Shown: positions 1-64,000 of the stretch, in pieces
How positions within the stretch are numbered: the first letter of the stretch is position 1
How the letters are laid out: each line of letters begins with the position of its first letter
Assembly: GCA_963768425.1 (NCBI GenBank)
Contig: CAVYHV010000029.1
Span: 34,013 to 98,012 of the forward strand
Direction: 5' to 3'
DNA from: Candidatus Bathyarchaeota archaeon
GTDB lineage: Archaea > Thermoproteota > Bathyarchaeia > Bathyarchaeales > Bathycorpusculaceae
Length of the DNA stretch: 64,000 bases
Made by a program: the position numbers and the translations under genes
Notes under the pieces: generated by a model
Database searches by the model: none
What the model was told of the DNA's origin: nothing
What the model saw: only the letters and a program-made list of their open reading frames with translations

Positions 1-717
<717 letters not shown>

Positions 718-1033
718 TTTTTGCTTAAGGAAATGAGGTTTACAGAAGCCTTCTCCCTTTCTCCTCGATCCTTCTCCTCGCCTGTCCTCAAACAATCAAC
801 TGTTACAAAGCAATATAAACGGTATTGCTGCGCCCGATATATTCCAGTTATGGCTTATTTCGTTTGCTAAGGTAAAAGTAAGATATGTATATCCATTTTT
901 TTGATTGTTTTATCGCAAACTTTAACGTAACTATTATTTACTCGGAAATCGGTTTTTTTCCAAAACAAGGACTTTTTCTGGTTTTTGGGTTTGGAATTTT
1001 CTGTTTATTTTTCATGGAGTAGTCTTTCTGATT

Positions 1034-1049
1034 TCACGATATATTGCGA
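1034..1049. promoter_or_regulatory. Candidate NrdR box
   Basis: TCACGATATATTGCGA resembles the NrdR consensus acaCwAtATaTwGtgt; ~100 bp upstream of nrdR; a weaker copy 31 bp downstream overlaps the TTATATA TATA box. Confidence 0.6.
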
Positions 1050-1146
1050 GATTAATGTTGAAACAACTTATATATGCGCTAACTATAGTGTGTTGTCAAG
1101 ATCGTTAGCACTACCTATATATCAAACTATGAAAACTGTGTAAGAT

Positions 1147-1596
1147 ATGAGATGTCCATACTGCAACTCTGAAAACTCCAAAACTCTGGAAACACGTGAA
1201 TCTCCAGAAAACACTACACGGAGACGAAGAGAATGCATCAACTGCGGAAAACGCTTCACAACTTACGAGTACGTTGAAACCGTCGAGCTCATGGTCAGAA
1301 AGAAAGACGACCGCCTTGAACGATTCGACGTTAACAAAATCATCCGTGGCTTACAGAAAGCATGCGAGAAAAGGCCAGTGACAATGAGCCAGATCAACGA
1401 GTTAGCAGAACAGGTAAGGCAGGATTTGATGCTTAAAAACACCGAAGAAGTCACGTCGCAGGAAATCGGCGATTTAATAATGAAGCACCTAAAAAACGTC
1501 GACCGCATTGCGTACATTCGGTTTGCATCTGTTTACAAGCAGTTTGAAGAGCCTGAAGATTTCAGGCGGTTACTCCTTGAGGTGAAAAAACAATGA
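1147..1596 (+). CDS. nrdR: Transcriptional repressor NrdR
   Basis: MRCPYC...RRRRECINCGKRFTTYE Zn ribbon, ATP-cone, AYIRFASVY. Confidence 0.96.
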   Translation: MRCPYCNSENSKTLETRESPENTTRRRRECINCGKRFTTYEYVETVELMVRKKDDRLERFDVNKIIRGLQKACEKRPVTMSQINELAEQVRQDLMLKNTEEVTSQEIGDLIMKHLKNVDRIAYIRFASVYKQFEEPEDFRRLLLEVKKQ

Positions 1597-3719
1597 AGTT
1601 CGTGTTAAAACGTGATAGTAAATTAGAACCCTTCGATCAAGAACGCATTACCATCGCCATTTGGAAAGCTGCGAAAGCATGTGGCGGCAGAGATAAAGAG
1701 CAGGCAAAACGCGTAAGCGAAGAAGTAGTCGCAGAACTCCAAAAAACCTACGGGGACGACGGGGTACCTACGGTTGAGGAAATCCAGGATGTCGTTGAAA
1801 AGCGCTTGATCGAAAACGGGCACGCGCAAACGGCGAAAGCCTACATTTTGTATCGCAAACAGCACAGTGACATGCGTGAGTTAGCCGCGCTTCTGAGTTC
1901 CTCAGATATGGTTGACCAGTACCTTGAGGTTGAAGATTGGCGTGTTAAAGAGAACAGCAACATGAGCTATTCACTTCAGGGTTTAAACAATTACTTGTCA
2001 TCCACGGTTATAGCCAAATATTGGATATCGCGAATCTACCCAGAGAACATTGCTGACGCCCATTTTTCAGGCGACATGCACATTCATGACTTAGGCGTTT
2101 TAGGCGCTTACTGCGTCGGCTGGGACGTAAGCGAGTTGTTGATGGCAGGGTTCGGAGGGGTCGCCGGCAAAATTGAGAGCAAACCAGCAAAACACTTCCG
2201 CACAGCGCTGGGTCAAGTAGTAAACTTTTTCTATACACTACAGGGTGAAGCTGCAGGCGCACAGGCTTTCAGCAACTTTGACACTTACCTTGCACCGTTC
2301 ATACGACATGACCATCTTAATCAGCAAGAGGTGCAGCAGGCGCTTCAGGAGTTCTTCTTCAACATGAACGTGCCGACTCGCGTGGGCTTCCAGACACCGT
2401 TCACCAATTTAACGTTGGATCTAGTTGTGCCAGACTTCATGAAGAACGAGGCTGTGCTGTTCAACGGTACAGTAACACAGGACACTTACGGCGACATGAC
2501 TAAGGAAATGGAAATGTTCAATTTAGCCTTCGCCGAAGTTATGCGTCAAGGCGACTCGAAAGGCAGAGTCTTCACTTTTCCAATCCCAACGTACAACATA
2601 ACGAAAGATTTTGATTGGGATTCGCCTGTGGCGCAAGCAATCTTCGAGGTTACCGCAAAGTACGGTGTCCCCTACTTCTCAAACTTCGTTAACAGCGATA
2701 TGAAACCTGAGGACGTGCGGAGCATGTGTTGCCGCTTACGCATAGACAACCGTGAACTACGCAAGAGAGGAGGAGGCTTCTTCGGCGCCAACCCGTTAAC
2801 AGGAAGCATCGGCGTCGTAACCCTAAACATCCCAAGAATTGGCTACTTGTCCAAAGATGAGGACGAATTCTTTGAACGCTTAGAAAAGCTGATGGAAACT
2901 GCTAAAGAAAGTTTGGAAATCAAACGCAAAGTGCTTGAAGCATTCACGGAGAACGGTTTGTACCCGTATTCCCGCCGTTACCTGCGGCATGTGAAAGAAG
3001 GGTATGGCAAGTACTGGAAGAACCATTTCTCCACAATAGGCATAGTTGGAGTCAACGAAGCAATCATAAACCTGCTTGGACAAAACATCGCCACGCGTGA
3101 TGGACAAGCCTTCGCCGTTAAAATGTTAGATTTCATGCGCAACCGTCTGGCGGATTATCAAGAGGACACTGGCTGCATCTACAACCTTGAAGCAACCCCC
3201 GCCGAAGGCACATCTTACAGACTCGCTCGCATAGACAAGCGCCGATACAAAGACATCATTTTCGCTAACCAAAAACAGGTAGTAGCGGACCATGCGGAAC
3301 CATTCTACACGAACTCTTCGCAGTTACCTGTTGACTTTGCCGGCGACCTCTTCGAAGCCCTAGAACACCAGGAAACACTACAATCGCTCTACACCGGAGG
3401 CACAGTGTTTCACATTTTCCTAGGCGAGAGGCTTAACTCTTGGAAGGCTGCTGCCGAACTCATCAAAAAAGTCTCCTGGAACTCAAAGTTGCCCTACTTC
3501 ACGTTAACGCCGACCTTTAGCGTTTGCCCAACACACGGCTACATAAGCGGCGAACACAAACAATGTCCAAATTGCCAAGCAAACTGCGAAGTTTACTCTC
3601 GAGTAGTCGGGTACCTTCGTCCAGTTGACCAATGGAACGATGGAAAACAGGCCGAGTTCGCAATGCGCAAGACTTTTGACCGATCAACAATTATGGCTTC
3701 AGTTCCCCTGACAAGTTAA
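1593..3719 (+). CDS. nrdD: Class III (anaerobic) ribonucleoside-triphosphate reductase
   Basis: N-terminal ATP cone, SMCCRL, EATPAEG, C-terminal CPTHGY..CPNC and glycyl-radical motif YSRVVGYLRP; ATGA overlap with nrdR. Confidence 0.96.
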   Translation: MKFVLKRDSKLEPFDQERITIAIWKAAKACGGRDKEQAKRVSEEVVAELQKTYGDDGVPTVEEIQDVVEKRLIENGHAQTAKAYILYRKQHSDMRELAALLSSSDMVDQYLEVEDWRVKENSNMSYSLQGLNNYLSSTVIAKYWISRIYPENIADAHFSGDMHIHDLGVLGAYCVGWDVSELLMAGFGGVAGKIESKPAKHFRTALGQVVNFFYTLQGEAAGAQAFSNFDTYLAPFIRHDHLNQQEVQQALQEFFFNMNVPTRVGFQTPFTNLTLDLVVPDFMKNEAVLFNGTVTQDTYGDMTKEMEMFNLAFAEVMRQGDSKGRVFTFPIPTYNITKDFDWDSPVAQAIFEVTAKYGVPYFSNFVNSDMKPEDVRSMCCRLRIDNRELRKRGGGFFGANPLTGSIGVVTLNIPRIGYLSKDEDEFFERLEKLMETAKESLEIKRKVLEAFTENGLYPYSRRYLRHVKEGYGKYWKNHFSTIGIVGVNEAIINLLGQNIATRDGQAFAVKMLDFMRNRLADYQEDTGCIYNLEATPAEGTSYRLARIDKRRYKDIIFANQKQVVADHAEPFYTNSSQLPVDFAGDLFEALEHQETLQSLYTGGTVFHIFLGERLNSWKAAAELIKKVSWNSKLPYFTLTPTFSVCPTHGYISGEHKQCPNCQANCEVYSRVVGYLRPVDQWNDGKQAEFAMRKTFDRSTIMASVPLTS

Positions 3720-3736
3720 AGAGGAATAAGCCAAAA

Positions 3737-4414
3737 ATGAAGTTTAGCGGACTGCAAAAGACAAGTCTAGTGGATTATCCAGATAGAGTAGCTAGCGTGC
3801 TTTTTACACCCGGCTGCAACCTCCGTTGTCCATTCTGCCATAACTGGCGCATAGCCGTTGATCCTCAACCTCCGTTTCTGCAGGAAGCTGCCGCACTAGA
3901 AATCTTGGAGAGCCGAAAAAGATACGTCGACGCCGTGGTAATAACTGGGGGCGAACCATGCATGCATAAGGAACTGCCCAAGTTTCTTGCTAAACTTAAG
4001 GAACGGGGCTTCGCAGTAAAGTTGGATACGAACGGGTTCTTCCCTGACATCCTTGAAGAATGCTTGGGAAACGTGGATTACGTGGCTATGGATGTGAAGA
4101 CTTGCAGAGAAAAATACAAGCTCCTCGGCGCACAAAACACAGATGGGCTTATGCGAACCATGGAAATCCTAAAGACGGGAAAGGTTCCTTACGAGTTTCG
4201 GACAACCGTGGTGCCGCAAATCGTCACCCAGCAAGACGCAACATGCATCGGCGAACTTGTGAAGGGCTCAAAAACTCACGTGCTCCAACAATTCATTCCT
4301 GAAGACACGCTTGACAAAAAGTTCCAGTCACTCAAGCCTTACACGCCCGAAACAATCGGCGATTTCGCAGAGACAATATGCAAATACACTGAAAACCTCC
4401 TGTTGCGGCTTTAA
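3737..4414 (+). CDS. nrdG: Anaerobic RNR activating radical SAM enzyme
   Basis: GCNLRCPFCHN (CxxxCxxC), TGGEP, DTNG; directly after nrdD. Confidence 0.93.
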   Translation: MKFSGLQKTSLVDYPDRVASVLFTPGCNLRCPFCHNWRIAVDPQPPFLQEAAALEILESRKRYVDAVVITGGEPCMHKELPKFLAKLKERGFAVKLDTNGFFPDILEECLGNVDYVAMDVKTCREKYKLLGAQNTDGLMRTMEILKTGKVPYEFRTTVVPQIVTQQDATCIGELVKGSKTHVLQQFIPEDTLDKKFQSLKPYTPETIGDFAETICKYTENLLLRL

Positions 4415-4480
4415 GAATTTCACAGAATCCACAAATTTCTTGTGTTTTCTTTGCTTTCACGTACTGGAAAATCCGGCATT

Positions 4481-4600
4481 TTTTGTTTGTGGTTTGGGTT
4501 GCTTTTTTGTGGAGAAGCTTGAATCATTTGAAGGTTGATACAATATTTGACAATATTTGACAAAAAACGACGATTTTTGACAAAATTTGACAATAGTAGA
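4481..4600. repeat. Dispersed non-coding element copy A: T/G-rich block + CTTGAATCATTTG + 10-bp-period (TTT)GAC array
   Basis: caatatttga-caatatttga-caaaaaacga-cgatttttga-caaaatttga; aligns without gaps to 61771-61890. Confidence 0.75.
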
Positions 4601-4623
4601 AATCAAAGGGATGAGAAAACCAC

Positions 4624-4737
4624 ATGCCGTTAACTCGAAAGGTAGCCTTTAGAGGCATCCGGAGAAGGGGAAAGAGTGCAACTAAAAAGAGTGTCCATTG
4701 CGTTTTGGGGTGCTCTCTTGGTTTAGAGCTTGAATAA
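4624..4737 (+). pseudogene. Short ORF/remnant MPLTRKVAFRGI..., possibly the N-terminus of a small AbrB/MazE-like protein
   Basis: 37-aa ORF; adjacent frames give EKG/ERVQL, recalling the 'G.R(I/V)Q' swapped-hairpin start; recollection only. Confidence 0.25.
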
Positions 4738-4870
4738 GCCCTAAAAATCTCCATAAATCTCTTTTTTCCTCGAAAAACCAACAAGGAAGACAACAGAATA
4801 GGCCGTTAACCTCGTTCTTAACATGTTTTGACTTGTTGCTTCTTTTGTCTTATTGTGTCACTTAAGCGCA

Positions 4871-4890
4871 ATATTCCAGATTTGGAATAT
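4871..4890. promoter_or_regulatory. Inverted repeat, possible operator
   Basis: ATATTCCA-gatt-TGGAATAT upstream of the 4946 ORF. Confidence 0.4.
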
Positions 4891-4945
4891 CAAAGATATT
4901 ACTGAAAACTATTAGAAACCACCTAAGAAAAGGAGACCAAAAATT

Positions 4946-5341
4946 GTGATGCTGTTCCCAAGAAACCTTGCAGAACTTGTAAAGAAACCTATTTTTAGTT
5001 CGAAATGGATTTATTTTTCCTATGGTTTCTTGATTTTCTGGGAGCTCTTAGACGGTTTAACAACTAAGATTGGTTTTGATTTAGGTCTTACGGAAGTGGG
5101 AACTTACGCAAAAGGAGTGTTAAGCGTTTACGGTTTTTGGGGGTTGATGGCTTGGAAATACAGCATAGTAGCTTCTGTTGGTGTGATGTTTTTCTTAACA
5201 TATTATTTAGTAAAGAAGTATGCTCCCACACGTTTGAACTCAGTATGTAAGATTATAACAGTCGGAGGCCTAATCGGAGGCATGGCTTCGGCTCAAGTTG
5301 TGCTCTCCAATATCTTACAGCTTCAACTTGTTCTGCATTAA
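4946..5341 (+). CDS. Small membrane protein, DUF5658-like
   Basis: Three hydrophobic segments; LDGLTT..G..E pattern; AGGAG RBS. Confidence 0.6.
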   Translation: MMLFPRNLAELVKKPIFSSKWIYFSYGFLIFWELLDGLTTKIGFDLGLTEVGTYAKGVLSVYGFWGLMAWKYSIVASVGVMFFLTYYLVKKYAPTRLNSVCKIITVGGLIGGMASAQVVLSNILQLQLVLH

Positions 5342-5649
5342 CATAAAAAACCGTTCTGAAAGAACGTTTGCTTCAGCCAACAGCAGTGCGTATCCTAACA
5401 TGACGTACAAATGAATATTCGGAAGATAACCACTATGATAATAATAGCGGTGTTGAAGTCAACCGCTCAGAGCCCTCTCGACACGGTATTTGCTCTAATG
5501 GTTTGCATTTCCCCCTCTTTCTCCTTTTCCCGGGTTAAGGGGGCTCTGTGCTTCTAATTCAAATCTATTCTTTAGAAATCCTTACAATTCAAAAATATTG
5601 AATTGGAACTGCCGAGAATTTCAGAGTTGAAATCTTCTCTTTTCATTGG

Positions 5650-6197
5650 TTACTTGTTCGATGCTTGTTTATCTGCAGGAGATGTTTGCGAAACAGGTGC
5701 AGCCGCTTCAAGGCTTGGCTGGTCTGGAGTCAGTTGTTTTTGGGTTTTATCTGACAATATTTGTATTTTCTCTGCCATCGGATGAAGAAGATCTGGAGGG
5801 GGATAAGGAGTGTTCAGGTTGGACGATAGAATGTAGATTGAATTGAAAACGTGCTGGTAAATTGTGAAGAGTATCTGAGGGATCTTTGTTTTGGGGTTTA
5901 CTTCAAGTTTTTTCTTTATGTCATCAGGTTTACCAACTAAAGTTACAGTACCCGCAATATTGTATTTGACAACATTTGGTTTAGTTGAGATCGCCAAACT
6001 AAATGAAAGTGTTACTTCATTCGTACCTTTTTTCTGTTCTTCCAGCTTTGCGTTGACGTCAAAAAACAACTCGTCTTTTGAGAGGTACTCCCCAGTTCGT
6101 TCAGCTTGTAGACTAGTGAGCTTTATTGAAACGATGACCCCTGAAACAGAATACTGTGGATTTACGTCTGATTCCTCTCTTACATCATTCTCGTCAT
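5650..6197 (-). CDS. Hypothetical protein, possibly SecB-like alpha/beta fold; true start likely near 6197 (single indel)
   Basis: Frame is open 43 codons upstream of the listed TTG; ATG at 6197 is one base off frame; alternating beta-strand pattern then helix and PYPPP motif. Confidence 0.55.
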
Positions 6198-6248
6198 TTT
6201 AGTATTTAACTTTTGTATCTCAAACAAGATTTAACATTAATGCGGGTT

Positions 6249-6827
6249 TTATTCTATTGGACTAAAGAATGCTGGCACGGAAAGCTCCCCCATGAAATTG
6301 AAGGTTTCGTTGCCCTTAGCATTCGGTTTCGGTTTTAATACTATTTTTTTCGGAATGTCATCTTCAAAGTAAACAACGTAATTAACAGTTGTTCCCAGTC
6401 CGAGCCGAGCGAGCTGTTGCACGGATGATTTGAATTTCTCGTTTTCTTGAATTTTCATGTTGATTTTTTCGATTGCTTCAAACAAGATTTCGGTTTGTCC
6501 TTGTTCAGTAAATGAGATGTCAATGTCGCCTGATTGAACCCAACATGAGGCTTCTTCTTTGCCTTTTCCTTTTTTAGCTCCATTCTTTCCTTTATCCGTT
6601 TTTTCAGGTGGTTTCTTTGATTGACTACGCATGTTTTTTTGCAGGGCTGCTGATTTTTGGAACCATTCGTCATTTTTGTGTGATACTTCGAAGTCTCGCA
6701 ATAGTGTCCCAAGCCATTGGCTATAATCTTCGAATGTTGCCCGGTATTGACTCGTTTGATTTGCTATGAATTCAGTCAATTCTTTTAGTGAGGTGAAAGT
6801 TTGAATTTCTGTTCCCATTTTTTCCAC
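6249..6827 (-). CDS. Hypothetical protein (N-terminal helical part, Lys-rich linker)
   Basis: 192-aa ORF, normal composition. Confidence 0.65.
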   Translation of the reverse strand: MEKMGTEIQTFTSLKELTEFIANQTSQYRATFEDYSQWLGTLLRDFEVSHKNDEWFQKSAALQKNMRSQSKKPPEKTDKGKNGAKKGKGKEEASCWVQSGDIDISFTEQGQTEILFEAIEKINMKIQENEKFKSSVQQLARLGLGTTVNYVVYFEDDIPKKIVLKPKPNAKGNETFNFMGELSVPAFFSPIE

Positions 6828-7116
6828 TCAGTTTTCATAATTTTTATCAAACTGTTCCATTCAGACAATTACAAGGTCTAATTTTTGGGATAATAGGATT
6901 TGTCCATCGCAGAAATTACATACTCTTTTTAAAGTCGACATCTTGCAAATCTGCTTTCATTTTTAGGCGATTGATTGAAGATGGCTCGGCTGGCTTCATG
7001 ACTATTTTCAGGAAAAAGCAATAATTGTTTTTATCCAAAATCTTTTATGTTATTGAACAGCATAGAAAGACTAACAGTGAAAGCTGGGCAAAAGTTAGTT
7101 GTGAGGTTGCTGAGGT

Positions 7117-7770
7117 TTGGGCGAAGATATGGACATTTTGATTCAGAGAGAGGAAGCCAAGCTTTTGCCTTTTTGCTCACGAATGGAAGAACTCAAAACA
7201 GAATTTATTATGGAAACGGCGGATTTTGCTTCTGAATGGTTCAAGAAAACTGCGAACGAATACGTTACCAAATATCCTGAAGTTACTTTAACCATGAGTG
7301 AAGAAAAACTAGCCAATATGAAAACTAAAGTTAATGAATTAATTGGAAACTCGGAAAAAATAGTGAAAAGTGAGTTAGAAAATCCCGATTTATGGTGGCA
7401 CCAAAAGCCGCATCTTCATGACTCAATCGAGCAATACACGCAAGTAGCAGACAAATACCCTGAAATCCTTGATCGGGCCGTAAGACATGCGCTAGGAAAT
7501 CTGGGTACCGTTTTGGAGGAATTTAGATTCCACGTTATCGCGAGCGGAAACACAGGTTCATATCAAGAATTCTGGTTTGAACATCCGCAGGATAGTGACA
7601 AAACAATTCCAATCTATCCCCATCTTCTTGAATGGACAGAAGAGATGCAAGACACAATCAGAAAATACAATGCCCAATTCGTTCAAGCAATGAAGTTGTA
7701 TGATGAAATACAAAAGCTCAAAGACCAGAAGAAGAGGCTACAAGCCATGGCGCGCTGGGAATCCGTTTAG
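7117..7770 (+). CDS. Hypothetical coiled-coil protein
   Basis: 217-aa helical ORF. Confidence 0.65.
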   Translation: MGEDMDILIQREEAKLLPFCSRMEELKTEFIMETADFASEWFKKTANEYVTKYPEVTLTMSEEKLANMKTKVNELIGNSEKIVKSELENPDLWWHQKPHLHDSIEQYTQVADKYPEILDRAVRHALGNLGTVLEEFRFHVIASGNTGSYQEFWFEHPQDSDKTIPIYPHLLEWTEEMQDTIRKYNAQFVQAMKLYDEIQKLKDQKKRLQAMARWESV

Positions 7771-7967
7771 AACAACTATTCCTTAAACTTGAAATATTCT
7801 AAACTTAATTTCTTAAGTTAAAACGGTTCTTTGACAAATTTCATTAAACTTTGCAGCTCCAGTATTATTTGGAACAAAAAATACCCGAGAACCTGTTGGA
7901 AGGAGGCAACAAAAATCAAGGATATCAAAAACCTTTTTTTAGAAAGAAAGATATCGTCTGTTTATCG

Positions 7968-9641
7968 TCAGCTTCCCCTGAACTTTAAGAAATAAACTAC
8001 CCCGATAGCAGCTTCAGCACCAATTAGCCCGGCAATAATAAACAGAGAATATCTAACGTAAAATGACGGTTCAGTCACGGTTATAAATAACTCTTGGCTG
8101 TCACACCTTAAGGACGCCTGAGTTTCAGGCGAGGTTGCGAAAACAGCCCAAGGTCCACAAGAGTTAGGTCGGAAACTTGCGTCAAAAGTTCCATTGTCAC
8201 TCACCGGGCATTCTAATGTTTTGGTGAAGTTAGAGCTGCTGAATTGCACGTCAACCACGGAACCATTATAGTCTGGAGCAACCATAGAATCAGTGTTGTT
8301 CAGAGTTAGAACTCCTTTAATTGTTATGTTTTCGCCAAGGAGTATTCTATTTTCAACTGCGTTGATGTCAAGAGTCAACGGTTCCTTCACCGTGTAGTTG
8401 CCCGATGAATAAAATCCATTTTCTATTACATCTGTCGCATTAATTTTGTATTGAACGAGCGTTCCGGCGGTTTGACCCGGTATTGTTGCTATGCATGTTT
8501 GGTTACTGACGTCCATATTCAAAGTTTTAGTGTTGTTCCAATTGTCGGTCGTGTATGATAGTTGAGCTGTCTCCAAATCTGTATTGTTCGTCGTATAAGT
8601 AAGCGGGGTTGGCTCCTCAGGATAAACTCTGCTTGGAATAGTTAATGGTATCAAGGAAGAATTTTCGAAATTAGTCTTTAACATAAACTGAATATTGCCT
8701 GAACCTACCTCTCCGATAAATACCACATGATAGAGATTTGCTCCAATATTTGGCGAAGTGTAATTTAGAGACATTGATTGACCCATGTATTCGCAGCTTG
8801 CGTAGGCCACGCCTCGGTAGCTATTTGGTTCAAAATTGTAACCACCAACTGAACCAGTTAGATTGCCATACAAACCGGGTTCCCACGCTAGTGGAAAATT
8901 GTCTAAGCTCGGCGATGCAGCATTATTCATTAAGTAAAGCCTAGCTTCATACATGTCTAACGTGTTTGGAACTTTTACGTACAATTGAACATATGAGGCG
9001 TTGGTTTCGAATTCATATGCCCAATTTGTGTAAAAATTAGCGACACCACCGTTTGTGCCCTCGACAATACTATTATACCACTGGTCGCAAAGGAGATTTT
9101 CAATGATCATGAAAGTGGCTTCTTGAGCGCCCTCGCTGTCTACTGGATTGTTGTTTATAACAAATGTGTAGTTGCCTGACTGTGTTGGAGTAAAAAGTGC
9201 GGTATTAACGGTTGTGCCTAAGTGTTCTGGAAGACCTGCTGATTGAGTATGTGAACTCTCCAAGTTTCCTTGGGGGTCATAAACGTAGACGTTGTAGTCT
9301 GTCATTGCTGAGGTTGACGTGTTTATGTACGCTCCATAAAAGTAAATGTGGTAGTTATGGCCTTCCAATAATGGGCATATAATGGTCCAGTTTTCGCCGA
9401 TCGCTATTTGTGAACTCTTAATTAACACTGGGAACATTGGTTTTTCAATGTAAGTGCAGTTTCCTTCAGCGTTATTGAAATTATGTACGTAATTTGTGTA
9501 TTCTGACGTAGTGGTTAATTGAACAGTTGAGGCGGGGGTCTGGGAGGTAGACGCTTGAGCCATGAATAATGGACTGACAACTAAGACAACGATTGTAATT
9601 AGTGATAGGATTTTAGCTTGTCGCTTGATTTTCAGATGCAT
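7968..9641 (-). CDS. Secreted, C-terminally membrane-anchored surface protein (beta-sandwich repeats)
   Basis: Signal peptide, many NxS/T sequons, Ig-like C-terminal region, TM helix + KFRGS tail. Confidence 0.75.
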   Translation of the reverse strand: MHLKIKRQAKILSLITIVVLVVSPLFMAQASTSQTPASTVQLTTTSEYTNYVHNFNNAEGNCTYIEKPMFPVLIKSSQIAIGENWTIICPLLEGHNYHIYFYGAYINTSTSAMTDYNVYVYDPQGNLESSHTQSAGLPEHLGTTVNTALFTPTQSGNYTFVINNNPVDSEGAQEATFMIIENLLCDQWYNSIVEGTNGGVANFYTNWAYEFETNASYVQLYVKVPNTLDMYEARLYLMNNAASPSLDNFPLAWEPGLYGNLTGSVGGYNFEPNSYRGVAYASCEYMGQSMSLNYTSPNIGANLYHVVFIGEVGSGNIQFMLKTNFENSSLIPLTIPSRVYPEEPTPLTYTTNNTDLETAQLSYTTDNWNNTKTLNMDVSNQTCIATIPGQTAGTLVQYKINATDVIENGFYSSGNYTVKEPLTLDINAVENRILLGENITIKGVLTLNNTDSMVAPDYNGSVVDVQFSSSNFTKTLECPVSDNGTFDASFRPNSCGPWAVFATSPETQASLRCDSQELFITVTEPSFYVRYSLFIIAGLIGAEAAIGVVYFLKFRGS

Positions 9642-10009
9642 GGCTGAATCAGATTACAAGCGTTATGTATTATGGATGTTTGACATATTGCTTATGAATG
9701 CTAAATCAATATTTGCAAGATTAGGCTTGATTCAAGATTTATTAACTGGAAACTTTGTTTTCAGGCGTTTTCTGGTTTGCTAGCTTTTTGTCTGTCTGGA
9801 TTGTTTCAGACAGTTTATTTTAAATTCATATCTTGAAGTTGGCTTTAACTTTCATAGTTGCAAGCATTATGTTGTGTATTGAATCTCGCTACAGAAGACA
9901 CTTATATGAAAAACGTTCATGCTAATCTAACGGGAAGTTCACATGATGAAAATAACAAACTTCCAAACAATTCAACAAAGGATGTTCTGATATGGGAGGT
10001 GAAAATATA

Positions 10010-10688
10010 ATGAATTACAATTCTTTCCGCAGGATTTTAAGAAACAAGTACGCTCTTAGCACTGTCGTAACGACGCTCATTATCCTAGTAATTTCAGTGC
10101 TGCTGGCTAGCGTAGTCACTTACTTCGCTATTAACGTAGTTAGCACGAGGGTTCAAGAAGAAAGTCTTTCGCTAAGCGATGCTCACATATGGCTCAACCC
10201 ATTGGCTGCCGCAGGGGCTGCCACCTATTCTCAGGCTTCACTTAAGGTCATTAATACTGGTGGTAGAGATGTGGTCATCACTAAGATAGCTGTCAGAGGT
10301 CAAGACAACGCATGGACTTCTTGGGCAACCGGAACACCCCCAACTGATAGTCAATTCTTGGTCTATTCAATAACTAACTCGCCCATACAAACTGACATGT
10401 ACTTCCAGCCTACTATGGCAATTCCAGTAGCTGATCCAGCCACCGTCGCTACACCTGTGACACAGCAACTTGCTCTAACTGGTGGCGCAGCAACTGCTCC
10501 AGCCGGATTCGCATTCAATTATGCTACAACTGACTTAGTGCTCAAATCAGGCTATACACTTGCTAGTCTACATAATGAATCCTGACAGCATCACCATAAA
10601 CGACATCGGCTTAACCGTTAGCATAACGCTCTACACAGCGCAGGCAATGTACTATCAAGAATGCAACGTCCAAGCCTACACAGCATAA
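10010..10688 (+). CDS. Major type IV pilin/archaellin-like protein 1 (extra T at ~10560)
   Basis: RNKYA|LSTVVTTLIILVISVLLASVV class III-like leader, INTGG motif; conserved tail ..QAMYYQECNVQAYTA in shifted frame; cactTgcta vs cactgcta in paralogue. Confidence 0.8.
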
Positions 10689-11045
10689 TAAGATCCTAAA
10701 AGCCATATCGAGGTTAAACCAATAATTCAAAACGTGACCGCTGAGTCGGGTTTCATAACAACCCCTCTTATTTGCGGGACTTATTTTTTTTACATTTCAT
10801 CAAGCAGCGACTTGTCTGTCAGGATTGGCTCGCACAGTTTATTATAAATACTTATTTTAGAACATGGTTTGTTTTTCATATTTCTAAGAAGGATGGGTTG
10901 TATTAAATCTCACTACAGAAGACATTTATAAACAAAGCACCTAACAAAAGACCTAACAAAAGTTACTCGGAGTGGGGAATATTGAACAAAAACCAACAAC
11001 AAATCGAACACACAAACGCATCCCTAAACAAGGGAGGTGACTAAT

Positions 11046-11716
11046 TTGAATTGCATTTCATTCCATAAACTCTTGAAAAACAAGTACGCTCTTAGTACTG
11101 TCGTAACGACGCTCATTATCCTAGTAATTTCCGTGCTGCTGGCTAGCGTAGTCACTTATTTCGCCATAAACGTAGTTAGCACGAGGGTTCAAGAAGAAAG
11201 TCTTTCGCTAAGCGATGCTCACATATGGCTCAACCCATTGGCTGCCGCAGGGCTGCCACCTATTCTCAGGCTTCACTTAAGGTCATTAATACTGGTGGTA
11301 GAGATGTGGTCATCACTAAGATAGCTGTCAGAGGTCAAGACAACGCATGGACTTCATGGGCAACGGGTCCTTTAGATAGTCAATTCTTGGTCTATTCAAT
11401 AACTAATCAGCCTATACAAACTGACATGTACTTCCAGCCTACTATGGCAATTCCAGTAGCTGATCCAGCCACAGCCGTTACACCCGCGACACAACAGTTC
11501 CTTCTGACAGGTGGCACGGCAACTGGCAATAACGGATTTGTCTTCAATTATGCTACAACTGACTTAGTTCTCAAATCAGGCTATACACTGCTAGTTTACA
11601 TAATGAATCCTGACAGCATCACTATAAACGACATCGGCTTAACCGTTAGCATAACGCTCTACACAGCGCAGGCAATGTACTATCAAGAATGCAACGTCCA
11701 AGCCTACACAGCATAA
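11046..11716 (+). CDS. Major pilin-like protein 2 (missing G at ~11250)
   Basis: Near-identical to pilin 1; gcagggct vs gcaggggct; GGAGGTGA RBS before TTG 11046. Confidence 0.8.
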
Positions 11717-11861
11717 TTATCCAATTAAAGTCCAAGATGCTAACACAGGGTTATTTTTAAAACCCTAAATTTTGTTTCTTTTTTGTTTATGTGTTTTTTT
11801 TGTGACGCACAAGTTTACTTATCTTGATTTTGCTGAATAGTTTTTCAAAGTGAAATGTAAA

Positions 11862-12431
11862 ATGAGAATGAAGAATATACTGAAGAATCGTTTGGCTTTA
11901 AGTACAGTCGTTACTACTTTGATTATTCTAGTGGTTTCGGTGCTGCTCGCAGGTGTCGTTACTTACTTTGCTATCAACGTTACTAGCACTCGAGTTCAAG
12001 AAGAAAGCCTACAACTAACAAAACTACACGTATGGTATGATTCAGCTGCTCCCAGAGGTCAAGCTGCATTTCTGATAATGAACACTGGAGGCCGAGATGT
12101 CGTAATAAATAAAATTACGATACGTGGACAACAAGCAACCTGGGGTAACGTCTATTATGGCGTATCGGCAACTTACACAGTCAGCGCCGACCTGGCATAC
12201 ATAAATTCCGCCACTCCCGCATCTGCCCTCGCAGTGGATGGCACTACAGGTCACAACGTCGCATTAACAGCAGCTACAGGAGACATAACTTTGCAATCAG
12301 GCGCTAGCATGGTTGTTTACATCGCAGGCCTAGACAGCGTAACTATTAACGACATAGGCTTAACTGTTGGAATTACCGTGTTCACTTCGCAAGCGATGTA
12401 CTATCAAGAAGCCAACGTACAAGCAGCATGA
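11862..12431 (+). CDS. Major pilin-like protein 3 (intact)
   Basis: KNRLA|LSTVVTTLIILVVSVLLAGVV, MNTGGRDVVI, conserved C-terminus. Confidence 0.85.
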   Translation: MRMKNILKNRLALSTVVTTLIILVVSVLLAGVVTYFAINVTSTRVQEESLQLTKLHVWYDSAAPRGQAAFLIMNTGGRDVVINKITIRGQQATWGNVYYGVSATYTVSADLAYINSATPASALAVDGTTGHNVALTAATGDITLQSGASMVVYIAGLDSVTINDIGLTVGITVFTSQAMYYQEANVQAA

Positions 12432-12468
12432 TAAATTGAACAAGGCAACAAATATTTAACTCATAAGA

Positions 12469-12507
12469 CCCCACCCAAAACCCCCCACTATCTCTTCTTT
12501 TTCTTTT
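12469..12507 (+). terminator. C-tract + T-rich terminator-like sequence after pilin 3 (similar at 13452-13486)
   Basis: ccccacccaaaacccccc...tcttctttttctttt. Confidence 0.45.
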
Positions 12508-12819
12508 AAACTTAGATCTTTGATTACAAGAAATATTGCTACAATTAGCGTTAGTTTTTAAAATTTAATTTGCCAAAGCGAAAGCAAGTTTCAAGTTCAA
12601 GGAAACTAGAGCAGCATTTTTCTACAAAAGAATCAAAGAATGCGCTGAGCGCAGCCACAATTCTACTTCAGCTTTTTCTTTCTATCAATCAAAACCCGCT
12701 GGTAGCTAACAAGTGAATAGATACAAAAATCGGGGTTCCCTTTTTGCAATGTGTTTTTTTTGTTACGCACAAGTTTACTTATCCAAAGTTTGCTGTTTGT
12801 TTTTTTAGTGAAATGTAAA

Positions 12820-13418
12820 ATGAGAATGAAGAATATACTGAAGAATCGTTTGGCTTTAAGTACGGTCGTTACTACGCTGATTATTCTAGTGGTTTCGGTG
12901 CTGCTCGCAGGTGTCGTTACTTACTTTGCTATCAACGTTACCAGCACAAGGGTTCAAGAGGAAAGCTTATCGTTGGAAATGCTACACGTTTGGTGTCCGC
13001 AGTCTGCAAGCGCGACAACAGGTCAATATCCAGCTGAAGCAGCGTTTGTGATCATTAATACTGGCGGTCGAGACGTAGTTATAAACAAGATCACGGTTCG
13101 AGGACAAGAAGCACCCTGGGCTCAAGTCTATTCGGCAGTAGGCTCAGTAACATCAGACCTTACATACATAGCAGGAACAGATGCGACAACCAACAATGCA
13201 GTTGCAATTTTGACAACTGCCGATACTATTAATAACCGGTGATGACAATGGCTGTTGCTTCAGGTGATATTACGTTGAAATCAGGTGATAGCATGGTTGT
13301 TTACGTTGTAGGTCCAGATAGCATCACTATTAACGACATAGGCTTGACTGTTGGAATAACGGTGTTCACTTCGCAAGCGATGTACTATCAAGAAGCCAAC
13401 GTCCAAGCATACAGCTAA
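12820..13418 (+). CDS. Major pilin-like protein 4 (-1 indel at ~13237)
   Basis: N-terminus identical to pilin 3; after TGA 13240 the shifted frame gives MTMAVASGDITLKSG...QAMYYQEANVQAYS*. Confidence 0.8.
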
Positions 13419-13653
13419 ATAGCGTAGATTAAGTAATCTAAAAGTAATCTACCCCCACAACCCCCCAATCTTTCTTTTTTCTTTTCAATATAGCAAACTT
13501 TTGAGCAAACCTTCAATTTTTGTGCTTACTATAATCTTGATTTCTAATATGAAAATAATGTGTAGATTGTTAATACACACAAACCGCTTAATCGGTTTCC
13601 CATAGTTTTTATAGTAAATGCATGCTTACGAGGAGATGTAACTGACGGCAGAT

Positions 13654-14481
13654 TTGCATAGTCGATTGTTCAGACGGTTTGTTCGTTCCAAGAAAGCGTT
13701 AGCTTTGCCAGTTACATTTCTAATACTGTTGGTATCTACACTTGGCATTATTTCAGTTACTTATTATTTTTCAATTGAAAGAATCAATTCACAAAGCGAG
13801 GCTCTCAAAGTTTCCACAGCTCAACAGGACTTTTTATCTCTGGATAATGTTATTCTTTCCACTTTAGGCCAGCCTGGTTCTTCAGCGACGTTTGACTTGG
13901 CGGACTCAGGTGGATTAATAAACGTCCAGCCAACTAACGACACTCTAACAATCGACGTTAATGACAACTCTACCATCGACGCAACTGTCTTTAACGCCTC
14001 AGTAGGGCAAGTTTCCTATGATCTTCCATTTTCAGGTTCAATCGAAACAGGTCTTTACTTGGAAGGTGATAGCCAAACAATAACCAACCAAAGTGGCTCG
14101 TCACCAAGTCAACTTTTCCTAACAAATGGTGTTCAGGGACCTGTGATCCAGTTGCGATATCGGCCGACTGTGACATATGCGACTGCTGGATTCGAAAATG
14201 ATCACGCTGTCACTGACATTCGCATCTATTTAGTCAACCTGAACTCTTCAGATCCAATTGCGCTGCAAGGTGCGCTTCCCTTACAAATCTCTTGCGCGAG
14301 CACACAATTAACAACTGAAACCTACCAAGTTTCCAATCAATTTGAAAACTTGGAGATATCTTCACAACTGAACGGTGCTCAGGGATCAATTTCTGTCCCC
14401 ATCCAAAGCGGTCCTCAAGGCTCAATAATCAACATAGAAACTGTCATTTCTAACATATCAATTGAGAGGTGGATCTCTTAA
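13654..14481 (+). CDS. Minor pilin-like protein
   Basis: RSKKA|LALPVTFLILLV class III-like leader, beta-rich body. Confidence 0.7.
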   Translation: MHSRLFRRFVRSKKALALPVTFLILLVSTLGIISVTYYFSIERINSQSEALKVSTAQQDFLSLDNVILSTLGQPGSSATFDLADSGGLINVQPTNDTLTIDVNDNSTIDATVFNASVGQVSYDLPFSGSIETGLYLEGDSQTITNQSGSSPSQLFLTNGVQGPVIQLRYRPTVTYATAGFENDHAVTDIRIYLVNLNSSDPIALQGALPLQISCASTQLTTETYQVSNQFENLEISSQLNGAQGSISVPIQSGPQGSIINIETVISNISIERWIS

Positions 14482-14925
14482 ATGGTATCGATTATTCCAA
14501 GCTACGTGTACTCGCTGTTTGCAGCCCTCATCGTCGGCACAATTCTAGTTTCAAGCTGCAGCCTTTCAATGGTAAACTTGAAAAATGAAGCAGGAAATCA
14601 ACAATTATCCAATGTTGATGAATATGTTGCAGCCCAAAGCCTGACTCTCATAGGCCAGACTATCCAAGACAACCAGAATACCACTCAATTTCTGGATCTT
14701 CCTTCGCAAATTGGAAACCAAATTTACTGGGTATGCTTAACGAACGACTCGTTTAGTGCGTCGGTTGAATCCGGCTTCGGAACAACGGCCTCCTTGAATC
14801 AACCACAATTATACATACCAGCCGAAATCTCTGCATCAGGCATTTTCGTTAGCAGTTGGGGTAGGCCTCTGCTGCAATGTTGCTACCAAAACCAAACGAT
14901 TACATTAACATTAACTAGTGAGTGA
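14482..14925 (+). CDS. Pilus-associated membrane-anchored protein
   Basis: N-terminal TM, LDLPSQIGNQIY motif typical of archaeal minor pilin-like proteins; operonic. Confidence 0.6.
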   Translation: MVSIIPSYVYSLFAALIVGTILVSSCSLSMVNLKNEAGNQQLSNVDEYVAAQSLTLIGQTIQDNQNTTQFLDLPSQIGNQIYWVCLTNDSFSASVESGFGTTASLNQPQLYIPAEISASGIFVSSWGRPLLQCCYQNQTITLTLTSE

Positions 14926-16508
14926 TTGAATTGAAAATAGGAAAAAAGAAACAAGAAATCCAAGAAAAAGAAAAAACCTCAGACGAGGAAATGATTGCGT
15001 ACTTAGGAATTCAGGGGTATCAGGTACCTGAAGGCTACTCGCAAATCGAAAGTTACCCGCTCAATCCGCCGTTCTCCTACGCATGGGTATTCCAAGATGA
15101 TGCCGAAGGAAGCTTTTTCTACGTTGTTGACGAACTTCCCATGTCCCGAGAAGAAAGAGAATCATACAAGCGGCTTAAGAATATTCTTGAGTATGAGCTC
15201 AAAGCCCCAAGGCTGGATGAAACGCTCATTTCCTCATTTCACAGACAGCTTCCAACCATTCTTGATGAGCACCAAAAGGGTCTCGAAGATACCGATCAAG
15301 TAGGCCTGAGAAAAATCACTTATTATCTTGAAAAAGACTTAATCGGTTACGGAAAAATCGAAGGTCTCATAAACGATCCACTAATAGAAGATATAAGTTG
15401 TTTAGGGATAAACAAGTCTATCTATATTTATCACAGAAAATACGCTAACGCAAAAACCAACATTATCTTTACCGATGAGGAAGAACTAGATGATTTCATA
15501 ACTAGAATAGTACACCGACAGGGAAAACACGTAAGCATAGCGCACCCAATAGTAGACTTAACTCTTCCAGGAAAACACAGACTTGCTGTCTCATTCGGAA
15601 AAGAAACAACCCCTGCCGGAACAAGTTTTACAATAAGAAAATTCAAAGAAGATCCGTTAACAATCGTAGATCTCATTATCAATGAAACAATTGACGAATC
15701 AATCGCGGCGTATCTTTGGATGTTAATGGAAAACAAAATGTCAGTCATGATTGTAGGTCCAACAGGCGCAGGAAAAACAACCGCCTTAAACGCTATTGCA
15801 TGTCTGGTTAGGCCAGAACTCAAAATGATTTCAGTTGAAGAAGTTCAAGAAATTAACTTGCCGCAGGAAAACTGGGTGTCAACTATCGCAAGAACAGGAT
15901 TCGGTGGGGAAGGCGAAGGCGAGGTCACCCTTTTCGACCTGATCAAGTCAGCCGTCAGGCACCGACCCGCATTAATTCTTGTAGGCGAAATTAGAGGCGA
16001 AGAAGCATACGTTCTGTTCCAAGCTTTAGCAACAGGACACGGAGGCCTATGCACAATGCACGCCGACGATGTAGAAACTGTCATTAAACGACTAACACAA
16101 CCGCCCATGAACATTCCACAAAACATATTGTCGCTAATGAACTGCGTAATAGTGGTCAAACAAGTCAAAACAACAAACATTAACCCACACGAACGAAAAC
16201 TATCATCAAGAAAATTCGTAGAAATCGCTGAAATCGATAACAACGGTATTCCTCACGAAGTCTTCAATTGGAACATGTCTTCAGACTCTTTCCAACAAAA
16301 CCTAGATCAAAGCTACTTACTTTCAAAAATCGCAAAAAACCTCGATGCTCCATTAAGCGTTGTGCAGCAAGAGTTTGATCGAAGAAAACAAATTCTGCTC
16401 AAAATGGTTGACAAAAACCTCCGTGACTTCAGGAGTGTCCACAGAGCATTAAACAGTTCAATAAATCTCTTGGAATTAGCGGCCAAAGAAAAATCAAAGG
16501 AGCAATAA
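14922..16508 (+). CDS. Type II/IV secretion (VirB11/TadA/FlaI-family) assembly ATPase
   Basis: Walker A GPTGAGKTT, ILVGEIRGEEA, TGHGGLCTMHA. Confidence 0.95.
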   Translation: MIELKIGKKKQEIQEKEKTSDEEMIAYLGIQGYQVPEGYSQIESYPLNPPFSYAWVFQDDAEGSFFYVVDELPMSREERESYKRLKNILEYELKAPRLDETLISSFHRQLPTILDEHQKGLEDTDQVGLRKITYYLEKDLIGYGKIEGLINDPLIEDISCLGINKSIYIYHRKYANAKTNIIFTDEEELDDFITRIVHRQGKHVSIAHPIVDLTLPGKHRLAVSFGKETTPAGTSFTIRKFKEDPLTIVDLIINETIDESIAAYLWMLMENKMSVMIVGPTGAGKTTALNAIACLVRPELKMISVEEVQEINLPQENWVSTIARTGFGGEGEGEVTLFDLIKSAVRHRPALILVGEIRGEEAYVLFQALATGHGGLCTMHADDVETVIKRLTQPPMNIPQNILSLMNCVIVVKQVKTTNINPHERKLSSRKFVEIAEIDNNGIPHEVFNWNMSSDSFQQNLDQSYLLSKIAKNLDAPLSVVQQEFDRRKQILLKMVDKNLRDFRSVHRALNSSINLLELAAKEKSKEQ

Positions 16509-16510
16509 AA

Positions 16511-18025
16511 ATGGCTTCTGGAGGCTTCATAGGCAAAATATTCGGTAAACTAACTAAAGCTTCCAGCGAAGAGAAAGAAAAAACTGAACAAGAACTGCCT
16601 TTCGCCGTAATGATTTTTACTCTTTTGGCCGCAAGTGGAATATCTCCATATGACAGCTGGAAAAAAATGCGAAAGCTTTTCTTTCTTCCTCTATTCAAAA
16701 AGGAAGCAGATGAAGTCATACGTCAAGTTGAAGTATTAGGCAAAGACCCTCTAACCGTCATGCAACAGCGTTCAGAAACAACAACCTCAAAGTTATACAG
16801 AAATTTTCTGGGGGGCTTTGTTTCTTCGATTAGAAGCGGCGGACAAATGACTGATTACATGAAAAGCCAGTTGAAAGCGATCTTTGAACTGCGATACATC
16901 AACCTGAACCGATCGATTGAGAGAATAGCTACTTTGGTAGAAGCTTATTCAGTCATGTTAATCGTTGTGTTATGCTCCTACATCCTTTTTGTAGTCTTAG
17001 GATCAACAAATGCAGTCTCGCTTCTTTCAAGCAGCTTCGCTTCCAATTCGCCCACATTGTCTTACTTGGTAGCTTTTGTCATTATGCCTGTGATGTCATG
17101 CGTCTTCATTATGATGGCGCATAATCTGCAAAGGAGCGCTTTTCCTGATTTAAAAGATCTCTACAGAAAAGCCCTATTCTTTATCCCACCTGCATTCGCA
17201 GTAATAGCGCTCTTCGCAATGGTTCCTTCATTGTCACAGTTGATAAGCCCTATAGGATTACCTGCAATCACTACAATATGTTTGGTTGGAGCTTCGTTAC
17301 CAATGGCTATCCAATATTGGCACATCGCAAAAATCAACTACAACGCAGAAGAATCAATCCCTAGCTTCATAAGAGACGTAACTGAATCACAAAAAACGGG
17401 GCTTTCACCAGAAAAAAGCATAATACAAGCAACGAAACGCAAAGATTACGGCCCTTTCTCCAAGTTTTTAGACTTAATGCGAAGCCAAATAGAATGGGGA
17501 ATACCTTTAAGAAAAACTTTTGACAACATGCGTAAACAAATTCGAAGTTGGTTTGTAACAATTAACTTTTCTATGATGGTGGAAACAATTGAAATCGGCG
17601 GCAACTCAATTCAATCGTTAGAGATACTTTCCGAATATAGCGAAAAGGAACGCGAATTACAACTTAATCGAAGGGAACTTTTGAAACCTTACATTCTTCT
17701 TGCTTTGATGTGGAGCGCATTGATCGCCGTTACTACCACAATAGTAGCTTTAACCACTAACTTAACCACCGGTATGATGACAACAATTGACGGCACAGAC
17801 CTCGGGTCAGTGGCTGCAACGTCTATGCAGGGTCAGATGGGCATGTTCTCTGTAGGCATTATTATTCAATGCTGGATCTCAGGTTTCTTCATCGGAAAAA
17901 TAAGCGAAGGCAACTTAGGTGCTGGTTTCAAACACGCAGCATTGCTGGCTTTAACAGCATATGTATCTTTGGTCGTCTCTCAATTCCTTCTAGCTGGTCT
18001 TTTTGGGGGACTAAAGTTCAGTTAA
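16511..18025 (+). CDS. TadC/FlaJ-like membrane platform protein (two T2SSF domains)
   Basis: ELPFA...ASG and IPSFIRDVTE..TG repeats separated by TM helices; follows ATPase. Confidence 0.9.
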   Translation: MASGGFIGKIFGKLTKASSEEKEKTEQELPFAVMIFTLLAASGISPYDSWKKMRKLFFLPLFKKEADEVIRQVEVLGKDPLTVMQQRSETTTSKLYRNFLGGFVSSIRSGGQMTDYMKSQLKAIFELRYINLNRSIERIATLVEAYSVMLIVVLCSYILFVVLGSTNAVSLLSSSFASNSPTLSYLVAFVIMPVMSCVFIMMAHNLQRSAFPDLKDLYRKALFFIPPAFAVIALFAMVPSLSQLISPIGLPAITTICLVGASLPMAIQYWHIAKINYNAEESIPSFIRDVTESQKTGLSPEKSIIQATKRKDYGPFSKFLDLMRSQIEWGIPLRKTFDNMRKQIRSWFVTINFSMMVETIEIGGNSIQSLEILSEYSEKERELQLNRRELLKPYILLALMWSALIAVTTTIVALTTNLTTGMMTTIDGTDLGSVAATSMQGQMGMFSVGIIIQCWISGFFIGKISEGNLGAGFKHAALLALTAYVSLVVSQFLLAGLFGGLKFS

Positions 18026-18040
18026 AGGAGAAACAATGCG

Positions 18041-19084
18041 TTGCCTTCAACCGCCATCGACACTTTTTTTGCATGTACCATCATTGTAGCTGCAGCTTTA
18101 ATTTCGACCGCTTTTCTATGCTCAACATTGCAAACCAGCATGAACGGCACTCAAAACATCAACAAAGACAGTTACCTACAAGCCATAGCCAACGGAATCA
18201 TAGCAAATCCTGGAGCCCCCATTGACTGGGGATCCAACAAAGGCGTTCCTGTTGACTTTGGTCTAGCATCCAATTCTTCGATACTTCCTTATGAACTAGA
18301 CATAGATAAAATCTCTCGACTAAACAACCTAAACAACTACTCATTAAGCTATCCTGATATGGCCATTGCGGCTAAACTAAACAATATTGCTTTAGGCATA
18401 ACAGTCTCTCAGGTTATGAACATAGACATTGAAAAATCAAGCACAACCACAGTAGGCAATGACGAATCTTTTGTCTTCACGATTTTAACAAGTATCGATT
18501 CTGAACCCAATAGTGCAAGCATAAACTGCTATGTGGTAGCAAATAGTTACCTAAGCAACATAACCAGTAACACCTCAGACGTTGGGGTCGGTCAAGTTAC
18601 TATTCAAATCCCAACCAATTCAACAAGCAATGCAATGCTTGTAGTGTTCGCGAGGGCAAACTTTGACGATAGAATAACATCATATGCCGTTTACAACTTC
18701 GATTCAAATCAGGAATCAGCACCAAGCGACAATATTCTAACTCTAACCCCCCTTAACTACACGTTAAGCTACTTAACAAATTCAACAGATTTAACACTCC
18801 AACATGGCTACGTTTTCACTTACGCGCATCAGGATAATCTTGCCTCCGTGCAAGGTACAACTCAGTACCAAATTCCGATGCAAATCGACAAAAGTCCCTT
18901 TGTATTAGTGCTCTGCGGTTTCAACAACGATACCTACTTTCAAGAATGGACTTCTTACCCTCAAATCCCATTGAAAGCAGGTTCAAACTTTGAAGATTCG
19001 GAACAAAACGTCTTCAGCTATATTGTTACAATAAACAATGTGCTCTATAAAGTCAACATAAGCTTTGGAGATGTTGTTTCCTGA
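18041..19084 (+). CDS. Pilus-associated membrane-anchored protein
   Basis: N-terminal TM, NPGAPIDWG...FGLA motif, many sequons. Confidence 0.65.
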   Translation: MPSTAIDTFFACTIIVAAALISTAFLCSTLQTSMNGTQNINKDSYLQAIANGIIANPGAPIDWGSNKGVPVDFGLASNSSILPYELDIDKISRLNNLNNYSLSYPDMAIAAKLNNIALGITVSQVMNIDIEKSSTTTVGNDESFVFTILTSIDSEPNSASINCYVVANSYLSNITSNTSDVGVGQVTIQIPTNSTSNAMLVVFARANFDDRITSYAVYNFDSNQESAPSDNILTLTPLNYTLSYLTNSTDLTLQHGYVFTYAHQDNLASVQGTTQYQIPMQIDKSPFVLVLCGFNNDTYFQEWTSYPQIPLKAGSNFEDSEQNVFSYIVTINNVLYKVNISFGDVVS

Positions 19085-19509
19085 GGCTGCTAAAAAATAA
19101 GAAAGGACAAGTTCGAATAATTGAAGCATTTTTGGCCTCAGTCTTGTTGATGTCATGCCTGACTCTCATTCCTGCATCGCCAAACGTCCAGAATTCCTCG
19201 GGAAATCTTGCTTCAACAGCCCAAAATGTTTTGTTAAGTTTAGATGGCAACGGGCACTTGACAGCCTTGGTTGACAGCAAAAACTGGGCAGAGCTTAGAG
19301 ATTGTCTGGCGTCTGCTCTTCCGCTTACAGTATGGTTTAACTTAACAGTTTTCGACCAAAACATGCGTATCATAAACGCTTTTCCAATCTGCAACGCAGG
19401 CACTTTGAGTGATAAAATTGTTTCAGTAAACTATGTTTGCGCAAGCCAAAACAGTACATATGCAATCTACATCCTGAGGCTGCAACTTTCAGAGGAAGGA
19501 ATAACATGA
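19081..19509 (+). CDS. Minor pilin; frame extends 5' of listed ORF to LRLLKNKKG|QVRIIEAFLA
   Basis: Canonical KG|Q class III site only present if start is ~19081 (CTG) or an indel is assumed. Confidence 0.7.
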   Translation: MRLLKNKKGQVRIIEAFLASVLLMSCLTLIPASPNVQNSSGNLASTAQNVLLSLDGNGHLTALVDSKNWAELRDCLASALPLTVWFNLTVFDQNMRIINAFPICNAGTLSDKIVSVNYVCASQNSTYAIYILRLQLSEEGIT

Positions 19510-20285
19510 AAAGGCGCAGCCTAAAGCACAACAAATCAGGCCAAGTAATAATAATCACCGCTTTACTCGTAGCGTTGCTTTTACTATCCACCTCCATCTA
19601 TGTCATTGAAACCGAAAAAGAAGTACCACAAGCAGGGACCAACGAAAACACCGTTTTCTCGGCATACAAGCAAAGCACAATAAACACCGTGATAAGTGCA
19701 TTAGCAAACGCAACTAATGGCGGCGACTCCAGCGTTTTGACCAATGACCTAAACGAATTGAAATCGACCATCTCTTCTAATTCATACCAAGCCATTGTCC
19801 AAATGGATTATAATACGCTGGACGAAGCTCCCTACCAAAATGGCATTTGGATTTCTTGGGGTACAGCTGGTCAAGGCATCTCAAGCGCTTGTGTCAATTT
19901 GGCATTTAAAAGCTTAGGGTTTTCAACAACTTCTAACGTGGAATATAATGTAAACATAACGACGGCGGCAGATTTGAGCGGAAAGTGTTTCCAACCTAAA
20001 AGCAACTTAACTCAAGTAACATTAACAATCAACATATTCAACGAAGGTAAACCAGCTTTAGCTCAAAACTTAACCTTTTACTTTGAATGTAACCCTTCCT
20101 GGATAACTCCAAATTGGGTAAAAGTGAACGCGCCAAGCATAACAAACTTCGGAAATGGAACATATCTGGTTTCTTTTACGACTGAACCAAATCCTTTGAA
20201 CGACCCTGTTCTTGTCTCTATGCTTTGCCAAGATCAACGCGGTATATATGTAGAAACAAACGTGACATGTACCAACACAGGATAA
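19506..20285 (+). CDS. Minor pilin
   Basis: KHNKSG|QVIIITALLVALLL; ATGA overlap with upstream gene. Confidence 0.75.
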   Translation: MKRRSLKHNKSGQVIIITALLVALLLLSTSIYVIETEKEVPQAGTNENTVFSAYKQSTINTVISALANATNGGDSSVLTNDLNELKSTISSNSYQAIVQMDYNTLDEAPYQNGIWISWGTAGQGISSACVNLAFKSLGFSTTSNVEYNVNITTAADLSGKCFQPKSNLTQVTLTINIFNEGKPALAQNLTFYFECNPSWITPNWVKVNAPSITNFGNGTYLVSFTTEPNPLNDPVLVSMLCQDQRGIYVETNVTCTNTG

Positions 20286-20352
20286 AAATTAAAAATGTTA
20301 AATCTAAACAAAAATGCCTTGCTCTGTTTGAAGAAAGGAGAAGCAGCAACGA

Positions 20353-21696
20353 ATGAATCGCGCTAAAGCTACTAAAATTTTAGTTCTGCTAATAGCCACT
20401 TCAATTATTTTGACTGCAAGCATAAATATTGTCCAGAATTCTTCACCAAAGCTTACTGGCACATCAGTGAGCGTTTCGCCTGCAAGCGTGGCTTGGGAGA
20501 AAAATTACGGCGTAGTAGGAGATGACGACCGTGCATATTCCGCTCTTCCGATTGGTGACGGATGTTTAGTTGTCGGATCATCTGAATCGAATAAGACAGG
20601 TGTAACTGTTGGTTGGGCTTTAAGGCTTGATAGTAACGGCAACGTTATTTGGAACCAAACGTTCCTCGAAGGATCCGGCACTGAACTTAGATGTGCGCTT
20701 AATTTGACTGATGGATTCTTGCTTGTAGGAAACGAATTCTTGTCTTCGGGAGATGAAAACGGTTACGTTGCAAAAATAAGTAGTCAAGGATCATTAATGT
20801 GGCAAACGCCTATTATTGGCGGAGCAGACGTCAACAAGTTCTTCTCGGCAATTACTGTTCAAGACGGCTTTGTACTTTTCGGGTTAACTTATTCCAACGC
20901 AAATGGACAATCAAATGCTTGGGTAGTCAAAATAGACCCAAATGCAAACGTTTTCTGGAACAAGACATTTGGAGATGCAACAGACACCGCCGCTACAAGC
21001 GGCGCTTTAGCTCCCGATGGAAATTATATGGTGGCAGGTTACACAAACTCTCGAGGAGACAATAACTATGATTTTCTACTTATGCAAATTGCCCCGAATG
21101 GGAACATGGTGTGGAATAAAACCTACGGGCAAACAGGTACCCAAGAAGCCTCTGCCATGACAAAAGCCCCTGACGGCTACGCAATAGTTGGAAACACTCA
21201 ATCACCAGATGGAATAATGCACGCGTGGGTAGTGAAGGTTGATTGGAACGGCACAATGTTATGGGCTGAAACAGTCGGGGGCAAAAACGCAGATTCACCT
21301 TATTTCATAACTAATGCTCAAGATGGTGGTTACTTAGTTGGCGGCTTTACTTTTTCTTTCGGCGCAGGAAATCGGGATTTTTGGCTCTTTAAAATCGCCG
21401 ATTCAGGACAAGTTTCATGGAGTTGCACTCAAGGCGACTCGGGTTACCAAGAAGCTTATGGCGTTATCCAAACAGGAAAAAACCAATATATTATGGTGGG
21501 GTGGACAGACCCTCCTGGGCACCCTGCCTTAATAGGTAAAGCTCGGTACATGTTCGATGTTGTAACTATCATCTACCCTCAAAATAACACTTGGTTTTCA
21601 AGTTTACAGTTTATCTCTTATGCAACTGCAGGATTTGCGATTGTACTGGCGGTTTTACTTGTGGCATTAAGACTCCGTAATAGAGCGAACATGTAA
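20353..21696 (+). CDS. Secreted beta-propeller-repeat surface protein with C-terminal TM
   Basis: Repeated ~50-aa units W.KTYG/FG..D.A......DGGY...G. Confidence 0.75.
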   Translation: MNRAKATKILVLLIATSIILTASINIVQNSSPKLTGTSVSVSPASVAWEKNYGVVGDDDRAYSALPIGDGCLVVGSSESNKTGVTVGWALRLDSNGNVIWNQTFLEGSGTELRCALNLTDGFLLVGNEFLSSGDENGYVAKISSQGSLMWQTPIIGGADVNKFFSAITVQDGFVLFGLTYSNANGQSNAWVVKIDPNANVFWNKTFGDATDTAATSGALAPDGNYMVAGYTNSRGDNNYDFLLMQIAPNGNMVWNKTYGQTGTQEASAMTKAPDGYAIVGNTQSPDGIMHAWVVKVDWNGTMLWAETVGGKNADSPYFITNAQDGGYLVGGFTFSFGAGNRDFWLFKIADSGQVSWSCTQGDSGYQEAYGVIQTGKNQYIMVGWTDPPGHPALIGKARYMFDVVTIIYPQNNTWFSSLQFISYATAGFAIVLAVLLVALRLRNRANM

Positions 21697-21799
21697 TCAA
21701 GCTTCAAAAATTAGCCACAAACTACCAAGCAAAAGCCCGAAGCTACTCCGACTAATAAACTCTTAAAAAATCTTAAATGATGATTGGTTTATCAGTCGT

Positions 21800-22681
21800 T
21801 TATTCTTCATTTAGTTTAGAGAATAGCATTCGAAGAACCTTAACGAAGGCACTGTAGTTTGTCCAGATTGCCGCTGTTTTGTCTTTCTTTTTTACGTCTT
21901 CATCGTTTGCTGCATCTTCATGGAATGCGATCAATACTTCTTTATTATCAGAAATCATAATGCATGGCAAGTTTTGATCATCAACGATGCGATTAGATTC
22001 ACTTAACCATTGTAGTTGTCCAATGAAATAAGCGCTTTTTAAAGAGTTATCAGTTACCAAGGTGATGTTTGCTTTGTCCGCTTGCTTTTTGAGTTTGTCC
22101 GAAAAGTCGCTATAATATAATTGTGCAAGGTAGTCGGCTGAGGCGAAGACTTGGAATTCTTTTTCGGATTTTTCAAGCATTTCATTAGCCTTCATCAGTA
22201 CCTGCTGTTCACCCTCAAGCATCTGGAAAAGCTCTTTCTTCGCCGCCACTGCTTTCCGCTGAGGCATTGATTGCCAAAGTTCCACAAGACTTGTTTTCTC
22301 TTGTTCTAAGAGCCTTATTTTTATTTTTTGTGCATCTACAAGCATGTCAATAGCTTTGTCTAATGGAACAGCGGTGAATTTTAGAGGTTTCTCGAAAATG
22401 GAAAACACTATGCCCCTTTTCTCAAGATCCCGCAAGATTCTGTAAGTTTCAGTCCGATGAAGTGAAATTGCTTCCGCTATTTCTCCGGCTTTCATTTCGC
22501 CTACTCTTGCAAGGTGCAAGTAAACTTTGATCTCGTTTTTAAGTAGTCCAAACCTTGAGAGTGTCTCTTCAACGGTTGATAATTGCTCAGTGTAAGTCTG
22601 ATCTTTCTTTACTGTTCTCCACGATTCGTTTTGCTTATTGTACACTTTTATTAGTTCTTGCTTTTCCATTGCGAGTACCAT
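21800..22681 (-). CDS. TrmB-family transcriptional regulator
   Basis: FGLLKNEIKVYLHL..KAGEIAEAISLHRTETYRILRDLEKRG wHTH, coiled coil, effector domain. Confidence 0.85.
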   Translation of the reverse strand: MVLAMEKQELIKVYNKQNESWRTVKKDQTYTEQLSTVEETLSRFGLLKNEIKVYLHLARVGEMKAGEIAEAISLHRTETYRILRDLEKRGIVFSIFEKPLKFTAVPLDKAIDMLVDAQKIKIRLLEQEKTSLVELWQSMPQRKAVAAKKELFQMLEGEQQVLMKANEMLEKSEKEFQVFASADYLAQLYYSDFSDKLKKQADKANITLVTDNSLKSAYFIGQLQWLSESNRIVDDQNLPCIMISDNKEVLIAFHEDAANDEDVKKKDKTAAIWTNYSAFVKVLRMLFSKLNEE

Positions 22682-22737
22682 TTTGGGGTTCACCTTTCTC
22701 CATATTTTAGGTCTTGTCTCCTAATTCTAACCATTTA

Positions 22738-22777
22738 TATATAATATGATTACGACTTGAAAATCTGAATTCAGAAT
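22738..22777 (-). promoter_or_regulatory. Bipartite upstream motif + TATA (TrmB gene)
   Basis: ATTCTGAAT-N12-GTCGTAA-N4-ATTATATA on minus strand. Confidence 0.5.
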
Positions 22778-22863
22778 TCATGTTCGGTTAAAACTTACAA
22801 ACAAGCAGCTTTTTGGAGGGCTGTCCCCAAATCAGATTAGCAGCGTAGAAGGCTATTTTTAGG

Positions 22864-24582
22864 TTATGTTTCAAGTGCTTTTGCGGAAGCGTTAGCGTAA
22901 ACTGACCCGAATTTGTTCACAAGGTCTTTCTGAGTGTAAACTGAAGAGTGCAGTTGGAAGAAATTTCCCATTCTTCCCGTTTCTACGCCAATTCCAATTA
23001 CGATGACGCCTTTGCGCAGTAAATCATCGACGCATTCCTTCAAAGCGATTGGCATGTTTGGGTAGCCATATGGCCAACCGTCGGAGATAACTATTAAGAC
23101 GCGTTGTTCTTCAAATCTTTTAGCCAGCATTTTTCCGGCCATCTGAATTGCGTCGGGAATATATGTTAGCCCTTCAAATCTCAATCCTCCGATTCTGGCC
23201 CTGACTTTCTTTGAATACGACTCATTGCTGTCTTTAAGTATGTAGAATTTGTCACTGAAGGCAAAAAAAGTCCAAGACGTTGGGTCCATCATTAATTCTT
23301 TCGCTGCCTCAGCAACAGCTATGGCTAACGCGCGACCATATTCCCCTTTCACCTGCATGCTACTGCTGACATCAAAAATCAGGGACCAAGCAAAACTTGT
23401 CTTGAGATACTCATCGAGCACGAAAACATCTGTCGCTGGCTTATTACTTGCCAAGGATTGAATTACAGATGCCAAATCCAGTTGACCCATTTCTTGCCTT
23501 GGGTCCTCATCAAGATAATTAAACGCTGATCTTAGAATATCGAGAAGTCGCCGACTTGCTCCTTGCACTAGATTTCTGGCTCTCAGATATTGAGTGTAAT
23601 CTTCCTCTGGAATAGAGACTGATTTGAATCTGGTCATAGTCACATAGGGTTTGATTTTCGAAAGTATTTTTTCTTCACGTTGCTTCTGGTAGCTGTCCGA
23701 ATTGAATGCTTGTAAGGATTCTGCTTCTTGTTCAGGTCTCCAACATTGGTCAATATTGTCTACGGTAGGCACGTTTGCTCCTAAGCTAATGAGTGACTGT
23801 ACAAACAAGCCTTCAAAATCGTTATCAACTGATCTATCCGTTTCACTGTATATGCTGCAGTTCCCATTGCTTTCAGTATGTCGAAGTGAGGGCGCCTCCA
23901 AAAAAGGTCCAAAAGGCTCAAGCAAAAGCTTTATGCCTTTTACTTTTTCGTCGAATAACTCTTCCACTTTAATTTCCTGGTCGGCTATTGACATTAAGAA
24001 AGTTTCTTTAACGGCTGTTAAGTCGTTGAACAGTTGATTTACCGTTTTCTCCTCTTCAACGCCTGGACAATTCTTGATTAAGCCCAAATTACATTTGGTT
24101 AGTAAAGCAGCCATAAGTTTTGTTGAGGAGGTAAAGATTCTCTCTGAAGGCTTTATTTTCTGGTAAGCCAACGCATTTGCATACGCAATGTCAAAAAACC
24201 TATCGGGATACCATGCCTGAATGTAGGCGTTTACGTATGTGTCATTAATTAGAGACTTAGCAAACGCTTCAACTATTGAATCTGATTTTTTTGGCGCAAT
24301 TTTTTCTTTGGGAAATGGCTCTAAAGTATGAGTTGTTAGGTGCAGAACAGTTGCTCTAAATAATCGCCCAATTTTTGATTTGCCTCCATTGTTTAGGGCA
24401 AATTTGTGCCCAAGATACGAAACATTTCCCCCTTCTAAGATTCGAACGGTTGGGAGCTTAATGGTGAACCCAACATTATCAATTTGCAGGGTCGGCTGAT
24501 CCAAAGTAGGATCCTGAAGTATTTTCACTTTTGTGTTATCTTTTTGTAGTGAAACCGACCAAGCGTAATCAATAAACCCCAA
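22864..24582 (-). CDS. VWA-domain protein (NorD/CbbO-like partner)
   Basis: C-terminal MIDAS: FDVSSSM, GLT, ISDG; GQLDL upstream. Confidence 0.85.
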   Translation of the reverse strand: MGFIDYAWSVSLQKDNTKVKILQDPTLDQPTLQIDNVGFTIKLPTVRILEGGNVSYLGHKFALNNGGKSKIGRLFRATVLHLTTHTLEPFPKEKIAPKKSDSIVEAFAKSLINDTYVNAYIQAWYPDRFFDIAYANALAYQKIKPSERIFTSSTKLMAALLTKCNLGLIKNCPGVEEEKTVNQLFNDLTAVKETFLMSIADQEIKVEELFDEKVKGIKLLLEPFGPFLEAPSLRHTESNGNCSIYSETDRSVDNDFEGLFVQSLISLGANVPTVDNIDQCWRPEQEAESLQAFNSDSYQKQREEKILSKIKPYVTMTRFKSVSIPEEDYTQYLRARNLVQGASRRLLDILRSAFNYLDEDPRQEMGQLDLASVIQSLASNKPATDVFVLDEYLKTSFAWSLIFDVSSSMQVKGEYGRALAIAVAEAAKELMMDPTSWTFFAFSDKFYILKDSNESYSKKVRARIGGLRFEGLTYIPDAIQMAGKMLAKRFEEQRVLIVISDGWPYGYPNMPIALKECVDDLLRKGVIVIGIGVETGRMGNFFQLHSSVYTQKDLVNKFGSVYANASAKALET

Positions 24583-24599
24583 AATGCAATAACTCCTAA

Positions 24600-25625
24600 T
24601 TATTGCGATTTATTAAAAACTGCTTCCAGGATCCTCCTCACGTCTGCTTGGACTTCAACGTTGTCGCTGGTTAGCCCAATTAAAGTTTCTTCAGCTGCAC
24701 TCATAGGAGTATTTCCATCTTTTACTAAAGTAGCCCAGTTGATTAAGTCACCCAACGAGGGTCCATAAGGCAGGTCGCCGGCTTTGTATTGTCTTCTTAA
24801 TTCAGCGCCAGCTTGAATGATTTTATAAGCGGTATCCTGATCAATCTTCGTCCTTTTCTGTAACATGTCCACTTCATCTGGAGAGATGGTTTCTCCGACA
24901 CTTAGGAAATCAAAGTTTATCCAGACAGCCATGCGTCTTCTCATGGCGGCGTTTAGAGGTTTTGTCCCCGAGAATTCAGCTGTAGCGGGGTTCATGCTGA
25001 TAATCATATACCCGTATTTGTGGCGTTCAATGACTTCGCTGTCTTTTTCATTAAGAACCAAGTGACCTCTTGTGTCTAAAACTGGGTTTAGTCTTGTGGC
25101 TACGTCTTGTTTCATCATGTTTGCTTCGTCGAGGTACATGATGCCGCCTTTCCTTAGCCACTGGGTTAATAGTCCATCTACCCAGTTTTCTTTGCCAAGC
25201 CCGATAAATCGTCCAATGAGGTCGAATGATGATGTTGATAAGCCGCAGTTGACTTCCCAAATTGGTAAACCCGTAAGCTCAGCTACCAAGTAGACGATAT
25301 GGGTTTTTCCAGTTCCTGACGGTCCGATTAAGCTGCACTGTTTAAAATAATAGAGCGCGCGCACAATCCGTTCAACGTAGTTAAAGCCATGGTCTAAGTA
25401 TTCAGGTGTTCCTTTTGGTATCATGCTGTCCAAGTGGGCGAAGCTGAAGTTTGGGTGTAAGTCAAATCTCTGTATGTTGTATTTTTCGTATAATGGGCTC
25501 TTAGACATTGGGCGCTCTTTATCAAGGGATACTGTAACCTTGAATTTGTCTTCTTTGAGGGATGATACCTCTTGAACTCTACTTGCTTCAGCTTTTTCTT
25601 TTAGCCCTTGATGTCCATAACTCAT
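24600..25625 (-). CDS. MoxR-family AAA+ ATPase (CbbQ/NirQ/NorQ-like)
   Basis: GPSGTGKT, YLDEAN, SMNP...PLNAAMRRR. Confidence 0.9.
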   Translation of the reverse strand: MSYGHQGLKEKAEASRVQEVSSLKEDKFKVTVSLDKERPMSKSPLYEKYNIQRFDLHPNFSFAHLDSMIPKGTPEYLDHGFNYVERIVRALYYFKQCSLIGPSGTGKTHIVYLVAELTGLPIWEVNCGLSTSSFDLIGRFIGLGKENWVDGLLTQWLRKGGIMYLDEANMMKQDVATRLNPVLDTRGHLVLNEKDSEVIERHKYGYMIISMNPATAEFSGTKPLNAAMRRRMAVWINFDFLSVGETISPDEVDMLQKRTKIDQDTAYKIIQAGAELRRQYKAGDLPYGPSLGDLINWATLVKDGNTPMSAAEETLIGLTSDNVEVQADVRRILEAVFNKSQ

Positions 25626-25845
25626 TTGGCGCCGTCTCTAACGCGATAAAAGTTGGAAACCGAATAAATAAGTATTATGAATTACTACTTGATATGTCAT
25701 ATACACATGTGAATGTGAAAAAGCCTATTCACAATTCCTCGTAGATTTCATTAAAGCAAAGTACCTCACGGATCCTAAACGTTTGGCGTTTAATTTATTT
25801 GCGTTTCTTGTTGAATTATGTTCCAAAATATAGTGCAATGTTATA

Positions 25846-25859
25846 GTGTAGTGCTACAC
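25846..25859. promoter_or_regulatory. Palindrome just upstream of cheY TATA box
   Basis: GTGTAG-tg-CTACAC followed by TTTTATAT at 25865. Confidence 0.4.
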
Positions 25860-25918
25860 AACGCTTTTATATGGTTATCTTAAGATTTAAGATAACAATA
25901 TCTTAGAGACGAACCGAA

Positions 25919-26287
25919 ATGGGCACAATCATGATAGTGGATGACGCTTCGTTCATGCGGGCAGTCCTGAAAAAAATAGTCTTACAAGCGGGTCACGAAG
26001 TAATCGCTGAAGCTGCAAATGGGGACGATGCTATCGCTCAGTTTCAACAATCAAAACCGGATCTCGTACTTATGGATATAATCATGCCTCCTGGACCAAA
26101 AGCCAAAGATGGCATAGAGGCCCTCAAACAAATCGTTGCATGTGATCCGTCTGCAAAAGTAGTAATGTGCAGTTCAATGGGGCAGCAATCATTAATTGTG
26201 GAAGCAATAAAGTCGGGTGCTAAAGACTTCGTCATAAAACCGTTTCAACCTCAAAAAGTAATTGAAGCAATCACAAAATACTGCTGA
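25919..26287 (+). CDS. cheY: Chemotaxis response regulator CheY
   Basis: IVDDASFMR, DLVLMDIIMP, CSSMGQ, KPFQP. Confidence 0.93.
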   Translation: MGTIMIVDDASFMRAVLKKIVLQAGHEVIAEAANGDDAIAQFQQSKPDLVLMDIIMPPGPKAKDGIEALKQIVACDPSAKVVMCSSMGQQSLIVEAIKSGAKDFVIKPFQPQKVIEAITKYC

Positions 26288-26408
26288 GGCAAATCAGTTG
26301 TTTCCTCTTTCGGCGAGTCACGAATACAAGAAAGCATGGTTTAGCACGCCCAGTAAAATTAGGAGCAATCCTAAGGTTGCCTATCAGCGACTGGAGTTAA
26401 CACCATGT

Positions 26409-26915
26409 GTGACCATAGAAGCTAATACGGGTCCAATGGTGGAAGAGGTTCGAGTGGACATGGCAGATATGAGGGTAGAAAGCAAAAATGTTGAGCTATT
26501 AACAAGTGTCGGATCTTGCGTAGCAATATGCTTGCACGATTCCGTGCACAAATGTGGGGGGTTAGCTCACATTATGCTTCCAAACTCTGCTAATGTATCG
26601 CAAGAACCTCTTCCATCAAAATTTGCGAACACAGCTGTTCCAGCTCTTATAAAGGAAATACACGCAATTACTGGAAAACAAAGTCGTCTTTCAGCTAAAA
26701 TCGCAGGAGGCGCTAACATGTTCGCAAACATAGGTACTAATCATTTAGACATAGGCGCTAAAAATGTTAAAGCAGTTAAGACTTCATTAGATGAACACAA
26801 AATATGGCTGGCCGCTGAGGACGTAGGTGGCTTGCATGGAAGAAGAATTTCATTCAATGTTGCTTCCGGCAAGACAATTGTCAAGCAGTATAACGGAGAC
26901 ATAAAAGAGCTATGA
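26409..26915 (+). CDS. cheD: Chemoreceptor deamidase CheD
   Basis: VGSCVAICL, GGLAHIMLP, AKIAGGANMF, EDVGG..GR; start placed at GTG after GGAG. Confidence 0.93.
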   Translation: MTIEANTGPMVEEVRVDMADMRVESKNVELLTSVGSCVAICLHDSVHKCGGLAHIMLPNSANVSQEPLPSKFANTAVPALIKEIHAITGKQSRLSAKIAGGANMFANIGTNHLDIGAKNVKAVKTSLDEHKIWLAAEDVGGLHGRRISFNVASGKTIVKQYNGDIKEL

Positions 26916-27586
26916 ACAATCAAATCAAGGTCGACTTAACCACCGAATCTGACAGCAAAGAACCTTCCAAGCTCTCTGTTGGTAAAGAAATCAATTTAGG
27001 TATTCTCTTAGAGCTTGGAAGTATAGGGGCAGGGCATGCTGCAACCTCTTTATCTGACATACTCCAGCAACCCATATCAATCGATGTTCCTACAATTCAT
27101 ACAATTCAAGCGCATTTGATTCCCACTTTCTTCAACATGCACGAAATGCCAACGATTGCCGTCTATCTGCAACTTACGACAGAGTTCGGATGCGACATTT
27201 TATTAATGTTCGAGCTAACGGAAGCGAAAAAGATAGCAGCTATGATGACTTGTGCATCTTCTATTGAAGAACTGGATCCAGCAATGGAAACATCAGCTAT
27301 ACATGAGCTTGCAAACATTCTCATAGGATCATTCTTGACAGCGATCTCGGATTTCATTGGAATCAGCCTTCTTCCTACTACGCCTCAAAGCTCAGTTGAT
27401 ACCTTCGACGCGATACTTGACGGTTTTCTCATTAAGCAATCTATGTTTTCCGAAAATGCAATGGTATTTGAAACACGCTTTAAACGCCAAGGTGAAAACG
27501 CAAATTGCATACTAATGATATTTCCAAGCCAGGAACTGAAAGAACTGATTGCTAAGAAATCAAAACCGGTCATCGAAATTCAATGA
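26912..27586 (+). CDS. cheC: CheC phosphatase
   Basis: ELGSIGAGHAATSLS and SAIHELANIL. Confidence 0.9.
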   Translation: MNNQIKVDLTTESDSKEPSKLSVGKEINLGILLELGSIGAGHAATSLSDILQQPISIDVPTIHTIQAHLIPTFFNMHEMPTIAVYLQLTTEFGCDILLMFELTEAKKIAAMMTCASSIEELDPAMETSAIHELANILIGSFLTAISDFIGISLLPTTPQSSVDTFDAILDGFLIKQSMFSENAMVFETRFKRQGENANCILMIFPSQELKELIAKKSKPVIEIQ

Positions 27587-27617
27587 ACGCAAAGAGAAGG
27601 TTGAGGCAGAAAAATAT

Positions 27618-28456
27618 TTGGTCGAGCAAGTCAAAACGGATTCTTTGCAGGACTTCTTAGATAAAATGGCTTTTCAAAAAGTTAAAAAAATGCTGTTTGA
27701 AAATGCCGGAGTAAACTGTTCAGGTTACAGAGATGAATATTTAAAGCGGCGTTTTGAAATCCGATTAAGAGCAACTGGCGCCAACTCATACGGCAGGTAC
27801 ATTACTTATTTAAGAAATAATCCGGAAGAATTCAAAAACTTACTTAATGATATGACGATTAACTTTACCATGTTTTTCAGAGATACTGATGTTTACACAT
27901 ATCTTGAAAAAGTGCTTCTTCCCAAGATCTTCAAGTTATCGAAGCCTACCCGAATTTGGAGTGCCGGCTGCGCTAGTGGGGAAGAGCCTTATTCCTTGGC
28001 CATTTTGGTTCATAAAGTCCTTGGGGAAAAAATATGTGATCATCCTGTAACAATTTTTGCTTCTGATATCGACAAAGATGCGCTATCAACTGCTGCAAAG
28101 GGCGAGTATTCCCAAAGGCAGCTAAGTAACCTGAGTAGGGACTTAGTGGACCGATTCTTTACAAAGAGGGAGAACTTTACAAAGTTCGCAATTCTGTGAG
28201 ACAAATCATTCATTTTCACGAGTTCGATTTAATGGCTCCTTCTGTGCACCTGAATCTAGATCTTATTTTATGCAGAAACGTAATGATCTATTTTTCAAAG
28301 GAAAGTCAACAACAAATCCACATGAGCTTCTATAAGGCTTTGAAATCTGACGGTTACTTTATTACTGGAAAATCAGAAATCTTGAGCGGTGAACCAGCGG
28401 CAAAATTTCTAGCGGTGGACCAACAAGTTAGAGTTTATCAAAAACCCAGCAAGTAA
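27618..28456 (+). CDS. cheR: CheR methyltransferase (-1 indel at ~28165)
   Basis: INFTMFFRD, RIWSAGCASGEEPYS, ASDID; DLILCRNVMIYF in next frame. Confidence 0.9.
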
Positions 28457-28608
28457 ATGAATCGTCAAAATACTTGCTTTCAAATATGTCTCTTTAAGGT
28501 CTGAGTGTCTGATTAAAGACACACTCTACCAAATTACCTAATTTGTCTCAGATTGTTGTATTAGATCTGAAATTCGAAGGTGCAGATTCGACCTTAGGTG
28601 AAAAGGCA

Positions 28609-30637
28609 ATGTCATTTGATAACGATCAATATAGGCAATTATTCATAGATGAGGCAAAAGAGCATTTAGATACAATAACTAAATCAATGTTGATTTTAGA
28701 AAAAGAACCCGAAAACCAAGAGGTTATTAACATGCTTTTTAGGGCAGCTCACACGTTAAAGGGTTCGTCAGGAATGATGGGCTTCAAAGACTTTCAAGAG
28801 CTCACTCATAACATGGAAGATATCTTTGATGACATGCGAAAGGGCAATCGACCCTCCTGTAATCTCATCACAGCTCTTCTGGAATGTTTAGATGCTTTAT
28901 CACAGCGACTTGAAAACATACAAAATAAAGTCGATGGCGACATTGAAGTTGAACAATTCAAAGATAAGTTGCAAAAGGCTAAGTCTCAATTGCAAATCTT
29001 GCAACCACAAAAGGAGAATGAAAGTAAGCAATCAGCGCTTGAAAATAATAGGCTTGATTTTAACGAAAACGAAAAAGAGTTAATCAGTAAGGCTGAAAAT
29101 GCAGGCGAACAATGTTTCATAATTAATTTCAAATTTGCAGACGATTGCAGTTTCAAGACTATTCGAGCAAGTATGGTTTTGGACAAGATTGCCGAAGTTG
29201 CGAGAATAGTGAAGTCTGTTCCAGCAAGTGAAGAATTTGACGAGCAGAAGCTCAGCCAGGGCTTTAAAATGGCTGTCACTAGGCAAGCTTGACGAAGAAA
29301 CAGTCGCAAAAAGCGCTAAGAGCGTTCTTGAGGTAGAGAGTGTAAGCATTTCAGCTTATAACACATTTGCTCCCCCTGTCAAGAAGACTCTTGATGGCCT
29401 TTTGGCTGAGAATAATTACGTCATAACTGTTGAAAATAAAAAAATTGTCAAGGTCCTTCAGGACCAGGCGGCTACTCAAACTGTTCGAGTAAAGTTTGAT
29501 CAGCTTGACAAATTGATGAATTGGGTAGGTGAACTTGTTATCAACAAAATCGCCCTTCTTCAGATAACCTCGGATAATCGAAACGACCAATTGAAGCATG
29601 TTACAGAAAACATTGATCGGTTAACCGCTGACTTGCAAGATCTCGTAATGGAAGTCCGAATGGTGCCCGTCAGTCAGGTATTCGACAGGTTTCCGCGTTT
29701 GGTTAGAGATCTTTCGTTAAAAAAAGGAAAGAAAATTGATTTGGTTATGGAGGGAAAGGACATTGAAGTTGACAGGACAGTATTGGATGAAATTGGTGAG
29801 CCGTTAATTCATTTGCTTCGAAACAGTGTTGACCATGGTGTGGAAACTCCAGAAGATAGAGTGAAAATAAACAAAAATGAAACTGGAACGATTAAGCTTT
29901 CGGCTCAGAGAAATGGCAATCAAGTAATTATAGAAATCCAAGATGATGGGGCTGGAATCGACCCTGAGAAACTAAAGGAGTCAGCTCTCAAGAAAGGTTT
30001 TGCGAGTCAAGCGGAACTGGAAAAAATGAATAAGGAACAGTTAATCAACCTCATTTTCCTCCCTGGATTTTCAACTGCAAAAGTGGTTACTGAAACAAGC
30101 GGCAGAGGCGTCGGAATGGATGTTGTAAAGACGAAAATCTCCGCGTTAGCCGGTACCGTTCATATTGAAAGCCAAGTTGGCCAAGGAACTAAAACAACAA
30201 TTAAACTTCCTATCACACTTGCAATTATTCAAGCGATTCTTGTTAAGGATACTACTCAGACATTTGCTATTCCTACAAGCCAAGTTTCAGAAATTGTTAG
30301 AGTCAATAAAACCGATGTTAAGTCGCTTGGAAAAACTAACGCCATAATAGTCCGAGATCGCGTAATTCCCATGGTTCATCTGCATCAGCTTTTGGGTCTT
30401 CCAGATTCAAACGAAGATGAGCTTGAACTTCTCATAACTTATCTTGGAGACGAAAATACGAAAATGGGTATTGTGGTTGATTCAGTCCTGCGGCAACAAG
30501 ACATCCTGGTAAAGTCATTGAACGAAACGTTTGCTGGAGTCAAAGGCATAAGCGGAGCAACAATCCTAGGTGATGGTCAAGTTGTGTTAGTTTTAGATGT
30601 GGGGCAATTGGTGAATAAAGGATACAAAAGAGCCTAA
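28609..30637 (+). CDS. cheA: CheA histidine kinase (+1 indel at ~29282)
   Basis: Hpt FRAAHTLKG, P2, HLLRNSVDHG, DDGAGID, SGRGVGMDVV, C-terminal CheW-like P5. Confidence 0.93.
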
Positions 30638-30780
30638 AAAGATAGAATCGTAACTTCTGCCTACTGCCAATACTCAAAGTAAATAGGAACTTCCCCACAA
30701 TCCACTGTTTTGGGTAACGTCGCTTGGAAAAGTTTTCTTTGAAGGAGACGGAAACAATCGTGCATAGTTGAAAATAACAT

Positions 30781-30820
30781 ATTCTGAATGCGAACTTGCA
30801 ATTCATAATTTATTTATTTA
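30781..30820 (+). promoter_or_regulatory. Bipartite upstream motif + TATA
   Basis: ATTCTGAAT-gcgaacttgcaa-TTCATAA-ttta-TTTATTTA. Confidence 0.6.
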
Positions 30821-30849
30821 TGAGAGACTACCTTTCCAAAGGTATCACA

Positions 30850-31827
30850 ATGGTCACGGTGCTTTTAGCTGACGATTCAGTGTACATGAGAAATTTGTTA
30901 AAGAGTCTTCTTTCTGAATCTGAGTACGAGGTTGTAGCTGAAGCTTCAAATGGAGATGAAGCTATCAGTCTCTATGAGAAAGTTAGACCTGATATTGTTT
31001 TGATGGATATAGTTATGGATTCTGGGCAAGTTGCGAGAAGTGGACTTGATGCTCTCGAAAAAATAGTTTCAATTGATTCTAAAGCTAAAGTGATAATATG
31101 CAGCGGCCTGGATCAGCAGTCACTGATTAATAAGTCAATGGAATTAGGTGCCAAAGCATTTGTCACTAAACCGATTGAACCTGAGAAACTATTTGAAACT
31201 TTAGCAACGTGTTCTGACTTGCGCATACTCAGTGAAATGGGGAATATTGGTGCAGGTCGGGCTGCAACGGTTCTGTCCAAGTTGGCCAAACAACCTATAC
31301 AAATTGAATTGCCTAAACTTGAAACTGGTGCACCGCACCTTATAACTAGGCTTTACGGTGCGCCGGATAGACTGGTTACTGCTGTTCATATGCGTCTTCA
31401 AACAAAACCTGATTGTGATGCTTTACTTGTTTTTGAGCCTACCGAAGCCATTAAAATCGCTGATATAATGACAGAAAAATTAAGTCATGCCCCTCCTGAA
31501 ATGGAAGAGTCGGCAGTGAAAGAAATGGGATCTAATATGATATGTGCTTTTTTCAGCGCGATTGCTGACTTCTCTGGTTTGACATTTGTTCCTTCTGAAC
31601 CATGTGTTGTGACTGATTCGTTTGAATCCATAATAGATGTTTTTCTTGCTAAACAAGCGATGACGGCCAAAGCAGCTTTGGTTTTTCAAACTCTATTCAA
31701 AAGAGAGCATAGTTCCATAAACGGATTCTTTCTTATAATTCCAAGTCCTGATTTTCAAAAACAACTTATTGAAGCGGGAAAGAGATGGCTCAACCCAGAT
31801 GACATCCCATTAATGCCACAACAATGA
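30850..31827 (+). CDS. CheY-CheC fusion protein
   Basis: REC domain (ADDS, DIVLMDIVM, KP) fused to CheC (EMGNIGAGRAATVLS; SAVKEMGSNM). Confidence 0.88.
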   Translation: MVTVLLADDSVYMRNLLKSLLSESEYEVVAEASNGDEAISLYEKVRPDIVLMDIVMDSGQVARSGLDALEKIVSIDSKAKVIICSGLDQQSLINKSMELGAKAFVTKPIEPEKLFETLATCSDLRILSEMGNIGAGRAATVLSKLAKQPIQIELPKLETGAPHLITRLYGAPDRLVTAVHMRLQTKPDCDALLVFEPTEAIKIADIMTEKLSHAPPEMEESAVKEMGSNMICAFFSAIADFSGLTFVPSEPCVVTDSFESIIDVFLAKQAMTAKAALVFQTLFKREHSSINGFFLIIPSPDFQKQLIEAGKRWLNPDDIPLMPQQ

Positions 31828-32224
31828 AAGAAAGAATAGCCTTTGGACCAATTTTGCAAGAATGTTAACAGCGTCTCGGTGAGATTGAAGCGAATGCCAA
31901 GTAATTCGGTTTTCACAAAAACCTCTTTGTTTTTCCTTCCTTTGTAACGGGTTAAAATCTAAGTTCGGAATAAGGCCTGATTCAAAAGATTTTTTGTGAT
32001 CTGTATTCAAGCAAAGCAGTGGAAAATAAGTTGCTTAGCAGCTTTGATTATTTTTTCTTTATCCACAAGCAACGATTTCAAAGGAGTCGTAACTGAATAT
32101 GATTGCTGATTATTGACGTTTAATGAATTAATGTGAATCAGTCACAATTCGGAATATTTCGTTAATGGAAGGTAACTTTATTGTTCTTTTAAGTCCTTAA
32201 TGTTAAGGAGAGGCGATTTGGGAA

Positions 32225-32569
32225 GTGGAACATAGTGAAGTAAAATCTGAGAACGCTCGAAACCTTATTCTCAGCTACAACAATACAGTGTACTATGTTA
32301 ATAGTGTCAACGTTCAAATCAAAGACGGGATCGACAAGCTCAAAGCTATTTTTCATGCCAAACGCGCAGGCGATGAAGCGCCTCAGGATTTAGACATTGA
32401 AATAAGCCAAAGCATCTATGACATACTATTGGAGTACGCGAGATTGGATAAGTTTGACTTAATCATGGTATTGCAAATAGAAGGGTCCAAAACACAATGG
32501 TGCATCATGAGTGAAGACTGGCTAAAGAACCAATCTGATAAAGGTGGAAGAGACGAATACATAGTTTGA
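32225..32569 (+). CDS. Hypothetical protein in che cluster
   Basis: 114-aa ORF with RBS-like sequence and upstream ATTCGGAAT. Confidence 0.6.
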   Translation: MEHSEVKSENARNLILSYNNTVYYVNSVNVQIKDGIDKLKAIFHAKRAGDEAPQDLDIEISQSIYDILLEYARLDKFDLIMVLQIEGSKTQWCIMSEDWLKNQSDKGGRDEYIV

Positions 32570-32608
32570 TTTTGTGATATCAGCATTTTACTGCTAGTCA
32601 AGATAAGA

Positions 32609-32647
32609 ATTCAGAATCCATACTGGCTTTTCATAAGCAGTTTATAA
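32609..32647 (+). promoter_or_regulatory. Bipartite upstream motif + TATA
   Basis: ATTCAGAAT-ccatactggctt-TTCATAA-gcag-TTTATAA. Confidence 0.6.
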
Positions 32648-32694
32648 CTCCTTTGCGATAGCAATAGCTAAACAAGCGTCCTAGGTGAAAATGA

Positions 32695-33207
32695 ATGGCA
32701 AATGTAAACAATCAATCAGGCTTGACAGAAGAAATCCAGATGCTAACATTCACACTTGATAACGTTTTATATGGCGTCAATGTACATCAGGTTCGTGAAG
32801 TAAAAAACTTTGAAGGAGTCACTCCTGTCCCATATGCCCCTGACTATGTTAAGGGAGTTACGAATCTGCGAGGCGAAGTAATCCCCGTAATAGATCTTCG
32901 GAAACGTTTTGGATTAATCGGGTCAAACGACGAAAACACAAACATCATGATCATAGTTCAAGATAAGCACCCTGTTGGTATAATGGTTGATTCAGTTATG
33001 GAGGTTCTTACCCTTCCAAAAAAGGACATCGAAGCGAACCCTGAAAGCTTAATTGTAGACAAATCCGAAGCGGTCTTGGGCGTAGCTAAGCACGACAAAG
33101 AACTCATTATCCTGCTAGATTTCTTGAAAGTGGCGTCAAAAAACTCGGGAGATATGAAAGATTCTAGAGGTTTTCAAATTCAAACACAGAACCAACCAAA
33201 ACCGTAA
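32695..33207 (+). CDS. cheW: CheW coupling protein
   Basis: TPVPYAPDYVKGVTNLRGEVIPVIDLRKRF, GIMVDSVMEV. Confidence 0.95.
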   Translation: MANVNNQSGLTEEIQMLTFTLDNVLYGVNVHQVREVKNFEGVTPVPYAPDYVKGVTNLRGEVIPVIDLRKRFGLIGSNDENTNIMIIVQDKHPVGIMVDSVMEVLTLPKKDIEANPESLIVDKSEAVLGVAKHDKELIILLDFLKVASKNSGDMKDSRGFQIQTQNQPKP

Positions 33208-33259
33208 AGCAGACATCATTTATCTCTTCGCTTTTTCATGCTTCTAATTTGTGGTTTTT

Positions 33260-34273
33260 ATGAGGCAAATCAAGCTACTTATTGTTGACGATTCTTTGTT
33301 TATGCAGAAGATTCTTTCAGATTTATTGCAATCAGACGAACAGATATTAGTTGTAGGAACAGCAAGGGATGGAGAAGAAGCCCTCTCGAAAATTGGTATT
33401 TTGCATCCTGATGTTGTGACAATGGACATAGAAATGCCGCGAATGGATGGGCTGACTGCTGTTCAAAGGATAATGGAGACTGATCCAGTTCCTGTTGTAA
33501 TAATTAGTGCTTTAACACAAAGTGAAGCCCGGCTTACTTTGAAGGCATTGGAATATGGCGCCATTGACTTCGTATCTAAACCATCAGGAAAAGTATCGCT
33601 TAACATGGAGGTAGTTAGAGATCAGATCATTTCAAAAATCAAGTATGCTGCTTTCGCCAATATTACAAGCACTAAGACCAAAGTCCATCAACCTTTGAGT
33701 GCGTCAAACAAAAGCTGCGACAGGATAATATCAATAGCTTCTTCAACAGGTGGTCCACCTGCACTCACTCAGATTTTAAAGTCACTTCCTGCGGACATAC
33801 CGCCTATCTTGATTGTTCAACATATGCCTAAAGGTATGACGAAGATCTTCGCAGAGGGGCTTAGTGAAAAATGCAAATTTGACGTAAAAGAAGCTGAAGA
33901 AGGAGACAAGATTCAGGAAAATTTAGCGTTGGTTGCTCCTGGAGGTTTTCATATGGTCGTAACTAAAGAGAAAAGAATTGGTTTAACAGTAGGCCCTCCT
34001 GTTAATTATGTGCGTCCTTCTGCTGATGTTACCATGATTTCTATGGCCGAAAGATATGGATTTAAAAATATAGGCGTTGTTTTGACTGGCATAGGTATAG
34101 ATGGAGCTAAGGGAATTAAATCCATCAAAGAAAAGGGTGGATTTACTATAGCTCAAGATGAAGAGACGAGCGTTGTTTTTGGTATGCCTAAAGCTGCCGC
34201 TCAAACGGGCTGCGTTGATTTAGTTGCTCCTTTGGGGTTGATTCCGAAGGAGATACTGAAAGCATGCAACTAA
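33260..34273 (+). CDS. cheB: CheB methylesterase (REC + catalytic)
   Basis: DIEMPRMDG; ASSTGGP, IVQHMP, LTGIGIDGA. Confidence 0.95.
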   Translation: MRQIKLLIVDDSLFMQKILSDLLQSDEQILVVGTARDGEEALSKIGILHPDVVTMDIEMPRMDGLTAVQRIMETDPVPVVIISALTQSEARLTLKALEYGAIDFVSKPSGKVSLNMEVVRDQIISKIKYAAFANITSTKTKVHQPLSASNKSCDRIISIASSTGGPPALTQILKSLPADIPPILIVQHMPKGMTKIFAEGLSEKCKFDVKEAEEGDKIQENLALVAPGGFHMVVTKEKRIGLTVGPPVNYVRPSADVTMISMAERYGFKNIGVVLTGIGIDGAKGIKSIKEKGGFTIAQDEETSVVFGMPKAAAQTGCVDLVAPLGLIPKEILKACN

Positions 34274-34284
34274 TTTCCTTATTG

Positions 34285-34323
34285 ATTTAGAATAATTACG
34301 ATTGCTTCATAATTTACTTATAA
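34285..34323 (+). promoter_or_regulatory. Bipartite upstream motif + TATA
   Basis: ATTTAGAAT-aattacgattgc-TTCATAA-ttta-CTTATAA. Confidence 0.55.
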
Positions 34324-34357
34324 CTAAAAATGCACAACAAGGTGTAAATTAACTTTA

Positions 34358-35866
34358 ATGGAAAGTATCAAAATGACCGATGAAACCCGTGAAAAACGTA
34401 ATCCAGATTTGGAAAAACAGTTAGAGAAACTTGAAAGAGAAAACAAACGCTTGCAAGGGGAGAACAAAGACCTGAGAAAAGAAATTATTGAGATACTTCA
34501 AGATGCCATAGCAGGTGCCGAAAAAATTAGTGCAAGTACAGATGAAACGATTCAAAATGCTGCCAAAGCTGCAGATCTTGCGTATCAAGCAGAGCAATCA
34601 GCCAGAAAAGTTGCCGAGTTGTCATTGGGCGCAAGTGATATCGTTAGTAAAGTGAGTGCTAACGCAAAGAGCGTTGGAGAAGTCGCTAATAAAGTAGCTG
34701 CAAACGCGGAAGGTGCTACCAAATCAACTTCAAAAGTAGTTGAGATGGGGAAACAAGCAGCAAACGTTTCAAACCAAATGGCAATCGGTATGCAACAAGT
34801 AAGTAGTGCTTCTCAGCAGGTTTCCACGGGTGCACAAAAACTAGCTGATTTATCGCAAAACGCTGCCAGAAGCACTGAAGCATTGAAGAAAGTTATGGAT
34901 GACGCAGGAATGATTGCAAAGGAAGCTTCAGCCGTTACTGAGGATGCTTTGAAGAAGTCAAGAGACGCTAATGATCAAGGTCAGAAAGGACTTGTAGCGA
35001 TAGAGAATATTAAAAATAATATTACCCGCGTTTCAGATGCTGTCACATCGATGGTTAATTCCGTCGAACAAGTTGGCCAAATGGCTAGTTCCGTTTCTGA
35101 TATTGCTAGTCAAACAAACATGTTAGCATTAAATGCTGCAATTGAAGCCGCTAGAGCGGGTGAAGCAGGAAGAGGTTTCGCTGTAGTTGCTGACGCAGTG
35201 AAAGGCTTAGCCGGGCAATCAAAAGTGGCGGCTGGATCTGCTATCAATCTAGTAAAAGGAATTAAAGAAGCAGGCATTCAGACGAGCAATATCACACAGC
35301 AGTCGCAAGTAGGCGCAACTGAAGGTGCAAACGTAGTTTCAGGGGCCATAAAAGAATCTGAAGGCATAGCGAAAATAATGGGCGAAATGACAAGTAAAGT
35401 CAACAATCTAGCAAACGGTGTTGATCGAGGACTTGATGCAATAGCTACGGTTGTCAAAACAATTGAAGAAGTTGCAAGCATCGCGGAAGAAAGTTCATCT
35501 GCGTCCGAAGAAGCCTCTTCAGCAATTGAAGAGCAAACAGCTGCTTCAGAGGAAATGGCTGCAATAGCTAAAGATGTTTCTAGCACTGCGGAGCAAGTTG
35601 CAAAGATAACTGAAAACGTCGTTGGCGAGGCTAAAGAAATGGCCGAACTCGCTTTGAGTGTGGTAGATGACGCTGCAAAAGTTGAGAGCTCAGCCAAAGA
35701 AATATTGTCCGAAGTTGAAATTGTAGGAAGGAATTCAAATACCGTGGTAACAGAAGCAACAAGGATGGCAGAAATAACAGAAAAAATTAAAAATGATCTT
35801 CAAGAACTTATAGAACACCGCACAAAGGTACTCAACACTTACCTTGAAAAAGATGCAAGCAACTAA
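34358..35866 (+). CDS. Soluble methyl-accepting chemotaxis protein, no TM or sensor domain
   Basis: [30 protein letters not shown] hairpin tip; all-heptad flanks. Confidence 0.92.
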
Positions 35867-36005
35867 TTTCTTTTCTTTTTTCAAATAAGGCTTTGAACAA
35901 TTTTGATAATGAAGTTTTGAAACTCTGGGCGCCAAAATTTTGTGTATAAACTTTGAGACATACAAGCACTTTTCTGTTTTAAGAGCTATCATCATTTGAC
36001 CTGAA

Positions 36006-36533
36006 ATGACTCAAGAAACAGTAAAGCAAGAGCCTGCACAAATCTCCTCTTCACCCGAACTCAAACAAGTTGAAAAGAAAAAACAAGTTTCAGTCCAGGA
36101 ACTTGTTGAGTCTTTGAAAAGCACGGCAGATGACATAGGTCAAATTAGCGAACTTAGCTCAGAAGAAAAGATATTGGTTACCCAATTTTTCTCCTCCCTT
36201 CTTAAACTGATGACGCCTATTGCCCCTTCAATTGAAGTGAGCCAATTGTCACTTCCTGCTCAACTTGGTGACGTGGTTCAAGCGCACATTGCACCAACAG
36301 GGCATTTGATGTTACAGTTTGAAGATGGTCATGTTGAACTCAAAGATTTAAGCGAAGCAAAGAACCGGGATCTCATGACGGTTGTTGTTGGTGATATTGT
36401 GCCAAAATTCAAGAGTTTAACAAGCGCTCAGAAACGGAAGCTAGAGAACCGGATTAAAATGCTTTCGAGTGTAACGAAGGAAATTCAGAAGAGTTCTGAT
36501 TCTCTTTCAGCAGCCCTGCCGGATGGTCAATAA
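36006..36533 (+). CDS. Hypothetical protein
   Basis: 175-aa ORF, helical termini around a small beta region. Confidence 0.65.
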   Translation: MTQETVKQEPAQISSSPELKQVEKKKQVSVQELVESLKSTADDIGQISELSSEEKILVTQFFSSLLKLMTPIAPSIEVSQLSLPAQLGDVVQAHIAPTGHLMLQFEDGHVELKDLSEAKNRDLMTVVVGDIVPKFKSLTSAQKRKLENRIKMLSSVTKEIQKSSDSLSAALPDGQ

Positions 36534-36757
36534 TTTTTTCTTTAGGCGTTAAACAAATACCCATTTAATTTGGATCATTGGACAGTGGAAGATAAGTCTA
36601 AGTTACGCAATATTTGACTTTGGCGTCTTTCTGGTTATATTACAAGATTTTGAACGTTATTTTGTGTTAAATCAATTTAGAATGATTAGTTTTTTTAAAA
36701 AGCGTAACGCTATTTGTTTACTGCTTAAACTATCTCGAAAAAAATACATTTATTAAT

Positions 36758-37084
36758 TTAGAAATAGCCAATCATTTTCATCGCAATAACAGCTATTGAA
36801 ATTGCTGCGACAAGAAATATTAGTTTTTTTGATTTAAACAATGAGTTTGATGTTGCTTCTCCTTCTTGGAATTCGTATTCTTTTATTTCTTTTGTGTTAG
36901 AATTTATCTGCACTTTCGCGGTTAACCTTTGATACATCATTTCAACCACGTATAATTCCCCATCAAGTGAAACCTTCATCGGCAACCAGCTTCCTTTGTA
37001 CCCTAACCGTTTCAAGAAGTCAACTGTCATAGCCGTTGCATTTTCGGCATCAAATCTTGAAACTTCTGTTGTGACTGCAGACAT
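36758..37084 (-). CDS. Small C-terminally anchored protein, PepSY-like pattern
   Basis: Helix, Y.VE..., KVQINSNTKEI, then TM helix. Confidence 0.55.
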   Translation of the reverse strand: MSAVTTEVSRFDAENATAMTVDFLKRLGYKGSWLPMKVSLDGELYVVEMMYQRLTAKVQINSNTKEIKEYEFQEGEATSNSLFKSKKLIFLVAAISIAVIAMKMIGYF

Positions 37085-37204
37085 GAACCTTCGAAGAGGA
37101 ATTGGTTCTGGAAGGTATTAGGATTTATGAATCGTGAAACCATATTTCCGATAAACGTGAAGTAGCAAGTAAGAAAATGCGTTAAGGATGCAGAAAAAAA
37201 TAGT

Positions 37205-37456
37205 TTACGGCGTCGGTATCCCTGGGTTCAGCTGCTGAGTTTGATTAAATAATTGAGTAGTTTGATCCGAGAGTTGACGTGTAAGATTCTCCATTTGGCC
37301 GTAATACGGATTAGTTGCATTATTGGCTGTCTGTTGTGCTATGGTTACACTGTAATTGATAACGATGCAACAAAGCACGACAGCTGCAGTTACCAACATT
37401 AAAGTCGCTACTGAAGTTTGCAATGATTCCTTCTCCCAAACAAACCACTGCCGCAA
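37205..37456 (-). CDS. Small pilin-like protein (possible 5' indel, ATG near 37487)
   Basis: EKES|LQTSVATLMLVTAAVVLCCIVINYSV parallels the major-pilin N-terminus. Confidence 0.5.
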   Translation of the reverse strand: MRQWFVWEKESLQTSVATLMLVTAAVVLCCIVINYSVTIAQQTANNATNPYYGQMENLTRQLSDQTTQLFNQTQQLNPGIPTP

Positions 37457-37678
37457 AAAGTTAAATAGCTTATTCCATTTTTCGCATTATATCCAATCTT
37501 GAGTATGTATTAAGAGAGGAGAAAGCAGACTTGATTGACGGTTATGCGCAAAGGTAACCTGCGCTTGCGGAAAAACGTATGCGAACAATTTTTTAAATTA
37601 GATTTCCATGTTTTGCTGTAAGAATAAAGGTGACTTATCAAAAGAATAATAAAGGTTATCAGCCGAGCTAGCAACGTC

Positions 37679-38978
37679 TTGAAGGAGGAAAAATCACCGT
37701 TGAAGCTAATTTACGTAGCAATAGATGGAATGGGCGATTTACCAAACAAAACTTTAGACAACAAAACACCGCTAGAAGCGGCTGAGACCCCCAATATGGA
37801 CGCTCTTGCCGCCGGTGGCAAAACAGGTTTGATGTACACGGTGAAGAAAGGAGTTGCGCCTGAGAGTGATGTGGCTGTTATTTCGCTCTTAGGATATGAC
37901 CCGTTCAAGTGCAGCACAGGGCGAGGCGTCATTGAAGTAGCTGGAGCCGGCCTAAAAATGAAGGACGGCGATTTGGCGTTGAGATGCAACTTTGCGACAT
38001 TGGGGCAGGGAAAAACCATACTTGACCGTCGGGTTGCAAGAAGCCTAAGCACTGAAGAAGCCACCGAACTGAGTAAAGCAGCCAACGAGCAGGTCAAACT
38101 TGACTCTTACCCTGCGTCCTTCGAATTCAAGAACACGTTGGGTCACAGGGCAGTTCTGCTGATAAAAAGCAATGCGAAGCCTCTTTCAAGTCACATAACA
38201 AACAGCGACCCAGCCTACAAAATCGTGAACGGCATCGGAGTAGCTGAGACCAACGTTGACATGGTTCTTAAAACCTGCGAACCCACAGACAAAACGGAAT
38301 CTGCTAAGGTTTCTGCGGCACTCGTTAACGAGTTTATCGACAAAACCCACAAGCTATGGGACAAACATCCCCTAAACGTGAAACGAGCGGCTGAGGGCAA
38401 GCTAAAGGCAAACGTCGTGCTGACGCGGGACGCAGGGCATTTGCTTCCCAAATTCTTCAACATAGACGAGCACTATCACGTTGACTTCGCAGCATTAGCC
38501 GACATGCAGGCGGAGAGGGGCATTGCGCAGTTGGCTGGTATGGATTCCATGCTTCTTCCACCCCCCTCTGGAAACCTTCAGAAGGACTGCGAACTAAGAG
38601 TCAAAACATTGCTGGACATGCTGCCAAAGCATGACTGCTTCTACATTCACCTGAAAGGTCCAGACGAGCCGGGGCATGACGGCAACTGCATATTGAAAAC
38701 CCAGATTATTGCAGCCATTGACAAGTACTTCTTCGGTCCATTGCTAAAGCAGATTTCTTTAATAGACAACCTTATCTGCATAACCGCCGACCACGCAACG
38801 CCGTGCGCTCTTAAAGTGCACAGTGACACGCCAGTTCCCGTTTTGATTTCAGGCAGCAAAGCTAGGCGACGGTAAAACATTGAAGTTCTCAGAGAGGACA
38901 TGTGCAAAAGGAAGCTTGGGCACACTTGACCGCGGTACCGAATTGATGCCGAAACTGATGGAACTGATCAAGCAATAA
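37679..38978 (+). CDS. apgM: 2,3-BPG-independent phosphoglycerate mutase (+1 indel at ~38860)
   Basis: IDGMGD, TPLEAA.TPNMD, PESD, HLKGPDEPGHDG, TADHATP; tail FSERTCAKGSLG in next frame. Confidence 0.9.
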
Positions 38979-39224
38979 CTGAAAACCGTTTTTCGGCAAT
39001 CTCTCCTTTGATTGGTATTTGCTTAGAGGAAAAGCTGCTCATTTTATTGCCTAGTCGATTTTGGGTTTTCTCCTTTGCGCAATGCTTTTTGTCAAGTTGC
39101 TTTAAACAGGTTCTTGCCTTAGCCGTCCATAAGTCCAGGAACAGCAAAGTACACATGGATAAAATCAACAACCATGTGCCTTTAATAAAAAGCATTATCT
39201 AAGGTAGGTGAATAGGGAATAATT

Positions 39225-39563
39225 ATGGCTTACACTCGTGATGGAAAAGAAACTTTTGAAGTCTCCTACCCTATTGACGCTATTTGGCAAGCAATCCCCA
39301 AAGCAATCGCTAAGCTGGAGTGGAAAGTGGAGTCGGCCGACTTGGCTACTCATCACGTCAAAATTAAAACCAAAGGTGCCTTCTTATCCTACGGATCAGA
39401 AATGGAAATTAGTTTGACAGCCGTAGATGAAAAAACCACAAAAATGTCCATTACTGCAGAGACTCCTGTGACAACGATAACAGCCATGGCTGACTACGGC
39501 AGAACAAATGAACGCATCAACGTGTTCATCGCAACCATAGGAAAAATAATGGAAAGCAGCTAA
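39225..39563 (+). CDS. Hypothetical protein
   Basis: 112-aa alpha/beta ORF with RBS. Confidence 0.65.
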   Translation: MAYTRDGKETFEVSYPIDAIWQAIPKAIAKLEWKVESADLATHHVKIKTKGAFLSYGSEMEISLTAVDEKTTKMSITAETPVTTITAMADYGRTNERINVFIATIGKIMESS

Positions 39564-39571
39564 CGCTCTTT

Positions 39572-40523
39572 CTACTCCAATATTTGTGAACGTTTGAATG
39601 CAATCCAAGCTACGACCAGCAAGCCTGCGATGTATGCTGCCGCTACCGCCGCTGCCCTAAGCGCAATCAGCGACGTTGGCTCCGTGTACACGAGTCCTGC
39701 GGTTGGTATCGATCGTTCGCCTACTCTTACCGCAGTGATGTTTAGCTTGTAATATGTGACGTTTGCTGAAGGATAGATTCCATAGTTGACTATGTTGGGG
39801 CCTATGTTATCTGTGCCAGAACTCACGGTGATGTTGGTTCCTCAGTATGTTGCCACTGGCACCCGTTCCAGGGAAATAGTTAAGCGCTGGGGATGGACCA
39901 GCGAACTCGTTTATTATTGGCGCGGAAAAGAAGAAGGCTAAAAACAAAATTATGACTGCTATGACCGTTACAATTGTGTTTTTGGAGATTGTTCCCACGG
40001 CAAAAAGCAAGGCTACCCAAATGAAGGTGCTGATTAAGCTTCCGAGCACAATGACGGGCATGTACTGGAGGCTGTTTTGTGGACCATAAATGATGAGTGA
40101 AGCAGCTGTTGTGTAACCGTACAAGATAATGTATGAAATGAGCAAAACTATGAAGGTTCCGAAGAGCTTGCCTAAGAAGATCATTGTTCGTGAAACGGGT
40201 TTAGTCACAAGTGGCACGATGCTTCCGGTTTCGAATTCACTTGAGAAGGTATTTACTGCTGTTCCAATTGCGAAGAGCAAATAGACAAATCCTGATCCAC
40301 CGAATGTTATCGCATAAGTTGGGTTAGCAGTTATCTTTTCGCCTTGTGAAACGCTGAGCGCGAGAGGTAACACAAGAATTATCGTAGAAATGATAAATAC
40401 GAGCGATAGGATAAGAATGAATTTTTTCTTTCGAATGTTCCAAAGCATCTCGTAACGTACTATTGCCCAAAATCTTGCGAACCAGCTTGGTCGATTGTTC
40501 CTTGGATTCTGCGAAATCGTCAT
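39572..40523 (-). CDS. ABC-2 type permease (indel at ~39835)
   Basis: SSEFETGSIVPLVTKPVSR..IFLGK; final TM in second frame (39572-39826). Confidence 0.85.
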
Positions 40524-41464
40524 TGTGGTTTTCCTCCTTTATCTTTAGTCACGAGCTGGATGAATATGTCTTCCAAATTAGCGTTTTTTTGACTCATGCC
40601 CACAATAACTCCCCCAGCGCTTGTTATCGCTTGGGAAACCTGTGCTCTCACGTCATTGTAAGTGTTCACCTGAACAAGTAGGGTATTGTCGGTCTTCCAT
40701 GTGCCGGAAACAAACCCTAAGCTCTTGACCGCGGCAATAACTGGGGCAGAAAGATCAACCAATTCTATATGCATCATTGCTGGTCCTAGTTGATGCGAAA
40801 TATTTTGGGGCGTATCAGAAACCAACATTGTACCATTATTGATGATTGTAACATGGTCGCATAGTTGTTCAACCTCAAAAAGCAGATGCGAGGAAAGAAA
40901 AACAGTCATGCCTTCTTTAGAAATCGCTTTTACAAGCTCCCGAACTTCTACCATGCCAACGGGATCTAAGCCAATGCTGGGCTCATCTAAAACCACCAGT
41001 TCAGGGTTATTCAAAAGCGCTTGCGCGATGCCAATTCTTTGCTGCATCCCCTTACTGTATTTTCCGATAAGGTCGTTTTCTCTTCCCTTTAGCCCCACCA
41101 TTTCAATAAGCTTGGGGATTTGATCTATTCTTTGCTGCTGCGTCATCCCATACATACGACCGTATATATCAAGCAGTTCCGAACCTTTGAGGTGCTTTGG
41201 GAATTTGGGCAACTCAGGCATGAAACCAACCTTTAACCGAGAATCAGCGTCGTCCGTATGGACTTCTTGCCCTAAAACTTTGACTGAACCAGAATCGGGT
41301 CTGAGAAGTCCAACTATGATCTTTATGGTTGTGGTTTTGCCCGCGCCGTTTGGACCTAGAAACCCGTGGATCGTTCCTTTTTGCACTTTGAGGTTAAGCT
41401 TGTTTACAGCTGTTAAGGAATCGAAACATTTTGTTAGGTCGGAGGTTTCAATTGCGTAGTCCAA
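40520..41464 (-). CDS. ABC transporter ATP-binding protein
   Basis: GPNGAGKTT, YSKGMQQR, LDEP, SSH. Confidence 0.95.
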   Translation of the reverse strand: MDYAIETSDLTKCFDSLTAVNKLNLKVQKGTIHGFLGPNGAGKTTTIKIIVGLLRPDSGSVKVLGQEVHTDDADSRLKVGFMPELPKFPKHLKGSELLDIYGRMYGMTQQQRIDQIPKLIEMVGLKGRENDLIGKYSKGMQQRIGIAQALLNNPELVVLDEPSIGLDPVGMVEVRELVKAISKEGMTVFLSSHLLFEVEQLCDHVTIINNGTMLVSDTPQNISHQLGPAMMHIELVDLSAPVIAAVKSLGFVSGTWKTDNTLLVQVNTYNDVRAQVSQAITSAGGVIVGMSQKNANLEDIFIQLVTKDKGGKPQ

Positions 41465-41533
41465 CGCAGGCGCTTCCTTGCTGGGTGTTAGTTGGTTAGT
41501 AGATTTAAGCTTTGAGTTCGTTGGACGCTTCTT

Positions 41534-41991
41534 TCAACGTTTAGATTGGACGGCTATGTCACGGTACATGAGCATCGCCATCACAAAGTAGAGAACAAAC
41601 GCTCCCATGAACCCGCCAGCCATCCCGTAAGAAATGCCGTTTATGGCAAAATTTGACGCTACAAAACGGGCGCCGTTGACGAAGGCGGAAAGCACAAAAA
41701 CGAAACTGACCAACGATAGGATTCTGAATAGGTTGCCTTTATGGATAGTAAGCGCCAGGTTCACAGCACCGACCGCTATCACCGTCATGTCGATAAGGAA
41801 GTGGCTGGCTAAAAGTAAGTTACCGCCAGTTAGAGCATAACTGAGTGCATCGGTGAATGAGCCGCCGCCTGCTGGGAAATGATTCGTCGGGAAAGTAACA
41901 AGTAGGTTTAGCGCCATTCCAACAAAGAACTGAGCTAAAAACAATGCAAAAAGCACCGAAAGCGTCATTGACAGCGCGCCTCGCTCCATTT
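41534..41991 (-). CDS. Four-TM membrane protein (start uncertain)
   Basis: Hydrophobic segments; QF.VGM..NL and H motifs. Confidence 0.6.
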
Positions 41992-42083
41992 TAGCAACCA
42001 AAAAATCGCCATTTCCAGAGTGAGCACCGAAGGTTATAAGACTTCTCAGCCCCATACCCCTCCTAAAGTTAACAGTGAATTGC

Positions 42084-42491
42084 ATGAGCACCAAACATGG
42101 ACCAATTAGCTACAAAGGTAGAACCATAGGCATCCTAACCTTGACAGTTGCCCAACTGCTAATCGGTACCATACACCTCCTGATCGGGTTAGGACTTCTT
42201 GGCATTAAAATAGTGAACAATCAAGGAAGTCTATCTTACGATATTTACACAATTGCCTTTGGAAGCTTGATTCTGGTTTTCGCTGTTTACATTTGGCATG
42301 GCAAAAAAGCTGGGTGGATCGGCACCTTTGCGGCTTTGTTGTTCGTCATAGTGGCGGATTCGTTAACTGTTTTGAATTTGCCCAGCATTCCAGGAATTCC
42401 ATCGTTTGCTGCGCCCACAGAGATAGCCTACAGTATCATTGTGATAGCTTACCTGTCGCTGCCTCATGTGAGAAGAAAATTCGTTGGTTAG
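42084..42491 (+). CDS. Small membrane protein
   Basis: Four TM segments, R..GI.IL start, YL..PHVR end. Confidence 0.65.
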   Translation: MSTKHGPISYKGRTIGILTLTVAQLLIGTIHLLIGLGLLGIKIVNNQGSLSYDIYTIAFGSLILVFAVYIWHGKKAGWIGTFAALLFVIVADSLTVLNLPSIPGIPSFAAPTEIAYSIIVIAYLSLPHVRRKFVG

Positions 42492-43234
42492 GCTCCGTTT
42501 TTTGGCTTTGGCTTCATCCAGTCATGCGCGTAAACTTCTGCTTCTCCGCTTTCAATGGCAGCCAAGATTCGTTGCGCCGCATACTCGGGCGCATCAGCTT
42601 TGTTGAAGGCTTCTTTTGCTTCAGGGGATTCTTCGTGCTCCTGCAATGATGGGTCTTTGATGGTGTTCTTCTCGAAGTCGGTCAGCGTTATGAATGGGTA
42701 AACAGCGCTTACAACGATCTTGTCTTCTGCAAGTTCTGCTCTTGCTGTTAGGCTTAAGTGAGCCAACGCCTTCTTCAGACCCGAGTAAGGTCCGTTGTTT
42801 GGGAGGATCATCAATGCTGTTCCCGAGCTAATGTTGACTATTGCTCCGCCGCCCTGTCGACGCATGATTGGGATGGCTTCTTTCATGGCGGCCAATGGTC
42901 CGACAACGTCTAAATCAAAAATGTGATGGAAAACTTCAATATCCGTTTTTTCGACTGGGGTGTCATATCCTTGACCAGCGTTGTTGACCAAAATATCTAT
43001 TCTTCCGAAATGTTCGGCAACCTTTTTGATCATGCTTTTGATGTCGGATACCTTGGACATGTCGGCGGGAACTGCGATGGCTTCAGGCAGTTCTCTTGCG
43101 AGCTTTTCAAGTTTGTCTTTAGAGCGAGCGACGAGGGCGAGTTGGGCTCCTTTGCTGGCTAACAGTTTTGCTGTGGCTAATCCGATTCCTCCCGATGCGC
43201 CTGTTACAATTGCTACTTTTCCTTTGACATCCAT
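42488..43234 (-). CDS. Short-chain dehydrogenase/reductase
   Basis: TGASGGIG, NNAG, YSGLK. Confidence 0.93.
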   Translation of the reverse strand: MDVKGKVAIVTGASGGIGLATAKLLASKGAQLALVARSKDKLEKLARELPEAIAVPADMSKVSDIKSMIKKVAEHFGRIDILVNNAGQGYDTPVEKTDIEVFHHIFDLDVVGPLAAMKEAIPIMRRQGGGAIVNISSGTALMILPNNGPYSGLKKALAHLSLTARAELAEDKIVVSAVYPFITLTDFEKNTIKDPSLQEHEESPEAKEAFNKADAPEYAAQRILAAIESGEAEVYAHDWMKPKPKNGA

Positions 43235-43244
43235 AAAGAACCAC

Positions 43245-43823
43245 TTAGCTTATGCGTTTGAGAACTTCAGCTGGATGTTTAGGTGGGGACTGTGGGAAAC
43301 CTTTCTTTGGGTAGCCGAAGATAATTGCCGCGTGAACTTCATGGTCGTCAGGGACTCCTAGTTCCGCCTTGATTTTCTGTTCATTTGCCAACGCCACAGC
43401 AGTGCCTATCCAGCAGCTTCCGATTCCCAGTGAGTATGCGGTAAGCATCATGTTTTGAGCTGCCATGGTGCAGTCGTAGATTCCGAAGCGGCTTTTGGCG
43501 CCTGACACGAAGATGAGGAGTGGCGCGTCATAGAAAATGTTGTATTTTGGGTCTGATAGACTCTTCTTTAAGGCGGACATTGCCTGGTTGCCTGCATCAG
43601 GCAGAGTTCGAAGTAAAGCCGGTTTTGCAATATCTGAGAGACGCTTCATCTCTTCTTTGCTCGTTATTATCGTGAATTTCCACGGTTGAATGTTAATTGC
43701 GGAAGGGGCATATGTTGCGGCTTCCAGCATCGTTTCAATCGCCGATTCGGGAACGGGTTTGTCCTCGTAACTGCGGATAGCCCGCCGAGATTTAATGGCT
43801 TCCAAAACATAGTTTTTAGGCAT
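43245..43823 (-). CDS. Nitroreductase family protein
   Basis: RRAIRSY, APSAINIQPW, GIGSCWIG. Confidence 0.93.
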   Translation of the reverse strand: MPKNYVLEAIKSRRAIRSYEDKPVPESAIETMLEAATYAPSAINIQPWKFTIITSKEEMKRLSDIAKPALLRTLPDAGNQAMSALKKSLSDPKYNIFYDAPLLIFVSGAKSRFGIYDCTMAAQNMMLTAYSLGIGSCWIGTAVALANEQKIKAELGVPDDHEVHAAIIFGYPKKGFPQSPPKHPAEVLKRIS

Positions 43824-43948
43824 AAAACTTCGCCATCTACATGGATATTAGCGTTTTATAAAAAGAGTTCTGCTCAACGATATTTATGGTTAAATTAGAT
43901 GAAGATTGGTTGCTTCTGGCCCTTCTCAGGTGTTCTTGTGTGTACAAA

Positions 43949-44006
43949 CCGACCGGTCGGGTCAATGTCGGTACACTTTGACGGTACAGTTTGTCGGTAC
44001 ACTTTG
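43949..44006. repeat. 12-bp palindrome + three tandem 13-bp repeats
   Basis: CCGACCGGTCGG (43949-43960); WCGGTACASTTTG x3 (43968-44006). Confidence 0.8.
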
Positions 44007-44073
44007 CATATACATCAGCGGTCAGCAATCGACAAACGCATTGCCATTTTATATCAAGGATTCACTGCAACCG

Positions 44074-44484
44074 TCAGGTTGACTTTTTTTGCAGAGTACT
44101 CATGTACGCAGGTAAGCTTTCAATACATTGAATTTCTCGGCCAACTAAGGCCTCCAACTCCCGCCAAAACCCTATGTCAACCTTAATCTTAGCCCGCTCC
44201 AAATCACGTTTCAAACGTAAAGTTCCTTCCTTGCCACGTCTGTCAAAATCCAATAAAAGAACGATAGCTCCCACACCAAGGTTTTCTATTTCCACGGTGG
44301 CTTCAAGGAAAGATTTGCCGCCCGTTTTGACCGTGACCACTTTTCCTTCAACACCTAACTCGCGCAGAGCTTGAGCGTCTTTTTTGCCCTCCACAACTAT
44401 AGGTTTGCCCTTCATAGCGTCTTCCGCCAGCTTAGCTACAAACGCTTTAAGTTTTTCCTGTTTTTCTTTAAGCCTTGTTGACAA
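44074..44484 (-). CDS. Stand-alone Toprim domain protein
   Basis: IVVEGKKD...LLDFDRRG. Confidence 0.85.
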   Translation of the reverse strand: MSTRLKEKQEKLKAFVAKLAEDAMKGKPIVVEGKKDAQALRELGVEGKVVTVKTGGKSFLEATVEIENLGVGAIVLLLDFDRRGKEGTLRLKRDLERAKIKVDIGFWRELEALVGREIQCIESLPAYMSTLQKKST

Positions 44485-44489
44485 CGCTT

Positions 44490-45578
44490 CTACCTTGTGA
44501 TCCTCGCTTGCCGCACGGTTTCCAAGCAGTCCATGGCTTCCTTATTGTTCGCGAAATAGCGCCGCACTGGCTCCAACACTTCTGCAAGCTCTGATGCAAC
44601 TCCATTTTTCAGGTCCATAGGATGCAGTTTGCCTTCTGCGTATACAGATTCCAGTTCCTGGAAGCTTTGGAACTCAACGTTTCCCCCGAACTTGGTTGGG
44701 CGCTCGATTCTGAACACTGGTTTCTCGCGGAAAATAATGTATTTGCAGATATCCATGATTGGATTGAACTTGATTGTTCTCTCTGGACAGAAAGCCTTCG
44801 CCATCTTCTGCTTAATTTCTTCGGGTGTATCGTAGATGAATATACATGTCTGCGGTTTGCTCTTAGACATCTTCGCCGAAGCCACAGCTTCCTTTTCCTG
44901 TCCTTCAGGAATCGGCCAAATCTTAGGCTTCTCTAAACCCTGTAGCAAATGATGGTGGATGCAGACGGGTTTCCAACAGCCGATTTTTTCCCCGATTTCT
45001 CTTGCAACCATGTTAGCTTTGCGTTGATCCATGCCCAGCTGGCAGATCTTAACTTTCAACTGGAAAATATCAGCGACTTGCATGGGCGTGTACAGGTAGT
45101 CCGAAACGTAATGGGCTTCAGCTTCTTGTCTTCCAGCAATCTCAAGGGTTCGGGTTGTTCTGGCAATCGTCAGGTTTTTTGCGATTATAACTGTTTTAGC
45201 CCAGTAATCAATGTCTTTGTAGAGTTCGTCAGAGTAAATGAATTCTACTTTTTCGCCGGATACGCCGAGGCTGAGCCAAGAATGCCTAAAGAGGTCTGCG
45301 GCTTTGCGGATGAGAGTCAAGTCGCCGCCTAACTTGTTGTTTAACCATGCATGCCATGTAGACAAATATGCTTTGAAGTGGACGCCTGCCTCAGCGAAGT
45401 CCTTCATTTTGTAAGCGCAGATAACTCCCGTTCCCAAATGTGCCAGACCCGACGGTTCCCAACCGTTGTATGCGACAGGATGCTCTTCGGTCTCCAAAAG
45501 TTCCCGTAGGTCTTCTGGGGTAACGACTTCTTCTGTTGGTGGTCGGCAGATAAGCTCAATCTTCTTCTCTAAATCCAA
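44490..45578 (-). CDS. tyrS: Tyrosyl-tRNA synthetase (archaeal type)
   Basis: YNGWEPSGLAHLG, YTPMQVAD, GMDQRK, KMSKS, LHPMDLK. Confidence 0.95.
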   Translation of the reverse strand: MDLEKKIELICRPPTEEVVTPEDLRELLETEEHPVAYNGWEPSGLAHLGTGVICAYKMKDFAEAGVHFKAYLSTWHAWLNNKLGGDLTLIRKAADLFRHSWLSLGVSGEKVEFIYSDELYKDIDYWAKTVIIAKNLTIARTTRTLEIAGRQEAEAHYVSDYLYTPMQVADIFQLKVKICQLGMDQRKANMVAREIGEKIGCWKPVCIHHHLLQGLEKPKIWPIPEGQEKEAVASAKMSKSKPQTCIFIYDTPEEIKQKMAKAFCPERTIKFNPIMDICKYIIFREKPVFRIERPTKFGGNVEFQSFQELESVYAEGKLHPMDLKNGVASELAEVLEPVRRYFANNKEAMDCLETVRQARITR

Positions 45579-45881
45579 TTATCTTCAGCTCAATTCTTCA
45601 TAGCCTAACAGATTGGGAATTTAAGAGTGCCAATACCTACATTCTTGATATTTAGACTCTATTGAACCCCTAATCATTATGCTTATGTTTTATGGTTTCT
45701 AATGCTTTCTGCTAATTAATTAGTTTTGCCGAGCGCATATAACCCTTGAAGGTACTCGCTGATAGCCCTTACCCATTTAATGGTATTTTTGGTTACTTGT
45801 TTCTTAATAGCCCTAATCGTTTAATATTGTACCATTGTATTTGCAACAAGAAAGGTTTTACATTAAAAATGATAAGAAAAA

Positions 45882-46601
45882 TTATGGAAAATGAATATCC
45901 AAGTCGATAACGGTTGTACCAGCGAACTTGTCAAAGTACCTCATGAAATTGGCATTTTTAAGTCCCCATCCTACAATTAAGTCAAAAGGCAAAAGAGGCA
46001 AAATTTTTCCAAAATTCCTTATTGCAGCATAGTCATAAAACATTTTTTTGCCATCAGTTCTAACTGCTTTCAAACCGATAATACGCTTGCCTATAGTTTG
46101 ACCGTTGAAGCCTTCCAGCAGCGTGGAGTAAAGCCAAAGAAGACCTACAATAATGAAAAGCCCTGTGCTCGTTCCCACAGTTAAAAAAGTTGCCATTGAC
46201 ACAGAAAAGACCTCTGGAAAAAGAATAATCGCCGTAATTGCTGATATCAACGCAAAATCAATCACAAAAGCTAAACTTCTCTGTTTAAAAGAAGCGAGTG
46301 GCAGATGGCTTACTTTTCTTTGTACATCCGCTACTTCTGCCCAACTTTCTACATCATTGATAACTCTTACTGCGTTTTCTCCAGCCCTGCTTAATTTATA
46401 TTTGCCCGTTGAGGTTTGCTCAATGAAAATCTCCAACGAGCGAAGGTGAAAACTTAATCTCCCAGTATCAATCTTTAGCAAGTTCATCAATTCAGTAAAT
46501 GATGCCTCGCCTTTTTCGCTCAGGTTCAGCAGTATTTCTCTTCGCAAAGGATGCGAAAGGATTGAAAGTATCTTCGAAATGTTTTCTTGATCTGCTGCCA
46601 T
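45882..46601 (-). CDS. ArsR-like wHTH fused to RDD membrane domain (paralogue 1)
   Basis: LSHPLRREIL..LSFHL; R..AF.ID..GQTIGK..GL..FDKFAGTTVI. Confidence 0.85.
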   Translation of the reverse strand: MAADQENISKILSILSHPLRREILLNLSEKGEASFTELMNLLKIDTGRLSFHLRSLEIFIEQTSTGKYKLSRAGENAVRVINDVESWAEVADVQRKVSHLPLASFKQRSLAFVIDFALISAITAIILFPEVFSVSMATFLTVGTSTGLFIIVGLLWLYSTLLEGFNGQTIGKRIIGLKAVRTDGKKMFYDYAAIRNFGKILPLLPFDLIVGWGLKNANFMRYFDKFAGTTVIDLDIHFP

Positions 46602-46882
46602 GTTTCAAAACCAAGGCTTTAATGCTTTCTCTAGTTCTACGTCATTCAGATTTAAGACTTATCTTTATGAAAAATCGACTAAAAAGACTAAAGGGTAGCG
46701 TAAAACATGTTTCCTAATTTTTTCAGCAGCAATCATGTCTATCTATTTTAGGACGAGCCTGGGGCGTTAGTCAAGGCGAAAGCGAACCGAGGCTATTGTA
46801 TAATAAGGCTGTTTAGTCAACGAAAAGAGCTATAGGTTTCATCTTACTAAGTTTTTAACCAAGGTCAAAACGATACACAGTA

Positions 46883-47098
46883 GTGAAAAATGTGGATTTT
46901 AAGTTTGGCTTAGTGGGTGCAATACTTTTCGCACTTGGAGGAGCTTACTTACTTTATTACTTTACCAATACAGAGGGGCAATATAATATTACGCGCGTCC
47001 TTCCCATCGTCGGCGTTGGCGTTGTTGCTTTTATTTGTCTTATGTTTATCGGCATCGGTCTTTGGTTAATTGTCCAAAGTGGAAAAACTGACAAATAA
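46883..47098 (+). CDS. Small two-TM protein
   Basis: 71-aa ORF with two hydrophobic helices. Confidence 0.5.
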   Translation: MKNVDFKFGLVGAILFALGGAYLLYYFTNTEGQYNITRVLPIVGVGVVAFICLMFIGIGLWLIVQSGKTDK

Positions 47099-47724
47099 CA
47101 ACATCCTGCTCGGAACGTGTAAGTTTCTTCTTTTTCTTTCAATGTGTTTTCCTAGCCAGTTGGATGCTTTCGTAATAGATGATCGGGTGGAGCTTCTAAG
47201 CGCTGTCCAAAATCCCAATTAAACATCTGTTTCGTTTATTCATATAAATTAATATAGCCTAATCAGTTCAAGGCTGTTTGAATACGATGTTTTTACGGGC
47301 TGTTTGTCTCCCATGTAACCTAACGCTTAACCGCATAGCTGGGCGTTGCCTTTTGCTTAGCTAAGTTCTCTCGGCATGGGACTTTTTTTCGCCCGTGCCC
47401 CGCCTGTTCCATAATTGGGTAGAACCCGATCGTCATGGGTGCAAGATTTGTGTTTCTTGCGTACCTCTGTTGAGTCCGTCGTTATGGGTGCTCAATTTTG
47501 GCGAGGCAATAAAAATAGGTGCGGGGGTGTTGGTTAAATGTTGCTATGGACTTGCTTTCTTTTTTCAGAGTTGACTATCATCCATCGTAAAAGGTGGCTT
47601 CATCCGTTTCGTCATCAAGGCAACTCACCTTTTTTTGCAATTCTATAAGGCGGACTCATTCTAACAAACCTTAAATTTCAATCGAAACAACTTACCACCA
47701 ACAAAGAGTCAGCTTTCATAGAAC

Positions 47725-49278
47725 ATGCAAGAGTGGGAATGTTTGCGGCTCTTGAAAAGTGGTTGTAACTTTAGATTAGCCTTCTTAGTCTTTGCTATTT
47801 GCTACCTCAGTGTTCTCGTCGGCTTTTTGATATTGAACTCTTCAAATATGCCAATCCAATGGGATGAAGCTGGTCATCTTGACAACGGGCTCTTTCTGAA
47901 ACTTGGAATGTACAAGCAATTCTCAAGTAACCTGTTTTATCCGCCGCTTTATGATGTTTTGACCTTTTTATCATTCAGCGTTTTTGGTGTAAGCGTTGTT
48001 TCCGCCAGGATAGTTGATGCGTTCTTCTCGGTTTTGCTTTTATGGGTAGTTTTTGAGTTCACTTACAAGGTCTATGACGGCAAGACTGCGTTGTTAGGAT
48101 CTATTTTCTTGGGCGTGATGCCGGGCTACTTTTATGCCTCCCATTTAGCCATGCTGGACACAGCGATGACCTTCTTTTTTGTGCTGGCGATCTTCGTTTT
48201 TTACATTTGGCTTCAAACATACAAGGATAGAATGTTAATTCTCATTGGATTAACCGTAATTCTTGGGTTCTTAATAAAATACCAAATTATCGTCGCCGTG
48301 CTTGTAATGTTTTTCTGCGTCTTGTTTTTCTGTAGAAGTCAACTTAAAAGGCTTTTTTCAAGAAAAATCTACATTGTACTGATCTTCGCGTTGTTGGCTA
48401 GCGTTGCTTATCTGGTTTACAGTTTTCAGTGGTACCTTGGAATGTGGCTGAACGTTATGGGAATCAACACCACAGGAGGAACTATACAGCCACTCTATTA
48501 TCTGACTGAAATGAACAGCATATACCCTGCCATTCATCCAATTTCGCTTCTCATGTATGCCTTGGGGTTTCTCGGTTTGGGGTTATTTGCTGTCAGGAGA
48601 CAAAAGCCCGACAAACTCCTTTTGATATGGTTCATAACCGTCATCGTCTTCTATACCATCATCACCAACAAAAATTGGCGTTACGCCCTCCCTCTGTTCC
48701 CAGTGTTAGCGGTTTCAGCAGCAGTCTTCGTCACGGTCACATTTACAAAATTGCGAGGCCTCAACAGAAGGACTTTAGCTAAAATAAGCGCTTCGGTACT
48801 GATAATTTTTACCTGTCTGTCTCTTTTCTACAGCGTCAACGACGCAGTTTATTGGATGAACTCTGATAAAGCGCCTTTCGCCTTGGAGCAAGCCGTAAAA
48901 TATGCCATAAACCACGATTGCGAAAACCAATCGATAACGATTCTTTGTCCTGACAACTACTTCAGCAAAGGCATCGTGGATTTTTATCTACTAAAAGACG
49001 GAGTATCACAAATCCATTCGTACACTTATCCATGGTCAAGAATCATAGATCCCACCTTCAACATCACCACTCTAATCAGCCGATGCAAAGAATACAACGT
49101 GAAATTCCTGTTCACAACTGAAACAGGCGGAAACCGCCTCGACTACTTCAACTCCACAGTCACCCTCATGGATATTTACACCCAACTATACCGCTCAAAC
49201 AACTTCACCCATGTTACACCCGAGCAGACTTTTGGCCAATCTCCCATACGCATCTACATACTAAACTTCACAGGTTAA
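47725..49278 (+). CDS. GT-C (PMT/ArnT-like) membrane glycosyltransferase
   Basis: WDE motif, YPPLY, many TMs, RY.LP..P. Confidence 0.85.
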   Translation: MQEWECLRLLKSGCNFRLAFLVFAICYLSVLVGFLILNSSNMPIQWDEAGHLDNGLFLKLGMYKQFSSNLFYPPLYDVLTFLSFSVFGVSVVSARIVDAFFSVLLLWVVFEFTYKVYDGKTALLGSIFLGVMPGYFYASHLAMLDTAMTFFFVLAIFVFYIWLQTYKDRMLILIGLTVILGFLIKYQIIVAVLVMFFCVLFFCRSQLKRLFSRKIYIVLIFALLASVAYLVYSFQWYLGMWLNVMGINTTGGTIQPLYYLTEMNSIYPAIHPISLLMYALGFLGLGLFAVRRQKPDKLLLIWFITVIVFYTIITNKNWRYALPLFPVLAVSAAVFVTVTFTKLRGLNRRTLAKISASVLIIFTCLSLFYSVNDAVYWMNSDKAPFALEQAVKYAINHDCENQSITILCPDNYFSKGIVDFYLLKDGVSQIHSYTYPWSRIIDPTFNITTLISRCKEYNVKFLFTTETGGNRLDYFNSTVTLMDIYTQLYRSNNFTHVTPEQTFGQSPIRIYILNFTG

Positions 49279-49377
49279 ACAAGCAGAGTTTCCACAACAA
49301 TTGCAAAATTCTTTGATTTTTTTGCGGGTAAAGATTTAAGTGTGACCCTTTCATGTTTTATGTGCACGGTGCATTAA

Positions 49378-49539
49378 ATGCCAACTCACGGAAGCTTATC
49401 GAAAGCTGGAAAAGTAAGGTCTCAAACGCCGAAAATCACGGCACAAGAAAAAACAGCGCCAAGCCCAAGAAACAGAAACAGACGTAACTACGAGAAACGG
49501 ACTATCCTGCAAAGGAAAGCCGGACAAAACTGGATGTAA
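49378..49539 (+). CDS. rps30e: 30S ribosomal protein S30e (eS30); absent from ORF track
   Basis: [25 protein letters not shown]...RRNYEKR. Confidence 0.95.
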
Positions 49540-49618
49540 AACCAGCAAACTGCTTTTTCAAGCGTTAAAGTTTCTTTAGCCTTAGTGTACTTTATTTATC
49601 CGTTGACTTAACCATATT

Positions 49619-51233
49619 TTGGTCCCTTTGACTTTGACGGACAAAGACTTAGCTTTACGGGAAATCATCAACATCCTAAAAGAGAGGCCGCAGGCGACCC
49701 GTGACGATTTGAACCGGCTCAAAATGAAGGCTGCAGCCAAATACAAACTTGAAGAAGTCCCGTCGAACTCGGAGCTTATCAGCCTTTTGACACCCCAAGA
49801 AACCAAGCAGCTTATTCCTATTCTGCGTAGGAAAACAACCCGAACCATTTCAGGCGTCACTGTCATTGCAACCATGACAAAACCTTACCCTTGTCCGCAG
49901 CCTGAACCATGCGCTTACTGCCCAGGCGGGCCATCACAGGGAAGCCCGCAAAGCTACACGGGACATGAGCCAGCAGCTATGCGAGGCGCCCAAAACAACT
50001 TCGACCCGTACCTGCAGGTCCAAAGCCGCATTGAACAGCTAACAGCTATCGGGCACACTGTAGACAAAATCGAGTTAATAGTCATGGGCGGCACCTTCCC
50101 CGCAACACCCCCAGAGTATCAAACTTGGTTTATCCAACGTTGCCTTGACGCATTAACAGGCAAAGCCTCCGCCAGCTTGGAAGAAGCAAAAGCTAATGCT
50201 GAAACCAGCCGCTTGCGCAATGTCGGCATAACCGTGGAGACACGCCCCGACTGGGCGAAACAACCCCAAATCGACTCACTTCTAGACATGGGTGTCACCC
50301 GCATTGAACTCGGCGTGCAGAACCCCGACGACAGTATCTACCGCTTAGTCGGAAGAACCCACACAGTTACCGACGTGCAAGAAGCCACCCGCATCGCAAA
50401 GGACGCTGGGCTCAAGATCGTTTACCACATGATGCCTGGGCTTCCTGGCTCCGACAGGGAAAAAGACATCGCTGCTTTTAGAAGGGTTTTCGCTGACCCC
50501 GCGTTTAAGCCTGACATGATTAAAATTTACCCTTGTCTTTGCATCGCAAACACAAAAACCTACGACTGGTATCAGAAAGGCGACTACAAGCCCTACACAA
50601 CTGAAGAAGCCGCGGAACTTGTCGCCGATGTCAAAAGATTTATTCCGCCGTGGATACGGGTCATGCGGGTTCAACGGGATATTCCTTCACACTTGATTCT
50701 AGGCAGGCGTCAAGAAAAGCAACCTGCGCCAATTAGCTACCGAAAAGCTGAAACAGCAAGGCGCTAGGTGTCAGTGCATCCGTTGTCGTGAAGTCGGACA
50801 TAGATTAGCGGTGGACAACGTAAAGCCAGAACTCGAAAAAGTATCGATTCAGAGTTTCTGCTACGACGCTTCGGAAGGCAAAGAAGTTTTCATTTCAGCT
50901 GAAGACCAAGAAAACGATGTTTTGCTCGGCTACTTGCGCCTGCGAGTACCCTCTGAAAAGGCTCACAGAGCAGAAGTTACGGTCACCCCCTCCGCCATTG
51001 TCCGGGAACTTCACGTTTACGGTCCGCTTGTGCCTGTCGGGAAGCATTTGGCGGAAGCGTGGCAGCATAAAGGTTTCGGCGCTGACTTGCTTAAGGAAGC
51101 TGAGCGCATGGCACGTGACGGCTTCGGTCTCAAAAAGCTTTTAGTTATTAGTGCGTTAGGAACAAGAAGGTATTACAGGCGCTTTGGGTACGAGCGCGAT
51201 GGAGTTTACGTTTCCAAACATTTGGTGAGTTAA
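49619..51233 (+). CDS. elp3: Elp3 tRNA U34 acetyltransferase, radical SAM + KAT (+1 indel at ~50702)
   Basis: RTISGV, CPQPEPCAYCPGG, ETRPD; second frame CQCIRCREVG, RELHVYG, WQHKGFG. Confidence 0.92.
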
Positions 51234-51234
51234 G

Positions 51235-52581
51235 ATGAGTCAACTAAAAGATTCAGGGTATCGGGGCGCAGCGTTAGAAGCGCTGAAGAATGCCGATTGC
51301 GAAGTCGGCGACATAATTCGGGTTACTAGCAAAGACAAAATCTACGAAGGCATCCTCATACCTCGCTCAGAACTCGGCGATTGCACGGTGGTCATCATCA
51401 AAATCAAAAGTGGTTACAACATAGGTCTTCGTATAACGATCCAGGACAAAATCGAGAAAGTTGGGAAAGGCGCAAAACCCGCATTTGCCGCGCCACCATT
51501 GCCAAAGCAGAATCCCATTCTGCCCCACGTTGTGATCATGAGCACAGGTGGAACAATTGCCAGCCGAGTCGACTATCGAACAGGCGCCGTCCGAAGCGCA
51601 TTGTCAGCAAGTGACCTGTATGGTGTTGTTCCTGAACTCTCCGATGTTGCTCGTGTAGACACAGAAATAGTCTTCAGCTTATATAGCGAAAACATAACCC
51701 CACAACACTGGAAAGAACTTGCTGAAACCGTAGCCAAGCGCATCGAAGGAGGCGTGGATGGAGTAGTGATCGCGCATGGAACGGATACGATGGCTTACAC
51801 TTCAGCCGCTTTGAGTTTCGCACTACAGAACCTCCCTGTGCCCGTTATAGTTGTTGGGGCGCAGCGTTCCAGTGATCGCCCGAGCAGTGACGCAGCTACG
51901 AACCTCATTGGTGCTGTGAAAGCCGCTGGGGAGGGTTCCTTTGCCGAAGTCGGGTTAGCGATGCATGAAACCGTATCTGATATTGGTATCATCGTTCACC
52001 GCGGCACAAAAGTCCGTAAATGCCACACGAGCAGGCGGGATACTTTTAAATCCATCAATGGGTTCCCGCTCGCACGCGTGAAAGATTCTCAAGTAACGAT
52101 TCTTGCAGAAAAATATAAGGGTCGAGACCCCAATCGAAAGCTTGTTTTGAAATCCAACTTTTGCGAAAAAGTCGCCCTGATCAAGTTTTATCCTGGGTTT
52201 GACCCCGCAATTATTGACTGGTACGTCGAAAAAGGCATTAAAGGAATCCTGCTGGAGGGCTCAGGTTTGGGGCATGTTAGTAGATTCTGCTTCGAAGCCA
52301 TTAAAAAAGCCGTGGCAAAAGGCGTCGTCGTCGCATTGGCTTCCCAGTGCATCTGGGGACGGGTAAACATGAACGTGTACGACACAGGAAGGGACCTGCT
52401 CTCGTTTGGCGTGATCCCAACGGACGACATGTTCCCAGAAACGGCGCTTGTTAAACTCATGTGGGCTCTTGGGCAAACCGACAACCCTGAGGAAGCCGCT
52501 AAACTGCTTAAGACTAATGTGGCAGGGGAATTTTCGCCCAGAACGCTTCCTCAAGACAAAATCATCGAAGGAGGCAATTAA
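51235..52581 (+). CDS. gatD: Glu-tRNA(Gln) amidotransferase subunit D
   Basis: KSGYNIG, STGGTIASRVDY, HGTDT, QRSSDRPSSD. Confidence 0.95.
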   Translation: MSQLKDSGYRGAALEALKNADCEVGDIIRVTSKDKIYEGILIPRSELGDCTVVIIKIKSGYNIGLRITIQDKIEKVGKGAKPAFAAPPLPKQNPILPHVVIMSTGGTIASRVDYRTGAVRSALSASDLYGVVPELSDVARVDTEIVFSLYSENITPQHWKELAETVAKRIEGGVDGVVIAHGTDTMAYTSAALSFALQNLPVPVIVVGAQRSSDRPSSDAATNLIGAVKAAGEGSFAEVGLAMHETVSDIGIIVHRGTKVRKCHTSRRDTFKSINGFPLARVKDSQVTILAEKYKGRDPNRKLVLKSNFCEKVALIKFYPGFDPAIIDWYVEKGIKGILLEGSGLGHVSRFCFEAIKKAVAKGVVVALASQCIWGRVNMNVYDTGRDLLSFGVIPTDDMFPETALVKLMWALGQTDNPEEAAKLLKTNVAGEFSPRTLPQDKIIEGGN

Positions 52582-52582
52582 G

Positions 52583-54478
52583 TTGGCGATTGACTACGCC
52601 AAAGTCGGGTTGAAAGTTGGGTTAGAAATCCATCAGCAACTCAACGCCAAAACCAAGCTATTCTGCGGTTGTCCCCCTGAACTCTTCAAAGAAGACCCAG
52701 AAATCACTTTCCTTCGACGATTGCGTCCAACCCAAAGTGAGCTAGGACAGGTCGATCCCGCAGCCTACTTCGAGTTCCAAAAAGGCGTTAGAATCCTTTA
52801 TGAAGCCAATAAAGCCAGCTCATGCCTCGTTGAGTTGGACGAGGAACCACCGCATCCGATAAACCTGGAAGCTGTAGAAATTGTTTTGACAGTTTCGCTG
52901 ATGATGAATGCTATACCCGTTGATGAAGTTCACGTTATGCGGAAGACAGTAATTGACGGCTCCAACACAACTGGTTTCCAACGAACATGCACTATCGCCT
53001 CGGACGGCTGGATTAAGGTCGGTGAAAAAGTCATCCCGATTCAAGCTCTGTTCCTTGAGGAGGATGCCGCCCGCAAAACTGGAACGCAGGATGAAGGCAA
53101 AACGATCCGTTACCGAATTGACCGCTTGGGAATTCCACTCATCGAAATTGCCACCGGACCCGTAATATATTCACCGATGGAAGCTCAGGAAGTCGCCTTA
53201 GTTATAGGAAGGATTCTGCGTGACACGGGTAAAGTCATGCGTGGCTTAGGCACAATTCGGCAAGACCTTAACGTTTCTTTGCCAAACGGAGCCCTAATTG
53301 AAATCAAAGGTGTCCAAGAGCTCGAATTAATTTCCAAGGTCGTAGATTACGAAGTTAATCGCCAGCTTGGACTAATCAGCGTCAAAGAGGAGCTCGCAGA
53401 ACGAGGCGTCAAAACTGAAGCAATCAAGCCGGATTTCATTGATGTTTCACGCGTCTTTGAGGGGACAAAATGCAAAGTCATCCGCAAAGTCGTTGATAAA
53501 AACCAGGTAATAATGGCAGTTAAACTACCTTGCTTTGCTGGGATACTCAAGCGGGAACTTATGCCTGATTTCCGAGTCGGAACAGAACTTTCTGACCGCG
53601 CCAAGTTCTGGGGTAGAGTTGGCGGCATCTTCCACTCTGACGAAATGCCATCCTATGGCATCGCACCCGAAGAAGTTGAGGCCGTGCGGAAATCCGTTGG
53701 CGCAGGCGAGATGGATGCCTTCGTTTTTGTGGCTGACACAGCAGAAAACGTCGCGGATGCCCTCAAAGCCGTGGTTGAACGTGCACAAGAACTGGTTAGA
53801 GGTGTTCCTGCAGAAACAAGGACGGCGAAGGACGATGGGACAACACGTTATATGCGTCCAAGACCTGGCGCTGCAAGAATGTACCCTGAAACCGATATCC
53901 CGCCCCAGCCAATAACTGCCGAGTTGATTCAGAAAATCAATGCTAACCTGCCCGAGCCAGCCGAGAAAAAAGTCGCGCGCATGATAAAGCAGTATGGGTT
54001 AAACGAGAAACTATCCAAGCAGCTTGCTGATTCAGACTACACGTTTCTCTTCGAAGGGCTCGCAGGGATAAGCGGGGTTCAAGCTTCCACGATAGCGGCA
54101 TTCTTAACTGAAACGTTGAAGGCATTAAAACGGGAAGGCATTAAAGTTGAGGTTGTCAGCGAAGAACAAATAGAAGCCATCTTCCAAGCTGTGGGCTCAG
54201 GAGACCTTGCCAAAGAAGCGCTTTCTAATGTTTTTAGTTGGTTGTCAAAGAACGAGAGCAAAACCGTTCAGGACGCAATATCTGCTTTGGGTTTGAAGAT
54301 GTTCACGGAAGCTGACTTAGCGCCGATTGTTGATCGTGTGGTAAACGCAAACAAGTCACAAATAGATAAACTCGGTAAGGCCGCTTTTGGGCTGCTTATG
54401 GGCTTGGTGATGAAGGAAGTGCGTGGAAAAGCAAACCCTGAACTTGTGGCCAAACTTCTGAAGGAACGTCTCAAATAA
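52583..54478 (+). CDS. gatE: Glu-tRNA(Gln) amidotransferase subunit E
   Basis: GLEIHQQL, VIDGSNTTGFQRT, RPRPGAARMYPETD; start set at TTG after GGAGG. Confidence 0.95.
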   Translation: MAIDYAKVGLKVGLEIHQQLNAKTKLFCGCPPELFKEDPEITFLRRLRPTQSELGQVDPAAYFEFQKGVRILYEANKASSCLVELDEEPPHPINLEAVEIVLTVSLMMNAIPVDEVHVMRKTVIDGSNTTGFQRTCTIASDGWIKVGEKVIPIQALFLEEDAARKTGTQDEGKTIRYRIDRLGIPLIEIATGPVIYSPMEAQEVALVIGRILRDTGKVMRGLGTIRQDLNVSLPNGALIEIKGVQELELISKVVDYEVNRQLGLISVKEELAERGVKTEAIKPDFIDVSRVFEGTKCKVIRKVVDKNQVIMAVKLPCFAGILKRELMPDFRVGTELSDRAKFWGRVGGIFHSDEMPSYGIAPEEVEAVRKSVGAGEMDAFVFVADTAENVADALKAVVERAQELVRGVPAETRTAKDDGTTRYMRPRPGAARMYPETDIPPQPITAELIQKINANLPEPAEKKVARMIKQYGLNEKLSKQLADSDYTFLFEGLAGISGVQASTIAAFLTETLKALKREGIKVEVVSEEQIEAIFQAVGSGDLAKEALSNVFSWLSKNESKTVQDAISALGLKMFTEADLAPIVDRVVNANKSQIDKLGKAAFGLLMGLVMKEVRGKANPELVAKLLKERLK

Positions 54479-54550
54479 CTGCTTCTTTTCAATTTTTCCT
54501 CGCTTTTCGGGTTTGGTTGCACAAAAATTGGCGATTGGCTAAAAATCTAT

Positions 54551-55753
54551 TTACATGAAGTATATGTTAGCAGTCTCTAAGAAGTACGCCGCTATGATTA
54601 GCATGGCGGTGGATAATCCGAATAGCGTGACTCCAATTAAGCGGTTTTTGGTGTAGATTTTGGCGAAAACCCAGTAAATTGGCAACATCGGTATTGCGTA
54701 ACGCATCACGCTGGAGATAACGGAGTCGGTGAACAGGACATAGACCATTGCGCCATAGAATGCCCAGTAACCCAGCGTCATCTTTTCGTCTGCGAATATT
54801 TTTTCGGCGGTCAAAAGAAAGTAAACTATGGGTATGAGCACTAAGATTAAGCCTGCGATGTCAAAAGCTTGGTAGCTAGGGATAGTGACATAGGGTGCAG
54901 CAAACTGGTTTGTAAGGAGCGGGTAAGTTCCCCAGTTTGATTCGCGGGCTATGAGCTGCACGGGGAAAACTCCGCCTGCCATGAAATACCCCGCGATGTT
55001 GAAGATCAAATATGGTGAAGCTACAACTGCCGAAGAAAACATAAGCTTGAATGACTGAGGTTTACTGTTTCTGAATTGTAGCAGTCCGTAAACTAAGAAG
55101 GGTATGAATATCAGAAATCCGTCGCTTCTAGTAAATGAGGCCAGAAACCCCAATAAAACCGCATTGGAAAGTCTGTTTTCTTCTAGGTAATAAAATGCGC
55201 CAAGCGTTAAAGCCATGAACAGCGCCTCAGAGTAGATGGCTGAGAAAAATACGCCGCCTACCCAAAAGCAATAAAACACGGTTGAAATCAACGCAATTCG
55301 CGAGCCGAAGAGTTTCTGAGTTAATTTGTAGAAGAAGTATCCGCTGACAAAGAATGCTATGTTGCTTACGATTACCCCTGAAACCATTAGCGACGGGGTT
55401 AGGGTGAGAAAACGCTTAAAGACTACAGCCAAGGCTGCCATGGCAAGTGGGTAAAATGGAAAGAACGCCCACAGGTGATTGGCTATTTTTGGAGGCATGG
55501 GGCTTCCGGTTGCCGTCAAGGATGGGAAAGTGTGAATGTTCGGGTAACCCAGCGGGTAACCGTGGCTAGCTATAGCCAGGTAATATTCGGAGTCCCATCT
55601 CATGAACATCCCGACAAAAGGCGTATTCATCTGCTTTGCAACCATATGTTCAGAAGTAGAATACGCGAAGACGAAACTGCTGATTAACATGACAGCTATA
55701 ATCAAGATTCGCGACGCCAACGCAATAGTCAAGACTTTGTGGTTATCTTTCAT
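54551..55753 (-). CDS. GT-C mannosyltransferase, PIG-V/GPI18-like
   Basis: RWDSEYY..IA..GY, AFFPFYP, YSEALF. Confidence 0.85.
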   Translation of the reverse strand: MKDNHKVLTIALASRILIIAVMLISSFVFAYSTSEHMVAKQMNTPFVGMFMRWDSEYYLAIASHGYPLGYPNIHTFPSLTATGSPMPPKIANHLWAFFPFYPLAMAALAVVFKRFLTLTPSLMVSGVIVSNIAFFVSGYFFYKLTQKLFGSRIALISTVFYCFWVGGVFFSAIYSEALFMALTLGAFYYLEENRLSNAVLLGFLASFTRSDGFLIFIPFLVYGLLQFRNSKPQSFKLMFSSAVVASPYLIFNIAGYFMAGGVFPVQLIARESNWGTYPLLTNQFAAPYVTIPSYQAFDIAGLILVLIPIVYFLLTAEKIFADEKMTLGYWAFYGAMVYVLFTDSVISSVMRYAIPMLPIYWVFAKIYTKNRLIGVTLFGLSTAMLIIAAYFLETANIYFM

Positions 55754-56022
55754 CTATTTACCAGTCTAACGTATCGAAGCGTTGTTTTTCCCCGCTTCTT
55801 CGGGGAACTACATGGCCATAAACAATTCCACATTGGAATTAGTTTGCTTAAACATTTTGGTATAACCAACCTCAGGATCTAAAAAACGAGGACTTAGCAA
55901 CTGATTCTTGGTTACTTCTGATGGAACGTCTTCAAAATGACCCAGTTTTTCTTGGAAAAGAAGCGGTTAGCCGCAAATCCTAAAAAGGCTTGACATAGCT
56001 TATAGTTAAAGAGGCTAAGTAG

Positions 56023-56493
56023 TTGAAGCGCATTGAGGCACGGATTAAAACTCCTTTCGGGGAAGTTATCGTCGAAGGCGAGAACCCGCAGGAGATTCTT
56101 GACATGCTGGGGCTTATCCCTGAAAACTTTGTGGAGAAGCTCTCTGATTTCGTTTCTGACAGGTTAACCCCATCTGGGGCACAGCTTAAAGGCATCATTG
56201 AAGCAACAACCGAAGGACCAGTCATCGTGACGCGGGAAAACCTAACCCATTATGAGGCGGTCGGCTTAGTTATGTATGCCTCCACGGAACGAAAGAACAC
56301 GGCGGCGCAGATCCAGAAGCTTTTGGAGTCCAGCGGAATAAAAAGTATGGTACCCGCACGGCTCAACGAAATGACTAAACGAGGACAGGTTTTCAAGCCT
56401 GATCCAAACAAACCCGATTTCAAACTGACGATTCAGGGTGAGAAATGGGTTGAAGATGAGGTTCTCACCAAGCTTCGAGGCAAGATGGCTTGA
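56023..56493 (+). CDS. Hypothetical protein with C-terminal wHTH
   Basis: ARLNEM.K.G.V....FKLT..GE. Confidence 0.7.
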   Translation: MKRIEARIKTPFGEVIVEGENPQEILDMLGLIPENFVEKLSDFVSDRLTPSGAQLKGIIEATTEGPVIVTRENLTHYEAVGLVMYASTERKNTAAQIQKLLESSGIKSMVPARLNEMTKRGQVFKPDPNKPDFKLTIQGEKWVEDEVLTKLRGKMA

Positions 56494-57002
56494 GCGAAAG
56501 ACCGGAAAAAATCCATATACAAATAAAATACAAAGAGGTTGCGCAGGAGTTTTCAGCTGAACCGCAGCACGCTTGGCTCTTGGTGAACCAGTTTTTTAAA
56601 GAGTTTATTCCCAGCTTCGAGATCGCACGCAAACTTTGGCTCAACATTAACCTTCAGCAGCTTGCAAAAGACCTCGACGGTTTAGTGGCTTTTTCGAAAG
56701 ACGGACCCAGTTTGCTGGCGCCTAAAAACAAGCTGACAGATAATGAGGCGTTGTCGATTTGGCTGGCAGCGCAGCATCTTGGGCATGAGCTAGGCATGCT
56801 TGGTAGCGACGCCGTTTCGAAAGAGGATTTGCAGACCCGGCTTGGAAAAAGCGGCAAAATAGTCAGTACCCGTCTGGGTGAGTTGGCAAAAAATGGGTTG
56901 TTGACGAAAACCGCTGATGACAAGTTTAGGATAACGGCATATGGCGTTGTGCAGATGCAGAAGGAAGTTGTGCCGAAGGTTCGAGCAAAAACTAAGGTTT
57001 GA
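56490..57002 (+). CDS. Hypothetical protein with C-terminal wHTH, distant paralogue of upstream gene
   Basis: TRLGELAK.GLL....FRIT..G; TTGA overlap. Confidence 0.7.
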   Translation: MSERPEKIHIQIKYKEVAQEFSAEPQHAWLLVNQFFKEFIPSFEIARKLWLNINLQQLAKDLDGLVAFSKDGPSLLAPKNKLTDNEALSIWLAAQHLGHELGMLGSDAVSKEDLQTRLGKSGKIVSTRLGELAKNGLLTKTADDKFRITAYGVVQMQKEVVPKVRAKTKV

Positions 57003-57195
57003 CTGTTTGTATTTTTATATTTTCTTTAGGCTTCACTCTTTTTTGTTAATTGAAGTATGAACCAAAAAACAATCCGAGACAAGCCCTAAGCAGAAACACT
57101 TAACCTGAGCCCAATATTTGCCACAAAAAACCCAACAACTGTGCGGCAACAAAAACTTATATTACTTTGGTTCTACACAATTTTATTGAGGTCAA

Positions 57196-57450
57196 TTGAT
57201 GTTTTCTTCGCTCTTTATAACAACAATATATTCAATTCTTAGCAGTTTAGGGCTAGCGTGGCTAAGCTTGCCGCTACTCGTTATCCTCGTTATAGTGGGG
57301 TTGATAATTATAATCCTCATAAGGCTGTTTTTAGTGCTGATTCCCGCAATCATCGTAGCCGCCATTGTTTACTTCCTGACTGGCGACCTGTTATGGACAG
57401 GTATTGCCTTTCTAGTGATAGCGCTGATATCAATAGCCGCCAAGATCTAA
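57196..57450 (+). CDS. Small hydrophobic membrane protein
   Basis: 84-aa highly hydrophobic ORF with upstream TATA. Confidence 0.55.
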   Translation: MMFSSLFITTIYSILSSLGLAWLSLPLLVILVIVGLIIIILIRLFLVLIPAIIVAAIVYFLTGDLLWTGIAFLVIALISIAAKI

Positions 57451-57610
57451 AGCAACCCCATCATTTCCTTTTTCTCCACAAATCTCTCAGCCAACCAAAT
57501 AGGTCTGAAAACAAAGCAGCAAAATATGGCTCGCAGCTTTTCATAAGACTTTTATACATGGTGGTAGGTTCATGCATAATACAAGCACTATTAAAAGGAC
57601 ACGATAAGTT

Positions 57611-57856
57611 ATGATGATGGAACCAAGTAAAAAACCCTTAAACGTTCTCATTAAGCAGCTGCATGGAAACATCGAAGTTGTCCTAAAGAACGGCTATGAA
57701 TACAAGGGAAAAATGATAAAATGCGACGGCCACATGAACATACTGCTTGAAGGAGCCAACGAACTCAAAGACGAGCAGTTGATGACTAACTACGGTAATG
57801 TGCTCCTTCGCGGAAACAACGTACTCTATATTGTCTTAGACGCAAACAAACATTAA
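57611..57856 (+). CDS. Sm/Lsm RNA-binding protein
   Basis: V.LKNG.EY.G....DGHMNILL; GNVLLRGNNVLYI. Confidence 0.93.
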   Translation: MMMEPSKKPLNVLIKQLHGNIEVVLKNGYEYKGKMIKCDGHMNILLEGANELKDEQLMTNYGNVLLRGNNVLYIVLDANKH

Positions 57857-58752
57857 AACGATAAATTTCTGACTTTCCCGGTCACGTAGTCGCAAGCTTC
57901 ATTCACAGGCAAATCAAGCTTGAACTTGCGGTTGAAAAAAGTAAGTACATTCTTCAAATCACGCAAAAGGAAATCCTCTGCGTTTGCATGGTCAATCGTA
58001 ACGTATTGAGGCCAATCGATAATGAGGATGTGGCCGTCAGGCTTCAAAATTATGTTGTATTCACTCAGGTCACCATGAATTATATGCGCTTTTAAGTAAG
58101 TCTTTCTGACATTGCGCAAGATTTCCTTCAAAACTTTTTTCGGGTCACCAACATCTTTGTATTTCCCCAATTCGCCGCCTTCAATCATACCCATGGCGAT
58201 AACATGCCTGTTATGGCTAATTGGTTTAGGCACTGAAACCCTAACCTTGTAAACAAGCTCCAAAGCCTGAAACTCCTTTTCCGCAGCAAGATGCGATTGA
58301 AAAAGCCAAGTTGAGTGCTCCCGAATGTACCCACGCTTCCTGCGGGTTTGCCGAAAACTTGTTCTTCCCAATCTGTGAAATTTGACAGCGATGCGTTCGC
58401 CTCCAGGGGCTAAAGCATCGTAAACGTCGGCTTCTTTGCCGACGCCTAAAATTTGACCGAAAGACTCGATTACTCCAGCTTTTACAAGGGCATTTATCGC
58501 AAGGGTATCGTAACCTGCATAGTTTAGCTTGTGCCCGACGTAAGAGCCTTTTGACCTGTAGATTAAGCCGAGCTTGTTTAGTTTACCAAGTGTGAACTGT
58601 ATGCGATCCATTGGCAGTTTGGCGTATTTCTGTATCTGCTCAACAGGCACAAACTCCCGTTTGCTCATCGCAGTCTCGATAATCTGCAGTATTCTGAAAT
58701 CTTCGCTTTCCAGCTCACGGAAAACCTTGACCGACATATCCGCGCTCGACAT
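57853..58752 (-). CDS. rio2: Rio2 kinase (start uncertain)
   Basis: N-terminal wHTH, GVGKEADV, KFHRLGRTSF, HGDLSEYNI, IDWPQ. Confidence 0.92.
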   Translation of the reverse strand: MSSADMSVKVFRELESEDFRILQIIETAMSKREFVPVEQIQKYAKLPMDRIQFTLGKLNKLGLIYRSKGSYVGHKLNYAGYDTLAINALVKAGVIESFGQILGVGKEADVYDALAPGGERIAVKFHRLGRTSFRQTRRKRGYIREHSTWLFQSHLAAEKEFQALELVYKVRVSVPKPISHNRHVIAMGMIEGGELGKYKDVGDPKKVLKEILRNVRKTYLKAHIIHGDLSEYNIILKPDGHILIIDWPQYVTIDHANAEDFLLRDLKNVLTFFNRKFKLDLPVNEACDYVTGKVRNLSF

Positions 58753-58906
58753 ACAGTAGTATTGCGCTGCTCTTCCGCTATAAAGCCTACCCACCCATTC
58801 CCACTGTAATTGAGACGTTTTTTGGGTTGGACTTATATGGAAGCAACTATATGTTTATAAAATATCGCCAAAAACTCGCAAACATCATAAGCAACGGTTT
58901 TGAAAC

Positions 58907-59653
58907 ATGGCTGTAGAACAAGAAAGTGTTTCCAAGATACTTTCAATCCTTTCGCATCCTTTACGGAGAGAAATACTACTTAATCTTAGCGAAAAAGGAG
59001 AGTCATCCTTCACAGATCTCCTGAACTTTCTAAAGGTTGATACTGGAAAGCTTAGCTTTCACCTTCGGGCATTAGAAGCTTTCATCGAGCAAACTTCCTC
59101 AGGCAAGTACAAGCTAAGTAGAGCTGGAGAAAACGCAGTTAGAATCGTTCATGACATTGAAGGCTGGGCAGAGGTCGCTGACATTCAACGAAAAGCAACC
59201 CAACTTCCCCTTGCATCCTTAAAGAAAAGAGCCTCAGCCTTCTTGATTGATTTCGCAATAATGTTAGCTATCACAATTACGATTTTTATTGTTCCAGAAG
59301 TTCTTTCCATGAGCATAAAAACAGTTCTCAACGGAGGAATCAGCACGGTACTCTTCATCACAATAGGTCTCCTTTGGCTTTACTCCACGCTGCTGGAAGG
59401 CTTCAACGGTCAAAGCATAGGCAAACGCATCACCGGGTTAAAAGTCGTCAGGACGGACGGAAAAAAGATGAACTACGACTATGCTGCAATTAGAAACTTT
59501 GGGAAAATCTTGCCTCTGCTTCCTTTTGACTTGGTCATTGGAATCTGGCGAATCCCAGACAAAAAATTCATGAGATACTTTGACAAGTTCGCAGGCACAA
59601 CCGTAATAGACCTGCGTTTCCACCCTGTTCAACAACCCATACAAACAACTTAA
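58907..59653 (+). CDS. ArsR-like wHTH fused to RDD domain (paralogue 2)
   Basis: Colinear and highly similar to 45882-46601. Confidence 0.85.
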   Translation: MAVEQESVSKILSILSHPLRREILLNLSEKGESSFTDLLNFLKVDTGKLSFHLRALEAFIEQTSSGKYKLSRAGENAVRIVHDIEGWAEVADIQRKATQLPLASLKKRASAFLIDFAIMLAITITIFIVPEVLSMSIKTVLNGGISTVLFITIGLLWLYSTLLEGFNGQSIGKRITGLKVVRTDGKKMNYDYAAIRNFGKILPLLPFDLVIGIWRIPDKKFMRYFDKFAGTTVIDLRFHPVQQPIQTT

Positions 59654-59699
59654 GGCCGCTAAAGGTGAACTCACGCATTTTAAGCCTAAAGTTACAGGC

Positions 59700-60449
59700 T
59701 CATTTCCATTTTGTCAGAATTTCTTCCCTTTGAAATGTTTCCTTGCTCAAGTAGAATAAAGTGACATCTGCCACGGCTAATATTATGGAGACAAGAATTG
59801 CCAAAAGTAGTGAAAGCTGAGCGCTTGAAACGGCGACAAGTATCAGAATTATTAGCGGCAAAGATACGAGACCGCCTAGCTGTTGAGCGGCTCGAATATC
59901 GTTTACTTTTGAAGATACAATTACGTTCGCTTCTACGCTCAGAACACATGCTAAAGGAGCAATTATAATCACAGTCAAGATCCAGTACAGATTAGGTATC
60001 AAGAAAACGCCTATTCTTGTATACGACCAAGCATCAAGAATCGAAGCAGAAATAGCAGCACCAACATACGTTACTCCCATGCATGGGAGAAAGGCCGCTA
60101 AACATTTTCCAAGCAACAATTCGCCGTCGGTGGTAGGCGTAGCCAACAATGGCTCAAGGCTTTTCTCAATTTTTTCACCCACAAAACTGTACGACGCAAT
60201 GTATGAAGGAAGAAATGCTGGAATAATGACGAGGAAAACTGAGGCTATATCTACACTTTGGTTAGCTGCAGCTAAAAGTTGAGCATGGGTAAGCGATGTG
60301 ATCTGACTGTTTAGCGCAAATATGAAAATAACAGGGTAAAGAGCTCCGAGCAATACGGGTAAACCGATTAACGAATAAAAGACATATTTGTTTTTGCTCA
60401 TTGTGCTTAGATCTTTCTGCGTTACAATCCATGATTTCCACAGCCTCAT
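59700..60449 (-). CDS. ABC-2 type permease
   Basis: SFVGEKIEKSLEPLLATP..ELLLGK. Confidence 0.88.
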   Translation of the reverse strand: MRLWKSWIVTQKDLSTMSKNKYVFYSLIGLPVLLGALYPVIFIFALNSQITSLTHAQLLAAANQSVDIASVFLVIIPAFLPSYIASYSFVGEKIEKSLEPLLATPTTDGELLLGKCLAAFLPCMGVTYVGAAISASILDAWSYTRIGVFLIPNLYWILTVIIIAPLACVLSVEANVIVSSKVNDIRAAQQLGGLVSLPLIILILVAVSSAQLSLLLAILVSIILAVADVTLFYLSKETFQREEILTKWK

Positions 60450-61375
60450 TGCGCCGAAGCCTCCCTTATCAACTTGAGATAGACGTCTTCAAGTGTTGAA
60501 CGCAACTCAGTTACGTACTGGATGTTGCCACCCGCCTTCACAATCGCCCTGATAACTTCTGGATTATCTTTCTCAGGGTTGTCAATATCAAGAATTAACT
60601 TGCTATCCGTAACTCGTAAATTCTTGACCATCCCAAGCTCCTTCACAGCGGCAACCATCGCGTCGCTGACGGCTTCTAAATGTATAATGGTTCTCCGATT
60701 GTAAAGACTATGCTCCAAGTTTTTGGGCGAATCAACCGCGACAAGTTTGGTTTTAAGGATGGCGATTCGGTCGCAGAGCCGTTCTGCCTCATCCAAGTTA
60801 TGAGTATTAAGAAAGATTGTACGTTTTTCCTTCTTAAGCTCTAAGACGAAGTCTCTCACAGTTTTTGCTGCTTCAGGGTCAAGATTCGCTGTTGGTTCAT
60901 CCAAAAATAGCACCTGCGGCTCATGAATCAGCGCTCTAGCAATCGCTATTTTCTGTTTAGTTCCTTTGCTGAATGTGCCCACAACATCTTCTCGGCGTTC
61001 CCAAATTCCCAGAAGCCTCAGAAGCCGCTCGATGTTTTCTTGCCTCTTCTGCGCTGGAACTTCATAAAGCTTACCGTAAAAGTCCAGATTCCTGTAAGCG
61101 CTCAAATTCTCATATAACCCAACGTTTTCAGGCAGCAAACCAACTATTTTCCTGATTTCAAGGCAGTCCTGCTCATTGTCGACAGAAAAGTTGCCGATGC
61201 GCGCTTGCCCGCTGGTTTTGCCGATTAGGCAGCAGAGCATCCGTATTGTGGTGGTTTTGCCTGCGCCGTTGGGTCCAAGAAAACCGAAAACTTCACCTTC
61301 ATCGACATGTAAAGAAACGCTTTCGACCGCGGTTAAGTTGCCGAATTTTCGTGTTAGGTTTTCAGCGTCAATCAT
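60446..61375 (-). CDS. ABC transporter ATP-binding protein
   Basis: GPNGAGKTT, FSKGTKQK, FLDEPT. Confidence 0.95.
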   Translation of the reverse strand: MIDAENLTRKFGNLTAVESVSLHVDEGEVFGFLGPNGAGKTTTIRMLCCLIGKTSGQARIGNFSVDNEQDCLEIRKIVGLLPENVGLYENLSAYRNLDFYGKLYEVPAQKRQENIERLLRLLGIWERREDVVGTFSKGTKQKIAIARALIHEPQVLFLDEPTANLDPEAAKTVRDFVLELKKEKRTIFLNTHNLDEAERLCDRIAILKTKLVAVDSPKNLEHSLYNRRTIIHLEAVSDAMVAAVKELGMVKNLRVTDSKLILDIDNPEKDNPEVIRAIVKAGGNIQYVTELRSTLEDVYLKLIREASAQ

Positions 61376-61390
61376 TTGAAGACATCGAGT

Positions 61391-61669
61391 CTACGGTTTT
61401 TCGTATTTGGATTCTTCTATGCGCTTCTTCTCCAGCTCTTCCTCCGATAGCTCGGGCTGAATTGCGGGTTGCTGTTCTTTCGCCGCTTCTGGAGGCCAAG
61501 TTATCGGATCTTTGACGGAAGAAAAAATGTTCATCAAGCTTCTTTTGCCGCAGGCAGGACATTTTATCAATTGATAAGGTCCCGCATGAACCAGCAAGCC
61601 TTGAGTCACTGCAGAAGAAGTGCTGATTTCGAAAATGTTGTTGCATTTTTTGCATTTTAGTCTAGCCAT
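61391..61669 (-). CDS. Small zinc-ribbon protein
   Basis: CKKC...CPACG; first gene of ABC operon. Confidence 0.7.
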   Translation of the reverse strand: MARLKCKKCNNIFEISTSSAVTQGLLVHAGPYQLIKCPACGKRSLMNIFSSVKDPITWPPEAAKEQQPAIQPELSEEELEKKRIEESKYEKP

Positions 61670-61770
61670 ACCAAGTCAGCGACCAGTTATTTGTGTGAAT
61701 GAGCATTAAAGGTTTGTGGGGCTGTTCTGAGTTTGAACGTTCGTGCTGAATGTTTATGGGGGTGGTTTTT

Positions 61771-61901
61771 TGTTGTTTGTGTTTTGGATTGCTTTTGTTG
61801 TTTGGGACTTGAATCATTTGCAGGTCATGACCCATTCTGACTCTTTTTGACTTAAATTGACCCAATTTGACCCTTTTTGACTGAATTTGACCTTTCCCGA
61901 C
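61771..61901. repeat. Dispersed element copy B with seven 10-bp-phased TGAC units
   Basis: cttgaatcatttgcaggt then TGAC at 61828, 61838 ... 61888 and CGAC at 61898. Confidence 0.8.
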
Positions 61902-61976
61902 TTGGCGAAGGTTGATCAGTTGTTCTTTGTTTTCCGGGTTGCTTTGCTGGTTGTATTGCATGGCGTTTGCATGTCA

Positions 61977-62020
61977 CGTTTTCCTCGTTCTTTCCCGTTT
62001 AATCCCGTTCCATTCCGTGT
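61977..62020. repeat. Second ~10-bp-phased array (CCGTT)
   Basis: ttcctcgttc-tttcccgttt-aatcccgttc-cattccgtgt. Confidence 0.6.
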
Positions 62021-62098
62021 TTCCATTTTCTTTTTTGCGGCTGGTCATCTTTACTTAAGTGTTGTAATCCTTAAAGGAGCCCTTTGGGCTGCCTTTAT

Positions 62099-62638
62099 AA
62101 AAAACCTAGCAGAATACCTGCCGCGTTAGCGGCAGGATGAATGCGTCCAACCCGTAGTTCTATTAGCTCTATCAAAAGATAGGTCTGTCACCATAAGGTA
62201 AGGAGGTGATAGACCTGGAGAAAGCAAGATCATGTGCTTACCAAGCCAACTACCACCTTATCTGGGCCACCAAATACCGGCGCAAGGTACTTCTAGGCTC
62301 AGTTGAGGTTAGGTTGGAGGAAGTACTTAAAACGATTGCTACTGCACACGGCTTCCAACTGCTGGCTGCCAAAGTTCATCATGGCGATCATATTCATGTG
62401 TTTGTTTCTGCTCGGCCAAGGTTATGTATTCCTGAGATGGTGCGTGTTTTAAAGTGTAATTCTGCTAGACTGTTGTTTGAGGAGTTTCCTGAGATTAGGT
62501 TGCAGCTTTGGGGTGGGCATTTGTGGTCTGAGGGCTATGCTGTTAGAACTGCAGGCGTGGTTACTAGTGCGAAAATAGAGGAATATATCAACAAAAATTA
62601 GATGTGGATGCTCGCCTCGGAAGAGGCGAGTAGTTCAC
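62099..62638 (+). mobile_element. IS200/IS605-family insertion sequence, tnpA only
   Basis: TTTAT at 62094-98; left hairpin CCTGCCGC-gtta-GCGGCAGG (62117-36); right hairpin CTCGCCTC-ggaa-GAGGCGAG then TAGTTCAC. Confidence 0.85.
62206..62601 (+). CDS. tnpA: IS200/IS605 Y1 transposase
   Basis: YHLIWATKYRR, DHIH (HUH), LWSEGY, catalytic EEYI. Confidence 0.95.
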   Translation: MIDLEKARSCAYQANYHLIWATKYRRKVLLGSVEVRLEEVLKTIATAHGFQLLAAKVHHGDHIHVFVSARPRLCIPEMVRVLKCNSARLLFEEFPEIRLQLWGGHLWSEGYAVRTAGVVTSAKIEEYINKN

Positions 62639-63144
62639 TGCTTAAAGGTTAAAAGTTTGCGCATGAAACCGTTCAAATCCAAGTTTTAACCATTGTTAAA
62701 GGTGCAGAAACGATAAAACATTCATTTCCCGAAGAAATACGGATAGTTCGGTGTTTAAATTCCCCCTCTGAAAAGACAAGTTAATACTGACGAGAAAGCG
62801 TAGATGTTTCACCCAAGCGCAAAAAGAAGCGAAGTCAGCCAAAGTGGGGGCGGTATCTCACTTCAAGGGGGAGCTCCCGTCAAGCGGACCCTATTTTTTT
62901 GCAAGAACGCATCGATTTACTTGATACATGTAAAAATCAGAAAAAATGCTTCTGAACCAAGGAAATAAAAAAGAATATCTGTTTAGTCACTATAGAAAAA
63001 CCCGGCAAAAATCGACCATGATAACTTTGCTGTGTAGCGCATAGAGAAATGAGGTCTTTGCGTTAAAACGGGGTCGCAAAATCTATATGCACAGTTAGTT
63101 CTTTCGTCCTTGTTGCTTAGGGGATTTGTCAACTGAGCTACGAA

Positions 63145-64000
63145 TTGGGCTATTATAACGCTGAGGGCAAGGGAATTACTTCAGTTAGAACACTTAGTTC
63201 TGCTGAATTCCAAGCATACAATGAAGCAGCTAGCTGTCTTTTTAATTTCTCAAAAAACCAACAACTGTTTGCTATGACTCGTCTAAATTATGAAGAATTT
63301 ATTGTCACCATGAAAAGGTATGAACAAGAATACTCCAGCAACCCCAAAACGAGTTCTGTTGCCATTAATGGAATGATTTTAAACCTAAATAGGTGTTTGC
63401 TGAATTTCCTATCTTCCACTCGTTCCTTTTTAGACCATACCGATTGCAGACTTAAGCGTCAATACGGAACAGTGGATCCCACAAGAGTGAAGCGTTTTCT
63501 GGAAGCACGATCCAAGGAGTACGACAATAATTTTTGCTATAGGTTCTTTGAAAAGCTAAGAAACTACACTCAGCATTTTGGAATGCCAGTTGGAAAATTA
63601 GAGCTAGTTTCAGAAGGAGCGCCGGAAAACCCAAAGGTAGCCACAAACAAAATTGTGCTGAGGTTCAATCGAGCTGAGCTTCTTGAATTCAAAGAATGGA
63701 AAAAAATTACTGAGGAGATTGAAGCTCTGCCGGAAGAATTCGATATTTATCCCCACGTAGTTAGTGAAATGGGCTGCCTTGAACGAATAAATTCTATTCT
63801 AATTAATGATGAACTCAAGTCTTTACTGGAGAGTTCTGAGTATATTGTGCAGTTGACATCTCCAATTAGAGAAAAAGCTTTGAATCCAGCAATTTTCCGT
63901 ATAGCAACCATTGAGCAATCTACCAGAAAAAGAATATTACTTTACTCGATTCCCTTTCATATAATCCAAGAAGTCTATGATATTGTGTCCCGAAACTTAG
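63145..64000 (+). CDS. Putative HEPN-like protein, 3' truncated by window; not in ORF track
   Basis: Frame open 63121-64000; NFLSSTRSFLDH ... YRFFEKLRNYTQH (RxxxxH at 63559-63576). Confidence 0.65.
   Translation, partial: MGYYNAEGKGITSVRTLSSAEFQAYNEAASCLFNFSKNQQLFAMTRLNYEEFIVTMKRYEQEYSSNPKTSSVAINGMILNLNRCLLNFLSSTRSFLDHTDCRLKRQYGTVDPTRVKRFLEARSKEYDNNFCYRFFEKLRNYTQHFGMPVGKLELVSEGAPENPKVATNKIVLRFNRAELLEFKEWKKITEEIEALPEEFDIYPHVVSEMGCLERINSILINDELKSLLESSEYIVQLTSPIREKALNPAIFRIATIEQSTRKRILLYSIPFHIIQEVYDIVSRNL

Follow-up and report, generated by a model that had tools for sequence, protein, structure and literature searches.

A set of chemotaxis genes that lies among the genes of a type IV filament in a Bathyarchaeia genome raises the question of what these chemotaxis genes control. 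The block occupies positions 5650 to 37456 of the window, the 64-kb stretch of DNA that was analyzed, and consists of pilus genes with a che set, complete by its looks, nested in them (Table 1). Window genes were called from an ORF listing combined with Pfam and NCBIfam, and the gene content that an earlier note had ascribed to the block was found in place. Against the four major and at least five minor pilin-like genes counted in that note, four paralogous pilin genes (two intact and two split by frameshift in the ORF listing) and six minor-pilin-like or N-terminally hydrophobic small proteins (m275, m147, m347, m125, m282, and u83) were seen, with a single T2SSE ATPase and a single T2SSF platform protein. 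One-base frameshifts in pilin 2, pilin 4, cheR, and cheA had been missed. The outermost genes of the block, u139 and u83, have homologs within the same locus in other Bathyarchaeia, so the block is no chance assembly.

Table 1. Genes of the block, with positions in the window; homolog counts refer to 80 related Bathyarchaeia loci
Feature	Positions	Strand	Properties
u139, conserved, soluble	5650-6069	-	Invariant YPPPDLL-type motif; alignment A5
u192, conserved, soluble	6249-6827	-	Homolog in 26/80, adjoining u139 or u175
u217, conserved, soluble	7117-7770	+	Homolog in 11/80
Surface protein, 557 aa	7968-9641	-	Signal-like N-terminal segment, C-terminal membrane anchor
Major pilin paralog 1	9992-10585	+	197 aa, intact; class-III-signal-like N terminus; weak UpsA match; in alignment A2
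Major pilin paralog 2	11037-11716	+	Split by one-base frameshift; Pilin_N E 0.0013 on N-terminal piece
Major pilin paralog 3	11850-12431	+	193 aa, intact; Pilin_N; paralog chosen for modeling
Major pilin paralog 4	12751-13418	+	Frameshift in variable middle region
m275, minor-pilin-like	13654-14481	+	KKA/LALPVTFLILLV N terminus; homolog in 75/80
m147, small, hydrophobic N-terminal helix	14482-14925	+	Homolog in 76/80
Secretion ATPase, VirB11/FlaI/PilB superfamily	14922-16508	+	T2SSE 116 bits (Pfam)
Platform protein, T2SSF/TadC/FlaJ superfamily	16511-18025	+	T2SSF 67.7 bits (Pfam)
m347, hydrophobic N-terminal helix	18041-19084	+	3' of platform gene; homolog in 80/80
m125, small, conserved	19132-19509	+	Homolog in 78/80; homologs ~140 aa
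m282, minor-pilin-like by sequence	19437-20285	+	KSG/QVIIITALLVAL; homolog in 79/80
Surface protein, 447 aa, repeat-rich	20353-21696	+	C-terminal anchor; weak Delta-60 repeat (NCBIfam); homolog in 58/80
TrmB-family transcription regulator	21800-22693	-	TrmB HTH 55.1 bits (Pfam); homolog at same position in 66/80
VWA-domain protein	22864-24582	-	VWA_2 31.5 bits (Pfam); homolog in 44/80
MoxR/CbbQ/GvpN-type AAA ATPase	24600-25625	-	AAA_5 and CbbQ_C (Pfam); homolog in 43/80
CheY	25919-26287	+	Response_reg 95.8 bits (Pfam); CheY_Halo 124.9 bits (NCBIfam)
CheD	26262-26915	+	Pfam, NCBIfam
CheC	26912-27586	+	Pfam, NCBIfam
CheR	27549-28456	+	Two reading frames, 27549-28199 and 28196-28456
CheA	28543-30637	+	Two reading frames; Hpt-P2 / dimerization-HATPase-CheW (Pfam, NCBIfam)
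Receiver domain fused to CheC-like phosphatase domain	30796-31827	+	Response_reg 85.5 bits and CheC (Pfam); CheC_Thtogales 90.3 bits (NCBIfam)
u114	32225-32569	+	Bathyarchaeia-only che-cluster protein, 114 aa
CheW	32695-33207	+	Pfam, NCBIfam
CheB	33251-34273	+	Pfam, NCBIfam
MCP, sole one in cluster	34358-35866	+	No visible membrane segment; apparently soluble
u175, conserved, soluble	36006-36533	+	Homolog in 32/80; alignment A3
u108 and u83	36758-37456	-	u108, C-terminal anchor; u83 (37205-37456), pilin-like N terminus

The filament machine looks like that of a pilus, with no recognizable archaellum. KaiC/FlaH, archaeal flagellin, FlaC/D/E, and CheF families were absent from the window by Pfam (E ≤ 0.01, 71 ORFs, 43 + 28) and by NCBIfam (34 ORFs), and archaellum and CheF families were also absent among 58 unmatched flank ORFs of eight related loci; FlaF/G, FlaX, and archaellin were likewise undetected in the window and in the flanks of these eight loci. 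The lack of FlaH, FlaF/G, FlaCDE/X, and CheF claimed earlier is thus borne out over this range. Pilin 3 matched Pilin_N with 27.7 bits, above the Pfam cut-off of 25.2, and its AlphaFold model (pLDDT 90.5) had as best filament matches the pili of S. solfataricus (6W8X, E 5.3e-5, TM 0.40/0.54), P. arsenaticum (6W8U), and S. islandicus (6NAV and 8TIB) and the Aap filament of Sulfolobus acidocaldarius (8Q30); no structure among the matches listed is described as an archaellum. When eight homologs of each small protein were searched, DUF7289 was found in two for m275 (below cut-off), DUF7266 in two for m147, one of them above cut-off (28.8 versus 27.6 bits), a weak DUF7288 in one for m125, and DUF7261 in one of eight homologs of the small proteins. 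For m347 no family was matched, either by Pfam on the window protein or by the profile search of homologs, and none of the homologs of the small proteins matched a flagellin family.

The ATPase scored 345.6 bits on the NCBIfam FlaI model, whose cut-off is 550, and 233.8 on BasE; in the PDB, it matched 2OAP with 336 bits and S. acidocaldarius FlaI with 229 bits. The FlaI cut-off was reached by none of the 56 nearest ATPase cluster representatives, which are the 450- to 700-aa subset of 150. In a FastTree phylogeny of 61 rows, the Bathyarchaeia clade fell within a 23-row group (support 99) whose other 18 rows all scored below 400 on the FlaI model, and all 17 rows with 400 or more lay opposite. 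In this phylogeny, of the kind suggested in the earlier note, the ATPase groups away from the FlaI-like side. Its assignment as a FlaI equivalog was rejected on score and tree position. The platform protein scored 95.8 bits on BasF, 93.6 on UpsF, and 70.5 on ArlJ (NCBIfam), all far under the respective cut-offs. Pilin_N, the pilin fold, the ATPase score below the FlaI cut-off, and the local absence of archaellum families together uphold the pilus-like filament suggested before.

The accessory proteins bear on a different reading, in which the filament is a divergent rotary archaellum-like motor, u139, u192, u217, and u175 replace ArlH and ArlX/ArlCDE, and CheY acts via a new adaptor. These four lineage-specific soluble proteins are retained in the locus; the ATPase and platform are unusually conserved (77 to 100% and 75 to 99% identity, respectively, across the best 120 database clusters each), and, in the available text of PMC4858521, chemotaxis control in archaea is known so far for the archaellum alone. 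We nevertheless regard such a motor as very unlikely, since the pilin fold and the Pilin_N match indicate adhesive or twitching pili, the ATPase lies off the FlaI-like side of the tree, an ArlH-type ATPase is absent from the window and from the flank ORFs of the eight loci, and the soluble proteins have no family or PDB match and no tie to a ring structure. In particular, u139, whose homologs (22 of 80 loci) each time lie within the pilus locus, had no sequence match in Pfam, NCBIfam, or the PDB, and u192 had no family or PDB match in the same three sources. For u217, sub-threshold Glyco_hydro_2 beta-sandwich matches alone were obtained (E 5e-4 for the window protein, and five of eight homologs). 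In most related loci, u175 directly follows MoxR; its look-alike clusters are Bathyarchaeota-only and without Pfam, and no PDB match was found. Homologs of u108 and u83 (11 and 8 loci) stand beside u139/u192 upstream of the pilins, where homologs of the 557-aa surface protein, which has no Pfam match, were also found in 34 loci.

Among the closest known systems are Aap and the related adhesive pili of Sulfolobales and Pyrobaculum, which likewise have one ATPase and one platform protein without ArlH. Their pilins, too, have class III signals and combine an N-terminal helix with a beta-sandwich head, and they provide the best structural matches. In contrast, identity to the modeled pilin is 14 to 19% with modest TM-scores (0.35 to 0.54), the Bathyarchaeia locus is richer in accessories (five to six minor-pilin-like, two surface, and four soluble proteins), and an AapX-type Fe-S protein is absent from the window. 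We know of no chemotaxis genes beside Aap loci. The Aap pilus is reported, in the accessible portion of a type IV filament census, to power twitching (PMC13705601). Thaumarchaeal subclade 4A pilus loci contain, as far as the available part of Makarova et al. 2016 describes them, a "strongly linked" pair of VWA and GvpN/MoxR-like ATPase genes and additional surface or adhesin-like components (PMC4858521); such a VWA/MoxR pair is also found here and in 43 to 44 of the 80 loci. The euryarchaeal archaellum with CheF and ArlCDE has an ATPase and platform of the same superfamily and a CheA, CheW, CheY, CheB, CheR, CheC, and CheD set beside filament genes, whereas here ArlH, ArlF/G, ArlCDE/X, archaellin, and CheF were undetected in the window and the eight related loci, the ATPase is under the FlaI cut-off, and the pilin is not archaellin-like.

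The che gene content appears F1-like, judged from gene content rather than class-specific models. As a counterpoint, other archaea steer their archaella with a class of system that has this gene content. CheR_N and CheR were matched on the first CheR piece and CheR on the second (Pfam); in loci L041 and L047, CheR is intact (278 to 282 aa). The frameshifts in cheA and cheR, and a cheA that is split in L077 too, mean that the system may be decaying, and the che operon could be a relic that is inactive in this particular genome. However, two pilin genes and a housekeeping Elp3-like gene (49619-50767, 50811-51233) are likewise split, and splits across che, pilin, and Elp3-like genes fit assembly indels. 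The pilin 2 break lies within a G run, where paralogs 1 and 2 differ by one base (GGG versus GGGG), and pilin 4 has conserved ends and a strongly different middle region in comparison to the 99%-related locus L001. The remaining che genes are all intact, and the catalytic residues of CheY are retained: the acidic pair, D53, S85, and K107 are present in all eight aligned sequences. Even with che remnants in two relatives (below), an inactive relic is therefore scarcely probable.

Conservation was assessed in 80 related Bathyarchaeia loci, in which che genes were sought up to 10 kb from the platform gene. Core genes (pilins, m275, m147, ATPase, platform, m347, m125, and m282) were found in 67 to 80 loci, the platform in all of them with 56 to 99% identity. 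The window che operon lies between MoxR and u175, u108, and u83, all of which are pilus-locus genes elsewhere, and the che-pilus physical linkage claimed earlier is accordingly real. Eight loci carried che genes within this range, in five nested arrangements. The che genes follow MoxR in L001, TrmB in L041 (where the receiver-CheC gene ends the pilus operon), and u175 in L059, L063, and L067; in L047 they stand between TrmB and a MoxR-VWA pair in inverted orientation, and in L077 and L078 they are oriented divergently to the pilin genes. The complete chromosome CP170178.1 is an example of a carrier of a nested arrangement. The eight loci occupy five separately supported parts of the ATPase plus platform tree. 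Remnants at the same positions were a C-terminal piece of CheR in L009 and an Hpt piece of CheA in L079, and therefore loss from the same position occurred in relatives. Compared with the window, CheY identity (91, 85, 83, 83, 80, 72, and 71%) drops broadly in step with platform identity in the matching loci (75, 76, 69, 69, 69, 59, and 57%), which fits joint vertical descent. A random operon would be expected within a 20-kb span of a 2.3- to 3.0-Mb chromosome less than 1% of the time. Che genes were missing from the 10-kb flanks of 72 loci, some of which are interrupted by contig ends while others clearly pass into housekeeping genes. The synteny comparison suggested in the note thus shows a pilus core kept in all 80 loci and a che linkage that is recurrent (eight loci and two remnants) but not general.

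The 72 loci would suit a che system whose output goes, via the adaptor CheF, to a canonical archaellum with its genes in another part of the genome, the pilus adjacency reflecting a shared "cell surface and behavior" neighborhood or regulation. Homologs of u114 were found on contigs of 2,683,460 and 389,512 bases (P0465 and P0423), which, judging by length, seem to be those of L024 and L038, more than 10 kb from pilus loci that have no che genes nearby; the che cluster is therefore apparently able to sit elsewhere on the replicon. CheC/CheD sets with a five-domain CheA also serve archaella in other archaea (PMC13747009). Against this stand the absence of archaellum-specific and CheF families from the 64-kb window and from 58 flank ORFs of eight loci, the nesting in five arrangements and five tree parts with remnants at the same sites, and the 2026 census, which in its accessible portion names Bathyarchaeota for Aap-like and subsystem 4A loci only (PMC13705601), and we consider such steering of an archaellum unlikely.

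An even chance is given to the reading that the block is a Bathyarchaeia version of an Aap/"clade 4"-like type IV pilus locus in which an F1-like chemosensory system, nested there recurrently, acts on the pilus. The pilus locus contains several interchangeable major pilins, minor pilins, one ATPase, and one platform, and in this lineage the chemosensory operon has come to lie inside it, between MoxR and u175. An MCP array would control CheA, and CheA would phosphorylate CheY, CheB, and the receiver-CheC protein. Phospho-CheY would then act on the pilus machine from its cytoplasmic side, in place of an archaellar switch; its target could be the ATPase, the platform, or one of the conserved soluble proteins, possibly via u114. 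The latter is a candidate coupling protein between the che system and the pilus: in L077 and L078, its homolog is flanked by cheA and cheY, and its 108 database clusters (57 to 98% identity) are every one unnamed or "hypothetical"; its model (pLDDT 79.1) had no match to PDB folds at E ≤ 0.001. The outcome may be biased pilus assembly or use, leading to directed surface movement or regulated attachment.

An output other than motility, in which pilin or surface-protein expression or attachment is set via receiver-CheC, TrmB, or VWA/MoxR and the pilus motor is bypassed, is improbable in our estimation. In its favor, the stretch that separates the pilus and che operons conserves the TrmB gene and the VWA/MoxR pair, VWA homologs being invariably paired with MoxR (median MoxR identity 90%), the pilus operon of L041 ends at its 3' side with the receiver-CheC homolog, and the single MCP is apparently soluble. 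On the other hand, the CheB, CheR, CheC, and CheD adaptation set is complete, as is typical of fast behavioral control, and the receivers in the cluster have no fused DNA-binding output domain by Pfam.

In bacteria, CheA-CheY pathways steer type IV pili in Pil-Chp of Pseudomonas, Tax of Synechocystis, and Frz of Myxococcus, which is a works-like analogy only to the pilus control proposed here. Unlike in those systems, CheA has a plain Hpt-P2-dimerization-kinase-CheW architecture without extra Hpt or fused receiver, CheC and CheD are present, and the machine is archaeal, without a separate retraction ATPase. The sole cultivated member of the class is non-motile with appendages not observed, according to the available part of its description (PMC10477458). 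If chemosensory control of the pilus holds true, it would be the first chemotaxis-steered pilus in archaea, for which the locus, on the evidence of the window, is a good candidate.

The gene set listed in the earlier note for the pilus and chemosensory block was recovered as described by the ORF listing and the Pfam and NCBIfam searches. The first part of the block encodes three soluble proteins without family (u139, u192, and u217), the 557-aa membrane-anchored surface protein surf557, four paralogous major pilins, and the small pilin-like proteins m275 and m147. The machine part follows with the T2SSE-family secretion ATPase, the T2SSF-family platform protein, the small proteins m347, m125, and m282, and the 447-aa anchored repeat protein surf447. 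After surf447, on the opposite strand, lie the genes for TrmB, a VWA protein, and a MoxR/CbbQ-type AAA ATPase. The che part runs in the order cheY, cheD, cheC, cheR, cheA, REC-CheC (a receiver domain fused to a CheC-like domain), u114 (114 aa, without family), cheW, cheB, and the gene for a methyl-accepting protein (MCP) with no membrane segment visible in its sequence. The soluble protein u175 and the small membrane proteins u108 and u83 are encoded beyond the MCP gene. Wider genes, namely GatD/E, RIO kinases, an LSM protein, anaerobic ribonucleotide reductase, and an IS200-type transposase, mark the window as archaeal, and close relatives of its proteins were Bathyarchaeia or Bathyarchaeota wherever labelled. 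No RNA genes were found in the window by tRNA and Rfam scans. Two paralogous HTH(ArsR-like)-RDD membrane regulators, both with an ABC-2 type transporter pair nearby, and the transposase gene close to the window end are included in the table.

Positions of the features discussed, in the window and in related Bathyarchaeia loci (L numbers)
Sequence	Positions	Feature	Remark
Window	5650-37456	Pilus and che block
Window	11037-11716	Pilin 2 gene	Frameshifted
Window	12751-13418	Pilin 4 gene	Frameshifted
Window	13060-13430	Last pilin gene, compared part	Against L001 1-370
Window	16511-18025	Platform protein gene
Window	24600-25625	MoxR/CbbQ-type ATPase gene
Window	25919-26287	cheY
Window	27549-28456	cheR	Frameshifted
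Window	28543-30637	cheA	Frameshifted
Window	30796-31200	Receiver domain of REC-CheC
Window	39807-41464	ABC-2 type transporter pair
Window	45882-46601	HTH(ArsR-like)-RDD regulator
Window	49619-51233	Elp3-like gene	Frameshifted
Window	58907-59653	HTH(ArsR-like)-RDD regulator
Window	59700-61375	ABC-2 type transporter pair
Window	62206-62601	IS200/IS605-type Y1 transposase gene
L002	4983-6110	SPASM radical-SAM gene	Just upstream of pilin genes
L009	17122-17352	76-aa CheR C-terminal ORF	Matching che position
L024	1636-3099	Radical-SAM gene with B12-binding domain	Just upstream of pilin genes
L047	4997-6124	SPASM radical-SAM gene	Just upstream of pilin genes
L079	about 5176-5328	CheA Hpt-region fragment	Sister L078 has whole che operon

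Single-base frameshifts split five genes in the 64 kb. Those in pilin 2, pilin 4, cheR, and cheA were missed by the earlier note; the fifth lies in an Elp3-like radical-SAM/GNAT housekeeping gene outside the block. In the unrelated locus L077, cheA is split as well. The breaks could reflect gene decay or slippage rather than assembly error, but homopolymer or assembly indels are the likely cause, because the break in pilin 2 is GGG versus GGGG relative to the near-identical pilin 1, and because the housekeeping gene is also split.

A secretion ATPase, a platform protein, and pilins with class III signals occur within one locus, the composition of a type IV pilus. The pilins start with a short, basic leader and continue as ALSTVVTTLIILV..., a pattern kept across 41 aligned homologues; pilin 3 scored above the Pilin_N gathering threshold (27.7 versus 25.2 bits), and no flagellin-family match indicative of an archaellin was found for the pilins in Pfam. 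The confident AlphaFold model of pilin 3 (pLDDT 90.5) had as its top PDB filament matches the pili of S. solfataricus, P. arsenaticum, and S. islandicus and the Aap filament of S. acidocaldarius (6W8X, 6W8U, 8Q30, 6NAV, and 8TIB; E values of 5e-5 to 7e-4), with no archaellum entries among the fold matches listed. The predicted fold resembles those of solved archaeal pili, at TM-scores of only 0.35 to 0.54. Between the window and L001, a locus of the same species with a 99% identical platform protein, the last pilin gene has near-identical ends but differs strongly in its exposed middle, which suggests that the pilin head may be under diversifying selection or recombination.

The top NCBIfam model for the secretion ATPase was FlaI, with a score of 345.6 bits that falls short of the cut-off of 550; this cut-off may exclude some true FlaI. 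The same model came first for all 56 of the nearest cluster representatives (the 450- to 700-aa subset of the 150 nearest), scoring 288 to 456 bits with none passing; the FlaI label is therefore generic, and the best match to it was rejected as a sign of an archaellum. In a FastTree of 61 rows, built from these unlabelled representatives and five Bathyarchaeia ATPases, a 23-row group with support 99 held the Bathyarchaeia clade and one close relative, the representative P0241 (53% identity). The remaining members of this group scored <400 on the FlaI model, and all 17 rows at ≥400 were placed on the other side. Rows grouping with the Bathyarchaeia ATPases were low on FlaI and relatively high on BasE. 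Falling below the cut-off and apart from every row at ≥400, the ATPase did not classify as ArlI/FlaI type. Against the PDB it matched 2OAP with 336 bits and S. acidocaldarius FlaI with 229 bits, the latter aligned from residue 132 onward only. The ATPase and pilin results fit the TACK "clade 4" kind of pilus, with no named published subclade assigned. Makarova et al. 2016 (PMC4858521) report strong linkage of a VWA and GvpN/MoxR-like pair to the pilus loci of thaumarchaeal subclade 4A. In one database source, "flagellar protein FlaI/FlaJ" is the name given to the ATPase and platform proteins of this family; this is likely an annotation artefact, and such automatic labels should not be taken as evidence of archaella in Bathyarchaeia.

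Families of archaellum components were searched with Pfam (E ≤ 0.01) in 71 window ORFs and with NCBIfam in 34 of the window ORFs, and neither scan returned a match to KaiC/FlaH, archaeal flagellin, FlaC/D/E, or CheF. The flanks of eight related loci, represented by 58 ORFs without a window counterpart, encoded glycosyltransferases, radical-SAM enzymes, and housekeeping genes, with no archaellum or CheF family by Pfam. An ArlH/FlaH-type KaiC-like protein was thus not found beside the ATPase and platform in the window or among the flank ORFs, nor was a prepilin peptidase PibD found among the window ORFs by Pfam. The genes in the position equivalent to ArlF/ArlG, m275 and m147, matched only DUF7289 and DUF7266, weakly; m147 is directly 5' of the ATPase gene in all 80 related loci. 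When 88 homologues drawn from 11 families without assignment were searched with Pfam at relaxed thresholds, the matches were DUF7266 in 2/8 m147 homologues, one above the cut-off, DUF7289 in 2/8 m275 homologues, and one weak match each to DUF7288 and DUF7261, with hints confined to the minor pilins apart from u217, whose homologues gave sub-threshold Glyco_hydro_2 beta-sandwich matches. ArlX and ArlCDE had no sequence match in Pfam, NCBIfam, or the relaxed Pfam scan; such proteins are described as highly divergent in the sections available of PMC4858521. An AapX-type Fe-S protein was likewise not found in the window by Pfam.

Scanning the platform-protein alignment against one genome per species yielded 104 relatives. 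The best 80 were all Bathyarchaeia metagenome-assembled genomes (MAGs), two of them filed under other names, with platform identities of 56 to 99%. Two related MAG contigs are filed as Nanoarchaeia and Limnocylindrales, likely as annotation or binning artefacts. In tblastn searches of the window proteins against these 80 loci, where counts are lower bounds because contig ends cut many loci short, the machine part was nearly universal (platform and m347 in 80, ATPase and m282 in 79, m125 in 78, m147 in 76, m275 in 75, and pilins in 67 to 69). Matches to the other genes numbered 66 for TrmB, 58 for surf447, 44 for VWA, 43 for MoxR, 34 for surf557, 32 for u175, 26 for u192, and 22 for u139. No other gene of the extended locus was as conserved as that of the MoxR/CbbQ-type ATPase, whose median identity was 90% over 42 loci; the secretion ATPase was below it at 81.5%. 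Upstream radical-SAM genes in L047, L002, and L024 were accompanied by several glycosyltransferases, and the window lacks a radical-SAM gene of this sort; their products may be pilin-modifying enzymes or AapX-like components.

In most related loci u175 directly follows MoxR, and the che operon of the window, with MoxR on one side and u175 on the other, therefore sits inside the pilus locus. The proposal of the earlier note, a chemotaxis-controlled pilus or a divergent motor with a different switch, is partly supported. The pilus-type system proved common to the class, with a che operon nested in it, but nesting is confined to a minority of lineages: che genes lie ≤10 kb from the platform gene in 8/80 loci, and the other 72 have none within that distance. 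L010 was left out of the count because its "CheA" match is a PAS histidine kinase. Five arrangements were distinguished. In L001 the che genes come after MoxR; in L041 they come after TrmB, and the pilus operon ends at its 3' side with a REC-CheC gene; in L047 they have TrmB on one side and an inverted MoxR-VWA pair on the other; in L059, L063, and L067 they come after u175; and in L077 and L078 they are divergent from the pilin genes, in the order cheA-u114-cheY-cheD-cheC-cheC. The che-carrying loci were spread over five separately supported parts of an ATPase and platform FastTree of 77 rows, and CheY identity to the window broadly followed platform identity. The CheR and CheA fragments of L009 and L079 are traces left by che loss from within the pilus locus. 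An operon placed at random on a 2.3- to 3-Mb chromosome would be expected within a given 20-kb span <1% of the time. The che-pilus association is read as an old one that would have undergone repeated rearrangement and loss. By eye, no motif was shared upstream of the pilin genes and cheY; palindromes beside TATA-like boxes are present and unshared.

By gene content the chemosensory system is F1-like, with CheA carrying P1 to P5, CheW, CheY, CheB, CheR, CheC, CheD, and MCP. In Pfam, CheA had one Hpt, a P2, a dimerization, an HATPase, and a CheW domain and no receiver, and the several Hpt domains and fused receiver of a bacterial Tfp-class, ChpA-like CheA were not found. CheF, with its two PH-like domains and C-terminal CheY-binding domain, had no family match in the window or flanks. 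The receiver catalytic residues of CheY were kept in 8/8 sequences. A short insertion follows the phospho-acceptor Asp in CheY (DIIMPPGPKAKDG) and in the receiver of REC-CheC (DIVMDSGQVARSG); the usual receiver motif at this position is the shorter DxxMPxMDG.

Among the loci examined, the che-cluster protein u114 was found only beside che genes, in the window, L077, and L078; u114 homologues apparently share contigs with the pilus loci L024 and L038, which have no che genes within 10 kb. This, like the 72 loci lacking che genes nearby, speaks against a strict che-pilus link. Its family comprises 108 database clusters (57 to 98% identity), all unnamed and from Bathyarchaeia where labelled. Modelled at pLDDT 79.1, u114 has a single long helix and a small domain rich in beta structure; the model had no PDB match at E ≤ 0.001 in Foldseek, with no CheF entry among the rows listed, and the matches of u114 in the atlas search were viral hypothetical clusters, all scored <0.9. 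A complex prediction of CheY with u114, run without controls, scored 0.00 against a mark of 0.32, which says nothing either way on binding. The protein is a candidate adaptor, nothing more. For u139, u192, u217, and u175, no relatives were detectable outside the class; the atlas search with u175 returned only Bathyarchaeota hypothetical clusters without Pfam domains, and profile searches against PDB sequences gave best E values that are not meaningful (u175, 0.39; u139, 0.14; u192, 0.0024, to a designed protein). A CheA-CheY system of such kind drives archaella elsewhere, and, to our knowledge, archaeal chemotaxis has so far been tied only to the archaellum, via CheF and ArlCDE. Bathyarchaeia may instead steer an Aap-like type IV pilus via a rewired CheA-CheY pathway without CheF, acting through the lineage-specific u114, REC-CheC, and four soluble locus proteins, a proposal to which we give somewhat less than even weight.

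According to the main comparative study, Makarova et al. 2016 (PMC4858521), nothing indicates that chemotaxis controls archaeal type IV pilus systems other than the archaellum. In the accessible part of a 2026 census of archaeal type IV filaments (PMC13705601), Bathyarchaeota appear solely among the Aap-like and 4A systems, and chemotaxis is mentioned solely in connection with archaella; the main text of a 2026 paper on F1 and the archaellum (PMC13747009) does not mention Bathyarchaeia. The sole member of the class in culture is reported as non-motile with no visible appendages (PMC10477458). The words motility, pili, archaellum, and chemotaxis are absent from the Bathy-6 complete-MAG paper; the chromosome it describes carries the nested che arrangement (L063). 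We found no published archaeal example of a chemosensory system tied to a type IV filament other than the archaellum, and supplementary tables may already classify these loci.

Bathyarchaeia are among the most abundant archaeal groups of anoxic sediments and soils. A nested che operon kept through several rearrangements in this uncultured, globally abundant class is a concrete, testable case for archaeal pilus-based taxis, and the nesting points as well to a coupling mechanism not described before. Steering of the pilus by the CheA-CheY pathway would, if true, give archaea their first known tactic surface motility, or their first chemically regulated attachment, and would involve a new coupling of signal to motor.
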